Shown here one piece after another: positions 1 through 64,000 of a DNA stretch of 64,000 bases. Positions within the stretch are counted from its first letter, which is position 1. The number at the start of each line of letters is the position of its first letter. The notes under the pieces are model-generated. The model was not told the DNA's origin. It ran no database searches and was given only the letters and a program-made list of their open reading frames with translations. The stretch covers positions 1 through 64,000 of the forward strand of contig JANRKO010000073.1 in the NCBI GenBank assembly GCA_033763455.1, read 5' to 3'. Position numbers and translations under genes: made by a program. Source of the DNA: Polyangiaceae bacterium. Lineage in GTDB: Bacteria; Myxococcota_A; Polyangia; Polyangiales; Polyangiaceae.

Positions 1-138
1 ATCGCGGTCCTCGGCGGTCACATCAGGTACAAGCCGAACCCGGGTTGGCTCACGCTCGCCCGAGGCTTTGAAAAACTAAGCACCCTGACCGAAGGCTGGA
101 CCGCCGCCAAATTACAGCTACACAGTGATCAACCATGA
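1..138 (+). CDS. IS4-family (IS50/Tn5-like) transposase, 3' fragment (truncated by window start)
   Basis: Frame 1 reads IAVLGGHIRYKPNPGWLTLARGFEKLSTLTEGW...DQP*, matching the IAxLGG...PGWxTLxRG C-terminal motif of IS50-group transposases. Confidence 0.85.
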   Translation: MAVLGGHIRYKPNPGWLTLARGFEKLSTLTEGWTAAKLQLHSDQP

Positions 139-139
139 G
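1..139 (+). mobile_element. Right end of IS4-family element; putative terminal IR ~123-139 (CAGTGATCAACCATGAG)
   Basis: Transposase stop lies inside a terminal sequence ending ...AG (CT.. on the other strand), as in IS50-group elements; sequence switches to a host repeat at 140. Confidence 0.65.
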
Positions 140-153
140 GCCATGCTAAGTAC
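140..153. repeat. Truncated copy of dispersed 20-bp palindrome (GCCATGCTAAGTAC)
   Basis: Identical to 23450-23463; left arm replaced by the IS end. Confidence 0.8.
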
Positions 154-158
154 CTTTT

Positions 159-818
159 GTGAGAAGAAAACCCCCTACCCCCTGGCTTGCGCGTCAGGCC
201 ACGCGTCTACCCTCAGCAGGGCTAGGTCTTGCCGTTTTCACCTTATGCAGCTGCAGCAGCAGCGAAGCCCCTGCCCCCTCTGCCACTTCCATGGGCGGCG
301 CGGCGCCCACCTCAACAGCTTCGCCGAATGCGTCTTCAACCAGCTCCGGCGTTTCGAGCAAAGATTGCACACTCCCCACGTGCCCCGCCACCGATCCAAT
401 ATTGCTTCCGGGCATGAATGTCTCCTTCAGACGAGATCTCATGCTGCCGCTGCAGAGAAACTGTAGTGATGCGCCGTGCCATGGCAACCGAAACGACTCC
501 GGGGGAGCGTTCTACCTCAGTGAGCCTTCCCCTGCCGCTGTCAACGCGAGCGAAATGCTAGCGCGGATGGTGCGCGTGGCCTCCAAAACGGCACCGAGTG
601 TCCCGCTTATCGAGCCGGGAGATCCAACTCACAGCTTCCTTGTCGCCAAAATCGAAGGCTGCCAAGACAGTTTGAACTTCACCTGCACCGCTCAGCCCAG
701 GGCATCAGCCACAAGCGGTGCCTGCGGCGACACCATGCCGCAGGGGCAACGCCCCCTCTGCAATCAAGAACGATCGCTGTTGAGGCTCTGGATCCTGGCG
801 GGAGCCCAAGACAATTAG
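159..818 (+). CDS. Lipoprotein, putative c-type cytochrome-like domain
   Basis: Lipobox-like LCSC, Ser/Thr linker, CSDAPCH (CX4CH), IEPGDPxxSFLVxK, MP and WILAGA motifs. Confidence 0.6.
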   Translation: MRRKPPTPWLARQATRLPSAGLGLAVFTLCSCSSSEAPAPSATSMGGAAPTSTASPNASSTSSGVSSKDCTLPTCPATDPILLPGMNVSFRRDLMLPLQRNCSDAPCHGNRNDSGGAFYLSEPSPAAVNASEMLARMVRVASKTAPSVPLIEPGDPTHSFLVAKIEGCQDSLNFTCTAQPRASATSGACGDTMPQGQRPLCNQERSLLRLWILAGAQDN

Positions 819-912
819 CGTCACGCTCGGCGGATCGCGAGGACAAGCCGGGAAATCTCAGCCATAATCCGAGCAAACCCGCTGTGGTTCTAGCTGGAAA
901 ATTGAAGGAGCA

Positions 913-2004
913 ATGCGTATGTCGAGCCAATGGATGGGGCAGTCGTTCACTCGAAGGTACCTCACAACTTTCGCTTCAACGCTCTTTCTAGCTGCCTGCG
1001 GGAGCTCGTCGATCGACGGAACCGCTGCGGCAGCGCCAGGCAACCCCACAGCGGCTGGAGGCGCACCAGCTGGCGCAGCATTACCTGACATAACGCTTCA
1101 AACCTGGACAACAACAGCTCCGATGCCAGGTACTCCCACCTCGTACAGCCGAGCCGTTGCAGTGAACGGGCAACTCTTTGTTCTGGGCGGGCGGACGCTC
1201 AACACCGGCGTTGGCGCAGGTCAACCGCAACTGGGCGTTCTTGCCTACGACCCAAAGGCAGACAGCTGGGCAGAACACGAGCCATTACCGAAGCTCATTG
1301 ACCAGCCAAATGTGGCCGGCATCCAAGGTAAGATCTACGTCCTTGGTGGCAAGGACGTATTAACCATATTTGAATACGATCCCGGCACCCGAGTGTGGTC
1401 CGAAAAGGGCCAACGCCCAGTGGCCGTGGGCATCGGCGCATCCGCGGTCGCGGTGAAAGGGGATGAAATCTTCCTTGCGGGAGGAGTCGTTCCTTCCGCC
1501 ACTAATCCCCGGGGTGCGCGAGTTACTGATTTTGCAAGCTACAACGTCCGTACAGGCGCTTGGCAAACCCTCCCCACCATGGTCGAGGAAAGTGCGTATT
1601 TTGGCGCGGAAATTTTGGGAAATTCGCTCTACACCTTTGGAGGCAGCACCGAACAGCGCGAGGTCGCTCGGCCAGGCAAGACCTTCGCTTTTGATTTTAC
1701 TTCCAAGCTCTGGACGGAAAAAGCACTACTGCCGCTGGCTGTGAGCAGCTTTGCGTCAGCAAGTGTTGGAACGCGCACGTACATCATCGGTGGCATCACC
1801 GGCGCCACGGGCCGCATTAACCCCGAAACACAAGTTTACGACTCTGTCGCTGACAGCTGGGGCTTCACAACCAATCTCCCCACGCCACGCTTCGCGCTAG
1901 GTGCCGTAGCGCTCGGCGGAAAAATCTATGTACCAGGCGGTGTACAACAGACCGGTGAAGCAACCTTCGACGCCGTCCCGATCGTGGAAGTATTGAGCCC
2001 GTAG
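913..2004 (+). CDS. Kelch-repeat beta-propeller lipoprotein
   Basis: LAAC lipobox; repeated IYVxGG...YDP...W units. Confidence 0.85.
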   Translation: MRMSSQWMGQSFTRRYLTTFASTLFLAACGSSSIDGTAAAAPGNPTAAGGAPAGAALPDITLQTWTTTAPMPGTPTSYSRAVAVNGQLFVLGGRTLNTGVGAGQPQLGVLAYDPKADSWAEHEPLPKLIDQPNVAGIQGKIYVLGGKDVLTIFEYDPGTRVWSEKGQRPVAVGIGASAVAVKGDEIFLAGGVVPSATNPRGARVTDFASYNVRTGAWQTLPTMVEESAYFGAEILGNSLYTFGGSTEQREVARPGKTFAFDFTSKLWTEKALLPLAVSSFASASVGTRTYIIGGITGATGRINPETQVYDSVADSWGFTTNLPTPRFALGAVALGGKIYVPGGVQQTGEATFDAVPIVEVLSP

Positions 2005-2064
2005 TCGCACACTCACCGTGCTGCTAGCGAACCTCAACTTCGATGGCCGCTGAACTGAGAGGCT

Positions 2065-3120
2065 CTACTCTGTGCACAGTTGTACGGACACAGAACCAAA
2101 TTCTGCACCGCCTTTACCTGACCACAGCGAGGCGAAGGCGTCACGCGGATCCGCACCACCAGCCAGTGCCTGAAACGTTCCACGTTGCACGCCCGCGACG
2201 CTCACCTTAACCTGGCGTGAGCCTGGAGTGATCTCCAGGTGAACCTCGACCAAATCATCTGCCAGGCCCGGCAAGGTATAGAGCTCCACCAAATGGCTCT
2301 CCGTGTCTAAGGTAGAGAGGCGAAAGCGCTGAGAATTCCCCACGTGCCGCACTTCGGCCGCAACAGATACGACCGGCGCGTTGGGGCCGGCCACATTGAT
2401 CCAGAATGCCGCTGGGACATCATCACTTTCGAGGCCCGGATGGCGTAGCCGCACATCCACCACTACTCGATGGTTGAAGCTATTGCCCGGCGCGGTATCC
2501 AGGAGCCGAGCACCTTTTGCGTGCCACACGCCCCCCTGAAGCTCGTCGGCGGGAAACGGCGCACCATCCCGCAGACGCCAATCCTTCACGTTATCCCCAT
2601 TAATGTCGAGCTCTGTGGGATCTTCCGAAAAGTCGGCGGCCCACATCTTCTCAACCGTGCAGCCCGCGCCGCTCAGCTGGCCACCCGAGGCTGTGCTGCT
2701 GCCACCCGAGGCGAGACTTCCACCGCCCCCCCCAACTTGCCTCCCACCGGTTGCCGTTTGCATACCACCCGTCGCTACCGCTGGTTGCCCACCGCTTGCC
2801 GAGCCACCACCAAGAGCACCACTCGGCGCGCTCGCTGATCCGAGCATACTGCCACCCGAGCTACTCGAAGCCGTGCCTCCGGAGCTAACACTAGGTGAAA
2901 GGCCATTACCCACCATCATGCTTCCATTGCTCATAGAAGCACCGCCAAGCGCGTTGGCGCCTCCCGCTCCTTTGCCTGAATCCCCTCGTTCTGGCGCGAA
3001 AATTGCGGAATCCGGAGCGCCGCAACCGAGGACAAGGTTAACGCCCAAAAGTGCGACTCCACACCAAGCAGCCGCCCGATTCGATGTTAACCTGCACTTC
3101 AAAATCAAGAATCCTCGCAC
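2065..3120 (-). CDS. Hypothetical lipoprotein with Gly/Ser-rich linker and beta-rich C-terminal domain
   Basis: LVLGC lipobox, GGS-rich linker; start uncertain. Confidence 0.65.
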   Translation of the reverse strand: MRGFLILKCRLTSNRAAAWCGVALLGVNLVLGCGAPDSAIFAPERGDSGKGAGGANALGGASMSNGSMMVGNGLSPSVSSGGTASSSSGGSMLGSASAPSGALGGGSASGGQPAVATGGMQTATGGRQVGGGGGSLASGGSSTASGGQLSGAGCTVEKMWAADFSEDPTELDINGDNVKDWRLRDGAPFPADELQGGVWHAKGARLLDTAPGNSFNHRVVVDVRLRHPGLESDDVPAAFWINVAGPNAPVVSVAAEVRHVGNSQRFRLSTLDTESHLVELYTLPGLADDLVEVHLEITPGSRQVKVSVAGVQRGTFQALAGGADPRDAFASLWSGKGGAEFGSVSVQLCTE

Positions 3121-3139
3121 GAGTGCACATTGTCAGTCA

Positions 3140-3151
3140 TCAAACGTTTGA
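3140..3151. promoter_or_regulatory. LacI-family-like operator palindrome TCAAACGTTTGA
   Basis: Perfect 12-bp palindrome with AAACGTTT core just upstream of the 2065-3120 gene. Confidence 0.35.
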
Positions 3152-3207
3152 CTGCAAGAACCTTTCCCGAACGGCACGGCCTTCTTGGCGCTACATAAAG
3201 ATGCAGC

Positions 3208-4518
3208 TCACTTACAAATGCCAATCCCCGGCACCACCGTATTTTGCGTGTCCGCGGTCACGTATTGCGTACACGTAGTACCAAGTGGGCAAGAAGGCGC
3301 GGACAGCGCACACACTTGTTGACACGTGCTGTAGTCACAAATCCCACGCGCTCTAGCGCCGTCCTCTGCTGCGCAGGGCGAGTTTACTGGTCCGGAGCAT
3401 TTCTCCCCGATCGCCGCAGCATCTACGTTCTCCACTTCGGTGCAGGTACCACCCACGTGGCAGCGCGCTCCGTAGCAATATCGGAGGCGCTCCTCACGAC
3501 CATAAACAATCAGGCGGCACACGCCGCGAGAACAACCAGGTGTGGAAGAGAAGTAGTTGCACGTTTCGGTGCAATATTGTTCCTTCGGCCACAGGGGGGC
3601 GATTGCCTGACACACCGCGCCCGGGACACATCCGGTAGCGAGTGTGGTGGCCACGCAGCCCTTTTGCCCCAGCGTGCCTAGCCCCGTTTTCCTGCAGACT
3701 CCGCGGCTCCCATCGTAGCTTACGGAGACGCACTCTTGCCCGCTCGGGCAAACATTCTCAGTAAAGGGAGTGCAGGGCGTGTAGCAGGCCCCCGTCTCAT
3801 AGGCCTCACTTTGCAGTTCACACACGCTCCCTGCTGAACACTTGGGATCATCCTCGTAGCATTGATTGAGCACGCACCGCGCTGTGTTCGGATCACACAC
3901 TTGGCGCGCATGATTGACACAATCTTCGCTCGTGGCGCAGCTCGGACGCTGGCTGGCAAACGTATCAAAGCGAGCCTCAGAGATAAACAGGCAACGCTCA
4001 ATGTTGGGGTCGACACCATCCCATCCGTCATCCGGGCTAGGCAGAAGCGAGCGCAACACTACATTCTTGAGGCTACCACGGTATTCCCCAGACTGCAGAT
4101 TAACGTCCTCCAATTGGAGCGTGCCCTCGGTCGCAAAGTTAAGGTGCGCCACGTTTACCCCGATCCAGTCCTCCAGAACGCTCACACATTCGTTGCACGT
4201 TGAAAATCGCGAATTGGCGCCCATTCCGAGCGCATAGCTGCCGGGCCCGAGCTCAACCCCTGCCGGCGGACGAAACCGTATGCTGAGCTTATCCACCCCC
4301 TCGCCACCGAGCTCCCGATCAAGCCGCGCTTCGACGTTATCTCCCATCGGTCCCGCCTTTCCCGTGAAGCGCAGCGGGAGAAGCACGCCTATGTTCAGGC
4401 AACCGCTCGGCACTGGCGGAGCCTCGGGGTCTGGGATGCTGAGCTCGGTGGGCTTCGGGGAGCAGCCCATGAAGGCTAACAGCAACAAGTGCCGTAGAGC
4501 TCGGCTGAGCGGCTTCAC
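3208..4518 (-). CDS. Cysteine-rich hypothetical lipoprotein
   Basis: AFMGC lipobox; many short Cys-rich repeats in the C-terminal half. Confidence 0.75.
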   Translation of the reverse strand: MKPLSRALRHLLLLAFMGCSPKPTELSIPDPEAPPVPSGCLNIGVLLPLRFTGKAGPMGDNVEARLDRELGGEGVDKLSIRFRPPAGVELGPGSYALGMGANSRFSTCNECVSVLEDWIGVNVAHLNFATEGTLQLEDVNLQSGEYRGSLKNVVLRSLLPSPDDGWDGVDPNIERCLFISEARFDTFASQRPSCATSEDCVNHARQVCDPNTARCVLNQCYEDDPKCSAGSVCELQSEAYETGACYTPCTPFTENVCPSGQECVSVSYDGSRGVCRKTGLGTLGQKGCVATTLATGCVPGAVCQAIAPLWPKEQYCTETCNYFSSTPGCSRGVCRLIVYGREERLRYCYGARCHVGGTCTEVENVDAAAIGEKCSGPVNSPCAAEDGARARGICDYSTCQQVCALSAPSCPLGTTCTQYVTADTQNTVVPGIGICK

Positions 4519-4647
4519 GTCGCCTAGCGTAGCGCTCTGTGGTGGCCAAGCGCCAGCGGGCGAAGCGACGAATTCAGCTTGAGAGCTGGAGAACGAGGGC
4601 CAAAGTGGCGGGCCGGCGCCCCGTTAGCTAGGGTCTCCGCGAGCCAT

Positions 4648-6771
4648 ATGTCTAACGCGATCAGCAATTACGATGAACAGGTTTACGCGGGCGTTTTGGG
4701 CAAGGTGATCGGTGTGTATATGGGGCGGCCCTTTGAGGGCTGGACCAAAGACCGCGTCATCGAACACTTCGGCAATGTTGATCGCTACGTAGCCGAAGAG
4801 CGGGGCGTCCCGCTGGTCGTCACCGACGACGACATCACGGGCACTTTTACCTTCATTCGAGCGCTCGAAGACACCGGTCGCTACGCGGAAACTCCCGACG
4901 AAGACTTCGGCAGGATGTGGCTCAACTACATTATCGAAAACAAATCGATTCTCTGGTGGGGCGGCCGAGGTGTTTCGACCGAACATACCGCCTTTCTTCG
5001 CCTTAAGGAGGGCGTGAAGAGCCCCGAGAGCGGCTCCTGTGCGCTGAACGGTAAAGTGGTCTCTGAACAGATCGGGGCTCAAATTTTCATCGACGCCTAT
5101 GGCCTGGTAGCACCCGGCAACCCCGAACTTGCCACGCGTTTAGCTCGCAAATCGGCGGCCGTTTCACACGATGGCGAGGCCATTTACGGAGCACTGGTGG
5201 TGGCAGCGCTGGTTTCCGCCGCCTTTGTCGAAAAGGACATGGATCGTTTGCTCGACTCCGCCCTCACCTACATCCCTCAGGATTCGGTGATTGCCCAGGT
5301 GCACCGCGACGTGCGCGCGTGGGCTCGCATCGATGGCGACTGGCACAAAACCTTCGTGAGAATTAAGGAGAAATACGGCTACGACAAGTTCGGCGGTTGC
5401 TGCCACATGGTGCCCAACCACGCCATCATGGTCATGGCGTGGGTCTACGCGCCCAACAGCTTTCGCGAGTCTCAATCGATCATCAACACGGCCGGCTGGG
5501 ACACCGATTGCAACGCAGCAAACGTAGGTTCGGTGATGGGAGTAAAGCTTGGGCTTTCAGCCATCAACGCCGAGTACGATTTTCAGGGCCCCATTGCGGA
5601 TCGCATCTTGTTGCCTACTGCGGAGCCCAGCCGGCACGTCTCTGATTGCCTGACGGAAGCCCTCAATATCGCCAGAATTGGGCGCAAAGTGATGGGATGG
5701 GAAGCCGCTCCCCCGCCCAAGCAGGGCGCCACATTTCACTTCAGCCTTCCCGGTGCACGCCACGGTTTTCAAAACGAACCCACGACCCACAAAACTCAAC
5801 CCCCCGGCATCCTCTCCAACGTTGCGTGGGGACAGACGCGTGCACTCGCTGTCGATTTCAGTGGCCTTTCCCCCAGACGCAAGGCTCGCATCACCACGCC
5901 ATTGTTGGCTGAGCCCACCATTTCTGGCTCCAGCTCCAGCTATGCCATGATGGGGTCGCCGCGGGCTTACCCAGGGCAAACCATCCACCTTCAGGGGTTC
6001 ATTCCGGAACTCAACGGCGGCGCGGTCTCCGTACGTCTCTTTCTCAAACACTGGGAAAAGAGCACCAAGCGCCCGAGCGGTGAACTCGCAAGCGAGCCCG
6101 TTCAGCTTTCCAGCTCGGGGCCGGTTGCACTCCAACTTGCGGTGCCAGATCTCAACGGTTGGCCCGTTTCCGATCTCGGCATCGAAATCGAGGGCGCGGA
6201 GGGCGTCTCCGGCCGGCTCATCGTTGACCGCATCTCGTTTCAGGGAAAGCCTCGTTTTTCGCTCGAATACGAGGTTCCCAAGTCCGAAAAAGGGCTCCCC
6301 ATCGGCTGGATCCAAAATGCGGATGAAGTGCGCCCGCGGTTTTCCGAAGAAGATCCGGGCTTCATGAACCTCGTGTGTTCAAGCGGTCGCGGGCACCTCG
6401 TCACCGGAACCTTAGATTTTTCGGACTACGTCTTCCGCGCCCGCATCAAGAAAAACCTCGTGAGCCGCTTGGGCCTCGTGCTTCGTTGGCAGGGCATCGA
6501 GCGTTACCTTGCAGTAACGGGAGACAGCAAGAAGTTGCAGCTGCTCAGCCGCTATTATGGCGATCACGTTCTGTCGGAGGTCCCCTTCCCTTGGGGCGTG
6601 GGCGAGGCGCACGAGCTCAGGGTCACGCTCAAAGGAGAGAGCATCGAAGTCAGTGTAGATGGCGTGTTGCTCCTTTCGGGCAAAGACACCCAGCTAGGTC
6701 GCGGAGGGTTCGGGTTTCTCACCGAAAACGGAGTCATGGGCTTCCGCGAAACCAGCGTCGAATCCCTCTAG
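4648..6771 (+). CDS. ADP-ribosylglycohydrolase family protein with C-terminal beta-sandwich domains
   Basis: VYAGVLGKVIGVYMGRPFEGW, TDDD, GAQI and GWDTDCNAANVG motifs. Confidence 0.9.
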   Translation: MSNAISNYDEQVYAGVLGKVIGVYMGRPFEGWTKDRVIEHFGNVDRYVAEERGVPLVVTDDDITGTFTFIRALEDTGRYAETPDEDFGRMWLNYIIENKSILWWGGRGVSTEHTAFLRLKEGVKSPESGSCALNGKVVSEQIGAQIFIDAYGLVAPGNPELATRLARKSAAVSHDGEAIYGALVVAALVSAAFVEKDMDRLLDSALTYIPQDSVIAQVHRDVRAWARIDGDWHKTFVRIKEKYGYDKFGGCCHMVPNHAIMVMAWVYAPNSFRESQSIINTAGWDTDCNAANVGSVMGVKLGLSAINAEYDFQGPIADRILLPTAEPSRHVSDCLTEALNIARIGRKVMGWEAAPPPKQGATFHFSLPGARHGFQNEPTTHKTQPPGILSNVAWGQTRALAVDFSGLSPRRKARITTPLLAEPTISGSSSSYAMMGSPRAYPGQTIHLQGFIPELNGGAVSVRLFLKHWEKSTKRPSGELASEPVQLSSSGPVALQLAVPDLNGWPVSDLGIEIEGAEGVSGRLIVDRISFQGKPRFSLEYEVPKSEKGLPIGWIQNADEVRPRFSEEDPGFMNLVCSSGRGHLVTGTLDFSDYVFRARIKKNLVSRLGLVLRWQGIERYLAVTGDSKKLQLLSRYYGDHVLSEVPFPWGVGEAHELRVTLKGESIEVSVDGVLLLSGKDTQLGRGGFGFLTENGVMGFRETSVESL

Positions 6772-7362
6772 CGCTCCCCCCGCTCGCTTCGCCAAAAACC
6801 TCAAGAATTCAGCCACTTCACCCTTCTTGTACCCAAGGCGCCGCCGCTGCCGCGCGCGACGATTCCATTCGCCCACCAGCGCTTGGTACTCGGCAAGCTC
6901 GCGCCAGCGCTCGGTATCTTCGGTTTCAGCGGAGGTAAGGTCGGCATCGGTATCCCAGGCAGCTTCGCACTCATCGAATAGCGGGAGCAGCCCCACGGGC
7001 TTCAACGAAAAATCGTAAGGGTAAATACGACAGTCCATCGGGCGTTCCACATACACAGCGCAACGCCCATCTGCCTTCAAAAACCCGCACCCTCCATCTT
7101 TCCAAGCTAACGTCATTAGCCGGCGCCCCACCGAAAGCTCCACAAAGCTCCCCGGTTCATTCGTCATGTCCACCTCGTCCGGGGCAAGCCAGGCCAGGTG
7201 CTGAGCCCAACCAGGCACGGCACGGCAGAGGCGGACGAGGTCGCCTAATGTCAACACGACGCGCATTTTCCGACAGCACTCCCCGCAAGCCGTGCAACGA
7301 AATCGATGCGCGGAAGCTTCTTGGGGGGCAGCCACGTACGGAGCCTTTCGGCCGCGACCCAA
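6694..7362 (-). CDS. YkgJ-family cysteine-cluster protein
   Basis: FRCTACGECCR, CGFL...CAVYVERPMDCRIYP. Confidence 0.85.
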   Translation of the reverse strand: MGRGRKAPYVAAPQEASAHRFRCTACGECCRKMRVVLTLGDLVRLCRAVPGWAQHLAWLAPDEVDMTNEPGSFVELSVGRRLMTLAWKDGGCGFLKADGRCAVYVERPMDCRIYPYDFSLKPVGLLPLFDECEAAWDTDADLTSAETEDTERWRELAEYQALVGEWNRRARQRRRLGYKKGEVAEFLRFLAKRAGGALEGFDAGFAEAHDSVFGEKPEPSAT

Positions 7363-7554
7363 CGCGTCAAGTGCCCCCTCTCGCCGGTTCTCGCGCTTTG
7401 CCGCTCCGAGCCGGCGTTCTCCCCCAAATCGCGGCGATGCCGCTCAGGGGGAGATACCGCCCGGTGCCGGACCCATAGGAGGCCACGCCATCGCTGCGAT
7501 CCCGCAAAAGAGCAGCTTGCGGACCGCGCCGGAACTTCTGCTATAACGACCCGC

Positions 7555-7773
7555 ATGGGAAGTTTCAGTGCCATCCACTGGTTGATCGTTGCGGTAGTAG
7601 TCCTTTTGCTGTTTGGGCCCAGTCGTCTGGCCAATGCTGGCAAAGGTTTGGGCGAAGGCATTCGCAATTTTAAGAAGGGCTTGGATGCCGACGATCCGAC
7701 GCCCCCTAAAGATGCGCCGCCGGCGGCGCCCACTCAGCTTGCGCCGCCGCAAGATAACGGCCAAAAGCCGTAA
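7555..7773 (+). CDS. tatA: Twin-arginine translocase TatA
   Basis: MGSFSAIHWLIVAVVVLLLFGPSRL...GKGLGEGIRNFKK. Confidence 0.95.
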   Translation: MGSFSAIHWLIVAVVVLLLFGPSRLANAGKGLGEGIRNFKKGLDADDPTPPKDAPPAAPTQLAPPQDNGQKP

Positions 7774-7906
7774 CGGTCCGGCCTTCAGGCACGCCCCTGC
7801 CGGAGACTTGGATTGTGCGGGGTCTATGCTGGAGTTGTGGCTCGGTAGACGCCAATATACGGCGAACTTCCCAGGTTAACCGAGTATCCGCTCATTAGCG
7901 TACCCG

Positions 7907-8785
7907 ATGCTGAAGCTTTCGTGTCCTCTGCAAAGCCCAAAGCTCGGGCGACAAGTAGAGCGAGCATTGCAGATCGGCGGTCGCACCGAATGGGTCGTAG
8001 ACATCTCGAGCGAGGGGGGCGGAACCCTGCACGGCTACTTTGATTCGCACGCTGAAGCCTCGCGCGCGTTCGCAGAGCTGCAAGCCCACGTTCCTGGGTT
8101 GCCGGACACACCCGATGTTCGCCCGCTATCCGACGAGGACTGGCAAGGGAGCTACAAAGCCCACTTTCAACCGACTCAAGCTGGCCGCTTTCTGCTAGTC
8201 CCCGCGTGGACCGAAAAGCCACTAGCGTCGGCCGCCGATGCCATAGTGCTCCGCCTAGATCCGGGGCTCACCTTTGGTACCGACCACCCCACCACGCGCC
8301 TTTGCCTCGCCGCACTTGAGGCTTTCGCGACTCCGCGTGCGAAGCTGGCCGAGTTGCGCTTCATCGACGTCGGCTCGGGTTCGGGGGTGCTTGGAATAGC
8401 AGCGCTCCTGCTCGGTTTCGGTGCGGGAAGTGCATTCGATACGGATGCTTTGGCAGTGGCGCGGACGCGCGAGAATGCAGGGAGAAATGGCGTATCAGAG
8501 AGGCTTCAGTGTCGAGAGTGCGGCATTGACCGAGGCCTAGAGGCAACGGCCGACTTGGTGTTTGCCAATATCCACCACAACGTATTGGTGGCGCACGCTG
8601 AACGGCTGCTCGGCGCCGTAAGTCCTGGGGGCATCCTAGTCTTGAGTGGTTGCTTGGAAGTTGACCGAGAACTGCTTCAATCAGCCTTTGAAGCGGCGGC
8701 GATCCGCGAGCATTGGCCACTCGCAAGCATCAACTGGAAGGCTGAAGATGGCTGGGCAGCGATTGAAATCTCGCGGCGTCCGTGA
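7907..8785 (+). CDS. prmA: Ribosomal protein L11 methyltransferase
   Basis: LDPGLTFGTDHPTT, DVGSGSGVL, ANI, LSG motifs. Confidence 0.9.
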   Translation: MLKLSCPLQSPKLGRQVERALQIGGRTEWVVDISSEGGGTLHGYFDSHAEASRAFAELQAHVPGLPDTPDVRPLSDEDWQGSYKAHFQPTQAGRFLLVPAWTEKPLASAADAIVLRLDPGLTFGTDHPTTRLCLAALEAFATPRAKLAELRFIDVGSGSGVLGIAALLLGFGAGSAFDTDALAVARTRENAGRNGVSERLQCRECGIDRGLEATADLVFANIHHNVLVAHAERLLGAVSPGGILVLSGCLEVDRELLQSAFEAAAIREHWPLASINWKAEDGWAAIEISRRP

Positions 8786-8820
8786 GTTCACTCAATCAGC
8801 GCGCGTGAGTTCACTCAATC
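8781..8820. repeat. Two direct copies of CGTGAGTTCACTCAATC (17 bp, period 23)
   Basis: 8781-8797 and 8804-8820 identical. Confidence 0.9.
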
Positions 8821-9456
8821 GACAAGAGTCCCGTAGAACGAAGTCCTGAGGCCGAGGCTCACGAAGTGGGCGCGCACTGTTTGGCTAAACATCTGCGAAT
8901 ATTCCAGCGAGGGGCCGAGCTTGATCTGCCAGAGGCGCCAGGGCTCGTAGAAAGCTCCTACCCCAATCAGCGAAAGCGAGCCGCCATCAGCGACCTTCGT
9001 TCCGTCCTTCTCCTCGACCTTTAGCGCACCTGCGCCAAACTCACCGTGAACCCCCAAGTCGCGAAGTGAACCGCCAAGCTGGTACAGAGGAAACGCCTCC
9101 AGCCGCACTCCGAACGCGACCCCGCTGGCCTCAAGCTGATTGCCCTTTTGGCCTACCAACACGCCACCGAGCCCGTAAGAAAACCAGTCGCGAAGTGCAC
9201 CACCGAACCAAACGGATGTGTAACTTGCGGCGGCAAGGTCCGTGTCCGCTCGGAACTCCGCGCGATTCACCTTCTCCGCCTCGTTCGGGTAACCGCTCGT
9301 GGTGCCTATCCCGTACGCCGGCGCAAATCCCAACATGAAGCCGCCACGCCGCTCCGTTTTCGGCGTGTAGTCCTCAGCATCTACACCCTCCTGCGCGTTA
9401 GCCAAATTCGCCGCAGCACTCACCAGCAAGAAACAAATCCAAGGCAAAATCTTCAT
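8815..9456 (-). CDS. Putative small outer-membrane beta-barrel protein
   Basis: Signal peptide (ANA-Q), alternating Gly/aromatic beta strands, aromatic residues near C-terminus. Confidence 0.6.
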   Translation of the reverse strand: MKILPWICFLLVSAAANLANAQEGVDAEDYTPKTERRGGFMLGFAPAYGIGTTSGYPNEAEKVNRAEFRADTDLAAASYTSVWFGGALRDWFSYGLGGVLVGQKGNQLEASGVAFGVRLEAFPLYQLGGSLRDLGVHGEFGAGALKVEEKDGTKVADGGSLSLIGVGAFYEPWRLWQIKLGPSLEYSQMFSQTVRAHFVSLGLRTSFYGTLVD

Positions 9457-9635
9457 CGCTCCTGCCTTTTTCGAGCCTATCCGTACCCAAATCAAGTGCC
9501 TGTCTCAGGATGAGGCAAGCGCCAAAGCCATCGCTTCGCATCGTTTGGGCGGAAAAATGCGGCTTTCGAGGGCTCGGGCAATTTGCCTTCCGGGTTCGCC
9601 GCGGCCATAATTCGGCACTCTCGAGGTTTCAACCC

Positions 9636-10370
9636 ATGGCAACGATCCCCAACGAGCCTTCACACTCTGGAGCTTCGCTCAAGCCGGCCGCACTTAGCAT
9701 TGCGCCCCAATCGCCCGTCGGCCCCCTAAAAAGCGCCAAGGTCCGCACAGCACTGGTATTGGTCGCGCTCCTGCTCGGAGGCGTCGGGTTGAAAGCCTCC
9801 GTTCTGGACCAGCAAGGCCCGGCTTCGGCGGCTGAATTTCCGCTGCCGACGCTGGAGCTTCCGGAGTCCGCTCCAGATGTTTCACTCCACGCCCTCGCAG
9901 GGTCGTGGCTCGTTTCAAGCTGTGCCCCTGCGACGGGAGACCCCACGAGTACCGAGCTGAGCGTCGAGGGCGGCCAAGTAACCGAGGTCCGCCGTACATT
10001 CCAAGCGGCAGGCTGCCTCACGGAGCTTTACACCATAACGCTCAAGAAAAGCATCAACAGGCTAACGACATCAGCCAATTCGCACGTCGAAGCGGAATAC
10101 AGCCTCAACGAAGCCACGCTGAATGTGCGCAATGCAGCGCTACTCAATCAGCGGAGCTTCCTCGGCCAGAGCGATTGGAAGGATGGGGAAACCCGAGACC
10201 TCATGGGTCCACTTTCTGGAAAGCTTTTCGGCACTCCGCTCAAGACGGGTGCGACAACGTACGACTTGTTGCACATTGACGGACAGCAGCTCCTCGCGAG
10301 AGCGGCAGGCCTAGTTTCGCTGTCGTTGCCAACCAGCGTTGCGCCAATCGCCTTCGCTCGCACCAACTAG
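9636..10370 (+). CDS. Hypothetical membrane-anchored protein
   Basis: Single N-terminal TM segment, Cys pair, LAGSW lipocalin-like start of the soluble domain. Confidence 0.6.
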   Translation: MATIPNEPSHSGASLKPAALSIAPQSPVGPLKSAKVRTALVLVALLLGGVGLKASVLDQQGPASAAEFPLPTLELPESAPDVSLHALAGSWLVSSCAPATGDPTSTELSVEGGQVTEVRRTFQAAGCLTELYTITLKKSINRLTTSANSHVEAEYSLNEATLNVRNAALLNQRSFLGQSDWKDGETRDLMGPLSGKLFGTPLKTGATTYDLLHIDGQQLLARAAGLVSLSLPTSVAPIAFARTN

Positions 10371-10539
10371 CACCCCGCAACGTCTCGATTCGGGCGCAAC
10401 GGGGCTGACTTCCGTGCCCCAATCCGGCTGCTTGGGGAGGCTCTTCCCTAGGGCCGATGCCACTTCGCGCGCAGGAATTTTGGCGCAGTACCCATTGTCC
10501 TATTGGTGATTACGGCCTCACCCGTTCTATTCTAGAACT

Positions 10540-11421
10540 ATGCGCTCGAGGAGCTCCTCCCAAACGACCTCAAAGACGCTCGCCGCCATGCCCTCCGAAC
10601 GTCCATCGGGTGCCGGTCAGCCGTGTTTGGTCGTCATCAAGGGAGATAGCCTGGGCAGCCGTGTGGACTTGGTGGAGCAGATCGTGGAGATCGGGCGCAG
10701 CGAGGATTGTGCCATCACCATCGATAGTGGCCTCATCAGCCGCAAGCACGCGGTGGTTCAGCGCATTGCCGGCCACTGGATCGTGGCCGACTTGAAATCT
10801 ACCAATGGCACGTATGTGAATGGCCAACGCATCTCCACCCATGCGCTTAAAGACGGCGACAAGATCAGCGTTGGGCGCACGGTGCTCAAGTATCTAGAAA
10901 GCAACCTTGAGCTCCAATATCACGAACAAATCATGGACATGGCCAGCCGTGATGCGCTCACAGGCTGTTACAACAAACGCCACTTCGACGTCGTGATGAA
11001 ACGTGAAGTCAGCGACAGCAATTTTCACGGATTGCCGTTGTGCCTCACGCTATTTGATATCGACCACTTTAAGCGCGTGAACGACACGCTCGGCCACCCC
11101 GCGGGGGATGCCGTGCTCAAGCAGATGCGCGCCGTGGCCAACCTGGTGCTTTCAGAGGGTGAGCTCCTGGCGCGAGTAGGCGGCGAGGAGTTCGCGATCA
11201 TCATGCCGGGCTGTGATGTTAGCGCTGCACGCGCGAAAGCAGAAGCGCTGCGCGCCTCCGTTGAGGCAACCCGCTTCAACTACGAAGCCACCGCCATTCC
11301 AGTTACCGTAAGCGTGGGTGTAGCCCAGCTTGCACCCGAAGACACCGTCGAGGCCCTGTATCGCAAAGCCGACGAACGCCTGTACCAAGCCAAGCACTCC
11401 GGCCGTAATCGTGTGATGTAA
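10540..11421 (+). CDS. FHA-domain diguanylate cyclase
   Basis: FHA motifs IGRS, SRKHA, STNGTYVNG; DIDHFKxVNDxxGHxxGD; GGEEF. Confidence 0.95.
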   Translation: MRSRSSSQTTSKTLAAMPSERPSGAGQPCLVVIKGDSLGSRVDLVEQIVEIGRSEDCAITIDSGLISRKHAVVQRIAGHWIVADLKSTNGTYVNGQRISTHALKDGDKISVGRTVLKYLESNLELQYHEQIMDMASRDALTGCYNKRHFDVVMKREVSDSNFHGLPLCLTLFDIDHFKRVNDTLGHPAGDAVLKQMRAVANLVLSEGELLARVGGEEFAIIMPGCDVSAARAKAEALRASVEATRFNYEATAIPVTVSVGVAQLAPEDTVEALYRKADERLYQAKHSGRNRVM

Positions 11422-11423
11422 CC

Positions 11424-12557
11424 CTAGCGAGGGGGCATCATGCTATCGCCCCAATTTTCCGGAGCAGGCTCGGAGCTTCGCTCTTTAGGCCGCCAGCCAG
11501 TTTTCTCTAGAAATGGTGCGCTCGACGCGAACCACTCATGCACTAAGGCGCGGGTGCTGCGGTACGCGTGCTCCAAGATATTGCGACGTGCCGCAAAATT
11601 CGCGGGGCTGTACATGAACAGCGCGCCATCTTCCGGCTCAGGCTCAACCAAGGCGACGGCTACATCGCTAGTAGCCCGGATGCGGCCCAAAGATTCGTGC
11701 AGCAAGCGATGGATCCCAATCCTTAGCGACTGATTGAGCACCCACACCATGCCCTTATCGCGCACGCTTTCACGGTGCCCGTGACCCGTGGGAACACTTT
11801 GAACGTTCACCGGCACCATAGGGTTGATCACCACGATTACCCCTGCCCCTTCTTTCACTGCCACATCGAGGTGGGACACCTGGGCCGCTCCCGGATCTAT
11901 GTAGTGCCGATCGCCAATGCGGACCGGTGAAAAATACGGCGGGCTGGCCATGGAGGCGATACATGCGCGCGTTACCGGAACATGCTCGTAACCTGCAGTG
12001 CCAAAAAGAACTTGCTCGCCTGAATCCAGGTCGTGCGCCATGATGCGCAACGCGCGAGGCATGAGAGCAAAGCTATTGGGGATGCCACGGCGTGAGAAAA
12101 AATTCTCCAGGAAGCGCTCATAGCGATCGAGGGTAAAAAAGCCGGCTGGAAGAGAATCGTACAAACGCTCAAGCTCCTCCAGGAGCAGCCTCGGTGCGGG
12201 AGCATCTTCGCGGGAAAAAAGGCTGCGGGCGCCGTGCTTCATCGCCCCAAGGCCGGATACCAAGGTGCGGCGCCATTCGCCGAAATCGGCACGCAAGAGG
12301 TGCTTCGTTTCAAGGCCAAAATAGGGATCTGCCGGATCGATCACCGCGCGGTAGATGCGCTGAATCGACCGCGCCCCGGCTAGCGGCGCCGCCACGGTAG
12401 CGCCACTTGAGGTGCCAATATACAAATCGAAGGCGTTCGCATCGAAACCTTCGATGCCATCTTCCAAGGCCGCCAGAGCTCCCACTTGGAACATCGCAGC
12501 GCTCGTGCCCCCGCCGGGCAAACACAGAGCGACCTTGGTGCGGCTAATTTCGGTCAT
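11424..12557 (-). CDS. Patatin-like phospholipase
   Basis: GGG oxyanion loop, GTSSG nucleophile, YIDPG acid motif. Confidence 0.85.
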   Translation of the reverse strand: MTEISRTKVALCLPGGGTSAAMFQVGALAALEDGIEGFDANAFDLYIGTSSGATVAAPLAGARSIQRIYRAVIDPADPYFGLETKHLLRADFGEWRRTLVSGLGAMKHGARSLFSREDAPAPRLLLEELERLYDSLPAGFFTLDRYERFLENFFSRRGIPNSFALMPRALRIMAHDLDSGEQVLFGTAGYEHVPVTRACIASMASPPYFSPVRIGDRHYIDPGAAQVSHLDVAVKEGAGVIVVINPMVPVNVQSVPTGHGHRESVRDKGMVWVLNQSLRIGIHRLLHESLGRIRATSDVAVALVEPEPEDGALFMYSPANFAARRNILEHAYRSTRALVHEWFASSAPFLEKTGWRPKERSSEPAPENWGDSMMPPR

Positions 12558-14161
12558 CTTCCTCGCAGGTGGGGCAAAAGGCCGCGCTTGGCCACTGTAT
12601 CGGCGCGCGAGCGCTCATCGAGATTTGGATAGTCGATGTTGTAATGTAGGCCGCGGCTCTCGCGACGGCTGGCGGCAGCTTCAATCATGAGTTGCGCCAC
12701 TGTTTGAATGTTCCGCAGCTCAAGCAGATCGCGTGTTACCAGGTGTTTCCAGTAATATTCGCGAATTTCCTCCTCCAGCAGCGTCACACGGCGGGCGGCT
12801 CGTCGCAGGCGAGCATTGGATCGCACGATGCCCACGTAATTCCACATCAACCGCCGGATCTCGTCCCAGTTGTGCGTCACCACCACCGCCTCATCGCTTG
12901 GCACGGCCGAGCCCGTCTGCCAATCAGGCACGGACACTTCAGGATTCTTCCGCAGCTCCGCTATTTGGGCGCCCAGCTTAAGTGCGGCACGCCGCGCGAA
13001 CACGAGCCCTTCCAACAAGGAATTGGATGCCAAGCGGTTCGCACCGTGCAACCCCGTGAAGGAAGCCTCACCGAGCACCCACAACCCCGGCAGGCTCGTA
13101 CGGCCGTGCAAATCCGAGGTAATGCCACCGCACATGTAGTGAGCGGCGGGAACCACCGGAAGCGGCTGAGTGGCCATGTCGATTCCATACTGAGCGCACT
13201 CGGCATAAATATTGGGGAAGCGCTCTTCCAGGAAGCTGCGCTCTTTGTGCGTGATGTCCAAGAGCACGTGTTCAGAGCCGCTGCGCTTCATCTCGTAGTC
13301 GATGGCGCGCGCTACCACGTCGCGCGGAGCGAGATCCCGAAGGGGATGGTGGCGCTCCATAAAAGCTTCGCCACTTGGCAGGCGCAGCACCGCACCTTCT
13401 CCGCGCAGAGCTTCACTCACAAGAAAACTCTTGGCTCGTGGTTCGTAGAGTACCGTCGGATGGAACTGGTAAAATTCCATATTGGCCACTTCCGCGCCCG
13501 CCCTGTAGGCCATAGCCACGCCGTCACCCGTGGCCACATCGGGATTGGAGGTATAGAGGTAAACCTTGCCGGCACCGCCAGTGGCCACCACCGTGGCTTG
13601 AGCGAGCACGGTCTCTACCACTCCCGATTTCTCATCCAACACGTAAGCGCCCACGCAGTGATCTGGTCCGCCGAATTTGGTGAGCGTGATGAGATCCACC
13701 CCCATGTGCCACTCGCACAGCTTGATGTTGGGATGTTCACTCACCGCCTGCATGAGCGTGCGTTGGATCTCCCTGCCCGTGGCATCTGCGGCGTGCACGA
13801 TGCGGCGTTCACTGTGGCCCCCCTCGCGCCCGAGCGATAAGTCGCCTTCATCGGCACGCGAGAATTGCGCCCCAAGCTCCGTCATCCAAGCGATGGCGTC
13901 GGGAGCTTCACGCACACACAACTCAACGACAATATCGTGGCAAAGCCCAGCGCCAGCCGTAAGCGTATCCTCAATGTGTTTAGCGAATGAATCCTGTTCG
14001 GACATCACAGCTGCTACGCCGCCTTGGGCCCAATTCGTTGCGGAATCGTCCCGGTTGCGCTTGGTGACGATCATCACCTCGCCGTAGCGCGCCGCATGCA
14101 AGGCAAAAGAAAGCCCTGCCACCCCACTGCCGAGCACCAGAAAATCCGTAGAGATAGCCAT
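12554..14161 (-). CDS. nadB: L-aspartate oxidase
   Basis: GSGVAG, WAQGG, EGGHS, QFHPT, GLHGANRLASNSLLEG, RESRGLH. Confidence 0.97.
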   Translation of the reverse strand: MAISTDFLVLGSGVAGLSFALHAARYGEVMIVTKRNRDDSATNWAQGGVAAVMSEQDSFAKHIEDTLTAGAGLCHDIVVELCVREAPDAIAWMTELGAQFSRADEGDLSLGREGGHSERRIVHAADATGREIQRTLMQAVSEHPNIKLCEWHMGVDLITLTKFGGPDHCVGAYVLDEKSGVVETVLAQATVVATGGAGKVYLYTSNPDVATGDGVAMAYRAGAEVANMEFYQFHPTVLYEPRAKSFLVSEALRGEGAVLRLPSGEAFMERHHPLRDLAPRDVVARAIDYEMKRSGSEHVLLDITHKERSFLEERFPNIYAECAQYGIDMATQPLPVVPAAHYMCGGITSDLHGRTSLPGLWVLGEASFTGLHGANRLASNSLLEGLVFARRAALKLGAQIAELRKNPEVSVPDWQTGSAVPSDEAVVVTHNWDEIRRLMWNYVGIVRSNARLRRAARRVTLLEEEIREYYWKHLVTRDLLELRNIQTVAQLMIEAAASRRESRGLHYNIDYPNLDERSRADTVAKRGLLPHLRGR

Positions 14162-14385
14162 CGACGTGCCTCCCATAGCAGCTCCCACCGGTGGGCCCCA
14201 ATTGCCCGCAGTTCAGATCAGTGATGCGCAGGCCTACCATCCGGCCTGTCGAGTGAGTCCTGCGCCTGGGCAGAGGACCTTTCGCGCCATTCCTGAACTT
14301 CGACGGGCGAACCGTGTGGCTAGGCCGCCCCACAGCTGCTCGCGTCTTCGAGCATCGGCACAGACCCTTCACCGTTGCGCGCGAG

Positions 14386-14405
14386 GTACTTAGCATGACA
14401 AGTAT
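14386..14405. repeat. Dispersed 20-bp imperfect palindrome GTACTTAGCATGACAAGTAT
   Basis: Exact reverse complement of 18064-18083; mid-intergenic between divergent nadB and etfB. Confidence 0.9.
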
Positions 14406-14611
14406 ATCGATCCAGCAAAAATGGCCCTCGTCACCATCGAACCGCAACCCACTGGGGTGTCGCAGACTTTGGCGGCGTCACGACTCTGGCGGTGCGCGTG
14501 AGCAGGCCTTAAGGTCTGAAGTTGCCCGCCGCTTCTGAGAGTGGGTTCTGCTTACCACCTTCCCGATGTTTTCATCTCTCCCCCTGCCCTTTGCCCCATG
14601 AGGTACGCCCT

Positions 14612-15439
14612 GTGAAAATCCTCGTCGCCATCAAACGCGTCGCCGATCCAGACAACGCCAATAAAGTGAAAGTTTCGGCTTCCGGCAACGCCGTCGATAC
14701 CACCGGACTCGAATACAAGCTCAACCCGTTCGATGAATACGCGCTGGAAGCCGCCCTGCGGTTGACCGAAGACGGCAAGGCTCCAAAAAAGCGCGAAGGT
14801 GAAGTGGTGGTGGTGACGCTGGGGCCCAAAGAGACTGAGCAGAATCTGCGAAGTGCCCTGGCCACCGGAGCCGATCGCGCCATTCGCGTTGAAGCCACCG
14901 ATGAGCAGCTAGACGGGCGCATCGTGGCGCGCGCCCTCAAAGCCATTGTGGACGCTGAAAAGCCCGATTTGATCCTGATGGGCAAACAGGCTGTAGATGG
15001 CGACAGCAACCAAGTCGGCCAAATCTTGGCGGAGCTTCTCGACTACCCGATGGCCACCTTCGCCGCGACGATTGCGGAAGAGCCGGGCGCCGTTCTGGTG
15101 GGGCGTGAGGTAGACGGCGGCGTTGTCTCGCTGCGAGTGAAATTCCCCGCGGTGGTCACCGTGGATCTTAGAATCGTGGCGCCCACGAGCGTGTATTCAG
15201 CCCGCACCGAGCGCACCTTCAAGTACAACGAAGGTGTGCGCTTCGCACCGCTGCCCGCCATCATGGCCGCCAAGAAGAAGCCCCTCGACGTAAAGCAGCT
15301 GGCTGAACTCGTGCCGGCGCTGAACCTTACCGCAAGTTACGGCAAATACGAACGCCCCCCACAACGCTCCACGGGTATCAAAGTTAAAGACGTCGCAGAA
15401 CTGGTGGATCGCCTACAGAACGAGGCCAAGGTCATCTGA
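14612..15439 (+). CDS. etfB: Electron transfer flavoprotein beta subunit
   Basis: KILVAIKRV, NPFDEYALEAA, GKQAVDGD; GTG start. Confidence 0.95.
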   Translation: MKILVAIKRVADPDNANKVKVSASGNAVDTTGLEYKLNPFDEYALEAALRLTEDGKAPKKREGEVVVVTLGPKETEQNLRSALATGADRAIRVEATDEQLDGRIVARALKAIVDAEKPDLILMGKQAVDGDSNQVGQILAELLDYPMATFAATIAEEPGAVLVGREVDGGVVSLRVKFPAVVTVDLRIVAPTSVYSARTERTFKYNEGVRFAPLPAIMAAKKKPLDVKQLAELVPALNLTASYGKYERPPQRSTGIKVKDVAELVDRLQNEAKVI

Positions 15440-15453
15440 CCAAAAAGGAACCT

Positions 15454-16422
15454 ATGGCAAACGCACTTGTTATCGCTGAAATTTCAGAAGACGGAAAAGC
15501 AAAAAAAAGCACCCTTTCCGCGATTTCGTTCGCGAAGAAGGCCACTCCTGGAGGCTCTTTTTCCATTCTAGTGTTGGGCGGCAACACGGCAGCAGCGGCT
15601 TCCGAGCTTGCAGCCTACGGTGCCGCCAAGGTGCTCGTGGTGGAAGATTCAAGCCTGCGAAACTACGTGGCCGAGCGTTATGCACCCAGCGTGGCGGAGG
15701 TTGGAAAAGGCTTTGATCTCATCGTAGCCACCGCCACAAGCTTCGGAAAAGATTTGATACCTCGCGTGGCAGGTCGGCTCGACGCAGCTTACGCTGGCGA
15801 CTGCTCGGACGTGAGCGTGGAGGGCGGCAAGCTTGTCTACAAGCGCCCCATGTTTGCTGGGAACGTTTTTGGGTATTGCACGCTTAATACACCCATCCAA
15901 ACGGCAACGGCTCGTCAAAGCGAGTTTGACGCCGCCGCACCAAGTGGTGGCCAGAGCCCAATTGAGAAGCTTGGGTTAACGGCACCGGGCGCTGCCGCGT
16001 CGCGCGTTGAATATGTTTCCTTCGATGGCGTAAAGAATGAACGCCCTGAGCTTTCGGAAGCTTCGGTGATTGTTTCTGGCGGGCGGGCGCTCAAGGAGAA
16101 GTTCAAGGAAGTGCTTGAGCCCCTTGCCGATGCACTGGGCGCCGCCGTCGGGGCAAGCCGCGCTGCGGTGGATGCGGGCTACGCCCCGGGGGACTACCAA
16201 GTGGGGCAAACTGGAAAAATCGTGGCCCCTGCGCTCTACATCGCCGTGGGTATTTCGGGCGCCATCCAGCACATTGCTGGCATGAAAGGCTCGAAAAAAA
16301 TCGTGGCCATCAACAAAGACCCCGAAGCGCCGATTTTCCAAATCGCCGACTACGGCCTCGTTGCCGATCTTTTCCAGGCTGTACCCGAGCTCGTAAAAAC
16401 GCTGAGCGCGCGCAAAAAATAG
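15454..16422 (+). CDS. etfA: Electron transfer flavoprotein alpha subunit
   Basis: [29 protein letters not shown]. Confidence 0.97.
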
Positions 16423-16436
16423 AGCACCCGAAGCGC

Positions 16437-16465
16437 TTGACAGCCCGCGGGTCTTTGACCATTGT
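16437..16465 (+). promoter_or_regulatory. Sigma70-type promoter for tRNA-Pro
   Basis: TTGACA-N17-CATTGT about 25 bp upstream of the tRNA. Confidence 0.55.
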
Positions 16466-16488
16466 CCCGGCCCTTCGTCGCCTTAGAT

Positions 16489-16563
16489 CGGGGCGTAGCT
16501 CAGCCTGGCTAGAGCGCACGGTTCGGGTCCGTGAGGCCGGCAGTTCGAATCTGCCCGCCCCGA
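16489..16563 (+). tRNA. tRNA-Pro (anticodon CGG), CCA not encoded
   Basis: Cloverleaf: CGGGGCG/CGCCCCG acceptor, CACGG-TTCGGGT-CCGTG anticodon arm, GTTCGAATC T-loop. Confidence 0.97.
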
Positions 16564-16616
16564 CTAACGAGTGACGAAAGCTGACGGGTAGATCCGAACG
16601 AATCACCCGCCATGCG

Positions 16617-17846
16617 TCAATACTTAAGCAACATCCCGCCCGAATTTCCAGAAAACAGGGGAACAACCTGCGCCTCGGCGCCCGCGTCTAGCATGAGCCA
16701 AATCGCTCCCGTTCCGACGATCGCTCCAATCGGCAACGTGATGAGTCCGGCCGTACAGAGGCCTTGATGCCTATCTGAACCACAACCGACAGACGACAGG
16801 GTAACACCCGTCAACGTCGCCATGCCGCCGAGCGCCGTGAAGGTAATACCTGTAGCCAGCTTGCCAAAGGAGGTAGGCTTAGCGGTAACCTGAAGTGGCC
16901 CCTTGTCCGCGGGGAGGCGATCGATGGTGAGAGTGGTGGGCGCCCCCGAGTGCGTGCGCAGCTCCAGGGGGTGGTTCGGATCCACGTAGCGTGAACACGG
17001 TGTGGTGCAGGTTGCCTGATCTTCCACGAACACATCCCACCGCACCGAGCCACTCGATGAAACGAAATCGGTCTTCACCGTGCCTGGGGGCCCTGGAGCC
17101 TCGGCGCGGCCGAAAATTGGGGATAGGTAGATCTGCAGGGGTGAGCCGCAATCGACCGGCGCAACACCATCGGATGCTTCCCGACACGCCTCTTTGTGCC
17201 CCGCCGAGCGCACCAAGCGCTGGTTGGTACGCTGCTCTCCGCCCACGCCAACGCCCTGCCAGCCCGCATTGGCGCTCGTACGCCCAGAATCGGCGACCGT
17301 CATCGCAAACGCGCCGAGTGCCAGCCCGTCGATAATGTGGGTGGCGCGCGCGCATTCCGGCGCCGCGGTAACCTCACTGGTCGTCATTTCCTCCAAGCGC
17401 AGCTGACCCGAGATCGTGGTTTCAATGAACAACCCTCCCGAACGTTGAAGCTCGCCTGCCAAGCTGAGGGCTCCAAGCGGAAGCTTGGCGAACAACTCAG
17501 CTTCGTTGCGAATTTCAACGAGATCGGAGCTGGGGGTGGTGCGCCGCCATTGATACCTCCCCTTCAGGCGGCATTCGGGCAGCAAGCGCAACTCGCAGCC
17601 CGTAAACTCCACGGCGACCGCGCTACCATGCATCAGTGACTCGAGGTTTGCCTTCTCAGGCGCGGACCATTCGGTAACGAGCACACTGGTCTGGCTCGCA
17701 CCCACCCGGCAGCGAGCCGCGCTCCCTCCATCCGGCGAAGCAGCTGGTTCCAGGCTGCCTCCACAGCCGGCAAGGGCCACCATAGCCACCAACGCCAAAC
17801 CCCACTGCAACGTTGCCAAAAGAACCCCTGTGGAATGTCTTCGCAT
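16617..17846 (-). CDS. Hypothetical lipoprotein with C-terminal hydrophobic hairpin
   Basis: LAGC lipobox, Cys-containing globular domain, PEGA-like segment, two C-terminal hydrophobic helices. Confidence 0.75.
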   Translation of the reverse strand: MRRHSTGVLLATLQWGLALVAMVALAGCGGSLEPAASPDGGSAARCRVGASQTSVLVTEWSAPEKANLESLMHGSAVAVEFTGCELRLLPECRLKGRYQWRRTTPSSDLVEIRNEAELFAKLPLGALSLAGELQRSGGLFIETTISGQLRLEEMTTSEVTAAPECARATHIIDGLALGAFAMTVADSGRTSANAGWQGVGVGGEQRTNQRLVRSAGHKEACREASDGVAPVDCGSPLQIYLSPIFGRAEAPGPPGTVKTDFVSSSGSVRWDVFVEDQATCTTPCSRYVDPNHPLELRTHSGAPTTLTIDRLPADKGPLQVTAKPTSFGKLATGITFTALGGMATLTGVTLSSVGCGSDRHQGLCTAGLITLPIGAIVGTGAIWLMLDAGAEAQVVPLFSGNSGGMLLKY

Positions 17847-17874
17847 GATGTTGTACTCGCGGAGCACGCCCCCT

Positions 17875-17933
17875 AAAGACGGCCCGAATCGACCCATACT
17901 TTACAAGGACGGCCCGAATCGACCCATACTTTA
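17875..17933. repeat. Tandem duplication, 30-bp period (26-bp identical core GACGGCCCGAATCGACCCATACTTTA)
   Basis: 17878-17903 = 17908-17933. Confidence 0.95.
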
Positions 17934-18063
17934 TGCCGAACTGCGCGTGCGGTTAAGCATCGAACGGACAACTGCCCTGGGTCGGCTGGTGCTCCGGGGG
18001 TCAGACCGCTTCGTCAGGAGTGCCCGAATTCAAGCTGGAGAAACCCATCCCTCAGCGCCAGAG

Positions 18064-18083
18064 ATACTTGTCATGCTAAGTAC
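18064..18083. repeat. Dispersed 20-bp imperfect palindrome ATACTTGTCATGCTAAGTAC
   Basis: Intergenic; matches copies at 14386 (reverse complement), 23444 and 140. Confidence 0.9.
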
Positions 18084-18185
18084 TCGAACAGTGCTGGGAA
18101 GTGCCCCCGTTGGTGCTCGTAGGTGCCTCGCGTGAACGCCAACGGATGCGCTCTTGGCCCCACCGCTCAGGGCCCCACTCGGGCT

Positions 18186-18800
18186 TCAGCGAAAATCCGC
18201 AAAATAGGGTAGCTTCTGGGCCGTTTTTTGGATCTCTTCTTTGCCCGCCAAAAGCTCGCCCGTGGTGTCCCAATTGCCTTCTAGAAACTGCTGGCGAGCA
18301 CCTTCCGGCATCTCGAACGGCACCTTCAGATTACCAACACTCACAGTTTTGGTCCGAAGATCTACGCTCACCGCTTGCTCCGGCTTGGCCTCTACGGCGG
18401 CCATCAGATCATTGACGTGAGCGGCACTCACGACGGCACACGGAACACCTAGCATGATGCAATTGCCGTAGAAAATCTCCGCAAAGCTCTCGCCAACAAT
18501 GGCGCGGATGCCTTTACCAAAACGAACGATCGCCTGGGGAGCGTGCTCACGCGAAGAACCACAGCCGAAGTTCTTGTTCACCAATAACACTTCGCCTGCC
18601 GCGTACTTCGGCTCATCGAACACGTGCACTTTGCCTTCGGCTTTGAGCGCTTTGCGATCATCTTCAAAGGCGTGTTCGCCAAGGCCATCGAAGGTCACGG
18701 TGCGGAGGTAGCGCGCGGGAATAATACGATCGGTATCGATATCGTTACCCCGAAGTGGGATGCCGCGACCGGTAATTTCAATGCGTTTTGAGTCGTTCAT
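18186..18800 (-). CDS. leuD: 3-isopropylmalate dehydratase small subunit
   Basis: DIDTDRIIPARYL, NFGCGSSREHA, ESFAEIF. Confidence 0.95.
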   Translation of the reverse strand: MNDSKRIEITGRGIPLRGNDIDTDRIIPARYLRTVTFDGLGEHAFEDDRKALKAEGKVHVFDEPKYAAGEVLLVNKNFGCGSSREHAPQAIVRFGKGIRAIVGESFAEIFYGNCIMLGVPCAVVSAAHVNDLMAAVEAKPEQAVSVDLRTKTVSVGNLKVPFEMPEGARQQFLEGNWDTTGELLAGKEEIQKTAQKLPYFADFR

Positions 18801-18818
18801 TTTTCAGGATCTCCCTTG

Positions 18819-20237
<1,419 letters not shown>

Positions 20238-20718
20238 TTTTTCCTCGCATTGCTAACTCTGCCTGCTGCCGCGCCTGGTATGCCTCCAAAGCATCTCCCA
20301 GCTCAGCGCCAAACTCTGCAAACTGAACCACCTTCGCGGCATCCAGCTTGAGCCACACTTCGGCAATCGCCCGCTCGCGCGCCGCACGCAACTCCCCCAT
20401 CGTGCGCTTCCCTTTGGCAGTGAGCACGTAATTGCGCTGCCTGCCATCTGCCTTATTCACCGAGACCCGCAACAGCCCCTTATCGCTCAGCTGCCGCAGC
20501 GTTTTGCTCACAGCCGCCGGGCTGCTTTCCTGCGCCCTGGCAAACATGCTGGGCATAAAATGCTCGGTGGCCACCTCTTCCAGCATCCCCCACTGATGCT
20601 CGGTGAGGCCCACCCGGGCCGCGAGCTCCTGACGCCGAGCCGTGAATAGCTCCGTGAGGCGCTGCAGAGCCTCGATGGCTCTGTGAGCCTCTGCCAGCGC
20701 CGTGGTTGCCATGGGCTA

Positions 20719-20748
20719 ATAGTTAACCCAGGTAAACTATGCCGTCAA
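20719..20748 (-). promoter_or_regulatory. MarR-type operator (ATAGTTAACCCAGGTAAACTAT, 20719-20740) overlapping a TTGACG -35 promoter
   Basis: 22-bp imperfect palindrome 6 bp before the marR ATG. Confidence 0.75.
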
Positions 20749-20882
20749 GCGCTTTCGATACCTCGCAAGATGTGCTGCCCCTGGCAGCGAAGGCGCAGAA
20801 GCTTCGCACCTTGTCCGGAAGAAACTGGTGTAACCAATATATATCAACCAGGAGCTCCGAGGCTCAGAACGGCCCCAACATC

Positions 20883-22316
20883 ATGCATCCTACATTTCCG
20901 TCTTGGGCCCAGTGCGTGTGGGCCGCTGCCATCGTCCTCGCCTGTTCGAGCCCCGCCCCCACCAACAGCATCCCCCACCAACCCACGGGTTGGAGCGATG
21001 AGCTCAGGATGGCTGAAGCCATCGACGAAGATCCCGATCCAAACGTGTTTGAGACGCACCTCAGCGCCGGCATCACGGAACTCGAAGTCATCCCTGGTAC
21101 CAAGACTCCGGTATGGGCGTACAACGGGTCTCTCCCCGGCCCATTGATCCATGTAAAACGCGGCGACAAGCTCCGGATCCACTTCCAAAACCTTTTGCCC
21201 GAGCCGACCACGCTGCACTGGCACGGCATACGCTTGCCCAACAACATGGATGGGGTACCAGACACCACCCAGCCAGCTGTCCTCCCTGGCGAAACCTTTG
21301 ATTACGAATTCACTGCGCCGGACCCCGGACTCTATTGGTACCATCCTCACGCTAACGCTGCGGTCCAGGTGGGCAACGGCTTGTATGGCGCCGTCCTAGT
21401 GGATGATCCGGACGAACCGAAAGAGCTCGGTGACGAGCTTCCGCTAGTAGTGAGCGACATGGCGCTGAATCCCGATGGCAGCGTTCTCCCCCCCGACAGT
21501 GGCGGGGATACGGGGGCCTTATTTGGCCGCGAGGGCGACACGCTGCTGGTAAACGGCAAGGTAAATCCAATCCTACGCCCACGCGCTGGATTGCGGCAAC
21601 GCTGGCGGATCGTGAACACGGCAAAGTCTCGATATTTTCAGATCGCCGTCGCTGGTCAACACTTCACGCGCATTGGTGGAGACGGTGGCAAAACATCCGA
21701 TCCCGAGGAGCTATCTGCCATCCTCGTCGCGCCGGCTGAGCGCGTCGACGTACTCCTTACGTTAGAGGCTGAGCCCAAGGCTTCGCTTCCCGTACGCTGG
21801 GTTCCGTTCGATCGCGGTTTTGGCACCGCGTTCAACCGGCCCGAAGCGTTGATGTTCACCATGGCGGTGGCGGATATGCCAGGGCTTCCAGCGCCCAAGC
21901 TGCCCGCGTTTCATCGTGACATTGAGCCGCTCGATATAAGCCTAGCCACACCCATCCAAATGGAGCTCACCGAAAACGATATCGGAGCCCAATTCGCCTT
22001 GGGGATCAACGGCGTTCCAAGCTGGAAGGCTGAACCCATCTTGGCCAAGATCGGCGAAACCCAAGTTTGGACCGTGCGCAACACCATCCAATTCGCGCAC
22101 CCGTTTCATCTACATGGCTTCTTCTTCCAGATCCTAGATCTGAACGGAGTGCCTCCAAGAGTGCGTGAATGGAAGGACACCGCTCACGTACCTGTGGACG
22201 GGACTTTGCGTTTAGCCGTACGGTTTGATGAACGCCCCGGCATGTGGATGTTTCACTGCCACATTCTCGAGCACGCCGAAGCGGGCATGATGGGCATGGT
22301 CCATCTGCACGAATAA
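20883..22316 (+). CDS. Multicopper oxidase (lipoprotein)
   Basis: HWHG, WYHPH, HPFHLHG, HCHILEHAEAGMM; VLAC lipobox. Confidence 0.95.
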   Translation: MHPTFPSWAQCVWAAAIVLACSSPAPTNSIPHQPTGWSDELRMAEAIDEDPDPNVFETHLSAGITELEVIPGTKTPVWAYNGSLPGPLIHVKRGDKLRIHFQNLLPEPTTLHWHGIRLPNNMDGVPDTTQPAVLPGETFDYEFTAPDPGLYWYHPHANAAVQVGNGLYGAVLVDDPDEPKELGDELPLVVSDMALNPDGSVLPPDSGGDTGALFGREGDTLLVNGKVNPILRPRAGLRQRWRIVNTAKSRYFQIAVAGQHFTRIGGDGGKTSDPEELSAILVAPAERVDVLLTLEAEPKASLPVRWVPFDRGFGTAFNRPEALMFTMAVADMPGLPAPKLPAFHRDIEPLDISLATPIQMELTENDIGAQFALGINGVPSWKAEPILAKIGETQVWTVRNTIQFAHPFHLHGFFFQILDLNGVPPRVREWKDTAHVPVDGTLRLAVRFDERPGMWMFHCHILEHAEAGMMGMVHLHE

Positions 22317-22337
22317 GATACTATCGATAGCGTTCGT

Positions 22338-22387
<50 letters not shown>

Positions 22388-22397
22388 GAGCATCAGC

Positions 22398-23327
22398 TTA
22401 AAGCTCTGTAGCCTCGATACGCCGATTCTTCTGGCGCCCTTCTTCCGTATCGTTGGGTGCAATGGGGCGCTCATCTCCATAACCTACAGCTTCTATGCGG
22501 CTCGCATCGATCCCCTTTGAAACGAGATAGTCGCGGCACGCTTGAGCGCGCTTTTCGGACAGATCCTTGTTGTTCTTCGGCTTACCCACGTTGTCCGTGT
22601 GCCCAGAGATCTGAATGCGGGAGCTTTTCTTGTGCGTCATGTATTCGACGACGCTCTCGAGCCGCGCAAAGGATTCAGGCCGAATGGTAGCTTTGGCCGT
22701 ATCGAAGTTGACGCCATCGAGCACAAAATTTGGCGATTTTCCTGGCGCCGCCCCCGGTGCCGTGGCCGCCGTATAGCGCTTATAGCGTAAGGTTAACTTC
22801 ACATTCTGATTGGGCTCGTCGCTCACCGGAACACTTGCCGAAATCTCGCGGCGCCCCAAGCTCACGTAAACAATCTCATACTTTTGCCCTACCGGAACGA
22901 GCACCTCCGCGTACCCCGCGGCGTCGGTCTCTTCAGTGTAGAACTTCTTGCCATCCGCACCCGTGAGAGAGATCACAATGCCGGGAATAGGCCCCTTGTC
23001 TTTGTCGACCACTACAAACTTCATGGCCGCTTCCGTCTTGCTCGGCTTGATCTTCGAAGCATTAACGCCTCCAGCGCTTTTCGCGCTGTCCGACTTAGCA
23101 AGCTTGAACTCGCTGCCGGAGGGGGCGCCCGAGCCCTCGCTGCCAGCGCTCCCCGGGCTTGCCGAATCGCTCTCACTCTCGGCCGCAGGAGCAGGCTCGG
23201 CCGGCTCCTGCGCTGCACTTGCGGGATCGGCAATCGCCGCTGGGGATTCAGGAGGCGGCGTGGCCTGGCCGCCCCCACAAGCAAACAAAGCCAGGGCTGC
23301 TAACGTACTCTTTGCAAGTTGGCGCAT
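22398..23327 (-). CDS. OmpA-family lipoprotein
   Basis: LFAC lipobox; VNFDT, GHTDNVG, LSEKRA, GYGDERP, NRRIE. Confidence 0.93.
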   Translation of the reverse strand: MRQLAKSTLAALALFACGGGQATPPPESPAAIADPASAAQEPAEPAPAAESESDSASPGSAGSEGSGAPSGSEFKLAKSDSAKSAGGVNASKIKPSKTEAAMKFVVVDKDKGPIPGIVISLTGADGKKFYTEETDAAGYAEVLVPVGQKYEIVYVSLGRREISASVPVSDEPNQNVKLTLRYKRYTAATAPGAAPGKSPNFVLDGVNFDTAKATIRPESFARLESVVEYMTHKKSSRIQISGHTDNVGKPKNNKDLSEKRAQACRDYLVSKGIDASRIEAVGYGDERPIAPNDTEEGRQKNRRIEATEL

Positions 23328-23443
23328 TCCGATTCCTCCACTCAAGTTAACGGGCGGGAACGTTACCACACCCGCACGCAGAACTGGATCGGTCCGTGAA
23401 TTCAGCTGCGGCGGAGGGTGAGGCCCCAATTCCGTCCCAAAAA

Positions 23444-23463
23444 GTACTTGCCATGCTAAGTAC
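23444..23463. repeat. Dispersed 20-bp imperfect palindrome GTACTTGCCATGCTAAGTAC
   Basis: Intergenic between divergent ompA-like and dus; 18/20 identical to the 18064 copy. Confidence 0.9.
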
Positions 23464-23551
23464 TTGGCTGCGCGAAAAAATAGGCCCCCCGCCGTCGCTC
23501 TTTAGCCACGCCCAGAGTGCGGCTATAGGCCCGGCCGAGATCTTCCAGACG

Positions 23552-24679
23552 ATGTCTTCCTTCCTTCGTGAATCTGCATTCTTGCAAGAAAGTCCGCAGA
23601 ACACTTCGCCGTCACCCGATACTTCGCGTGACACCAAGCGTAATGCTTCACGCTTGCCGAGCGGGGCCATTGCGGGGTTGCCATTTTTGGCGCTCGCGCC
23701 GATGCAGAAGATCACGGATTTGCCCTTCATGCGCCTCATTGCTGAGTATGGCGCGCCAGACTTCTACTTCACCGAATATTTCCGCGTCTTCCCACGCTCT
23801 TGCCTGGAACGCCCTATTCTTCGCGGCATTACCGAAAACACCACCGGGCGCCCTGTCTTCGCGCAACTGATGGGCGAAGTGCCGGCCGAATTGGTGCGCA
23901 CTGCACGCGAGCTACAAACTTATCCAATTGCAGGTATCGATCTGAACCTCGGTTGCCCCGCTCCGCTCATCTACAAGAACAACGTGGGCGGCGGGTTGCT
24001 CAGAGATCCGGATAAGATCGACAGCATCTTGGGCGCACTGCGCGACGCCATACCGGGGCTCTTCACCGTGAAGATGCGCATCGGCTTCGATTCCCTCGTG
24101 AACTTCGAACGCATTCTCTCCCTCATCAACAAGCACCATGTTGATCTATTGAGTGTGCATGGCCGCACCGTCCAAGAAAAATATCAAAGCACGGTTCATT
24201 ACGACAAGATTGCCGAAGCTGTTCAGATCGTAAAATGCCCGCTGTTGGCCAACGGCAACATTACCTCGGCCACAAAAGCTGTAGATGTTCTGCAACAAAC
24301 GGGTGCTCACGGCGTAATGGTCGGCCGCCACGCCATCCGCAACCCATGGATATTCCGCCAATGCCGGGAAGCGTTCCGAGGTTTGCCGGTAACCCCGATC
24401 ACGCTAGAAGAAGTCCGCGGCTATATCGAGAAGCTTTACCGCGCCACGCGTCACGCGCACATCTCCGACGAAGCGAACGTGCACCAAACCAAGCGTTACC
24501 TGAACTTCATTGGCACAAGCGTGGATCCCAACGGCACCTTCCTGTTCGAGATGCGCCGCGCCGGCACCGAAGCTGAGCTCTTCGGCATCTGCGATCGCCA
24601 TCTACTTAAGAACCCCAGCGCCCATTTCCCGCTCGAACCCTTCTCAGGCCTCCTCGCTCGGCCCACGTGTGAAGGCTGA
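23552..24679 (+). CDS. dus: tRNA-dihydrouridine synthase family protein
   Basis: LAPM, IDLNLGCP, VKMRIG, VHGRT, ANGNI, VMVGR; start uncertain. Confidence 0.9.
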   Translation: MSSFLRESAFLQESPQNTSPSPDTSRDTKRNASRLPSGAIAGLPFLALAPMQKITDLPFMRLIAEYGAPDFYFTEYFRVFPRSCLERPILRGITENTTGRPVFAQLMGEVPAELVRTARELQTYPIAGIDLNLGCPAPLIYKNNVGGGLLRDPDKIDSILGALRDAIPGLFTVKMRIGFDSLVNFERILSLINKHHVDLLSVHGRTVQEKYQSTVHYDKIAEAVQIVKCPLLANGNITSATKAVDVLQQTGAHGVMVGRHAIRNPWIFRQCREAFRGLPVTPITLEEVRGYIEKLYRATRHAHISDEANVHQTKRYLNFIGTSVDPNGTFLFEMRRAGTEAELFGICDRHLLKNPSAHFPLEPFSGLLARPTCEG

Positions 24680-24771
24680 ATTTTAGCGGGATCCAAGCAC
24701 TCGCCAAGGTGCCGTCCCTCGCGTGAACCCCTCCGCGAGACTCGGGGACCCCCTGGTGCTACGATGTTGGA

Positions 24772-24987
24772 ATGAACACGTTGAAAGCCAAGGTCGTGGG
24801 TGGCCACTTCGTGATCGAGGAACGAACGGATCTTCCAGAAGGCACTGAGCTGTACCTGGTGCCCGTGAACGAAGAGGACGAAGACCGCTTCGATGTCGAG
24901 GAAGCTAACAAAGCCTTACTCGAATCAAAGGCCACTTTAGAACAACCGATCCCGTGGGGCAAGGTCAAAGCCGAGCTCGGTCTGTAA
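24772..24987 (+). CDS. Putative type II antitoxin
   Basis: 71 aa, acidic, LPEGTE and IPWGKVKAELGL C-terminus; abuts RelE-like gene. Confidence 0.75.
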   Translation: MNTLKAKVVGGHFVIEERTDLPEGTELYLVPVNEEDEDRFDVEEANKALLESKATLEQPIPWGKVKAELGL

Positions 24988-25189
24988 GTGCCCCGATACC
25001 AAATTGAAATCCTTGCATCGGCAAGACTCGCTTGCCGATGAACCCCGTCCAAGTGGCGCAAAGAAGCTCGTAGAGTCGGATTATTGGCGCGTGCGCGTTG
25101 GCGACTACCGAGTGGTGTACAGCATTGAAGACTCCGTGCTCGTTATCTTAGTTATCCGTGTCGGCCATCGCCGAGACGTGTACCGGTAG
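24988..25189 (+). pseudogene. relE: RelE/ParE-family toxin with internal deletion and frameshift
   Basis: GTG at 24988 gives MPRYQIEILASAR, then a stop in that frame; C-half LADEPRPSGAKKL...WRVRVGDYRVVY...GHRRDVYR is in another frame. Confidence 0.8.
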
Positions 25190-25210
25190 AGCCACGATCC
25201 TCCCAGAACG

Positions 25211-26458
25211 CTAACCCTTAATACCTGTGGTTGCGATGCCACGAATGAACGTCTTCTGGGTAAAGAAGAAGAGCACCACAATGGGCAAGGTGACCACGGC
25301 GCTTGCGGCCATCAAATGGTGCCACTGAGTGCCCCCGTGCTGGCTTTGATAATTCTGCAAGGCGAGCGCGAGCGTAAACGTGTGTTTGCGCGTTAGGTAC
25401 AAAAGCGGGCCGGTAAAATCATTCCACGCTGAAAGGAAGTGAAAGAGCGCCACCACCGCCAATACCGGCTTGCTCAGCGGCAGAATGATGCGCCAAAAAA
25501 TCCCCCACTCGCTGCAGCCATCAATACGCGCCGCATCACTAAGCTCGCGCGGCAGCGTCAGGAAAAATTGCCGCATCAAGAAGATATTGAAAGCGCTGCC
25601 AAAGAAGGCTGGCACCCAGAGGGGCTTTAGAGTTCCGATCCACCCGAGCTCCTTGAATACTGAATAGAGCGGCACCATAAGTATGGGGAACGGCACCATC
25701 ATAGTCGCCAAGGTGAGCGCAAAGAGAACATTGCGCCCGCGCCACTCAATCCTCGCAAAGCCATAGGCGATAATCGCGTTGGAAAATACGGCACCTATTA
25801 CACCCAGCAAGCACACAACAAGTGTATTGCTCAAGAACTTCCAGAAGCTCACCGCACTGTCTTCCCCCACCCCAGTTTCCAGCGCCGTTACGCTCCCTTC
25901 AGCCTCTTCTACGCTCTTTCCTCCCATGGTGGCGAGCGCAATTCGGAAATTCTCCCAGCGAGGCTTAACGCTCGAAGTGATCTCACTTTCGGCGAGCACA
26001 TCCGAACGGAGCTCGCGCGAACGAACTTTCGTCTGCGACCGTTCCGTAACGTGCCATGCCCCCGGCTCAACCATTTTCAGGAGACGCACGCGAACAAGCG
26101 TCGCCTTCTTCTCGCCGCCCTCATAGGTAACCTGCTTTACAGTGCCCTGCCCCGCATCATACAAAGTACGTGGCACCAGCAACGGTCGCCCCTGGCTCAC
26201 GCCTTCCGTGGGCGAAACGAGTACGCTCGGCTCAGCTACTTGGTAATCCCGCGTTACCTCTGTTTGTTTGCCGCCAAGCACCGCAACATACGTACGAGGC
26301 ACGAAGGTGGGCGGCATCGCCATAGTTTGCTCCACGGGCTTCAGCGCCGTACAGAGCAACCAAATCAACGGGAAAAGGAACAAGAACGAACCTGCTGCCA
26401 AGAGCGCGTAGATAACGGAGCGGGCGAAAAAGGATCTCGGTTGCACGGTGGAGCTCAA
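25211..26458 (-). CDS. Carbohydrate ABC transporter permease (MalG-like) with large soluble insertion
   Basis: EAA-loop DAARIDGC, WNDF..PL, FFFTQKTFIRG. Confidence 0.93.
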   Translation of the reverse strand: MSSTVQPRSFFARSVIYALLAAGSFLFLFPLIWLLCTALKPVEQTMAMPPTFVPRTYVAVLGGKQTEVTRDYQVAEPSVLVSPTEGVSQGRPLLVPRTLYDAGQGTVKQVTYEGGEKKATLVRVRLLKMVEPGAWHVTERSQTKVRSRELRSDVLAESEITSSVKPRWENFRIALATMGGKSVEEAEGSVTALETGVGEDSAVSFWKFLSNTLVVCLLGVIGAVFSNAIIAYGFARIEWRGRNVLFALTLATMMVPFPILMVPLYSVFKELGWIGTLKPLWVPAFFGSAFNIFLMRQFFLTLPRELSDAARIDGCSEWGIFWRIILPLSKPVLAVVALFHFLSAWNDFTGPLLYLTRKHTFTLALALQNYQSQHGGTQWHHLMAASAVVTLPIVVLFFFTQKTFIRGIATTGIKG

Positions 26459-26470
26459 AGGTGGTGAACG

Positions 26471-27367
26471 TCAGCGGTAGTGGACGCGCGACTTGGAAAG
26501 CTTGGTCGCCAGCAAGGTAAGCCCAACAATTAACAGGAAGAGCAGCCAGGCCATCGCACTCGCGTAGCCCATGCGGAGGTCATAAAAAGCCGTAGAAAAC
26601 AGGTACAAAGCGTAGAAAAGCGTGGAGCGAGCGGGCGCGCCATCAGCGCCGCCCGTCATCACAAATACCTGCGTGAACACTTGCAAGGAGCCAATGATCC
26701 CCATGATCAAGTTGAAGTAGATCACCGGCGAGATCATCGGCAAAGTTACGTGCCAAACGCGCCGCCAGAAGCCCGCCCCATCAAGCTCCGCGGATTCATA
26801 CAGCTCCTGTGGCACATCCTGCAGGCCCGCCAGGTAAATCACCATCGAATTGCCCACACCCCAGGCACTCATCAGCGCCAGCGCGGGCTTCGACCAATTC
26901 GGATCGGACAGCCAGGTAGGCGGCTCAGCTCCAAACACCGCCACAATCGGCCGCAGCGCGACGTTCAAGATCCCGTGGTTGCCATTGAAAATCCAGAGCC
27001 ACAACATTGAGCTCGCCACCAAGGGCACGAGTGACGGCAGGTAAAAGAAAGTGCGAAAAAGTGCCATCCCGCGCACTCCGGTGTTCAAGAGGAGCGCCAA
27101 GGAGATCGACACAATCATGCCCAGGGGCAACGAAAGTGCGGTGTAGATGAGCGTATTTTTGAGCGACTTCCAGAAGACCACGTCGTGCATCAAGCGCTCG
27201 TAATTCCCCGTGCCAATCCACACCGGAGGCTCCAGCACTGAGAAATCCGAAAAGCTATAAAAAAGCGAGGCCAGCACCGGATACAGCGTAAAAACACTGA
27301 GCCCGACGATCCAGAGCGCTGCAAAGCCAAGCCCGCTCTTCAGATCCCTCTTTTCATTGGCCCTCAT
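26471..27367 (-). CDS. Carbohydrate ABC transporter permease (MalF/UgpA-like)
   Basis: YLAGLQDVPQELYESAELDGA, MGYASAMAW. Confidence 0.95.
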   Translation of the reverse strand: MRANEKRDLKSGLGFAALWIVGLSVFTLYPVLASLFYSFSDFSVLEPPVWIGTGNYERLMHDVVFWKSLKNTLIYTALSLPLGMIVSISLALLLNTGVRGMALFRTFFYLPSLVPLVASSMLWLWIFNGNHGILNVALRPIVAVFGAEPPTWLSDPNWSKPALALMSAWGVGNSMVIYLAGLQDVPQELYESAELDGAGFWRRVWHVTLPMISPVIYFNLIMGIIGSLQVFTQVFVMTGGADGAPARSTLFYALYLFSTAFYDLRMGYASAMAWLLFLLIVGLTLLATKLSKSRVHYR

Positions 27368-28734
27368 GGCTCAGCCCCCTCTCGAATAGAGCCTTGTTTA
27401 CGCGCGCGGCGCCGCTCCAAGCTTTCTGCGTGGAACCTAAAGCTCTCGCTCACACGCTCCTGACCAAAGCGAAGAGCTTCAGCGGGGGATTGTTGTAGGA
27501 GCCGTACGTTTTCGAACACGCTCATCTGCTCGCGGGCGTACTCTTGCCAGATCCCGAGTTTCGGCAAGTGCACAGCCTGGTCGCTCGCTGCGAGCTCTCG
27601 GAACAGCTTGATCGAAGGATGTGGGTGGTGGTCCGTGAAAAATGGGCTCCACTCCCTGAGCGGCGAGTTCTTCTCTTGCAGGTAACAGAGCAACTCCACA
27701 CCCGCTAGCTCCTCTTTTCGTTGCGCCGCTTGATTGTGGGAGCTCAAGTACTTGATGAACTCCCACGCTTCCTTCGGGTGCTTGGCCCCACGCGGTATCA
27801 TCAGCACGTCGGCATCTGCAGCGCCAAAGCGTTCGAACCCGGGAGCGGCCACGGGCAGCGGGCTCACGCCATACTCGAGCCCCGGAGCGAACTGGCGAAT
27901 GTAGTTGTTCATCCATACGCCCTGGAGCACCATCGCAATCTTCCCCCCGAAGAATGCATTTTGCGGCGAAGCAAAATTGCCAAATCCGCTGGTAAACCCC
28001 CTGATTTTATCGAGGCCGTACTTCTTGGAATAGCTCTCCACCCAGCGGTAGGCATCGAGGTTCTTAGGGCTATCTAGCGTGATCTTCTGGCCATCCCAAA
28101 GCTGGCCGCCAAACCATTGGGGATAAGCCCAAGCCATCCAACCAGGCTCCTGGGGCAGAAAGCCCAGCTGCAAGATCTCACCCGTTTTCGGATCGATCTT
28201 AGAAAGCCTTGCGGCGAAGTCATCGAGCTCGGCCACCGTCTTAGGTGGGCGTTCGGGATCCATTCCCGCGGCACGAAACATCGCTTTGTTCCAATGTAAT
28301 GCATACATAGTCGGCGTAGTAGGCACCGCCCAAATCTGTCCCCGGTAGCTACACATATCCGCGTACACGGGCGCGTAACGCGAAAGCCACTTCTCCGGCG
28401 TGGACCCATCCGCCTTGATAAAATCATCCAGCGGCATCACCGCGTTCCGATCGGCGAACGAATAAATCGTGAAAACCCAAAGCCCCGCGAGATCTGGCGG
28501 GTCACCCCCAGCCGTGGCAACCAATGCCTTCTGATCTAGCCGCGACACCGAAAGATATTCAACAACGATCCGATCTTGCGATCGATTGAACTTATCGACC
28601 ACCTTTTGCATCGCCTCCCCCTCAGCGCCCGTCCACTTCTCCCAATACGTAACATGGACCTTGTTCGACCGAGGCTCACACCCAAGGAGTGCGAGGCAAA
28701 GCCCTAACCAAGCCATCCGTGCCCATACGCGCAT
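27364..28734 (-). CDS. Carbohydrate ABC transporter solute-binding lipoprotein
   Basis: LLGC lipobox, AGGDPPD, WNKAMF, FFGGKIAM. Confidence 0.92.
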   Translation of the reverse strand: MRVWARMAWLGLCLALLGCEPRSNKVHVTYWEKWTGAEGEAMQKVVDKFNRSQDRIVVEYLSVSRLDQKALVATAGGDPPDLAGLWVFTIYSFADRNAVMPLDDFIKADGSTPEKWLSRYAPVYADMCSYRGQIWAVPTTPTMYALHWNKAMFRAAGMDPERPPKTVAELDDFAARLSKIDPKTGEILQLGFLPQEPGWMAWAYPQWFGGQLWDGQKITLDSPKNLDAYRWVESYSKKYGLDKIRGFTSGFGNFASPQNAFFGGKIAMVLQGVWMNNYIRQFAPGLEYGVSPLPVAAPGFERFGAADADVLMIPRGAKHPKEAWEFIKYLSSHNQAAQRKEELAGVELLCYLQEKNSPLREWSPFFTDHHPHPSIKLFRELAASDQAVHLPKLGIWQEYAREQMSVFENVRLLQQSPAEALRFGQERVSESFRFHAESLERRRARKQGSIREGAEP

Positions 28735-28771
28735 CGGGATGCTGCATAGCACGTGGCTCGGGGCCTTTCCC

Positions 28772-29656
28772 CTACCGACAATCCCCAAACGCCCCCGCCC
28801 ACACAGCTTCACCCAATTTATCGTGCGCCTCCCGATTGAAGTGCAGCCCGTCGGGTCGTGAAAATTCGTACGCTTCGCAGAAGCGCTCTGGATCTCCACA
28901 GGAGAGCAGCGGATAGGTGTCGATCACTTCATCCACGAGCCCGCCCTTCTGGCTTTTGATCCAGGCGTTGAGGCTCTGGGTGTGCTCGCTCCGCGCGGGC
29001 GTGAAGTAGCGTTTGAAGCCGCCCCAGGGGGCAACGGTGAGGGCAATTACCCGCATTTTTGCCTGTTTGGCTTGCGAGTAAATGGCCGCAAGATCGGCTT
29101 CTATTTTGGTGTTGATGCGCCCGGCGGTTTCGTCGCTGTAGAGGTCATTCACGCCACCGAAAACGATGAGGTCAGAGTAGGTGCCGGGCGGTGCACTCAA
29201 GATATCGGCTTCGAAGCGGCGGCGCATTTGATTCACCATGTCGCCGCCTTTGCCGAAATTCGATATCTTGATGCTGGGGCACCGCTTTTCCAGGTGGCGC
29301 AAGTAGCCGCCTCCTAGGGTACGATAATCTGTGATTGAATCTCCGAGGGCCGCCACACTGTACTGGCGATGGGAAACCTGATGTTGCGCACCTGCGGCTG
29401 ACCCGAGGCCGGCACTTGAAGGCACCGTCGTGGCCGAGCCCTCCTTCACCCGCTCACGGTCGAGAGAAGTTACGTCGCTTTGCGCTAAGCCACCGCCAGT
29501 ACCCTTCGATGGCAAGCCCAGTACAATCGGCGACGGGGCAGGTAGCGCCGCGGGAGCTCGCACTTGAGATTCTGGGTGGGATTCTGGCGCCGTGCGACAC
29601 GCCGTTGGCAAAATAACGAGCAGGCCGAGCGCGAAAGCGAGCCTGCGGAGCGCCAT
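28772..29656 (-). CDS. SGNH/GDSL hydrolase lipoprotein
   Basis: ALGDSIT, GGVND, DGLH. Confidence 0.9.
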   Translation of the reverse strand: MALRRLAFALGLLVILPTACRTAPESHPESQVRAPAALPAPSPIVLGLPSKGTGGGLAQSDVTSLDRERVKEGSATTVPSSAGLGSAAGAQHQVSHRQYSVAALGDSITDYRTLGGGYLRHLEKRCPSIKISNFGKGGDMVNQMRRRFEADILSAPPGTYSDLIVFGGVNDLYSDETAGRINTKIEADLAAIYSQAKQAKMRVIALTVAPWGGFKRYFTPARSEHTQSLNAWIKSQKGGLVDEVIDTYPLLSCGDPERFCEAYEFSRPDGLHFNREAHDKLGEAVWAGAFGDCR

Positions 29657-30546
29657 TAGGCATCCACGCTGTAGAGTACCGTTGTAGAAAGCTTCTCGCC
29701 GGGCTCGAGCACGCGCATACCTGTATCAGTGGTGCCGCGAGCCGCCAGGTTGAACGCATCGTTAGCGTGGCTCACAGGCTCAAAGCAGAAGAACGGAGCG
29801 CCCTTGGGCGTGTAGATCACGGCGTGCTGGCAGACACTATCGCCGTTTACGCGCAGCCTCACGCCGCGGTCAGGCCAGTGGATCTCCGCTTCGCCGTTCC
29901 AGCCGGCAAAACAGTGATCCAGGCTCGTCTCAGAAACGCGCTTTGGCGAGCGAAAATCCTCGGCGGAGGAAACAGGAACAAGCCCTTGAGGAACGAAATT
30001 CTTCGCGCTCCAGATCGTGGGTAGTTGAGCACGCAGCGTAGTCAATTCGTTGCACTCAAAATAGGGATGAAAGCCCAGCCCCGCAGGCATTGGCTCAGCG
30101 CTTCTATTTTCTACTGAAAGAGTGTGTCGAAGCGAGGTGCCCGAAAGCTGGAAGTTCTGCGTGGACGAGTAGCGCCACGGCCACTCCCCGGGGGCGTGAC
30201 CATATTGCAGAATGAGCTGCGAGGCCGATTGATACGCCACGCGCCAAGCAGCTTTCCAACCGTGGCCGTGCAACGGATGCTCATGCGGCAACATATTGGG
30301 GCTCTGCCGCACGTGACGCCCCCGAAACTCGAAGCTACCGCCCAATACGCGGTTGGAGTACGGAACGAGTGGGAAGCTCGACATGGCGAGAGCTCCTGAT
30401 GACGGCGCTTGCTGCGCTTCATAGTGGCGCATCAGCGAATTCGTTCTGCTCGGAGCCCGCAACTCAAAGGCTCCGATGGAACCGCCATACTCCGGGAAGA
30501 CCTCCAGCCGGAGGCTTCCCGCGCATAACTCGACGCCCTGGCTCAC
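29656..30546 (-). CDS. Aldose 1-epimerase family protein
   Basis: PYSNR, LHG, GFHPYF, FCFEP. Confidence 0.9.
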   Translation of the reverse strand: MSQGVELCAGSLRLEVFPEYGGSIGAFELRAPSRTNSLMRHYEAQQAPSSGALAMSSFPLVPYSNRVLGGSFEFRGRHVRQSPNMLPHEHPLHGHGWKAAWRVAYQSASQLILQYGHAPGEWPWRYSSTQNFQLSGTSLRHTLSVENRSAEPMPAGLGFHPYFECNELTTLRAQLPTIWSAKNFVPQGLVPVSSAEDFRSPKRVSETSLDHCFAGWNGEAEIHWPDRGVRLRVNGDSVCQHAVIYTPKGAPFFCFEPVSHANDAFNLAARGTTDTGMRVLEPGEKLSTTVLYSVDA

Positions 30547-30548
30547 GT

Positions 30549-33257
30549 TTACTCCGCAACCACGAGCGTGGCCGAAAGGGCTGGCAAATACAGAGCGATC
30601 CTATCACCCTTAGCTGGCTGAGAATCGGCCTCCAACACACGCTGCCCCAGGCTCTCCGAAAGCACGTAGCTCTTAAACTTGGAGACGTTTGACGGGAACG
30701 CCACGGTAGTGCGCAAACGAGCATCGGGGTTCTTGTTTACCAAAACAGCGAACCAGTGTTTGCCGTTGTTGGTTACGTAGCTTAGGAGGTCCCCGTTGTC
30801 GGACTTGGACGTGTAGAACTTGCCACCCACCCGGCCGCCTTTGCCGTCGTAGTTGCCGTACATTTGCTGCGCCAAGAACACGAAACTGCGCTTGTCGTTC
30901 GTTTGGTACCAGGCCTGCGCCATGTATAAATCTTCCTGCATGAAGATACCCATGGCGGCCACGCGCAAGAGCGCCCCATGAAAGTAATCACGGCTACCCA
31001 CGTCGTACTCGTTGATGGCCAGCTTCGTGCCCGGGTAATACTGTTCCACCAGCTTTTTCAACGCGGGGATCACCGGGTGAAAGGGAGCCCAAAAGACGCT
31101 CTTGTTCTCACCTTGGGTGAGCCAAGTGGGGTTCGTATACGTGGGGTCGTACCATTCGCGCAGTGCATCGAACTGTTGAGCCATCAAAGCTGCGTCAGGC
31201 TCCAGATTGTCCGAGAGCTTCAACGTATCCCCATCGGAGGTAACGCCCACCGCTTCCGGATACCAATGCACGTCCACTATATCGATCAGGCGCTTGCCGG
31301 CCTTCTTTTCGGCAGCAGCCATCTGTTTTAGGTAGTACTCAAGCTGGCTCGTGTAGCCGTGTTGCTTGCGGTCCCGCCATTGTTCGGTGGCCGGATCCTT
31401 AAAGGTTCCATAGCTTTGGTAGCCGTTTTCGCCTGGCGGCGTGTAGTCCATATTGGACCCCGCGAGCTCCAAGGCTCCCCAGGCGGACCAACCGATCACC
31501 TTGGAATCGGGCAGAACTTCCTTCACGAGAGCGGCTGATGCCGTGTTCATCTTTACCAGGTCGTCCGCTGTCAACCCTTTGGCCGCGGAGTCGCGATGCG
31601 ACTCGAACCAGAGGCCCGGCTCGTTGTCCATGCTAATAAGGAGCTCAGCCTTCTTCTTCTGGGCCTTTCGCTCATTCACCAGCTTCTTCAGGTTCCCGAG
31701 GAGCTTGCGCTGCTGGTCTAGAGTATTCGGAACGTTGGACCACTTGGGATCGTTGGTCCAAATCTTCTTCTCTTCGCCCTGAGCACCACCAGCTTCTAGG
31801 CCGTCGCCACATTCTCCCGATGGATCAAAGCTATTTTGCTTCGGGAATTTACCCTTAGGAAAGCCGCAATAACGTTCGCCATCCTCCATGTGCGGTTTGG
31901 CAATGTAGGGGCCAATCGCCATCGAGTAGTTCACGGCGGCGCCTGCGTCCAAAGACTTGGTGATGAAGCCCCAATAACCCTTCTCATCTTCCTCAGTGCT
32001 GCGCGGTTTTGAGTAACCGTTCATGAAGAAGTAGTCGGAGCCCGAGCTATCCACGTCGTACTCCCAGTTGTATTTCGTTGTGCGAATACCACCCCAGCGG
32101 TTGATGGTTACGCCCGTCCGTTTGATCGTCTCGGGTTCGGCCCAGTTGGTTCCAAAGATGTAAGGGGACACCTGATGCCGAGCCTGGGCATCCACCGTAA
32201 CCACGGCCGCTTTCTCGGGCGGGGCCTTCAAATCCAATTCGAGATTGACGGGGTTGGACGTTTCATCCTCACCCACTGCTTCAATGCTGATGATCTGAGT
32301 TTTACCCGGAGGCAAGAGCTTCTTCGAAACGATAACGCTTCGCTCGCTGCCCTTCACGGAGACTATTTCTTTATCGCCCACTTTAATAGAAAAACGCTTG
32401 GGCCTCTCGATCGGGGCTTTTTCCCAAACCACCAACACGCCATCGCCACGCGTCAAGTAACCAACGTTCTCGACGGGTGTTATCTTGACGTCGTCAGTGA
32501 AGTATACGTTATCCACCAACAGAGACTCGTCTTTATTCTCAGGGGGTGTCCCACCAAGCCTCAAGACCACGCTCTGTGATTCTGTAATATCTACCTTCTG
32601 GATGTCCGGAAAGGCAGTGATCGGAATCGTGACCTTCGTCCAATTGGTTCCGATTCGCTTGCCTACGGCATACTCTGATGCATCAACGTAATCAGTGGTT
32701 TTTAAACCCTTTTTGTCGGTGGTGGACTGGATAGCAACCTTCGGTGAAATGCCCGCGTTCGGGTCGCTCGATTTTAGCCACATGATCAAGTAGCGAGCCT
32801 GAGAGATATCTGTCTTCGGCCAATTGACGCCAAAAGCAATGGATGCCGTTGCCCACAACTTATCCGTGTTTTTCTCTTCACCGCTCGTTGCGTAGTGGTA
32901 CTTGAGCGCGAGGCTTTTGCCCTTGGTGACGCGGCTGTGAAAAATCATCCAGTTTTTGTGGTGGGAAGTGCGCCTGTCCCCGAAATTCGTAATTTCGATG
33001 GCGTCATCTGAGAGCAGAGCCAGATGCCTTTCGGGCTCCGCTGCCACAAACAAGCCCGGCTCGCCCTTCTTCTTCGCTCCAGATTCGATCTGTGAGCCTT
33101 CATAGAAATTCTTGGCTGCAGAGCCTTTGTTCGCAACTCCCTTGGGATCGCGATAGCCGATGGTAAGCTTTCCGCAGCCGCTGCCCGCGAGCGTGAAACC
33201 TGCAAGCAACACGGCGGTGAAACCACGAAACTTCGTCAATCTTGAATGGCTACTCAT
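30549..33257 (-). CDS. Glycoside hydrolase family 44 lipoprotein with N-terminal carbohydrate-binding-like module
   Basis: RWGG..TKYNW, DNEPGLW..SHRD, DVHWYP, KLAINEY, YGNYDGKGG. Confidence 0.85.
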   Translation of the reverse strand: MSSHSRLTKFRGFTAVLLAGFTLAGSGCGKLTIGYRDPKGVANKGSAAKNFYEGSQIESGAKKKGEPGLFVAAEPERHLALLSDDAIEITNFGDRRTSHHKNWMIFHSRVTKGKSLALKYHYATSGEEKNTDKLWATASIAFGVNWPKTDISQARYLIMWLKSSDPNAGISPKVAIQSTTDKKGLKTTDYVDASEYAVGKRIGTNWTKVTIPITAFPDIQKVDITESQSVVLRLGGTPPENKDESLLVDNVYFTDDVKITPVENVGYLTRGDGVLVVWEKAPIERPKRFSIKVGDKEIVSVKGSERSVIVSKKLLPPGKTQIISIEAVGEDETSNPVNLELDLKAPPEKAAVVTVDAQARHQVSPYIFGTNWAEPETIKRTGVTINRWGGIRTTKYNWEYDVDSSGSDYFFMNGYSKPRSTEEDEKGYWGFITKSLDAGAAVNYSMAIGPYIAKPHMEDGERYCGFPKGKFPKQNSFDPSGECGDGLEAGGAQGEEKKIWTNDPKWSNVPNTLDQQRKLLGNLKKLVNERKAQKKKAELLISMDNEPGLWFESHRDSAAKGLTADDLVKMNTASAALVKEVLPDSKVIGWSAWGALELAGSNMDYTPPGENGYQSYGTFKDPATEQWRDRKQHGYTSQLEYYLKQMAAAEKKAGKRLIDIVDVHWYPEAVGVTSDGDTLKLSDNLEPDAALMAQQFDALREWYDPTYTNPTWLTQGENKSVFWAPFHPVIPALKKLVEQYYPGTKLAINEYDVGSRDYFHGALLRVAAMGIFMQEDLYMAQAWYQTNDKRSFVFLAQQMYGNYDGKGGRVGGKFYTSKSDNGDLLSYVTNNGKHWFAVLVNKNPDARLRTTVAFPSNVSKFKSYVLSESLGQRVLEADSQPAKGDRIALYLPALSATLVVAE

Positions 33258-33504
33258 TGGTTCATATCCTGAAGATGGCTCTGCGCGCTCTCGAACGATT
33301 CGGAGGGTTAGCGGCTCCGGGCGCGGACTTTGGCACAGCTACGGCGTCTCGGGCAGCCCCCGCGAACAGAGGGCAGTTTAGATGCAAAAAGGCGATCCTC
33401 AAGCCAACTCAGAAGCACGTTGAAGATGGCCCCCTCCCTACCAAACCCTCACCGGAGCGTCGTTTTATTGGCCCAGAGCATGGACTTCTCTAAGTTCTGG
33501 GGAT

Positions 33505-34377
33505 ATGGCCCCCCAAATTCTCGGCTGGCGCAGTCTTGGCGTAGTCGGGGCGTGCTCCATGCTGCTCGCAGCGGGATGCGACCAAAGACTCCCCTCCCTC
33601 TCGCTCAACGGGGCAAGAACTGAGATCGAGCCGAAGCCAACGGTTCACAGTGCCCGCGAGGGATCACCCGCGGATGCGTCCGATGCGGAGCAAGCAAGGG
33701 TCGCACTCTCAGCACAGTTCGGTTACGAACTTGCGCGGCTGCGCCGACGTCTAGAGCAACGCTTTGACAAGCCCGACACGCTCGTTGAGAAGCCGTGTCC
33801 AGATCCGAAGCTGAAGCCGGAGAACACGGGTGATCTCCCGCTAGCGCTGGAAGCTAGGGATAGTCGAACTGAACCCACCGCGCTGGTGCCCTTTAAGATC
33901 CTGGAATCGCTCCGTGATGACGCGCTGCACCGCATTGAAACAGTGTCACTTGAAGCCACTCCAAGGGGCGACGGGCTGCGCCTGGTGCGGAGCCTAAAGA
34001 GTGGTTATGACGGTTTACAGCTGCTGCGTTCCCTTTCGGCGCAGCGCTATCTCGGAGTCTTTCACGTGCTGCACTACAAGCCGCCCGAGCTCGCATACAA
34101 CGCCCGTAAGAATCGGCGCGAATGGACCGTGGGTAACATCGTTGCTTGGCTTGTGATTCACGATTTGAACACGGGTGATGCACTGTGCCAAACGGGTTTG
34201 AGAGCCCAAACTAGCCTCGAAACAGGCAAGTACTCGGCTCAACGCCGGGAGCAGATGCGTCGGGGCTTCGAACGTGACTTGGTGAACATGCTTCGCAAGG
34301 GATCCGTTCTAGCGCTGCCGCGTATCACTCACCGCTTCTCACTGCCCAAGAGCTTCCTCGCCAATCAAGACGGCTAG
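33505..34377 (+). CDS. Hypothetical lipoprotein
   Basis: LAAGC lipobox, 290-aa ORF. Confidence 0.7.
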   Translation: MAPQILGWRSLGVVGACSMLLAAGCDQRLPSLSLNGARTEIEPKPTVHSAREGSPADASDAEQARVALSAQFGYELARLRRRLEQRFDKPDTLVEKPCPDPKLKPENTGDLPLALEARDSRTEPTALVPFKILESLRDDALHRIETVSLEATPRGDGLRLVRSLKSGYDGLQLLRSLSAQRYLGVFHVLHYKPPELAYNARKNRREWTVGNIVAWLVIHDLNTGDALCQTGLRAQTSLETGKYSAQRREQMRRGFERDLVNMLRKGSVLALPRITHRFSLPKSFLANQDG

Positions 34378-34501
34378 GCACCATCTTCCCCCACACTCGC
34401 GCACCTCTCATCAAGCCAGCGAGTGGCGCGCATCCAAGCAGCGGACCATATTCTAGAGTCCGGAGCGTACGTTTGTGTCGATACCACCCCTGGTGTTTTG
34501 C

Positions 34502-36178
34502 ATGACTCGATCCAACGATCGCCACGCCCGCCCATTTGGGTTTGCCCCGTTTCTCGCCATCGCCCTCATCCTGCTCGGGCCTGGTTGCAGCACCACACCG
34601 CCTACCAAAGCAAAGCCGGTTGTGGCTGCAGCTGAGCCCCCTCCGAAAAAGCCACCCCCCGCGGCCGACGCCAACCGCGACTGTGCGCGACTGCGTGAGT
34701 TGGTGAGTGCAGAACCGATTTTGCCGGGAACGCCGAAGCTGGATCAAGCGCGCATCAGGATCTTAGCTCGTGCCAAAGCAGAGCCGGTGATTTTCGTTCG
34801 CCCGCCTCTTGCCGATCCTGAAGCGCCACAAACAGCGCGCCGTCTGCGAGCAAGCCTCGCCCGTGCCCCTTACCCCGGTGAAGTGCTGAAGCTCCTACTC
34901 AATTCATTTCGCCTGCGTCCTGATCTCGGCCGCGACGTTATCCTCCGTGAAGGCTACCTGTACGCGGAAGCTCCAGAGTACGCCTTCGCGCTGGTGGACC
35001 AACTGCAGCTTAGCCACCTCTTTGACGCGAAAACAATCTGGATACAGCGCGGAGATCGCACCTACCACGCAGAACGCCTCGCTAATGGCAACTACAGGTA
35101 TCTAGACGGACCAGAAAAAGACAAGGCCGCGCGCCTCTTCCTTTTTGATCGCGTGGGCAGTGAGGCCCCAACCCCTGCCATTCACATCGACCTGCGTTCA
35201 CTGCGCAATGAGTTACATTTCGATAGCGTCAAGATCGAACGCGCGACCCCGAACCATTTGCTCGCCACCTTTCAGTATGGGCCGCTCAGAATCCCGAGTG
35301 TGGTGCGCTACCGCAACGGTCGGGCCCAGTTGGAGTGCGAAATCGTCGACGAACCGGCCATCCACGACTTGGCGCTTCTGCGCGATGTCGCCGAACGGCG
35401 CCTGAAGGTTGCAAGCGCCCTTCGTCGGGAAATGCAGAACGAAATCGAGGAAGCGCTTCCATTCGATGAGCCGCACCGCGAATGGGGACAGCAGGACGGC
35501 ATGCTGCGTCAGAAGTGGGTAAGCGCCTACCGCATGGGTGAAACCAGCTTCACCATGAATGGCGACGAATACCCCGTATTCGATGCCAAGGGCCGCCCTG
35601 TAGTCCCGCAGGTTTGCGTGGATTTTCTAACGGACACCTTGGAGCGCGCCAGTGGCAAGTGGTGGCAGCCCCAAGGCCAGCCCGCTGGCACCACACCAGG
35701 CCTTATCGACTTTACCCGTGGTCACGAGGGCACCCTGCGTCAGGTACCTGCGTTTGTGGAGCTCGCCAAGCGCAATCCGGAGTGGTTCGATGTCTACGAA
35801 ACGCCCGAGCGCGAACGCATCAAGTTCCGGCGCAAGGATGAATTCTACGGTTACCTCGCCGCGCACCCCGAACGCTTCCAAGCTGGAGATATCGTGGTCA
35901 TTCGCGGCTACACTCCCTTCGAACGTTCCTGGGAACCCAAAGTAATGCACTACCACTCGTTCTTCATTTACGAAAACGATCCGGTAACGGGGTTTCCAAT
36001 GGCGCTCGTTGGCAACCCCGGGCACCCCACTATTCGAGTGTGGGAAACCGAGGCGCGCCGCACCCCCAAGCGCTCCATTTGGTACCGGCTACGCCCCCGC
36101 TTCCATTGGCTTGAAACGCATCTCAAGCTCGACCCAATCCCTTCGGAGCCTGCACCGCTCTCGGTCGGGCCACTCTAA
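34502..36178 (+). CDS. Hypothetical lipoprotein with possible papain/NlpC-P60-like C-terminal domain
   Basis: GPGC lipobox; QVCVDF...FQAGDIVVI...HSFF; start uncertain. Confidence 0.65.
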   Translation: MTRSNDRHARPFGFAPFLAIALILLGPGCSTTPPTKAKPVVAAAEPPPKKPPPAADANRDCARLRELVSAEPILPGTPKLDQARIRILARAKAEPVIFVRPPLADPEAPQTARRLRASLARAPYPGEVLKLLLNSFRLRPDLGRDVILREGYLYAEAPEYAFALVDQLQLSHLFDAKTIWIQRGDRTYHAERLANGNYRYLDGPEKDKAARLFLFDRVGSEAPTPAIHIDLRSLRNELHFDSVKIERATPNHLLATFQYGPLRIPSVVRYRNGRAQLECEIVDEPAIHDLALLRDVAERRLKVASALRREMQNEIEEALPFDEPHREWGQQDGMLRQKWVSAYRMGETSFTMNGDEYPVFDAKGRPVVPQVCVDFLTDTLERASGKWWQPQGQPAGTTPGLIDFTRGHEGTLRQVPAFVELAKRNPEWFDVYETPERERIKFRRKDEFYGYLAAHPERFQAGDIVVIRGYTPFERSWEPKVMHYHSFFIYENDPVTGFPMALVGNPGHPTIRVWETEARRTPKRSIWYRLRPRFHWLETHLKLDPIPSEPAPLSVGPL

Positions 36179-36184
36179 ACTCCG

Positions 36185-36212
36185 TTGACAAGCGCGCGGC
36201 CCTCGCCATGAT
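36185..36212 (+). promoter_or_regulatory. Sigma70-type promoter
   Basis: TTGACA-N16-CATGAT upstream of the 36278 gene. Confidence 0.5.
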
Positions 36213-36277
36213 TGGGCGCATCACCCAAGCGCACCCTGCGCACCCCGGTATCACCGCGTTTCGAAGAGGGATCCATT

Positions 36278-37519
36278 ATGAGCGTTCAAGCCTTTCAGCC
36301 CCAATTCATGAAACTTGGCGTTCTCACCGCCGCTCTTCAGGAGCTCACCCCACGGGAGGTACGCGATAAAGATCCCGATCGTGCAGTGGAGGAGTGGCTG
36401 AGCTTCGCGCGGGAAATCAACGCCGACTACATTCAGCTCTCGGCCGCATTGCATCCATCCGAGAGCGACGTGCCTGCCGAAGCGTTGTTAGATCCAGTTG
36501 CGAACACCCTGGATCTGCGGGCGCCGTTCGACCAAGCCCGGGCGGCTCGCGTCACGAGCGCGATGCGTGAGTGCCGAGTGGGTCTGTCCGACCTTGCCTA
36601 TTTCGACAACATGCTCCACGAGGACGCCGCTATCCGGGAGAAGAAGTACGATTTTATGCGTCGTGTGTTTGACGCGGCGGCGCTGCTTGGTGTCGATGCG
36701 GTGTGCGGTTTCGTTGGGCGCAACCAGAAGCTCAGCATGGATCAAAACCTCATCATGTTTGAAGAAGTGTTCGTGCCACTCCTGAAGGAAGCCAAAGCGC
36801 GCGGGCTTTCGTACCGCGTGGAGCAATGCCCCATGCCGGGTTGGACCACGGGAGATAACTTCCATAATAACATCGCGTACGCGCCCGGCCCGTGGATTGC
36901 ACTGCACCGGATCTGCGAGAAACATGGCGTTGGCGATCAATTTCGCATCCACTACGATCCCTCCCACGCCATCTTGATGGGTCAAGATACGCGCTCGATC
37001 TTTCAGTACCTAAAGGACACTGGTTACAATTTTTTGATCGCCGGGTTCCACGTCAAAGGCCAGGTGATCGATGCCAAAGGTGTGTCGGCGTGGGGCTATG
37101 GCGGGCAAACACTTGAACGGGGCGATTGGGTGAACGGGAAGCCCTCTCCGCGCCCCGCTGATCAAGGCAATGCGTGGCTCAAGCAAACAGTGTTGTGCGA
37201 GCATGAGCTTCCCGGCACTGCCCGGCATGATCCCCTCGCATACCTCCAGAATCGCAGTGTGGATTGGCTGGATCATCAGTTGGCTGCGCGTGAATTGCTC
37301 ACGCTCGACATCGCCAACACGCACCTCGTCGTAGAGCACGAATACCCACGCGCCCGTATCCAGGATAAAGCCAAGCTCAGGCCCATTCTGGAAGGCTCTC
37401 TCGCCTTCACCCGAAAGATCGACGAAGCCGCCGCCTGCATGTATGCACTACAGCACGACGTAATGGCCGCCCAGAACATCCCAGTACAAGGTACCGGCCG
37501 CCAAGCGTACAGAAGCTAA
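36278..37519 (+). CDS. Sugar phosphate isomerase/epimerase (xylose-isomerase-like TIM barrel)
   Basis: VEQCPM, YDPSH, FHVKG, VEHE metal-ligand pattern. Confidence 0.8.
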
Positions 37520-37571
37520 TCGAACCTCGTGCCTTAGCTAGTCGAATTAGCTAATCGGAGCTAATCGATGC

Positions 37572-37608
37572 CTCCACAAGCGTCGAGGTGAAGCCAGCGC
37601 TTGTGGAG
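37572..37608. terminator. Hairpin between convergent genes
   Basis: CTCCACAAGCG-N15-CGCTTGTGGAG; no U-tract. Confidence 0.5.
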
Positions 37609-37641
37609 TCTCGATGGGGACCGCGGAGTGGGCGGGGTGGG

Positions 37642-38580
37642 CTATTCTGCTGGGCCTGGTGCGGGCACGTTATGGACTACGTCCACCAATTCTAGGCTGG
37701 AAGAACTCGTGTTTCCGAAGCCAAGCTTGGCGTCAGCGTAAACCTTCGCGGGGGGCTCTCGGAGGTCCCAAACTAACCCCAGCCAACTCATCATGGTGAG
37801 CATGTAATAGGTGACGTCTACTTCCCACCAGAAAAACCCCTGACGGGTGGAGGTCATGTAGTAGTGGTGGTTGTTGTGCCAACCCTCGCCCATCGTAACG
37901 AGTGCTAGCCAGAAGTTGTTGCGGCTGGCGTCTTTGGCATCGAAGCGCTGGGAGCCGAACATGTGGCTCAAGGAGTTGATGGTGAAGGTGCCGTGCCAGA
38001 GAAGCACAGTGCTCAAACCGAACGCGATAAAGAGACCACTTGCACCCATGGTGAGGTAGATAACAACTCCGAGCACGGTGGGCGGCACGTACCAAAGCTT
38101 GTTGAGGAGAATAAGCTCGGGATATTTTGCAAGATCCCGTACTTTTCGGTAGTCCGTCTCGCCGTTGTAGTCAAAGATCCAACCCATGTGCGAATACCAA
38201 AACCCGCGACGGCTATCGTGGGGGTCGCCATCTAGATCAGAAAACTTGTGGTGAGTGCGGTGCTCAGCCGCCCACCATACGGCGCCACGCTGAGAGCTCG
38301 TCTGGGCCCAAAATGCCATCAGGAACTGCATCACACGGCTCGTCTTGAACGTACGGTGCGAGAAGTACCGATGGTAAAACCCTGTAACGCCAAACATCCG
38401 CAACCAATAAAGCGCGACGCAAACGGCCCAATCTTGCCATTTGGTTCCTGTGAAGAATGCGCCGAATGGGAGAATGTGAACGAGAATGAAGGGGATGGCT
38501 CCCGCCCATTCGTAGTCGGTCAACTTCGTCGCCGCTTTGCGCGGCTTCGGGGCTTCGAAGGAAACAGAGAAAAGACTCAT
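37642..38580 (-). CDS. Acyl-CoA (delta-9-type) fatty acid desaturase
   Basis: His boxes HRYFSH, HRTHH, GEGWHNNHH. Confidence 0.95.
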   Translation of the reverse strand: MSLFSVSFEAPKPRKAATKLTDYEWAGAIPFILVHILPFGAFFTGTKWQDWAVCVALYWLRMFGVTGFYHRYFSHRTFKTSRVMQFLMAFWAQTSSQRGAVWWAAEHRTHHKFSDLDGDPHDSRRGFWYSHMGWIFDYNGETDYRKVRDLAKYPELILLNKLWYVPPTVLGVVIYLTMGASGLFIAFGLSTVLLWHGTFTINSLSHMFGSQRFDAKDASRNNFWLALVTMGEGWHNNHHYYMTSTRQGFFWWEVDVTYYMLTMMSWLGLVWDLREPPAKVYADAKLGFGNTSSSSLELVDVVHNVPAPGPAE

Positions 38581-38868
38581 GGTGCCGATCTTGACCCAAG
38601 AAACCGCGGCAATAACGTCATTATTCTGTCATGAGTGGAGCCGCATCTTTCGCGCGGTTCGCCGCTCACTGCGCATCGCGTCACGCTGCTGACCGCTCCC
38701 GGCTTTCCCCCGCTGCATGCGGGCGGGGCAGAGCGCCAAGTAACCGACTGGTGCGCTCGCCCTGAGCGCCAATGCCGTGACACCGGACCAAGTAGAGGGG
38801 GCTTCAGCCTTCCCCGATCCCCCTGAAATTCCGCTGCTGCAGGCGTGCTCGGGAAATGAGACAGGCTT

Positions 38869-38884
38869 CGGCCCGAACTTTGCG
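38869..38884 (+). promoter_or_regulatory. Sigma54 promoter for GH73 gene
   Basis: CGGCCCGAACTTTGCG, GG-N10-GC. Confidence 0.55.
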
Positions 38885-38897
38885 AAGGGGAGCTGTC

Positions 38898-39719
38898 GTG
38901 ATCTCCAATGTTAGCCCCTCTGTGCCTGGTTCCAGCACTAGCCAGGCGGCTGAACGCCCGGAGGCACGAGATACGGAACGCTTTTCCGCTGAGCTCGTGG
39001 CCCGCGCTGCCCCGCAAACTGTGCGCGCCGTGCGCACCCCGCTGAGTGGCGAACAGGCTGCACAGGCCCTGGATCGAGCCTGGCAGCAGGTGATGGGAGA
39101 AAAGCCAAGCGAAGAGACGAAAGCCATTCTCACCGCGCAGTGGGCACACGAAACTGGTCGCGGCAGCGCAATGATGAACTTCAATTTTGGTGGACTAAAA
39201 GGCAGCTCGCCAACGGGCTTCGGTACCACCTACACAACGCACGAGGGCTGGGGAAAGTCGGAAGTGAAGATCGTGGATCGCTTTCGCGCCTACCAAACAG
39301 CTGACGAAGGTGCGGCGGACTACGTTGCCTTGCTAAACCGCCGTTACCCTGGAGCTATAGAGGCGGCGAAGTCTGGAGATCCGGCGAAATTCGTGCGTGA
39401 GCTGAAACAGGCGCGTTACTTCACCGGCAATGAAGGCGCCTACGTAAAGTCAGTCTCAAGCTTGGCACAAGCGGCCCTCGCGAGTGGCTTTACCTCGCTC
39501 GGTGGAACCAACGCCGAAACCTCTAGCTTTCCCACGTTCCTGGCGCAGTCCCCGTTGAACGGCGGGGTCGCCTACGCCGATGCCTTCAACGGAACTCTAC
39601 CCGGAGGCCCGCTCGATACACTTTCGTTCACAGGCGTCGAAGCCATCGCGGATGAAGTCGGAAGGGCCGCACTTCGCGATGCAACCGAGCGCAAGGCTGA
39701 CGAAAACCGTCGGGGATAG
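38898..39719 (+). CDS. GH73 glucosaminidase/muramidase (FlgJ catalytic-domain-like)
   Basis: AQWAHETG, NFGGLKG, FRAY, RY...YFT; start uncertain. Confidence 0.8.
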   Translation: MISNVSPSVPGSSTSQAAERPEARDTERFSAELVARAAPQTVRAVRTPLSGEQAAQALDRAWQQVMGEKPSEETKAILTAQWAHETGRGSAMMNFNFGGLKGSSPTGFGTTYTTHEGWGKSEVKIVDRFRAYQTADEGAADYVALLNRRYPGAIEAAKSGDPAKFVRELKQARYFTGNEGAYVKSVSSLAQAALASGFTSLGGTNAETSSFPTFLAQSPLNGGVAYADAFNGTLPGGPLDTLSFTGVEAIADEVGRAALRDATERKADENRRG

Positions 39720-39745
39720 CTGCCCCCGAGCCCTTGTGCCTACGC

Positions 39746-40819
39746 CTACGACTGAGGCCGCGCATATTGCCCAACCCGGGCTAGGATCTCGCTCGCCTGC
39801 TCGCGCTCGCCGGCCTCTGTAAGGTGGCGAGCAAGAGCTGCACCTACGGCTTGGTTGTCCGGGGCAAGAGCGTGTGCCATGCGCCACGCGCTCACCGTAT
39901 CTCGATGCTCCAGCGCTTCGGCAACGGTCGCGAGGCAAGTAACCGCTACCCTGCTCGCAGGATCCAGTTCCACCGCCGAACGCGCGAGCTCGAGCGCTTC
40001 ATATCCGCGGCCAAGCCGGGCCTGAAGCCTCGCCAGAAGCGCCATAGCGCGAGGATCTTCCGGGGCTTTGCCCTTGAGTTCGAAGTAACAGGCAGAAGCT
40101 TCTGCAAACATCCCAAGCTCTTCAAAAAGTGTCCCCAGGCGGAGCTCCGCCTCGCATGCAAGGGCTGCATCACCCGAGCGCCGAGCTTGCTCGAAATGGC
40201 CCTCGGCCACCTCGTGCAGCCCACGCTGACAAGCCCTATCCCCTGCTTCAACAACCTCATACGCGTTGCCTTCGCGACAACCTGCCACGCATGCAACAAA
40301 GCCCGAACCTTCGCCGAACCATCGTTTTGCCACTAACCCCGAAATGCTGAGCAACTGCTGAAGCTCTCCACGGCTGAACGCTCGCCGCGCTGGCGCCGAT
40401 AGTTGTTGCGTTGGGTGTGCCAGCGGCTCCGCGATCCACACGAACGAAGAGGCACGAAGTTGCCGGCGCACGTTGCGCATGACCGCTACTGGATCGACGA
40501 CGTGCCCCAGCACATCCACCAAAACTGCAACATCTGCATCCGGCAACACCGAGCCTAAGGCTGCATCCCCCCGAACGAACGACGCCCGAGGTGCCCATTC
40601 CCGCGCAAAGGCTAACGCCGCCCCATCAATATCCACCCCCACCACGCGTTCGCTCCGGGAAGCCAACACCAGAGCGCCAACTCCGGCCCCCGTCCCCACG
40701 TCGAGCACACGTGCCGTCGGCGGCAATGACTGGCCAATAGTGCTGTAGATTGCACTCGTATCCGGTGCGTGTGAACGCACGCCTGGGTAACGCCGCGTAC
40801 GGCTGGCATGAAGCTGCAC
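39746..40819 (-). CDS. Class I SAM methyltransferase with C-terminal TPR repeats
   Basis: VLDVGTGAG, GVD, DVLGHV; TPR-like helices; start uncertain (ORF open to 40969). Confidence 0.8.
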   Translation of the reverse strand: MQLHASRTRRYPGVRSHAPDTSAIYSTIGQSLPPTARVLDVGTGAGVGALVLASRSERVVGVDIDGAALAFAREWAPRASFVRGDAALGSVLPDADVAVLVDVLGHVVDPVAVMRNVRRQLRASSFVWIAEPLAHPTQQLSAPARRAFSRGELQQLLSISGLVAKRWFGEGSGFVACVAGCREGNAYEVVEAGDRACQRGLHEVAEGHFEQARRSGDAALACEAELRLGTLFEELGMFAEASACYFELKGKAPEDPRAMALLARLQARLGRGYEALELARSAVELDPASRVAVTCLATVAEALEHRDTVSAWRMAHALAPDNQAVGAALARHLTEAGEREQASEILARVGQYARPQS

Positions 40820-40892
40820 CGCAGCACCCGAGGCGAAGTGTGCCCAGTATTCCCCCGGCCGTTCGCCTCGAACCAGCGTTGGCTGCTTCAAG

Positions 40893-41315
40893 CTACCTAC
40901 CCGAGGCAGCCTTTTCGGCCTGTGCCTTTTCGGCCTGTGCCATCGGCACTGCTTTAATCCAAGCTTCACGCAGGGGTGTCAACACACGGATAACGTCTTC
41001 CACAGCTTTACGATCACTACGAATACTGGCTTGCATCAGGCGATCGAGGCAATAATTGTAGACGCTGCCGAGGTTCGCGCAAAGCTCCGGCGCCTTCGAC
41101 TCATCAAGCGCGACGTAGAGTTCTGAGATGATCGCATGCGCCTTCCTAAGCTGCTGGCTTGCGAGGCCCTTCTTCTGCTCATCGATACAACGCAGGGCGG
41201 TGTTCAAGAAGCGAAAGAGCCCTTCATAGAGGGCCAATAGCAACTCTCCTGGTGATGCCGTCTGGGTTTGAACTTCGTGGTATCTTTGAACTGGGCTGCG
41301 ATACGCTTGGTGCAT
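40893..41315 (-). CDS. fliS: Flagellin chaperone FliS
   Basis: TASPGELLLALYEG, NLGSVYNY, LREAW. Confidence 0.95.
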   Translation of the reverse strand: MHQAYRSPVQRYHEVQTQTASPGELLLALYEGLFRFLNTALRCIDEQKKGLASQQLRKAHAIISELYVALDESKAPELCANLGSVYNYCLDRLMQASIRSDRKAVEDVIRVLTPLREAWIKAVPMAQAEKAQAEKAASGR

Positions 41316-41364
41316 TGGTGCATCCTTTCACCAACTAGGACCTATTTACTCTACGTGGAAATAC

Positions 41365-42678
41365 TTAGGCGATCTGTTTGAGCAACGCTTGGTTCTTGGC
41401 AACAGCACTGTCCATTTCGGTAAACTGCTTACGGAGCGTTTCTGTGTATCTCGCTATTCTGGCGCTTTCGCGAGAGATGTGCTCTTCCAGCGCCTTTGCG
41501 CGTGTCTCAAGCCCTGTCCTACGGACGCTTAGTAAGCCTGTCTTCGGATTGGTGAGATCGTCAATCGCGCTTCTGAAGCGATCCATCATGCCGGTGGTGC
41601 CGGGACCACCCGCGAATAGCTTTACGAATTCCGCAGGACGGCTGCTGAGCGCGCTGTCAAACTTCGAATCACTCAACGTGAGCTTGCCAGTGCGATCGAT
41701 CGATACGCCAACATCGGCCAACCGATCCAGGGTACCGCCGAGGCCGGCTGCTCCGGTGGCCAGTGAGGAAAGCTTCGATAATGTACCCCGCAAGCCGGAA
41801 TCTCCTGCGAGTGCTGCGTTTTGCGCCTTGGTGGTGCCAAACCCTGCCAGATTGTGGACCTTATCCACCACCGCATTGTAGGCGCTCACGAACGCACTCA
41901 CTTTGGCCTTTGTCGCTGCTGGATCGGCATCAATGCGCAAGGTGATGGGAGCTGTGGTTTTCGCCGTGAGCGCAAGGCTCACACCCGGAATAGCACCATC
42001 GATCTTGTTGGTCGCACTGCTCACAGGAATGTTATCGATCTTAACGATGGCATTCTGTGCGGCTTGGGCCGGCACTACCCCCTGAAGACCGAGCGCTGTG
42101 CCACTTTCGCTGAATGTAATATTGTTGGCAGCTCCGCTATCGAGACCTCGAATCAGCAACGAATAGTTCGTACCGTCATTGAAAATCGAAGCTGAAACCC
42201 GTAAACCCGAGCTATTGATCTTGTTGGTGATGCTCTCCAACGAATCAGCCGTATCAATGTTGATGGTCGCGGCAGGGCCAGTGCCCACCTGAATATTGAA
42301 CGAACCGGTTTGGTTGAGGCCAACCACCTTGGAAGAGTAGGCAGTTGAGTAGCTGCGCTGCTCTGAGGCAAGCTGCGTAACTTCGAGATTGTACGTCGAA
42401 GCCTGGGCCACACCCGTCGTCGTTGCGACAACTTGCGCGCCGGAAGACGTCGCCGTGAAGCTGCTCACCGAACGTTCATCATAGAGTGCGCCTGCAGCCG
42501 TTTTTAGCTTTGAAAGCAGCCCGGATATGTCCCCCACCGAAGATATCGCCGCGCGAGTGTCAGCGACTTTCTGCTGCGTAGGCTGAAGGCTCGCTTTCTC
42601 GACATTCACCAGGCCACTGATGATGCCCTCAACGTCCATCCCGGAGCCAATTCCTCCAAATGTAATAGCAGCGGGCAT
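41365..42678 (-). CDS. fliD: Flagellar filament cap FliD
   Basis: GIGSGMD, FVSAYN, LRKQFTEMD. Confidence 0.95.
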   Translation of the reverse strand: MPAAITFGGIGSGMDVEGIISGLVNVEKASLQPTQQKVADTRAAISSVGDISGLLSKLKTAAGALYDERSVSSFTATSSGAQVVATTTGVAQASTYNLEVTQLASEQRSYSTAYSSKVVGLNQTGSFNIQVGTGPAATINIDTADSLESITNKINSSGLRVSASIFNDGTNYSLLIRGLDSGAANNITFSESGTALGLQGVVPAQAAQNAIVKIDNIPVSSATNKIDGAIPGVSLALTAKTTAPITLRIDADPAATKAKVSAFVSAYNAVVDKVHNLAGFGTTKAQNAALAGDSGLRGTLSKLSSLATGAAGLGGTLDRLADVGVSIDRTGKLTLSDSKFDSALSSRPAEFVKLFAGGPGTTGMMDRFRSAIDDLTNPKTGLLSVRRTGLETRAKALEEHISRESARIARYTETLRKQFTEMDSAVAKNQALLKQIA

Positions 42679-42702
42679 TCGTTCAATACTCCTTGGGGTT
42701 GT

Positions 42703-42739
42703 AAAAGAAAGCCCGACCGCAGATCCTACGGCCGGGCTT
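42703..42739 (-). terminator. Rho-independent terminator after fliC
   Basis: AAGCCCGGCCGT...GCGGTCGGGCTT followed by TCTTTT on the minus strand. Confidence 0.75.
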
Positions 42740-42794
42740 AATGCACTTGCACTGAACTAGAGTGGTCACGAGGAGCATCACCACTCAGCTTTCA

Positions 42795-43628
42795 TTAACC
42801 TCGGAGGAGGCCGAAAGCCATCTGGGGCAACTGGTTGGCTTGCGACAACACAGAAACACCAGCTTGCGTGAGAACTTGATTGCGGCTCATGGTCGCAGTT
42901 TCCGTGGCGACATCTACGTCGCGGATACGGGAGTTAGCAGCCGAGAGGTTCAAGCTCATGGTTTGGACGGTTGCGGATGAAACGTCCAAGCGGTTCATCG
43001 CGGCACCGAAGCGTGCGCGAGCCGTGGAGACTGTGTCGATCGCCGTGTTGAGCGCGGTGATGGACGCGTAGGCGTTGGTTTCGTCTGCGCCCGTGAGGCT
43101 GATGCCCGCCGTAACGCCCGACAAATCCACGTTGTCGAAGTTCACGGTCACAGAATCGCTGGCGGCTGTGCCGATGCCGACCTGGAACTTCGTGGCGGCG
43201 GCTGCACCGGCACCAATGAGCGATTTGTTGTTAAAAGTAGCTGCGCCCTGGATGCGGGTAATTTCACCCTGAAGCTCCGTGAATTCCGTTTGGAGGTAAG
43301 CACGGTCTGCAGTTGCCAGCGAACCGTTCGAAGCTTGGACGGCCAGCTCCTTCATGCGGCTCATTACGCCGTGAATTTCGCCGAGCGCGCCTTCAGCCGT
43401 TTGCGCCATCGAAACGCCATCCAGAGCGTTGCGCTGGGCCACTGCATAAGAACGAATGTCGCTCTTCATGTGTTCGCTGATCGCTAACCCTGCGGCGTCG
43501 TCAGCTGCGGTATTGACTCGAAAACCGCTGGAAAGCTTCTGGAAGCTCGAATTCAGCTGGGCTTGGTTAGTGGAGAGGTTCTTCTGAGCCGAGAGGGCAG
43601 AGAAGTTGGTCTGAATATACATTGCCAT
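42795..43628 (-). CDS. fliC: Flagellin (277 aa, minimal)
   Basis: LSSGFRVNTAADDAAGLAIS, RARFGAAMNRL, SRIRDVD, QANQLPQ. Confidence 0.98.
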   Translation of the reverse strand: MAMYIQTNFSALSAQKNLSTNQAQLNSSFQKLSSGFRVNTAADDAAGLAISEHMKSDIRSYAVAQRNALDGVSMAQTAEGALGEIHGVMSRMKELAVQASNGSLATADRAYLQTEFTELQGEITRIQGAATFNNKSLIGAGAAAATKFQVGIGTAASDSVTVNFDNVDLSGVTAGISLTGADETNAYASITALNTAIDTVSTARARFGAAMNRLDVSSATVQTMSLNLSAANSRIRDVDVATETATMSRNQVLTQAGVSVLSQANQLPQMAFGLLRG

Positions 43629-43706
43629 GGGGAAAGCTCCTTCTTGGAGGGTGGGATTGTTCTACGTGAACAAGGTTTGCGGAGGCTTTTGACCTCACAA
43701 GAAGAC

Positions 43707-43733
43707 TGAGCGGCTGGGCAGTTCAATACTTGA
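43707..43733 (-). promoter_or_regulatory. Sigma28 (FliA)-type promoter of fliC
   Basis: TCAAG-N14-GCCGCTCA; same architecture as upstream of flgM. Confidence 0.7.
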
Positions 43734-43741
43734 ATCAAATC

Positions 43742-44098
43742 TCAGGATGTTAGGGCTAAAGCGCGCTCTTGCAGACGCTCGGAGACAGCTGCCACCGTGT
43801 CGTGCTCGCTACTCGCGCGCTCCGCGATAACCTTGGCGATATACTCGGCCGCTTCCCGATTCGGGATGGGTTTTTCCAGCACGGCGCGACGCGCTTGGCT
43901 CATGGCCTCGGCCAGCTTGGTGATCTGGGTGAAAGCCGTCTCCATCGCGGGAGTTTGGGGTGCTCCCTCGGTATGCGCAGAGACGCCCATCGCGGACAAA
44001 GCCTCGGCGGCTTGGTGGAAGAACTGAACTGCCTCGTGGACCTTTGCCTCAGAATGCAACGTAGTCTGAAGCGGCGTGGATGTATGTCGGACGTTCAC
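43742..44098 (-). CDS. Small helical protein, possibly flagellin-C-terminus-like
   Basis: 118 aa with AAGGA RBS, between csrA and fliC. Confidence 0.65.
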   Translation of the reverse strand: MNVRHTSTPLQTTLHSEAKVHEAVQFFHQAAEALSAMGVSAHTEGAPQTPAMETAFTQITKLAEAMSQARRAVLEKPIPNREAAEYIAKVIAERASSEHDTVAAVSERLQERALALTS

Positions 44099-44212
44099 GT
44101 CGTCCTTGACCTCGGTCTTCGCCGATGGCCGTCACCGGCGCGAGCTTTGCCAATCGGCTCACTCCCGCAGTACCCATGGACACTGGTGCGGGTTGATGAA
44201 CGTTGACGGGTT

Positions 44213-44581
44213 TTATGTGAGTGGGCATATTTCCTCCTCTTTTACTCCTACCCGAATCGAGGGTGCTGGCACCCGCTGGGCTTCACGCGGCTCGTTTGAC
44301 ACAAGCCCAATTTTCTCGTTCGCCGCCCCGGTCGTTTTCGCACTGGAACCGACAAAGGCAGCCAAATTTTCGGTGGCCACCGCTCCCTCCTGCGAAGCCG
44401 TTTCCGTAGCCGCGCGATTTGCCAAAAGGATCGCTTCCCGAATCTCCCCACGCAACACACGCGTGCCTCTAGGAGCTGAGATCGCCACCTTCACTACACT
44501 GCGTGAAAGCTCAGAGATGACGATCTCGACGTCGTCTCCGATGAAGATGCTTTCATTCTTTTTGCGCGCGATGATTAGCAT
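44213..44581 (-). CDS. csrA: Carbon storage regulator CsrA with long C-terminal extension
   Basis: MLIIARKKNESIFIGDD...ISAPR...LRGEI. Confidence 0.92.
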   Translation of the reverse strand: MLIIARKKNESIFIGDDVEIVISELSRSVVKVAISAPRGTRVLRGEIREAILLANRAATETASQEGAVATENLAAFVGSSAKTTGAANEKIGLVSNEPREAQRVPAPSIRVGVKEEEICPLT

Positions 44582-44588
44582 GGAGGCC

Positions 44589-45464
44589 TCAAGGTTCGAA
44601 GCGCCGAAGTGATAGGTTTCGCTTAGCCACGGCCAGCGATTGCTCAATGGCATTTTGGACGCTCACAAGCTCTGACATAGCTTCAGAGGCATCGGCTTCG
44701 CCGAGCACAGCCTTTCGCGTTTTGAGCGCCACATCCCCCTGGTCGAGCGCGGATTCGCTGATGCTGAGCCGATCGAGTAACAGACCCGCATCGGCTCGAG
44801 AGCGAACGATCTGGGAATGGGCGTTTCTGATGTTGTCGAGCGTTGCAATAACCGCCGCTTGATCGTTAGTCGAAAGTGCAGTGGCTAGGGCATCCAAGAC
44901 ATCGAATGGATTGACGCCTCCTGCCGCGGTGAAGGCTTTGGCACCGTCAATGGCCACGTTGACCACGTGGTTGGTTCCGAGCTCCACGTTGTGCGGGTCA
45001 GAATTTCCAGCAAAAGCACCGGTATTCGCAAAGGGCACCGTATCGGTGGCACTTCCAGAGAACAAGAACCCGTTCGGACCGCGTGTGTTGGCCATGCTCA
45101 CGAGCTGGTCGCGGAGGCCAGAAATTTCAATTGCCATGGAGGCACGTTCGCTGGCACTCAACGTACCATTGGCGCCCTGCACGGCTAACTCTTGTGCGCG
45201 TTCAAAAAGTGCAGAGGCTTCGCTCAATACCCCTTCTGCGAGCTCTGCGTCGCCACGCGCAGCTCCAATATTAGAACGAAACCCTTCAGCCCGGCTGACC
45301 GCGTGACGGAGCTTCGCGATCTCTGCCGCCGCACGGGGATCTGTACTTGGGCTGGTGACCCGATATCCAGAGCTCACTTCGGCCGCAGCTTTGGCATGCC
45401 GAGCCGTGAGGCTCGCCAAGTTGGCGGAAATCGCTGAATAATTCGCACTATCAGGAACTCTCAT
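44589..45464 (-). CDS. flgL: Hook-associated protein 3
   Basis: SSGYRVTSPSTDP, ANT...FLFSG; downstream of flgK. Confidence 0.92.
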   Translation of the reverse strand: MRVPDSANYSAISANLASLTARHAKAAAEVSSGYRVTSPSTDPRAAAEIAKLRHAVSRAEGFRSNIGAARGDAELAEGVLSEASALFERAQELAVQGANGTLSASERASMAIEISGLRDQLVSMANTRGPNGFLFSGSATDTVPFANTGAFAGNSDPHNVELGTNHVVNVAIDGAKAFTAAGGVNPFDVLDALATALSTNDQAAVIATLDNIRNAHSQIVRSRADAGLLLDRLSISESALDQGDVALKTRKAVLGEADASEAMSELVSVQNAIEQSLAVAKRNLSLRRFEP

Positions 45465-46852
45465 CGGCCTAACCTCTGTATCAACTCATCGAGCAATTGA
45501 TCGACGGTCTGTAGGACCTTGGTGGAGGCCTCGTACGCACGTTGGTACTGCGTGAGCGAAATCATCTCTTCATCCAAGGAGACCCCGCTCACCGTTTCCC
45601 GTAGGTCTTTCGCTTGCGCTTTTAGGGCCTCTTGTGTCGCCGCCGTGCTCGCTGCTCCCGCCTTGAGCTGGCCAACTTGACCGAGCAGCGCGGCAAAATC
45701 CTCGGCTGGCGTACGTGTGCCGCCTCCGGACACGGCTTGCGCGGAAATTTTCGATATCGAAAGCGCGTTATCAGCTCCTCCGGGAAGCGCAGCCGCCGAA
45801 CTCGAAGCAGCCAATCGCTCGGGATGCCCCACGAGCTGGGCATCAATAGACAAGCTGCGCGCGGCTCCCGCAACCGTGGGCGACACGCTGAACAGATTGC
45901 GGCCGTTGATCCCATCGAGCCCAAAACCCGCTGCGTGCTGGGTGTTCACGGCGGTGGCGATGTCGTACGCGAAATTATCAAGCCGGGTCGCAATGGTAGT
46001 GAGGTCGCTGTCGCGCACTTGAAAAATGCCGTCGAGCGTGCCGCCTGAAAGCCCTGAGGTAGCGTCCATTGCTGGCCCGCCGGAACGCTGCGCCATGAGC
46101 TTGAGCGCGCCATTGCTGTCGACATCAATGCCGAGCGCGCGAGCAACATCCCCATCGATCAGCGTGGCGCCTGCGGCTTGGACGGTGATGCGTCCGGATT
46201 CGGCCGTAATCACGTTGATATTGACCTTCTCGCTCAGCTGCTGGAGCAAGGTATTGCGCTGATCTTTTAAATCAACAGCGTCTGAACCCGCATTCTCAGC
46301 CGCCTCTATCTGCTGATTAATCTTGGCAATGTTGGTAGCAAGATCGTTAACTACCTTTACAACGCTGCTAGCTTGGGTCGCGAGATCCGTCCGGAGCGTA
46401 GCCACGGTGTTCGCTGTATCCCGCACTTGGGCCGCGAACACATCCGCAGACGCTAACGCTTGCGCTCGTGTCGTAGGATCGTTGGGTCGAGCCGCAAGGG
46501 TCGAAAACGAGGTAAAAAACTGATCCATGGCGCCACCCATGCGCGCCCCAAGGGTCTCATCGAAAAGGCCATCGATCTGCGCCAGCTGCTGATCGCGTTC
46601 ATTCGCGGAGGAAGAGAGCCCTGATTTGTCAAAGTACCGCTGTTCAAGGAAACGGTCTGTGATACGGCGCACTTCAACCGCGTCGACACCGCCATAAGCT
46701 CCCGGCCCATAGGGACGAGGCTCTAGGATTACGGCACGACGCGCGTAACCGGGCGTATTGACGTTGGCAATGTTTTGCCCGGTCGTCTGAAGGCCACGCG
46801 AGTGTGCCTGCAAAGCATCGCGCGACGTGTAGAGGATTGAAAACAGACCCAT
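45461..46852 (-). CDS. flgK: Hook-associated protein 1
   Basis: NIANVNTPGYAR, SGVSLDEE, YQRAYEAS. Confidence 0.96.
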   Translation of the reverse strand: MGLFSILYTSRDALQAHSRGLQTTGQNIANVNTPGYARRAVILEPRPYGPGAYGGVDAVEVRRITDRFLEQRYFDKSGLSSSANERDQQLAQIDGLFDETLGARMGGAMDQFFTSFSTLAARPNDPTTRAQALASADVFAAQVRDTANTVATLRTDLATQASSVVKVVNDLATNIAKINQQIEAAENAGSDAVDLKDQRNTLLQQLSEKVNINVITAESGRITVQAAGATLIDGDVARALGIDVDSNGALKLMAQRSGGPAMDATSGLSGGTLDGIFQVRDSDLTTIATRLDNFAYDIATAVNTQHAAGFGLDGINGRNLFSVSPTVAGAARSLSIDAQLVGHPERLAASSSAAALPGGADNALSISKISAQAVSGGGTRTPAEDFAALLGQVGQLKAGAASTAATQEALKAQAKDLRETVSGVSLDEEMISLTQYQRAYEASTKVLQTVDQLLDELIQRLGR

Positions 46853-46854
46853 GG

Positions 46855-47220
46855 CTACCCTCTTAGGTTGAGCCTCACGGGTGCTGCGGAGGGGCGATGG
46901 GCATCAAAATACCCAACACTCTCCTGAGGTTGAAACAGCGACACGATCCCGCTCAGGCATGAGCGGGCGTGCGAAAGAAGCAAATGATTGCGCCGAATCT
47001 TGCCGTCTAGCGCAGACAAAAGGAGCATATCTCCGCGGGTTGCAGCCCTCTTCTGCGCCACGAGCTCTTCGCTCAATTGAACTTTGCGCACCAGAGCCGC
47101 CTCAATTGCGGGGCGATCCAGCCGATGCAGTGCAAGACGTTCCTCTTCCAGGACCCTTTCAAAGGCCTGAATCGTCTGCTGCATTTTGGATTGCTCTGCC
47201 GCTTGGCTCGTATGCTTCAT
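46855..47220 (-). CDS. flgN: Flagellar export chaperone FlgN (putative)
   Basis: Helical 121 aa between flgM and flgK; LEEERLAL, RNHLLL. Confidence 0.7.
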   Translation of the reverse strand: MKHTSQAAEQSKMQQTIQAFERVLEEERLALHRLDRPAIEAALVRKVQLSEELVAQKRAATRGDMLLLSALDGKIRRNHLLLSHARSCLSGIVSLFQPQESVGYFDAHRPSAAPVRLNLRG

Positions 47221-47263
47221 GCTGCTTACCCAAAGGCTTCCCTGCCCCTGGGGGAACCCGCTA

Positions 47264-47551
47264 CTAGCCGAGATCGTCGACTAGGCGCTGTGCCACCAGG
47301 TGCTGATTAACTTCGAACTGTCCTGCTCTTACCGAGTTCCGGAGTTCTTGGACTTTTTCTGGCCGTACTTGGCTAGCGCTGGCCGCAAGCTCCCGCGCTT
47401 CGTGTGAAATCTGAACATGTGCCGCCTCAGGCTGCGTCGACTTGGCGCTGCTCGCTCCTTCCGGTGCCTTGACATCACCGGCTCGGGCAACACGAGTTGC
47501 TGCAACGCGATTGTAGGCATCCAGGGCGGGATTTGAATTAATAGGCTTCAT
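47264..47551 (-). CDS. flgM: Anti-sigma28 factor FlgM
   Basis: VQISHEAREL, RPEKVQELR..V.AGQFEV....VAQRL. Confidence 0.9.
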   Translation of the reverse strand: MKPINSNPALDAYNRVAATRVARAGDVKAPEGASSAKSTQPEAAHVQISHEARELAASASQVRPEKVQELRNSVRAGQFEVNQHLVAQRLVDDLG

Positions 47552-47642
47552 TCACAGGTCTCCGCGACTAAGCGTGTCGCACCCTGGGACACCGGCCGGC
47601 GGGATGACTTCCGTCGACAAATGCACTTCGGGCTCGATGCTG

Positions 47643-47669
47643 TGAACGGCCAACTCCGTGACGGCTTGA
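47643..47669 (-). promoter_or_regulatory. Sigma28-type promoter of flgM
   Basis: TCAAG-N14-GCCGTTCA. Confidence 0.7.
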
Positions 47670-47717
47670 GCCAAAATCTTGACGCTCCCCTGGGGGGCGG
47701 GACGAGCGACGGTTTAC

Positions 47718-48053
47718 TCATTTCGGCCTCGCATGGGTGCCGGATAAGGCCTCCTCGATCATATGCACGAGGCCGACGCCTCCCGACTGCGAAATGGCGT
47801 CTGAAAGGGCGTCCACGACCATGGACCCATAGGCCCCGCCCGCCGACGCCCCGGGGGCTGATTTCTTGGATTCCGCAGTCTTTTGAAGGGGTTCGAGCAT
47901 CATGCGCACGAACACGGACTCAAACTGCCGCGCTGCCCGAACGACCTCAGGGTTAGGCTTTTTGGCAGGCGCCCCAGCGGAAGGCGCCTCACCAACACTC
48001 GCATTCGCTTGAAGTGCTGACATACGTGCGGCGCTCGGGACCATTGGGCTCAT
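47718..48053 (-). CDS. flgJ: FlgJ rod-binding domain only
   Basis: AARQFESVFVRMML...GGVGL; no muramidase domain. Confidence 0.85.
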   Translation of the reverse strand: MSPMVPSAARMSALQANASVGEAPSAGAPAKKPNPEVVRAARQFESVFVRMMLEPLQKTAESKKSAPGASAGGAYGSMVVDALSDAISQSGGVGLVHMIEEALSGTHARPK

Positions 48054-49186
48054 TGCACAACTACCTCTGCACGAAGTGCGCCAGCAGCACGAAGAGCTTG
48101 CAAGATACTCGCGAGTTCTCGGGGGCTAACGCCGAATGTAGACAAAGCGGCGGCCACGTCCGCCAAGGTAGCAGCCCCCTTGAGATAGTTCAGAGCGGGC
48201 GCTTCCTCTCTAACTTTCACATCGGATTCTGGCACAACCACAGTTTCACCCTTACCCAACGGATTCGGCTGGCTCACGGTACTGTGCTGCTTCACGGAGA
48301 TGGTAATCCCGCCCTGAGCGATGGCAACGGCAGACAAGCGCACGTCTCCGCCAGCTACAATCGTGCCCGTCCGCTCGTTGATCACGATACGTGCAGGCTG
48401 TGCGGGCTCCACATCTACCGTCCCGAGCTTGGCCAGTGCCGCCACTGGCGTTTTGCTAAATTCTTTGGGGAGGGTCACCTCAACGGCCCCACCATCTAGC
48501 GCTTTGGCACTCCCCTTCCCGAGCGATTCATTCACCGCATCCACAATACGCTGGACCGTCATGAAGTTGGGACTTCGTAGGGCGAGCGTAAGCTTGCCTT
48601 TGGTGGAGAACACGCTCTTGATTTCTTGCTCTACAATCGCACCCGTCGGAATACGCGCCACCGTCTCCACCCCTTTGGAAACGGAGCTACCCGATCCGCC
48701 TGAGGCAGAAATGCCGCCCACGATGAGCGACCCCTGGGCCACGGCATACACACGACGATCCGCCCCACGCATCGGAGTTTGAACGAGCACGCCGCCGCGC
48801 AAACTCTTGGCGTTGCCGATGGACGACACTGTAACATCAAGCTTAGAGCCAGGCCGCTCGAAGGCAGGGATATTCACGGTTACCACCACCGCGGCGACGT
48901 TCTTCAGCCGCACTTGGCGCGCTTCGACTTGAACTCCTAGGCGCCGCAGCAACGAGCGCATCGATTGGGCTGCAAACGGTGCAGAAGCATCGTCCCCGGT
49001 TCCCTGCAAGCCCACCACCACCCCATAGCCGATCAACTGATTGTCCCGGGCCCCCACCACCTCACACAAATCCAGGAGCCCATCCGCCTTAGCGCGTGGG
49101 GCAACAAGCACCAACAGCCAAAGAAATAGGAAGCTCACGGTTCGAGAACCGAACGCTAACTTCTGGGTTCTTAGATGTGGCTTCAT
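48050..49186 (-). CDS. flgI: P-ring protein
   Basis: NQLIGYGVVVGLQGTGD, KNVAAV, INERTGTIV, AGALRAE. Confidence 0.97.
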   Translation of the reverse strand: MKPHLRTQKLAFGSRTVSFLFLWLLVLVAPRAKADGLLDLCEVVGARDNQLIGYGVVVGLQGTGDDASAPFAAQSMRSLLRRLGVQVEARQVRLKNVAAVVVTVNIPAFERPGSKLDVTVSSIGNAKSLRGGVLVQTPMRGADRRVYAVAQGSLIVGGISASGGSGSSVSKGVETVARIPTGAIVEQEIKSVFSTKGKLTLALRSPNFMTVQRIVDAVNESLGKGSAKALDGGAVEVTLPKEFSKTPVAALAKLGTVDVEPAQPARIVINERTGTIVAGGDVRLSAVAIAQGGITISVKQHSTVSQPNPLGKGETVVVPESDVKVREEAPALNYLKGAATLADVAAALSTFGVSPRELASILQALRAAGALRAEVVVQ

Positions 49187-49190
49187 ACGT

Positions 49191-49880
49191 TCAAAATGGG
49201 CTAATGTAGCTGAGCGCCTGTGAAAGCCAGCCTTGTTCTAACGTGTCGGCAACATCGCCGCGCCCGGAGTACTCGACCTGAGCATCGGCCATGCGAGATG
49301 ATTCAACCGAGTTGTCGTCCTTGATATCTTCAGGGCGAATGACGCCCGACACATATAGGTGGATCTCCTCATCGTTAATCATGACCACTTTGGTACCTTC
49401 GATCAGGAGGTCCCCGTTTGGCAGGGTCTGCCGTACGCGCACACCGATCTTGCCAGTGAGCTGCCCCGCACGGGAGGTCTTCCCGTCACCGTTAAATTGC
49501 GACTTGCTCGCCAGCGCCAGAAGCTTCGCTGGGTCAAGATCTGGGTAAGCGCTCTTCAGTGCCGGCAAGAGCCCGTAAAGCGCGTCAATGCCCGATTCAC
49601 TCGACGAGCTCTTATCCAACTTGGTCGTTGCATTTCCCACGGCGTCGGCGTGTTCATCGATTTGGACAATAACGATATCGCCGGAACGATGGGCTCTCGT
49701 GTCTTCCAAATAGCTTGGAACGGCCTCACTATAGAGCGACCCTTGTGTCGGCTTGGAAGAAGCTTGATCTACAGCGTACTTGCCGACCTTGTATTCGCGC
49801 TCTTTGGGCGTAAAGGTTTCAATGTGTTTGGGGCCGCAGCCGAGGCTGGCCAAGAGAGCTAGCAGCAATAGGCGTTTCAC
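49191..49880 (-). CDS. flgH: L-ring lipoprotein
   Basis: LGC lipobox, LPNGDLLIEG, SGVIRPEDI, ADA. Confidence 0.96.
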   Translation of the reverse strand: MKRLLLLALLASLGCGPKHIETFTPKEREYKVGKYAVDQASSKPTQGSLYSEAVPSYLEDTRAHRSGDIVIVQIDEHADAVGNATTKLDKSSSSESGIDALYGLLPALKSAYPDLDPAKLLALASKSQFNGDGKTSRAGQLTGKIGVRVRQTLPNGDLLIEGTKVVMINDEEIHLYVSGVIRPEDIKDDNSVESSRMADAQVEYSGRGDVADTLEQGWLSQALSYISPF

Positions 49881-50611
49881 TGAGACACCACACTGGCAGT
49901 TGTGGGCGAGTCAATCCGACCGCGGAGCGTCTTTTTGGTGCGCTCCACTCGGAATGAAATTACCTCACCAACGCCTCCATCCTGGAGCGCTACGGCTTCC
50001 GTACTAACCGTTGCGTTGGCTTTAGTGATGATCAAACCAACCCTGCCACCCCGGCGCAGTGTGGGTTCAGCACCCTCTGGCATGATGAGAAGCTCCAATG
50101 TTACGGGCGTGCGTTGTTCCACTTTCCCGTTGCGTACAATATCAACCATCGCGGTTGTCCGATGGGGCCCCACACGGCGCGGCAGAGGCGGGATTACAAC
50201 TGAATCCAAGCTAGCGCTCGGGGACATTTTCACGGGGGACCGCACCTCTAGGTGGCGCAGGCGCACGCCCGGCTTGAGATTCTTCTCCACCAACCCTCGC
50301 ACACGCTCAGCGAACTCCATCGGCATCAAAAGAACCCGAGCACTTTTGACCCGAACCTGTGGCGGCACGCTCACCGTGCTCACGTCCACTCCATTTTCGC
50401 GCAAACGGCGCCAAATGTCCTCACGAATGAACGTACGAGTTCCTCCTGGAGGCGGTGCCTCGCCCAGATCGATCGTAGCGGCACGTGCAGGCGCATCGGG
50501 CAAAACATCACCAACAAGAACGCGCTCCGCATCCACGGTAATGGGCTCCGCTGCTAACGCAGAGTGCGATACAGAGAGCACGCCCAAAAGAAAAAATGTA
50601 CGTCGCCGCAT
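49877..50611 (-). CDS. flgA: P-ring assembly chaperone
   Basis: Signal peptide, RRG..V...ALQDGGVGEVI C-terminal motif, position between flgG and flgH. Confidence 0.85.
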   Translation of the reverse strand: MRRRTFFLLGVLSVSHSALAAEPITVDAERVLVGDVLPDAPARAATIDLGEAPPPGGTRTFIREDIWRRLRENGVDVSTVSVPPQVRVKSARVLLMPMEFAERVRGLVEKNLKPGVRLRHLEVRSPVKMSPSASLDSVVIPPLPRRVGPHRTTAMVDIVRNGKVEQRTPVTLELLIMPEGAEPTLRRGGRVGLIITKANATVSTEAVALQDGGVGEVISFRVERTKKTLRGRIDSPTTASVVSQ

Positions 50612-50613
50612 GA

Positions 50614-51399
50614 CTACTTCAGCTGGGTAGCGGCTCGAAGCATCTCGTCCGCCGCAGTGATAACCTTAGAGTTGATTTCGTAAGACCTCTGGGATGTGAT
50701 AAGGCCGATCATTTCTTCGACCACGTTCACGTTCGCCCCCTCGATCGCTCCTTGCATCAAGGTTCCCCGACCATCGGAGCCCGGAGCTCCCACTTGCGCC
50801 TCCCCGCTTGCAGCCGTTGCTGTGAAGAGATTGTGGCCAAGAGCCTGCAGCCCGCTTGGATTCACAAAAGTTGCCAGCGTGATTTGACCAATCTCGACTG
50901 GCGCTTGTTCTCCAGGGATCGAAGCCATCACCTTGCCGTCCGATGAAATGGAAATACCCGTCGCATCGGGAGGGATCGTCAAAGCGGGGTCAAGCGGCGC
51001 TCCCTCCGGCGTCACGATGCGCCCTTCCCCGTCCGTTTGCAGATTGCCGGAGCGGGTGTAAGCCAACGTGCCGTCGGGCTGCTGAACAGCTAGAAACCCT
51101 CGCCCTTCGATCGCAACATCCAGCTGATTTCCAGTGGTTTGGAGCGTTCCCTGCTCGAACATGCGCGTTGAGCCGACGATGCGTACGCCGCTGCCCACCT
51201 GCAATCCTCCGGGCGACTGCGTGCTGGCACTTGTCGCTGTCCCAGGTGTCCGCACCTGTTGGTACAGAAGATCCTGGAACTCCATGCGTTGCCGCTTGTA
51301 CCCGACGGTATTGGCGTTCGCGATGTTGTTGGAGACCGCTTCCAGGTTGGTTTCCTGGGCGGCCATGCCGCTTGCGGCGATGTTGAGTGTGCGTAGCAT
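50614..51399 (-). CDS. flgG: Distal rod protein
   Basis: SNNIANANTVGYK, FQDLLYQ, YTRSG, QRSYEINSK. Confidence 0.96.
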   Translation of the reverse strand: MLRTLNIAASGMAAQETNLEAVSNNIANANTVGYKRQRMEFQDLLYQQVRTPGTATSASTQSPGGLQVGSGVRIVGSTRMFEQGTLQTTGNQLDVAIEGRGFLAVQQPDGTLAYTRSGNLQTDGEGRIVTPEGAPLDPALTIPPDATGISISSDGKVMASIPGEQAPVEIGQITLATFVNPSGLQALGHNLFTATAASGEAQVGAPGSDGRGTLMQGAIEGANVNVVEEMIGLITSQRSYEINSKVITAADEMLRAATQLK

Positions 51400-51425
51400 G
51401 GACTCTCCTGTCTCTCTGTTCGGTC

Positions 51426-51441
51426 TGCAATCTAGGTGCCA
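51426..51441 (-). promoter_or_regulatory. Sigma54 promoter of flgG operon
   Basis: TGGCACCTAGATTGCA, near-perfect consensus. Confidence 0.85.
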
Positions 51442-51499
51442 CTTGGTCTTTACCCACCCCCACGCACCTTCGATTACGCTCCACCGAACCCACAAACGC

Positions 51500-51525
51500 G
51501 AAACGGACCCATGTGGGCCCGTTTC
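51500..51525 (-). terminator. Hairpin after sigma54 activator gene
   Basis: GAAACGGGCCCA/TGGGTCCGTTTC stem. Confidence 0.55.
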
Positions 51526-51546
51526 AACTTGAGACACGCTCTAGCT

Positions 51547-52626
51547 CTACGCCGCTCGAGTGGCGATGCGTTTGCGTTTGATCATCTCCACCAACGTGGT
51601 GCGATTGAGCCCAAGCAACTTGGCGGCCTGGTTTTTGTTCCAGCCAGTTCGGTCAAGGGCTTGTCGAATCAGGCCATTTTCAAAGTCTTCCACGGCGGTT
51701 CGCAGATCGAGCCCCGCATCAGGAAGTGCTGTACCCACGCGACTTTCGATCGTGGATCCCCGAACTCGAGGAGGGAGATCTTCGGGGCCGATCTTGTTGG
51801 TTCGGCACAGCAATACAGCGCGCTCAACGGTGTTTTCAAGCTCCCGCACGTTGCCAGGCCATTGCCAAGCAATCAGCAACTCCATGGCCTCGCGGGATAC
51901 TCCCATGATGTTCACACGACCGGTTTTCTCGCGAGCTTTGAACAAGAAATGCCGCACTAACAGAGAAATATCTTCGAGCCGTGCGCGAAGCGGCGGAACA
52001 TGCAATTGAATGACGTTCAGCCGGTAATAGAGATCTTCGCGAAAGCTGCCTTCGTGAACCGCTTGTTCAAGCTCCACGTTGGTAGCCGCGACGATGCGCA
52101 CGTTGGCCTTGTATACCTTCATATCTCCCACCGGCGAATACTCATGGGCCTGAAGCAAGCGGAGCAACTTCACCTGCAGCGCCAACGGCAATTCACCGAT
52201 TTCGTCGAGAAAAAGCGTCCCACCTTCGGCGGCAGCAACTCGGCCCGATTTGGCCGCATGGGCTCCAGTGAAAGCACCGCGGGAATGACCAAAGAGTTCG
52301 CTCTCCAACAGATTCTCAGGAATGGCGCCACAATTGACGGCGACAAACGGCTCTGCGGCTCGGCCGCTCCCCTGATGCAGCGCCCGGGCGACGAGCTCTT
52401 TGCCTGTGCCACTTTCACCCGTAACTAGTACGGTGCACGGCGTATCCGCCACTCGATCCACCATCGAGAACACTTCCATTAACCGGTCGGACGTTCCAAC
52501 AACGTCACGCATCGCCACGGGGCGCTGGCTGGCGCGCGGAAACGTGGAAACTCGGTGGAGCCCGCTGTCTCGATCTTCAAAGTCTTCAGGTGCCGGGACT
52601 CGAATGGAAAGGATCGGACTGTTCAT
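51547..52626 (-). CDS. Sigma54-dependent activator (FleQ/FlrA-like), no sensory domain
   Basis: GESGTGKE, GAFTGA, LFLDEIGE, WPGNVREL, Fis HTH; GGAGG RBS before ATG 52626. Confidence 0.93.
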   Translation of the reverse strand: MNSPILSIRVPAPEDFEDRDSGLHRVSTFPRASQRPVAMRDVVGTSDRLMEVFSMVDRVADTPCTVLVTGESGTGKELVARALHQGSGRAAEPFVAVNCGAIPENLLESELFGHSRGAFTGAHAAKSGRVAAAEGGTLFLDEIGELPLALQVKLLRLLQAHEYSPVGDMKVYKANVRIVAATNVELEQAVHEGSFREDLYYRLNVIQLHVPPLRARLEDISLLVRHFLFKAREKTGRVNIMGVSREAMELLIAWQWPGNVRELENTVERAVLLCRTNKIGPEDLPPRVRGSTIESRVGTALPDAGLDLRTAVEDFENGLIRQALDRTGWNKNQAAKLLGLNRTTLVEMIKRKRIATRAA

Positions 52627-52670
52627 TGGTTTGTGTACCTCCCAGGTTGGCGTGTCATGCCGAACCCAAG

Positions 52671-52687
52671 AGCAAGACGCGGGCCAA
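52671..52687 (-). promoter_or_regulatory. Sigma54 promoter of the activator gene
   Basis: TTGGCCCGCGTCTTGCT, GG-N10-GC. Confidence 0.7.
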
Positions 52688-52972
52688 AGCGTCGAAACCC
52701 TGACATTGCAGCGGTTGCACGTTGACGCCTCTGCTGACGCGAACGTCCGGCGCCCTTGGAGCGGGTCCAGAGCGACCCGGAACACGACGCTTTTCCTCAC
52801 CCCCTTACGTAAACGCAGCACCAACCTGCGAAAACACCGCGAAAGTCCTGCATCGTGCTGCCTGAGTCCGAAAAGACCTAGGGCCAGGTCGGATCAGACT
52901 TCTTAGGGCCTTCTGGGTCAACCTGGGTGAGCGGCTCGGACCCGGAATGCCTTGAATTGTTTTTTCAGCCCG

Positions 52973-52989
52973 TTGGCACACCGCGTGCT
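52973..52989 (+). promoter_or_regulatory. Sigma54 promoter of flgB operon
   Basis: TTGGCACACCGCGTGCT, GG-N10-GC. Confidence 0.8.
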
Positions 52990-53003
52990 CTTCGCAGTAC
53001 GCG

Positions 53004-53396
53004 ATGTCGAACCTATTCAGCGCGATAAGCCCTCTCCACAGTGCGCTCGACTACCACTTGGAGCGCAGCAGTGTGCTTGCCTCCAACGTCGCACATGTCG
53101 ACACTCCAGGGTTCAAGCCGAAAGACCTTGAACGGGTCTCATTTGATGAGTCCTTCAATACCGCACTCCGCGTCACGCATGAGCGGCACATGGGGGGAGC
53201 CCCGGCATCTTTCGAAAATGGTCGAGTCTTTACTGACCTCTCCGCGGGCGGCGGCAAAGACGGCAACTTTGTCTCGCTCGACCGTGAAGCCGCAAAGGTA
53301 GCCGCCAATCAGATGCGCTACGACGTTGTCTCAGCCGTCGCGTCGTCTGAGCTTCGAGCACTCACATTCGCAGCTAGCGATGCAAGAGGAGGATAA
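53004..53396 (+). CDS. flgB: Basal-body rod protein
   Basis: ASNVAHVDTPGFKPKD, DGNFVSLDRE. Confidence 0.93.
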   Translation: MSNLFSAISPLHSALDYHLERSSVLASNVAHVDTPGFKPKDLERVSFDESFNTALRVTHERHMGGAPASFENGRVFTDLSAGGGKDGNFVSLDREAAKVAANQMRYDVVSAVASSELRALTFAASDARGG

Positions 53397-53399
53397 TCC

Positions 53400-53831
53400 A
53401 TGTTGGGAACCTTTAGCGCCCTAGAAGTTTCTGCGTCCGGCCTCGCCGCCGAGCGCATTCGTATGAACACTATCGCCTCCAATCTGGCGAACGCACGCAC
53501 CACCAAGACCGAAGCTGGCGGCCCCTACAAGCGCATCGACCCACTCTTTGAATCGAAGTTGCTGGATTCCCAGGGCATTGAGTCCCAAGCCGGGCGCGCC
53601 GTTTCTTCGGTACATGTGGCTCGTATCGTAACCGACGAGCGCCCCGGGCAAATGGTTTACGACCCGGGCCATCCTGACGCGAACGCTCAGGGTTACGTCG
53701 AATATCCGAACGTGAACGTGGTCGAAGAGATGGTGAACATGATCTCTGCGTCCCGTGCCTACGAAGCCGGCGTGAGTGCCATCGATTCGATCAAACAAAT
53801 GGCAACTTCCGCCCTGCGGATTGGACGTTAA
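53400..53831 (+). CDS. flgC: Basal-body rod protein
   Basis: YDPGHPDA, PNVNVVEEM, ASRAYEA. Confidence 0.97.
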   Translation: MLGTFSALEVSASGLAAERIRMNTIASNLANARTTKTEAGGPYKRIDPLFESKLLDSQGIESQAGRAVSSVHVARIVTDERPGQMVYDPGHPDANAQGYVEYPNVNVVEEMVNMISASRAYEAGVSAIDSIKQMATSALRIGR

Positions 53832-53836
53832 TCACT

Positions 53837-54169
53837 ATGGCGATTGGACCCATTGAGGGCAACCTGCCGTTGATGCAGCCGAAAGGCACAACGGACGCTG
53901 ATTTCGTCGCGCGCCTGAAGGAAACCCAAACGCCGGGGCAAACCCAGGGCGTTTCGTTTGAAGATGTCATCGGGCAAGCGATTTTAAACACCAATCAGCG
54001 CATTCACGCGGCAACAGAGGCTGGGCAAGCATTTGCCGCAGGCAAGACGGACGACATTCATGGAACGATGCTGGCGATGAGCGAAGCTGACATCAGCCTC
54101 CGTTTCGTCGGCAACGTAAAGAACAAGGTAGTCGATGCGTTTTACGAACTTTGGCGCATGAGCATTTGA
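53837..54169 (+). CDS. fliE: Hook-basal body protein
   Basis: DIHGTM...VKNKVVDAFYELWRMSI. Confidence 0.93.
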   Translation: MAIGPIEGNLPLMQPKGTTDADFVARLKETQTPGQTQGVSFEDVIGQAILNTNQRIHAATEAGQAFAAGKTDDIHGTMLAMSEADISLRFVGNVKNKVVDAFYELWRMSI

Positions 54170-54179
54170 GGAGATTTGG

Positions 54180-55817
54180 GTGGATAAAATTCCGATCCTT
54201 GGCCAACTGTTAACCTTCTGGAGGGGGCTTTCGCTCGGGCGGCAACTCGCCTTGGCCATCTTCACGTTTGGCGCGCTCGGAGCCGCGCTCTACATTTCCT
54301 TCATCGGCTCGCATGAGAATTTCGGCGTTCTCTATGCAGATCTCAGCACCGAGGACGCCGCCGCCATTTCCCAGAAGCTCAAGGAGCGGAAAATCGAGCA
54401 CCACGTACTAGGCTCGGGGAACGCCATTGAAGTGCCCGAATCACAGGTTCCTTCGCTGCGCCTGGAGTTGGCGTCGGACGGTTTGCCGCGGGGCGGCGGA
54501 GCAGGCTTTGAGCTCTTCGACAAGCCGCGTATTGGGGCTACCGAGTTTGAGCAACAGATCAATCTGAAGCGTGCCCTCGAAGGCGAGCTAGCACGCTCTA
54601 TCAATACCATCGACGGTGTCAAGGCGGCACGCGTACACCTCGTGTTGCCCGAACGTCGCTTGTTCTTGGCGTCGGAGCAGCAGGCGTCCGCCTCCGTCGT
54701 GCTTAAGCTGAGCAACCCTTCTGCGTTCTCAAAGCAGGAAGTCGCGGCCACCGTACATCTCGTCGCTACGGCGGTTCCTGGGCTCAGCCGAGACCGAGTG
54801 TCGGTGGTCAGCACAGACGGCGTAACACTGCACCGCCCAACGTCCGGTACCGGAGACGAGGGCGGAGGCGGCGACGACCAGCGCCAGGAAAAAGAGCAAG
54901 AGGCAGCCACTCGGCTCGAAGACCATGTGCGCAGCCTGCTTGAAAGAGTCGTGGGCGTTGGCAACGCGGAGGTACGGATGTCAGTAGCGCTCGATCCGTC
55001 GGTCACCGAGCGCACCCTCGAACGCTATGAACCCGCCAAAACAGCCCTCCGCAGCGAGTATCTGACCGAAGAACGCACGGGCGGCGATGCCGCGAGCGTG
55101 GCAGGCGTGCCGGGCGCCCAGAGCAACTTGGGAGACAAAGGGGGCGAGGTCACCACTACCACCGTTGATAAGAGCGGCAACGTGCTCAGAACGAGCCACC
55201 AGCGCAATTGGGAGATCGATCGCGTTCTTGAGAAAACAAAGATCCCATCTGGGCAGATCCAGCGTGTAAGCATGGCAGTTCTCGTCAACAAAAAGGCCAA
55301 CCAGAACATCAACAAAGACATGCTCGCGTCTTTGGGGCAGATGGCCAAGCAATCCATCGGCTTCAGCGAGCAACGCGGTGACGCCTTCAGCATCGACTCG
55401 ATCGACTTTGCCAAGGTTGATATTGCCGACGTGGCAGAGGAGCCAGTCCCTGTTTGGAAGAAGGCCATCAACTATGTGCCGATGGCGCTCGGAGCCCTCG
55501 TAGCGCTGGTGCTTCTGATCGTGATTCTAAAGAGTCAGAAGAGCCGGCAAACTGACGAACAGACCTACGCTCGATTAAACGCGGCCAAACAGGTAGCCAC
55601 CCAAGAGCTTCAAGGCACACGCGAACAAATCCTGAACCTACCTTCAGCCTCCAACGCAAACAACCCTGCCCAGCTCGGTGATGGTGCGCCGAGGAAGGAG
55701 GAGGTGCGCTCACGAGCATTGGAGCTGGCCTCTCAAGATCCTGCGACTGCGGCCGTTATTCTCCGTTCATGGCTGAACTCTGGCGCGTCGCCCGAACCCA
55801 TCACTGGAGAATCTTAA
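54180..55817 (+). CDS. fliF: MS-ring protein
   Basis: GFELFD, RALEGELARSI, ARVHL, ASASV; two TM segments. Confidence 0.96.
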   Translation: MDKIPILGQLLTFWRGLSLGRQLALAIFTFGALGAALYISFIGSHENFGVLYADLSTEDAAAISQKLKERKIEHHVLGSGNAIEVPESQVPSLRLELASDGLPRGGGAGFELFDKPRIGATEFEQQINLKRALEGELARSINTIDGVKAARVHLVLPERRLFLASEQQASASVVLKLSNPSAFSKQEVAATVHLVATAVPGLSRDRVSVVSTDGVTLHRPTSGTGDEGGGGDDQRQEKEQEAATRLEDHVRSLLERVVGVGNAEVRMSVALDPSVTERTLERYEPAKTALRSEYLTEERTGGDAASVAGVPGAQSNLGDKGGEVTTTTVDKSGNVLRTSHQRNWEIDRVLEKTKIPSGQIQRVSMAVLVNKKANQNINKDMLASLGQMAKQSIGFSEQRGDAFSIDSIDFAKVDIADVAEEPVPVWKKAINYVPMALGALVALVLLIVILKSQKSRQTDEQTYARLNAAKQVATQELQGTREQILNLPSASNANNPAQLGDGAPRKEEVRSRALELASQDPATAAVILRSWLNSGASPEPITGES

Positions 55818-55832
55818 CTGGCAACTCGTGCC

Positions 55833-56816
55833 ATGGCTGAACTCACCGGCCCCGAAAAGGCAGTATTGATGCTGCTCTCGATGGACGAAAGCACTGCCGT
55901 GCCAGTCGTGGCCGAGCTCGACGCAACCGACATCAAGAAGCTGCGCGATGTGGCGCTCTTGATGCGGGAAGTCCCGGCAAGTTCGCTGGATCGGGTGTAC
56001 CAAGAGTTCATCGCACGCACGCAACAAGCCGTGGCGGTACCGAAGGGTGGCGAGCGCTACCTGCGAAAGATCACTACTCGGGCACTCGGCGAAGCCAAGA
56101 CCAACGAACTCTTTCACGAAGGCGCCACCTCTGCCATGGAGCGTCTTTCAAGCGCGGATCCCACCCAGCTTGGATCGATCCTCGAACGTGAACACCCTCA
56201 ATTGGTAGCGGCTCTAATGTCGCAAATGAGTACCGACCGAGCTGCCCTGCTCCTTCAGGCGCTGCCCGAAGAACAGCGTTCCGTCGTACTCGAACGGTTA
56301 AGCACCATGACGGAAATCCCCGCCGGGCTCTTGGAAGAGGTCGCCGCAGCGCTCAGCACGGAGCTGCCCACCGGTGGCACCGAAGCCGCCATCTCGGTAG
56401 ATGGTATCAGCCGCTCAGCCGCTTTGGTGCGCAAGCTCGGACGCGAATTAGGCGAAGCACTGCTTGAAAACATGGACCAAGGGAACTCTGCCTTAGCTGC
56501 CGAAATTCGCCGCTCCATGTACTCGTTCGAGGACTTGAAGGTTATCGACAAGAAGGCAATGCGCGATCTCCTGAAGGAAATCGCCACCGATAGGCTCGCT
56601 CTCGCCCTCAAGACAGCCAGCGAAGAGCTGAAGATTCATTTCCTCTCTGCCATGTCAAAGCGTGCCGCAGAAATGATGCGTGAAGACATGGAGCTATTGG
56701 GGGGAGTGCGCTTGAGCGACGTTGAAGCCGCCCAACGCGAAATCGTCGAAACAGCGCTGCGCCTGGAATCCGAAGGCGTCTTGTCGCTGGATACGGGCGG
56801 TGAGCAGATTGTCTGA
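55833..56816 (+). CDS. fliG: Motor switch protein
   Basis: EHPQ, MYSFEDL, MSKRAA, DVEAAQ. Confidence 0.96.
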   Translation: MAELTGPEKAVLMLLSMDESTAVPVVAELDATDIKKLRDVALLMREVPASSLDRVYQEFIARTQQAVAVPKGGERYLRKITTRALGEAKTNELFHEGATSAMERLSSADPTQLGSILEREHPQLVAALMSQMSTDRAALLLQALPEEQRSVVLERLSTMTEIPAGLLEEVAAALSTELPTGGTEAAISVDGISRSAALVRKLGRELGEALLENMDQGNSALAAEIRRSMYSFEDLKVIDKKAMRDLLKEIATDRLALALKTASEELKIHFLSAMSKRAAEMMREDMELLGGVRLSDVEAAQREIVETALRLESEGVLSLDTGGEQIV

Positions 56817-57648
56817 TAGGGACTCCAACGCGCGCTTTCTGGTGAAGGGCAAAGGCCCCGGCAAGATGCCATCTTGGATTGCTAAAGGCGCGACCCAAGG
56901 CGACATGGCAGCGCCCGACGTTTCAACGCTGCGTCCGCCACGCCTTCCCACCGATCTTACCGGAGTGACCCTGCAAGCCCAGGAGCAAATGCCCAAGAGG
57001 TCTCGGGATCAACGGCCACGCTCTCGGCCTCCGCGGGGACCGGCAGGGCACGCCTCTCCCCCTCGGAGAGGCGCAGCGGATTTTGATCTAACCGGCGCGG
57101 CAGCTTCGGCGGCAATGCGCGGGGGGATCCCTGCGCGCGCGCACCTGGACTCCGTTCCACCTCCGCCCGAATCACGCCGCTCTCATAGCGTGTTTCCAGA
57201 GGTTGGCTTCGTTGTCGACGAAACGGCGCGCGCCCAACTCGAAGCGAACCTCGTCAATCTTGCGAACCTCCGCAAACAACTCACGCGCCAGATGCAGGGG
57301 CAGCTAGTGGATCTTGCCGTGCTCATTGCTGAACGCGTTATCGCCAAAGAATTGGAGACGCCTGGGCCCACGCTAAGGGCGCTAGTTGCTGAGGGTTTGG
57401 AAGCATTGACGCACCAAGATCAGCTGCTTATCCGCCTGGGGCAAGCCTTTGAGCCGCATCTTGAGAGCCTAAAATCTGCCCTTAGCGTCCAGGCACCGCA
57501 CGCCGAGGTGGTGATGGATGGTAACTTGGATCCGTATGCTTGCATTTTGCACAGCGAGCTTGGGCGGGTGGATGAATCCATCGACCAACGTTTGAAAACG
57601 ATCCTCGGTCTTGCCCAAGAAACTCTAGCCGAGGCCGACGATGAGTGA
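56809..57648 (+). CDS. fliH: Flagellar export protein FliH with long disordered N-terminus
   Basis: LAVLIAERVIAKEL, SELGRVDESI; between fliG and fliI; start uncertain. Confidence 0.85.
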   Translation: MSDRDSNARFLVKGKGPGKMPSWIAKGATQGDMAAPDVSTLRPPRLPTDLTGVTLQAQEQMPKRSRDQRPRSRPPRGPAGHASPPRRGAADFDLTGAAASAAMRGGIPARAHLDSVPPPPESRRSHSVFPEVGFVVDETARAQLEANLVNLANLRKQLTRQMQGQLVDLAVLIAERVIAKELETPGPTLRALVAEGLEALTHQDQLLIRLGQAFEPHLESLKSALSVQAPHAEVVMDGNLDPYACILHSELGRVDESIDQRLKTILGLAQETLAEADDE

Positions 57649-58966
57649 CGCCTTCGCCCGGGTTTTTGAAGCACTCAAACACGCGCCCGCGCACACTCCT
57701 GTAGGCACCGTCATCGACGTGGTGGGAATGGTGCTTGAGATCGGTGGCGTGCGGGCGGCCGTCGGTGATTGCCTGGAGATCACCTCCACATCTGGGCTCT
57801 TGCCGGTGGAGGTAGTTGGGTTTCGACAAGGCAAGCTTTTAGCTACACCGCTAGGTTCCACCAGCGGGATCCGACCCGGTGCACGTGTGGTGCATACGCA
57901 CCGAGGCGCGACTGTTCCTGCAGGCGAGGCGCTGCTCGGCAGAGTGATCGACTCCTTTGGTTCTCCGCTCGATGGCCTCCCCAAGCCTCCCAAGCTTCGG
58001 CGCTGCCCTGTTCACGCCGCCCCCCCTTCCCCGTTCTTGCGTCGCCCCATTGCCCAGCCTTTCGAGACGGGCGTTCGAGTGATCGACGGTTTTTTGAGTC
58101 TCGGGCTTGGGCAGCGTGTGGGCATCTTCGCCGGTGCCGGCGTAGGCAAAAGCACCCTCCTTGGCATGATTTGCCGTTCTTCCGAAGCGGATGTGAACGT
58201 CGTAGCGCTGGTCGGTGAGCGTGGACGTGAGCTCAATGATTTCGTAAGAAATGCACTGGGTGAAGCAGGGCTCGCGCGGAGCGTAGTGGTGGCCGCTACG
58301 AGCGATCAACCTCCGCTGGTTCGAGCACGTGGAGCAGAATCTGCGACTGCGATCGCTGAGCACTTTCGCGACCAGGGGAAAAGCGTGCTACTAATCATGG
58401 ATTCGGTGACGCGCTATGCGATGGCGCTGCGCGAAACCGCGTTAGCCGCGGGCGAGCCGCCGGCGACTAAGGGGTACACGCCTTCCGTGTTCGCAGCGTT
58501 GCCTCGTCTCCTAGAGCGTGCGGGGACAAGTGCTGGCCCGGGAGTCATTACGGCGCTTTACACCGTGTTAGTTGAAGGGGACGACCTTTCAGATCCGATT
58601 GCAGACGCCGTGCGCGGCATCTTGGATGGCCACATCGTTTTGTCGCGCAATCTGGCGGAGAGAGGCCATTTTCCGGCGGTGGATGTGCTCGGGAGCATTT
58701 CGCGCGTTGCCCCTGACGTCGCGGAAAAGAGCCTACTTCAAGACGCTTCCGCGCTGCGCGGCATGTTGGGTGCGTACCGTGACGTTGCGGACTTGATCCA
58801 GGTGGGTGCGTACCAAGACGGGAGCGATCCGAGGGCGGACGCCGCTCGAAAACTGATGCCGCAAATCGATCAATTTTGTCGCCAAGATGTTCATGAACGG
58901 GGCACCACCTTGGGTGAAACCAAAGCGCGGCTCCGAGTGTTGGCCACGCAAGGTAGCAAACGCTGA
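57641..58966 (+). CDS. fliI: Flagellar export ATPase
   Basis: AGAGVGKS, GERGRE, DSVTRYAMALRE, GEPPATKGY, DGHIVLSR. Confidence 0.97.
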   Translation: MSDAFARVFEALKHAPAHTPVGTVIDVVGMVLEIGGVRAAVGDCLEITSTSGLLPVEVVGFRQGKLLATPLGSTSGIRPGARVVHTHRGATVPAGEALLGRVIDSFGSPLDGLPKPPKLRRCPVHAAPPSPFLRRPIAQPFETGVRVIDGFLSLGLGQRVGIFAGAGVGKSTLLGMICRSSEADVNVVALVGERGRELNDFVRNALGEAGLARSVVVAATSDQPPLVRARGAESATAIAEHFRDQGKSVLLIMDSVTRYAMALRETALAAGEPPATKGYTPSVFAALPRLLERAGTSAGPGVITALYTVLVEGDDLSDPIADAVRGILDGHIVLSRNLAERGHFPAVDVLGSISRVAPDVAEKSLLQDASALRGMLGAYRDVADLIQVGAYQDGSDPRADAARKLMPQIDQFCRQDVHERGTTLGETKARLRVLATQGSKR

Positions 58967-59412
58967 TGGATCGCCGCCGTATTCAGAAGTTGCTCGAACT
59001 TCGGCAGAAGGCACTCGATACCAAAGTCTCCGAGCTCGGAGCAGCACGCCAGGCCGTTGAAACAGCGATCGCGGCTGTGACCCGGGCGGCAAGCGCACTC
59101 GAACGTGCCGCCGACGAACGCAAACAAATGAATCGTGCGGGCGCCGACTGGCAAACCTGGGTCACTACTCAGGATTGGATGAGCCTCAAGGCGCGCGAGT
59201 TTTCAGCCGCGCAGCAGCAAAAGTCCCACTGTGAGCGCCTCGCAGAGCGCGCGCTCGCCGCCGTCCATAAAGCGCGCTCAGAAGCCCTCCGTATCGAAGC
59301 GCTGCTGGCCCGCGTAGACAGTGAAGCACGGCAGAAAGAGCTCAGGAAAGAACGACGCGCCGAAGACGAATTTCAAGCCAATCAATCAGCACGGGAGGAA
59401 ATCTCGCGATGA
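58966..59412 (+). CDS. fliJ: Export chaperone FliJ
   Basis: 148-aa coiled coil after fliI, ER..EDE near C-terminus. Confidence 0.8.
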   Translation: MDRRRIQKLLELRQKALDTKVSELGAARQAVETAIAAVTRAASALERAADERKQMNRAGADWQTWVTTQDWMSLKAREFSAAQQQKSHCERLAERALAAVHKARSEALRIEALLARVDSEARQKELRKERRAEDEFQANQSAREEISR

Positions 59413-59999
59413 CGCCCACGCTCGGGAACTTCTCGACTCGCATCGAGCTCGCCCTCACGGACACGAGTCAGGGTGCCCCATCGGACGACGATGCCACCTG
59501 GGCAAGAGTTGCCGCAGCCTTTGCCCACAGCGCACCACCTCCGATGCCCGTATCCGTAAATGGCACGGCAGCGTCAGCCGCCTGGCGCCCAAACGACGTC
59601 CCCGTGACGGCCACCGCAGACTCTCCCCAAGGCGCAGCCGCTAGCAGTCAGCTCGGTAGCACCGCCAGTGCAGGGGCCGAACCTGGGAGCCTCTCATTGA
59701 AGTTTTCAACCCCGGAATTCGGAGAAATGTCGCTAAAGGTTGAGCGCAGCCTCACCGGCACTCGAGTTGAGCTGAGTGTTGAGCAACTCAATGCCTTTCA
59801 GAGGCTGCAGGGAGAACTGCAGAACCTCGGCAATGTCTTGCGCGCCGCCGGGCTGAACATCGCCTCGCTACAGGTAGTCCAGAAGGCTGGCACTGCCCTT
59901 GCACAGCAAGCGAATGGTCGTCGCAATATCGCCTTGGTGGGTCAACCCCAGGCCCACTCCAGCAACCCAGAACGGCGACGAGTGAAAGTAATAGGATAA
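59409..59999 (+). CDS. fliK: Short hook-length control protein
   Basis: Ala/Pro/Ser-rich N-part plus C-terminal switch domain (TPEFGEMSLKV...LRAAGL); before flgD. Confidence 0.75.
   Translation: MTPTLGNFSTRIELALTDTSQGAPSDDDATWARVAAAFAHSAPPPMPVSVNGTAASAAWRPNDVPVTATADSPQGAAASSQLGSTASAGAEPGSLSLKFSTPEFGEMSLKVERSLTGTRVELSVEQLNAFQRLQGELQNLGNVLRAAGLNIASLQVVQKAGTALAQQANGRRNIALVGQPQAHSSNPERRRVKVIG
59888..59903 (+). promoter_or_regulatory. Internal sigma54 promoter for flgDE
   Basis: TGGCACTGCCCTTGCA inside fliK 3' end, about 100 bp before flgD. Confidence 0.75.
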
Positions 60000-60002
60000 A
60001 TC

Positions 60003-60671
60003 GTGGTAAGCCCCGTAAGCAATCAACCCCCCCTATTAGGAGTCAATGCCTCGAAGGAATCGGGCATGGGGAAAGATGATTTTCTGAAGCTTTTGGTCGC
60101 TCAATTGAAGCACCAAGACCCATTGAAGCCCGTAGAAAATACGGAGTTTGTAAGCCAGCTCGCGCAGTTTTCCTCGCTCGAACAAACCATGGGCATCAAT
60201 AGCCGCTTGGACCTTCTGGCGATGCAGAGCAAAGGCCAATCCAATACCGATGCGGTCGGCTTCATCGGTAAACACGTGAGTGTTGCTGGCAACGCTATCA
60301 CCCTAGATTCCAGTGGTACGGGGGCATCTGTGGGGTTTGAGCTCGCGGGGGACGCCGAGAAGACCAGCGTTGTTATCCACGACCAAAACGGGAAAACGGT
60401 GCGCACGTTGGACGTCGGGAAACATGCCGCCGGTGCCGTGAAGGTGCAGTGGGATGGCAAGAATTCCGATGGCATCACGCAACCGCCAGGCACCTATTCG
60501 GTTACCATAGAGGCGCAGAGTGCCGATGATTCTGCCGTATATGCCATTCAAAAGACACAAGGCACCGTGACTGGTGTCTCGTTCGATCGCGGCTACGCCG
60601 TGCTCACTCTCGACAACGGTGTGACAGCACCAGTCTCGGATCTCCTCGAGGTCCAGGCAACAGCCAAGTAG
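60003..60671 (+). CDS. flgD: Hook capping protein
   Basis: DFLKLLVAQLKHQDPLKP, QLAQFSSLEQ, WDGK. Confidence 0.96.
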   Translation: MVSPVSNQPPLLGVNASKESGMGKDDFLKLLVAQLKHQDPLKPVENTEFVSQLAQFSSLEQTMGINSRLDLLAMQSKGQSNTDAVGFIGKHVSVAGNAITLDSSGTGASVGFELAGDAEKTSVVIHDQNGKTVRTLDVGKHAAGAVKVQWDGKNSDGITQPPGTYSVTIEAQSADDSAVYAIQKTQGTVTGVSFDRGYAVLTLDNGVTAPVSDLLEVQATAK

Positions 60672-60689
60672 TCCTAAGGAGTCAAACAC

Positions 60690-61985
60690 ATGCTCAAAGC
60701 TTTGAACACAGGCGTTTCTGGGATGCGGGCCGAAGGCGAAGCCATCAGTGTGGTCGGCGATAACATAGCGAACGTGAACACCGTTGGCTTTAAGCGGCAA
60801 CGCTCCATTTTCGAAGACATGCTTGGCCGTTCGGTCATCCAAGGAACCAGTGCAAAGCTTCCGGGGTCGGGAGTAACGCTCTCCAAAGTTCAGAACATGT
60901 TCCACCAGGGAACGCTTTCTAGTACGGGCGTTTCGACGGATTTGGCACTCAACGGTGAAGGCTTTTTTGTTGTGAACGGCACCGTGGGTGGCGTAACTGG
61001 CGACTTCTATTCGCGCGCCGGGCAATTCACCGTCGACAACGGTGGCTTGCTGGTAAATCCCTCTGGAATGAGGGTTCAAGGCTTCAAGGCAAATCCTGAT
61101 GGCACATTTGCCTCTGGCCTTTCAGACGTCCAAATTCCTCTCAACGCGATTCCTCCAAAGATAACCGCTAATGCCAAGGTAGTGGCCAACCTCGATTCCT
61201 CTTCGACGCCCCCTACCCTCGCGTGGGATCCGCTGGATCCTACCGCAACCTCCAATGGCTCAACCTCGATGACGGTTTACGATTCGCTTGGAAACGGGCA
61301 CAGCATGGACATCTACTTCCGCAACAACGGCGCGGGCACGTGGGAATACCACGTGATTGCTTCGGGCGATGAGGTCAACCCGGCTCAGCCCGGCAGGAAC
61401 GTCGAGATCGGCTCGGGCACAATGTCTTTCAACACCTCCGGAGCGCTCGATACAATGACCCCCGGCGTCCCAGTCACCGTGGACTTCACCAACGCCGCCC
61501 CCGGTCAGGTCATCAACCTGGATTTCGGTTCCCAGGTATCTGTTCCCCCCGGCACGGGCCTGGATGGCCTCACCCAGTTTGCTTCCAAAACAAGTGTCGA
61601 CCAGCAATCCCAAGACGGCTACGCCGCCGGTGAGTTCAGCGGCGTCAGCGTAACCAGCCAAGGCGTCGTGGAAGGCCTGTACACCAACGGCCAGAAGATC
61701 CCCATTTCTCAGTTGGGCGTGGCTAAGTTCACCTCCAATGACGGTCTGAGCCGCGCAAGCAATGGTCTTTGGATGCAAACTCGTGAAAGCGGCGAGCCAG
61801 CAATTGGGACCGCCACCGCAGGGGGCCGCGGGGCCATCTCGGGCGGAGCGCTCGAATCATCCAACGTAGATCTCGCCGAAGAGTTCGTGGATCTCATCAC
61901 ACATCAGCGCGCTTTTGCGGCCAACTCTCGCACCATCACCACCGCAGATGAGATGCTCCAAGAAACCCTCCAGCTCAAGCGCTAA
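60690..61985 (+). CDS. flgE: Hook protein
   Basis: GDNIANVNTVGFK, VYDSLG, LESSNVDLAEE, QRAFAAN. Confidence 0.97.
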   Translation: MLKALNTGVSGMRAEGEAISVVGDNIANVNTVGFKRQRSIFEDMLGRSVIQGTSAKLPGSGVTLSKVQNMFHQGTLSSTGVSTDLALNGEGFFVVNGTVGGVTGDFYSRAGQFTVDNGGLLVNPSGMRVQGFKANPDGTFASGLSDVQIPLNAIPPKITANAKVVANLDSSSTPPTLAWDPLDPTATSNGSTSMTVYDSLGNGHSMDIYFRNNGAGTWEYHVIASGDEVNPAQPGRNVEIGSGTMSFNTSGALDTMTPGVPVTVDFTNAAPGQVINLDFGSQVSVPPGTGLDGLTQFASKTSVDQQSQDGYAAGEFSGVSVTSQGVVEGLYTNGQKIPISQLGVAKFTSNDGLSRASNGLWMQTRESGEPAIGTATAGGRGAISGGALESSNVDLAEEFVDLITHQRAFAANSRTITTADEMLQETLQLKR

Positions 61986-62024
61986 TCGGGCTCGTGAACT
62001 GACTAAAACTTAGCGAGGTCTCAC

Positions 62025-62609
62025 GTGTCAGACGACGAAGAGAACAAAGACGAGAAGGCCGCTCCCAAGAAGAAACCCGTAGTTCTCTTTGCCATTATTG
62101 GCGTGGTTCTACTCGGCGGAGTCGGGGCAGCGGTCGTGTTCGCTGGGCCCGCACTCGGGATCGGAGGGGACGAGAGCGCAGCGGAGGCAAAAGCCACCAA
62201 GAAGAAGAAGAAACCCAAGAAGGGTGAGGCAAAAGCCGCGGACGGCGAAAGTGCGGACGGCGAAGCTGATCTCCCCGAAGAAGATCCGGCAACAGCCGGC
62301 ATCAAAAGCAAGATATCACGCCTGAATTCACTGGTTGTGGACGTCCAAGATACAGACGGTTCACGCCACCACGTGAAGATCAACATTGCCGTCGAGCATC
62401 CCGAAGGCAAAGAGGAAGAGTTCGTGACCCTAGAGCCCCGCGCCCGAGAGTCGCTCATTCTGTACCTTCGCACGCTCAACTTCGCGCAAGCCACTGATCC
62501 AAACGGCTTCGGTAAGATTCGGGATGAAGTCATCCAGAGGATGCGCAAGGCCTTTGGCGAGGAGTTTCCCGCACGCAGGATCCTCATCACCGATTTTGTT
62601 GCCCAATGA
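62025..62609 (+). CDS. fliL: Basal-body associated protein
   Basis: N-terminal TM, C-terminal ILITDFVAQ. Confidence 0.88.
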   Translation: MSDDEENKDEKAAPKKKPVVLFAIIGVVLLGGVGAAVVFAGPALGIGGDESAAEAKATKKKKKPKKGEAKAADGESADGEADLPEEDPATAGIKSKISRLNSLVVDVQDTDGSRHHVKINIAVEHPEGKEEEFVTLEPRARESLILYLRTLNFAQATDPNGFGKIRDEVIQRMRKAFGEEFPARRILITDFVAQ

Positions 62610-63481
62610 GCCTCGACCCAGACTCGGTTCAGCCTCTCGATCTCACCGGAAGAGATCGCCAAGTGCGGTCAGCAATGGGCATAATGTCGCACATTGCCGC
62701 CAATTTTTCCCGCGCAGCCCGCCGCACCCTACCTTTTTTGGTTAAGCAGAAGGGTCGCCTCGTGCCGGGTGCGGTGGCATTTACCTCTCCGTCTGACGAC
62801 GAACCAGCGGATGGACCACGCTTCGTAGTGTCGTTGGAGGCTGACGAAGGAAACGGCTGGGCGGATCTCACGCTGGATGCGGCCGCGATTTCGGTAATGC
62901 TCGATGGTGCCCTTGGGGCGGCGGGCGGCACTGAATCTGCCGTCCTGACGCAGGAATTGACGCTCGCTCAGCGAGCGCTCATTACGCGAGTCGCCCGTTC
63001 GTTAGCAGGCGACTTCGCGCAAGCGTGTCGTGAGGAATCGGGAGTCCCCGTCAAGGTTGTGTCGGCACGCGCAGTTGCCCCCGGGGAAAATGGGAACAAG
63101 CCGAGTACCCAAGGCATGTATGTGCGTTGTGATTTTGACGGGATGCCCGTCAAAGCGTCGATCACTCTGGGCGTTAGCTCTACCGGTTTGGAAGAGGCTG
63201 CGCGCGAAGTAGCCGAAGGTCAAACTGGCCACTTTGAGGGGGATCCACGGGTTGCTGACGCTATCCGCGACGTCTCTTTGACGCTCATCGCGGAACTCGG
63301 GAACGTGAAACTCAATCTACGCGAGGTTCTACGACTCCAGGCGGGCGACGTTCTGCGCTTGAATACCGCCATCGATGATCCAATCACCATCCGTGTTGGT
63401 CAATTAGTGAAGCTTAGAGGGTCTCCTGTCATCTCGCGCGGTCAGCTGGCCATCGAGATCCGAGGTCGGCACGGGTTGTGA
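62606..63481 (+). CDS. fliM: Motor switch protein FliM (N-terminally short)
   Basis: Middle domain plus C-terminal SpoA domain (AELG...LQAGDVLRL); between fliL and fliN. Confidence 0.85.
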   Translation: MSLDPDSVQPLDLTGRDRQVRSAMGIMSHIAANFSRAARRTLPFLVKQKGRLVPGAVAFTSPSDDEPADGPRFVVSLEADEGNGWADLTLDAAAISVMLDGALGAAGGTESAVLTQELTLAQRALITRVARSLAGDFAQACREESGVPVKVVSARAVAPGENGNKPSTQGMYVRCDFDGMPVKASITLGVSSTGLEEAAREVAEGQTGHFEGDPRVADAIRDVSLTLIAELGNVKLNLREVLRLQAGDVLRLNTAIDDPITIRVGQLVKLRGSPVISRGQLAIEIRGRHGL

Positions 63482-63942
63482 ATAGGAAGGCGTTGGACAT
63501 GACCGACGCCTTCGACGAAAAGAACCCTGGACGCCCTCGACCCCACAGCAACCCCCCCGACGACATGGTCTCCATGGGGTCGCTGGACGAGGAGCTGGAC
63601 GCTGACGAGCGGCGCGGGCATCCAGGCGTCGCGCCGATGCCTGCAGCGAAGGCTTCGGCATCGCACGGACCTGGTGCTCGTGGCCTGGATAGCCTGGCGT
63701 TCGTGATGGATGTTCCGGTCGAGGTCACCGTCGAAATCGGGCGTCGGACGATGAAGATTGCGGACGTTCTCCGTCTCGGCCCCGGGTCAGTTCTTGAGCT
63801 CGACAAGGCTAGCGGTGAGCCCCTCGATATACTGGTGAACAACCGTTTGGTCGCGCGCGGAGAGGCCGTAGTTGTCGGAGAACGCTACGGCATCCGCCTT
63901 ACCGAGGTTTTGGTCAACGAAGACACACGCGGAGGACAGTGA
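63478..63942 (+). CDS. fliN: Motor switch protein FliN
   Basis: DVPVEVTVEIG, GSVLELDK..GEP, ARGEAVVV...YGIRLTE. Confidence 0.95.
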   Translation: MNRKALDMTDAFDEKNPGRPRPHSNPPDDMVSMGSLDEELDADERRGHPGVAPMPAAKASASHGPGARGLDSLAFVMDVPVEVTVEIGRRTMKIADVLRLGPGSVLELDKASGEPLDILVNNRLVARGEAVVVGERYGIRLTEVLVNEDTRGGQ

Positions 63943-64000
63943 TGCGAAACTCAATCATCTTGGCAACTCTATTGACGCTTAGCTTTGGCGGAGCGGTAGA
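63942..64000 (+). CDS. 5' fragment of next gene (signal peptide; FliO-like by position)
   Basis: GGAGG RBS, ATG overlapping fliN stop, MRNSIILATLLTLSFGGAV. Confidence 0.45.
   Translation, partial: MRNSIILATLLTLSFGGAV

Follow-up and report, generated by a model that had tools for sequence, protein, structure and literature searches.

The 64,000-nucleotide stretch of DNA analysed here (the window) carries flagellar genes in a genome assigned to the Polyangiaceae, and in the textbook picture myxobacteria are non-flagellated gliders. This raises the question of whether the genes are native to this host and whether they encode a working flagellum. Gene content, integrity and conservation, together with a native composition and a descent that tracks host taxonomy, make it very probable that the locus is a flagellar regulon which an uncultured Polyangiaceae bacterium carries on its chromosome by vertical descent and which encodes a standard Gram-negative flagellum. 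As read from its sequence, the cluster is real, native and probably functional.

Gene content of the cluster and its genome

Thirty-one collinear ORFs fill the window from 38,856 to 63,942. Between 40,893 and 63,942, 25 of them match flagellar-cluster families of Pfam and NCBIfam at or above curated cut-offs (23 flagellar proteins, CsrA and a sigma-54 activator). FliJ, an FlgN-like ORF and a rod-binding ORF match below the cut-offs, and the rest are a glucosaminidase, a methyltransferase–TPR gene and one ORF without a known family. The original prediction of about 28 flagellar genes was a fair estimate.

The left edge of the cluster is a plus-strand gene (38,856–39,719) for a glucosaminidase-domain protein (PF01832, 48.1 bits, cut-off 30.2) like the muramidase half of FlgJ. 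The NCBIfam FlgJ equivalogs match it weakly only, and its amino acid identity in the same-genus genome G001 is 67%. The remainder of the left arm lies on the minus strand. A class-I methyltransferase fused to TPR repeats (39,746–40,969; Methyltransf_11/25 and TPR matches) occupies the same location in G001, with 60% amino acid identity over 399 residues, and is a possible modifier of flagellin or of assembly. The flagellin chaperone FliS (40,893–41,315; PF02561, 105 bits) and the filament cap FliD (41,365–42,678; FliD_N and FliD_C) are followed by a flagellin, FliC (42,795–43,628), whose 277 residues comprise the D0/D1 core only (Flagellin_N 129.9 bits, Flagellin_C 79.1 bits). Upstream of fliC, a 118-residue ORF (43,742–44,098) with 51% amino acid identity in G001 matches no family in Pfam or NCBIfam. 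The translational repressor CsrA (44,213–44,581; PF02599, 60.3 bits), partner of a FliW encoded beyond the window, probably starts at an internal Met. The hook–filament junction is represented by FlgL (44,589–45,464; Flagellin_N, 68 bits, and position after flgK) and FlgK (45,461–46,852; FlgK_D1, 184 bits).

A putative FlgN-like chaperone (46,855–47,220) was assigned by position and a PF05130 match of 17.5 bits, below the cut-off of 30.5. It is followed by the anti-sigma-28 factor FlgM (47,264–47,551; PF04316, 39.9 bits) and by a candidate rod-binding protein (47,718–48,053) like the N-terminal half of FlgJ, scoring 33.3 bits with TIGR02541 and 19.5 bits with PF10135, both below cut-off. The split FlgJ, FlgN and FliJ are all identified from such below-cut-off matches. 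The Pfam set for the L and P rings is present in full, with FlgI (P ring, 48,050–49,186; PF02119, 422.8 bits), FlgH (L ring, 49,191–49,880; PF02107, 168 bits) and the P-ring chaperone FlgA (49,877–50,611; PF13144, 34.6 bits). The distal rod protein FlgG (50,614–51,399; Flg_bb_rod, D1 and Flg_bbr_C) probably also starts at an internal Met. The arm ends with a sigma-54 activator (51,547–52,629; PF00158, 238 bits) made up solely of AAA+ and HTH domains. A receiver was not detected in it, and all of its NCBIfam matches fall below cut-offs.

The right arm lies on the plus strand. It opens with the proximal rod proteins FlgB (53,004–53,396; TIGR01396, 66.9 bits, cut-off 59.05) and FlgC (53,400–53,831; family profile match) and with FliE (53,837–54,169; PF02049, 71.7 bits). 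The MS ring protein FliF (54,180–55,817; YscJ_FliF and YscJ_FliF_C) and the rotor protein FliG (55,833–56,816; FliG_N, FliG_M and FliG_C) precede the export ATPase complex. In the latter, FliH (56,866–57,648; PF02108, 47.6 bits; 74% amino acid identity in G001), with an uncertain start and a Pro/Arg-rich N-terminal part, and the ATPase FliI (57,641–58,966; ATP-synt_ab and T3SS_ATPase_C) exceed their cut-offs. FliJ (58,966–59,412) is in its canonical place but sub-threshold (PF02050, 20.6 bits against 28.4; TIGR02473, 32.4 against 50.45). Next come a short, 196-residue FliK-like hook-length protein (59,409–59,999; PF02120, 31.3 bits, cut-off 29.8), the hook cap FlgD (60,003–60,671) and the hook protein FlgE (60,690–61,985), both by family profile match, and FliL (62,025–62,609; PF03748, 49.1 bits).

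The MS and C rings are identified through Pfam and NCBIfam for FliF, FliG and FliN (63,499–63,942; TIGR02480, 105.3 bits, cut-off 84.05), and through a C-terminal domain and predicted fold for the divergent FliM (62,606–63,481; Pfam FliMN_C only). The canonical Pfam FliM domain was found neither in this ORF nor elsewhere in the genome. Nevertheless, an AF2 model of the protein (pLDDT 78) matched Salmonella FliM chains at E 2.8e-14, with a TM score of about 0.7 against FliM middle domains. No conserved docking peptide was present at the FliM N-terminus among 36 homologues, and given this, chemotactic switching may differ from the usual.

The 5' end of fliO (63,939–64,000, plus strand), recognised by profile search of the contig, runs off the window. 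The cluster extends to contig position C73:72,788, so that a single 34-kb block from window position 38,856 holds about 41 genes. FliO, FliP, FliQ, FliR, FlhB and FlhA lie directly 3' of fliN (FHIPEP 814 bits, Bac_export_2 339 bits), and FlhF (TIGR03499, 177.3 bits, cut-off 174.15), FliA (NF005413, 206 against 201), FlgF and FliW complete the off-window part. No FlhG was found beside FlhF in its neighbourhood on the contig. Rod, hook, junction, filament and cap are complete (FlgB, FlgC, FlgF, FlgG, FliE, FlgD, FlgE, FliK, FlgK, FlgL, FliC and FliD).

The original prediction hung on export gate and stator genes being present somewhere in the genome, and a genome-wide search found both, the gate on this contig and MotAB on another (C31:24,240–26,077). 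MotA exceeds its cut-off (TIGR03818, 321.5 bits against 303.8) and has a MotA_N domain, and MotB has MotB_plug and OmpA domains; the stator is of the MotA1 family and would be proton-driven. A second flagellin lies on contig C20 beside a REC–sigma-54 activator, CheA and an MCP, and the genome holds 12 CheW-domain matches. A second FHIPEP gene was observed on contig C19. The predicted machine comprises a FliPQR–FlhBA export gate with FliHIJ, a MotAB stator, the MS, C, L and P rings, a rod, and a hook that joins through its junction to filament and cap; motAB and the second flagellin with its chemotaxis genes are encoded away from the 34-kb block. For other motility, the PilQ secretin of the type IV pilus was found (TIGR02515, 428 bits against 284.35; contig C60), while the best match to GltE (NF033758), the sole Agl–Glt protein tried, was 96.3 bits, below the cut-off of 225.

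Promoters and proposed control

The sigma-54 and sigma-28 promoters that had been predicted for the cluster were recovered as candidate sites. Six sigma-54-type sites (at most one mismatch) occur in the window against 2.74 expected, a number reached in 3 of 100 shuffles. Four of them closely precede cluster genes: exact sites lie 27 nt upstream of flgG (51,426–51,441, minus strand) and 100 nt upstream of flgD (59,888–59,903, plus strand), and sites with one mismatch lie 42 nt upstream of the activator gene (52,671–52,686, minus strand) and 15 nt upstream of flgB (52,974–52,989, plus strand). A common sigma-28-like motif is found on the minus strand 80 nt upstream of fliC (43,707–43,733; TCAAG-N14-GCCGCTCA) and 93 nt upstream of flgM (47,643–47,669), with a third copy, also on the minus strand, in the flgB/activator intergenic region (52,928–52,955).

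From these sites a tiered control can be proposed. Sigma-54 and the receiver-less activator would drive the rod, ring and hook operons, and FliA (sigma-28), held by FlgM until the hook–basal body is complete, would drive flagellin and flgM. FliW, CsrA and FliS may tune the translation and export of flagellin, and FlhF suggests polar placement. We infer this regulatory order and the placement, as we do assembly and swimming.

Sigma-54 and FlhF-type hierarchies are known from polar flagellates such as Vibrio, Pseudomonas, Campylobacter and Geobacter. The present genome shares with them FlhF, a late FliA/FlgM tier, a dedicated enhancer-binding activator and sigma-54 sites ahead of the operons for rod and hook. 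It differs from them in that the activator has neither a receiver nor a FleQ-type N-domain, in that no FlhG adjoins FlhF, and in having a FliW–CsrA module, which is typical of Bacillus and Campylobacter.

Integrity and descent of the locus

The host had been described as Polyangiales-like, and indirect evidence from database labels agrees. The three same-genus loci (FlhA identity 92–93%) are labelled Polyangiales or Polyangiaceae, and homologues at NCBI carry the name "[Polyangiaceae bacterium]". The absence of visible frameshifts was also borne out: the stretch that begins with the glucosaminidase and ends with FlhA, 38 genes in all, is stop-free and collinear with G001. Over these genes dS is saturated (>1.1 or undefined), dN is 0.03–0.43 and dN/dS is 0.02–0.25 wherever computable, which shows strong purifying selection on the cluster.

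The source genome, a MAG, comprises 92 contigs (93.7% complete, 2.84% estimated contamination, RpoB absent), and the cluster starts where the coding strand switches near 38.7 kb, as might be expected if the flagellar half of the contig came from another organism through faulty assembly or binning. Such an artefact is extremely unlikely. Contig C63 of G001 is collinear with window positions 35,000–43,000, the same-genus genomes G002 and G003 keep the gene order across the junction at 38.7 kb, and two studies supply, from three of their runs, short Logan contigs that bridge it (including 38,513–38,975 in run X2 and 38,710–38,915 in run X3); the suspected breakpoint is not chimeric. GC is uniform at 0.59, and housekeeping genes flank the cluster on both sides within one 165-kb contig. 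RelA, 8 kb past the right edge, assigns this contig to the same family, in a tree that recovers the GTDB-based taxonomic groups. It is also very unlikely that the cluster is an island recently acquired from a flagellated phylum rather than inherited within the Polyangiales, although flagellar clusters form compact units and do pass from one lineage to another. Among 160 genome windows its tetranucleotide distance lies at the 82nd percentile, 22 flagellar genes have GC3 values of 0.57–0.69 (genome median 0.654), and the cluster occupies the same chromosomal place in all three same-genus genomes. As taxonomic distance grows, identity drops for FlhA and FlgI in parallel with RelA. A tree of FlhA and FlgI (31 rows, 1040 columns) tracks taxonomy from genus to class, recovering the genus, an 8-row family core containing the source genome (100), both order subclades (100), the order (91) and the class (99). 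One conflict within the family group is of the kind expected from transfer: G009 and G188 of this family (f1) group with families f11 and f17, and the AU test rejects GTDB family monophyly (p 2e-9). Therefore, within the f1/f11/f17 group descent is not strictly vertical, or the gene tree disagrees with the limits drawn for the families. The tree has no outgroup from another phylum, and so does not separate a flagellum ancestral to the Myxococcota from one ancient import.

Long residence of the cluster, as originally predicted, is upheld by native composition, genus-wide synteny, purifying selection and the FlhA–FlgI tree. The prediction had also drawn on S-x-P-P and Pro/Arg-rich extensions shared with host proteins. 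S-x-P-P is weakly in favour, with a frequency per 1000 residues of 0.74 across 41 flagellar proteins and 0.38 across the genome background. Of the 41, 5 contain Pro/Arg/Ser-rich 30-mers, compared with 7.8% of background ORFs; as an argument for long residence the extensions are weak.

Flagella in the Myxococcota and the case for swimming

The rarity that the original prediction implied is not supported. FlgI is present in 22/39 same-family, 73/200 same-order and 119/300 same-phylum genomes sampled, and flagellin in 3/3 same-genus and 15/24 same-family genomes. By gene content, family, order and phylum are commonly flagellated, which comes close to the normally flagellated lineage that the prediction had set against itself. 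In one family member, G012, flagellar genes are interrupted by stops. Flagella in Myxococcota are already published for Anaeromyxobacter (2008, PMC2330069), for Persicimonas caeni (2020, PMC7188933) and in several MAG studies; the present locus is a new example from an uncultured relative of gliding, fruiting myxobacteria.

Anaeromyxobacter dehalogenans 2CP-C, of the class Myxococcia rather than Polyangia, likewise has a large flagellar cluster in a genome with type IV pilus genes; Thomas et al. (2008, PMC2330069) argued that the cluster is ancestral, not acquired, and strain K was reported to swim. According to that report, motAB and che genes lie inside its 55.7-kb cluster, whereas here they are on other contigs, and fliJ, flgN, fliT, flgA, flgJ and fliK are missing, whereas the present cluster has FlgA, a FliK-like gene and weak matches to FliJ, FlgN and a split FlgJ. 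Non-flagellar type III secretion systems of Myxococcota share the FliPQR/FlhBA-type gate and a FliO homologue with the present cluster, but as described they have no flagellin, hook, rod, L/P rings or stator (PMC12403147).

The genes might be kept without swimming, being repurposed for secretion, adhesion or surface sensing or used in a rare life stage only. Cultured relatives glide, PilQ indicates that other motility exists, FliK is short, and the divergent FliM has no evident CheY-docking peptide. Even so, this is unlikely. A cell needs filament, cap, junction, L/P rings and a MotA1-type stator solely for an external filament that rotates, and the genes for all these parts are under purifying selection. 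In addition, contigs of run X7, an RNA library from a wetland metatranscriptome, lie on fliC (three pieces, with 0, 1 and 4 differences), on flgM (47,237–47,461, 1 difference) and on 47,876–48,000. They hint at expression of fliC and flgM, with cover in 8 of 30 bins only and DNA carry-over possible. Persicimonas caeni YN101T (Bradymonadales, class Bradymonadia), a cultured marine predator with flagellar assembly genes, has flagella visible by electron microscopy (PMC7188933); no comparable observation is known for any Polyangiaceae.

The chances are about even that the ancestor of the class Polyangia already had the flagellum and that most uncultured Polyangiaceae genera have kept it, with a clade FliM that lacks the usual N-terminal CheY-docking peptide, and that the picture of the non-flagellated glider reflects culture bias together with repeated, ongoing losses. 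If so, the stop-broken flagellar genes of G012 would fit losses that are still under way, and FliM without the peptide would imply a different coupling of chemotaxis to the rotor.

Gene content and contig integrity

The flagellar genes at 38,856-63,942 comprise 31 tightly spaced ORFs, arranged as three transcription blocks on contig JANRKO010000073.1 (C73; 165,149 bp), whose initial 64 kb make up the window. The MAG, G000, comprises 6.56 Mb in 92 contigs of uniform GC content (0.59), with an estimated completeness of 93.67% and contamination of 2.84%. Curated Pfam or NCBIfam cut-offs for families of the flagellar cluster are reached by 25 of the 31 ORFs, which encode FliS, FliD, flagellin, CsrA, FlgL, FlgK, FlgM, FlgI, FlgH, FlgA, FlgG, a sigma-54 activator, FlgB, FlgC, FliE, FliF, FliG, FliH, FliI, FliK, FlgD, FlgE, FliL, FliM (by its C-terminal domain) and FliN. 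FliJ, an FlgN-like ORF and a rod-binding ORF gave sub-threshold matches only; the remainder are a glucosaminidase, a methyltransferase-TPR protein and one unknown ORF. The count of about 28 flagellar genes without frameshifts in the original prediction is a fair one. The methyltransferase-TPR fusion (39746-40969) has the FlgJ-like glucosaminidase on one side and fliS on the other, and shows 60% identity to its counterpart in a same-genus genome. It may modify flagellin or assembly.

The cluster continues past the window, where the next 9 kb of C73 encode FliO, FliP, FliQ, FliR, FlhB, FlhA, FlhF, FliA, FlgF and FliW, followed by ordinary genes including RelA/SpoT. MotA is encoded on a separate contig, C31, where it has a MotA_N domain and scores 321.5 bits against a TIGR03818 cut-off of 303.8; it is adjoined by MotB with plug and OmpA domains. 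Since the export gate (FliOPQR/FlhB/FlhA on C73) and the stator (MotA/MotB on C31) are both encoded, their possible absence no longer stands against an intact system.

A chimeric join near 38.7 kb had also been considered, and none was found. Positions 35,000-43,000 are collinear with a single contig (C63) of the same-genus genome G001 in five blocks of 66-79% nucleotide identity, and the stretch spanning the junction is collinear in two further same-genus genomes, G002 and G003. The junction is bridged by short assembled contigs from three sequencing runs, at 38,513-38,975 (X2), 38,710-38,915 (X3) and 38,003-38,761 (X1); X1 and X2 belong to one study and X3 to another. The tetranucleotide profile of the cluster falls at the 82nd percentile among 160 same-sized genome windows, and GC3 ranges over 0.57-0.69 in 22 flagellar genes, with the genome median at 0.654. 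In composition the cluster is native, and the contig is no chimera.

Predicted regulatory signals and a hint of expression

The window holds six sigma-54 -24/-12 sites at one mismatch or fewer against 2.74 expected, a number reached in 3 of 100 shuffles. Of these, four precede flgG, flgB, flgD and the activator gene by 15-100 nt. Relaxing the pattern to two mismatches was uninformative (41 matches, 38.35 expected), and the stricter search alone was used. The activator heading the flgG operon (51547-52629) consists of AAA+ and HTH domains only, and its AAA+ core begins after some 40 residues. No receiver domain was found in it, so it may be controlled in trans.

The E. coli-type sigma-28 consensus, allowing three mismatches, gave 13 matches in the window against 9.83 expected, which is not above chance. 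Two of these matches yielded a local motif, TCAAG-N14-GCCG(C/T)TCA, which precedes fliC by 80 nt and flgM by 93 nt; the spacer between flgB and the activator gene holds a third copy (N15). Because of this derivation the three copies are suggestive only, and because the generic search did not exceed chance, the argument for the motif is one of position and similarity. It has 18 matches genome-wide. The 220 nt preceding the second flagellin gene, and those preceding motA, contained no copy.

These sigma-54 and sigma-28-like sites, together with FliA, FlgM, FliW, CsrA and FliS, suggest the usual regulatory tiers. From what is known of these families, sigma-54 and its activator would drive the basal body and hook genes, export of FlgM would free FliA for transcription of flagellin, and FliW-CsrA would control flagellin translation. 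The presence of FlhF suggests polar placement.

The stretch is present in two sediment metagenomes of one study (word shares of 0.80 and 0.52), from which it may derive. Runs with small word shares (X4-X6, X8 and X9, and X10 at 0.03) do not enter the evidence. A metatranscriptomic library of a wetland (X7), made in a different study, has contigs that match fliC at 42,765-42,924 (one difference), 42,980-43,151 (four) and 43,494-43,663 (none), flgM at 47,237-47,461 (one difference) and the rod-binding gene at 47,876-48,000. They cover 8 of 30 bins of a 12-kb stretch. These pieces are contigs and may reflect carry-over of DNA; they amount to a hint of fliC and flgM expression.

The switch protein FliM and other motility genes

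The ORF at the fliM position (62,606-63,481) matches only the C-terminal domain shared by FliM and FliN, and no canonical FliM domain was found elsewhere in the genome. A homologue search returned 136 sequences at E <= 1e-5, of which 120 were listed; among the matches listed, PF01052 was the only domain in all. Many are named FliM (JGI) and several 'FliM/FliN family ... [Polyangiaceae bacterium]' (NCBI). An AlphaFold2 model built with 36 homologues as input (mean pLDDT 78.1) matched full-length Salmonella FliM chains from cryo-EM structures of the C-ring (E 2.8e-14) and crystal structures of the FliM middle domain (target TM about 0.7). By its predicted fold the ORF is FliM, of a divergent form.

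Textbook FliM carries an acidic CheY-docking peptide. In the 36 homologues a short N-terminus, which differs among the sequences, leads into an invariant LDLTGRER block, with nothing in it resembling such a peptide. Relocation of the peptide to FliN (63499-63942) was considered. The acidic N-terminal stretch of this protein, 'SLDEELDAD', occurs in only the 4 closest of 36 homologues, and relocation was rejected.

A region of contig C20 (G000:C20:54519-65600; locus L136: 6519-17600) encodes a second flagellin, flanked by a REC-sigma-54 activator and a 779-aa CheA. The chemoreceptor that also adjoins it is 1389 aa long and combines globin, GAF and PAS domains. The group may provide an oxygen- or redox-sensing input to taxis. 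CheW-domain matches number 12 in the genome, on C20, C21 and C68. A second FHIPEP-family gene lies apart from the flagellar cluster (G000:C19:53326-55164, a 661-aa frame) and is probably part of a non-flagellar type III system; a second FHIPEP match also occurs in most relatives searched. PilQ was detected at 428 bits (equivalog cut-off 284). GltE, the sole gliding marker tried, reached 96 bits in G000 and so remained below its equivalog threshold of 225.

Descent within the host lineage and distribution in the phylum

A scan with FlhA against named species genomes returned three loci of 92-93% identity, two in MAGs of Polyangiales bacterium and one in uncultured Polyangiaceae bacterium. RelA, encoded on C73 about 8 kb past the right edge of the cluster, is 57-73% identical to its homologues in the same family, falling to 39-52% in other classes, and its tree recovers the family, order and class groups of the GTDB-based taxonomy codes. 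A search of G000 for the RpoB domain PF00562 (RNA polymerase beta subunit) gave no match, which marks a gap in this MAG despite its estimated completeness of 93.67%. LeuC, from the left flank (18819-20237), was dropped as a second species marker, an orthologue being detected at E <= 1e-60 in only 13 of the 30 flagellated Myxococcota genomes; the phylum appears to have leucine biosynthesis in some members and not in others. The tree comparison uses RelA and the taxonomy codes. The sequence evidence for placing the host in Polyangiales is indirect but consistent.

The 38 genes that run from the glucosaminidase through FlhA are all collinear with G001, and none contains a stop. Synonymous divergence is saturated (dS above 1.1 or undefined), dN is 0.03-0.43, and dN/dS is 0.02-0.25 where computable. 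For FliH and the methyltransferase, protein identity (74% and 60%) was taken in place of dN/dS. A combined FlhA and FlgI tree (31 genomes, 1040 columns) supports the class clade with SH-aLRT 99 and the order clade with 91; two subclades of the order and the family core around G000 agree with the RelA tree, each at 100. As the tree has no outgroup from another phylum, it bears on descent from genus to class, not on ancestry at the level of the phylum. There is one conflict. Two genomes of the same family, G009 and G188, group with G054 and G057 of two neighbouring families (f11 and f17) at 100 SH-aLRT, and an AU test on FlhA and FlgI rejected monophyly of the family (p 2e-9). This reflects either transfer among close families or a gene tree at odds with family limits. 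From genus to class, the flagellar genes of the lineage of the window track the host.

Native composition, same-genus collinearity, low dN/dS and the agreement of the FlhA and FlgI tree with taxonomy thus support the long residence that had been proposed. The low-complexity extensions put forward for the same purpose do exist; they are weak evidence of residence, with S-x-P-P at 0.74 per 1000 aa in 41 flagellar proteins versus 0.38 in long background ORFs, and Pro/Arg/Ser-rich 30-mers in 5 of 41 flagellar proteins (FlgA, FliH, FliI, FliO and FlhF) versus 7.8% of background ORFs.

The rarity of flagella implied by the original prediction was not borne out. Matches to FlgI (PF02119) were found in 22 of 39 genomes of the same family, 73 of 200 of the order (14 of 24 families) and 119 of 300 genomes of the phylum at least 85% complete. 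Flagellin (PF00669) was found in 3/3 genomes of the same genus, 15/24 of the family and 6/16 other families of the order, represented by one genome each. Judged by gene content, the lineage is commonly flagellated, and most of the surprise is thereby gone; the counts come close to the normally flagellated lineage that had been named as evidence against the proposal. In G012, of the same family, FlgI and flagellin matches contain in-frame stops or are in pieces (C108:17975-18639, C108:35374-35730, C141:125593-125877), and its cluster looks like one decaying, with loss in progress.

The flagellar observation is confirmed and joins a set of known cases. Anaeromyxobacter dehalogenans has a 55.7-kb flagellar cluster argued to be ancestral, and swimming of strain K was noted in the same article, which describes flagella as absent from the myxobacteria characterised until then and from three myxobacterial genomes already published (Thomas et al. 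2008, PMC2330069). Flagella of Persicimonas caeni are reported by electron microscopy (PMC7188933), and Zodletone Myxococcota MAGs are described as encoding flagellar assembly (bioRxiv 10.1101/2021.07.06.451402). In marine Myxococcota and Bdellovibrionota MAGs, including Polyangiales, flagellum/pilus genes are reported to be frequently among the most highly expressed (PMC11937823). A FliO survey covers Myxococcota variants (PMC12403147), and a 2026 preprint takes Myxococcota as a motile phylum (10.64898/2026.06.16.732483). A search of the full-text literature, with subscription journals outside its scope, found no paper devoted to flagella of Polyangiaceae or Polyangia.

The cluster is a clean, well-supported added case and no new kind of system; the divergent FliM is a small lead for motor biology. 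On the boldest reading, the flagellum would be ancestral for Polyangia and kept by most uncultured Polyangiaceae, losses would be repeated and ongoing, and FliM in this clade would have lost its usual CheY-docking peptide. About 4 in 10 sampled Myxococcota species carry flagellar genes that follow host phylogeny, as do more than half of those sampled in the family that holds the Sorangium-type cellulose degraders, a pattern that is under-discussed. Going by their genes, swimming is probable for many myxobacteria of water and sediment, and gliding-based models of their predation and dispersal may not fit them.
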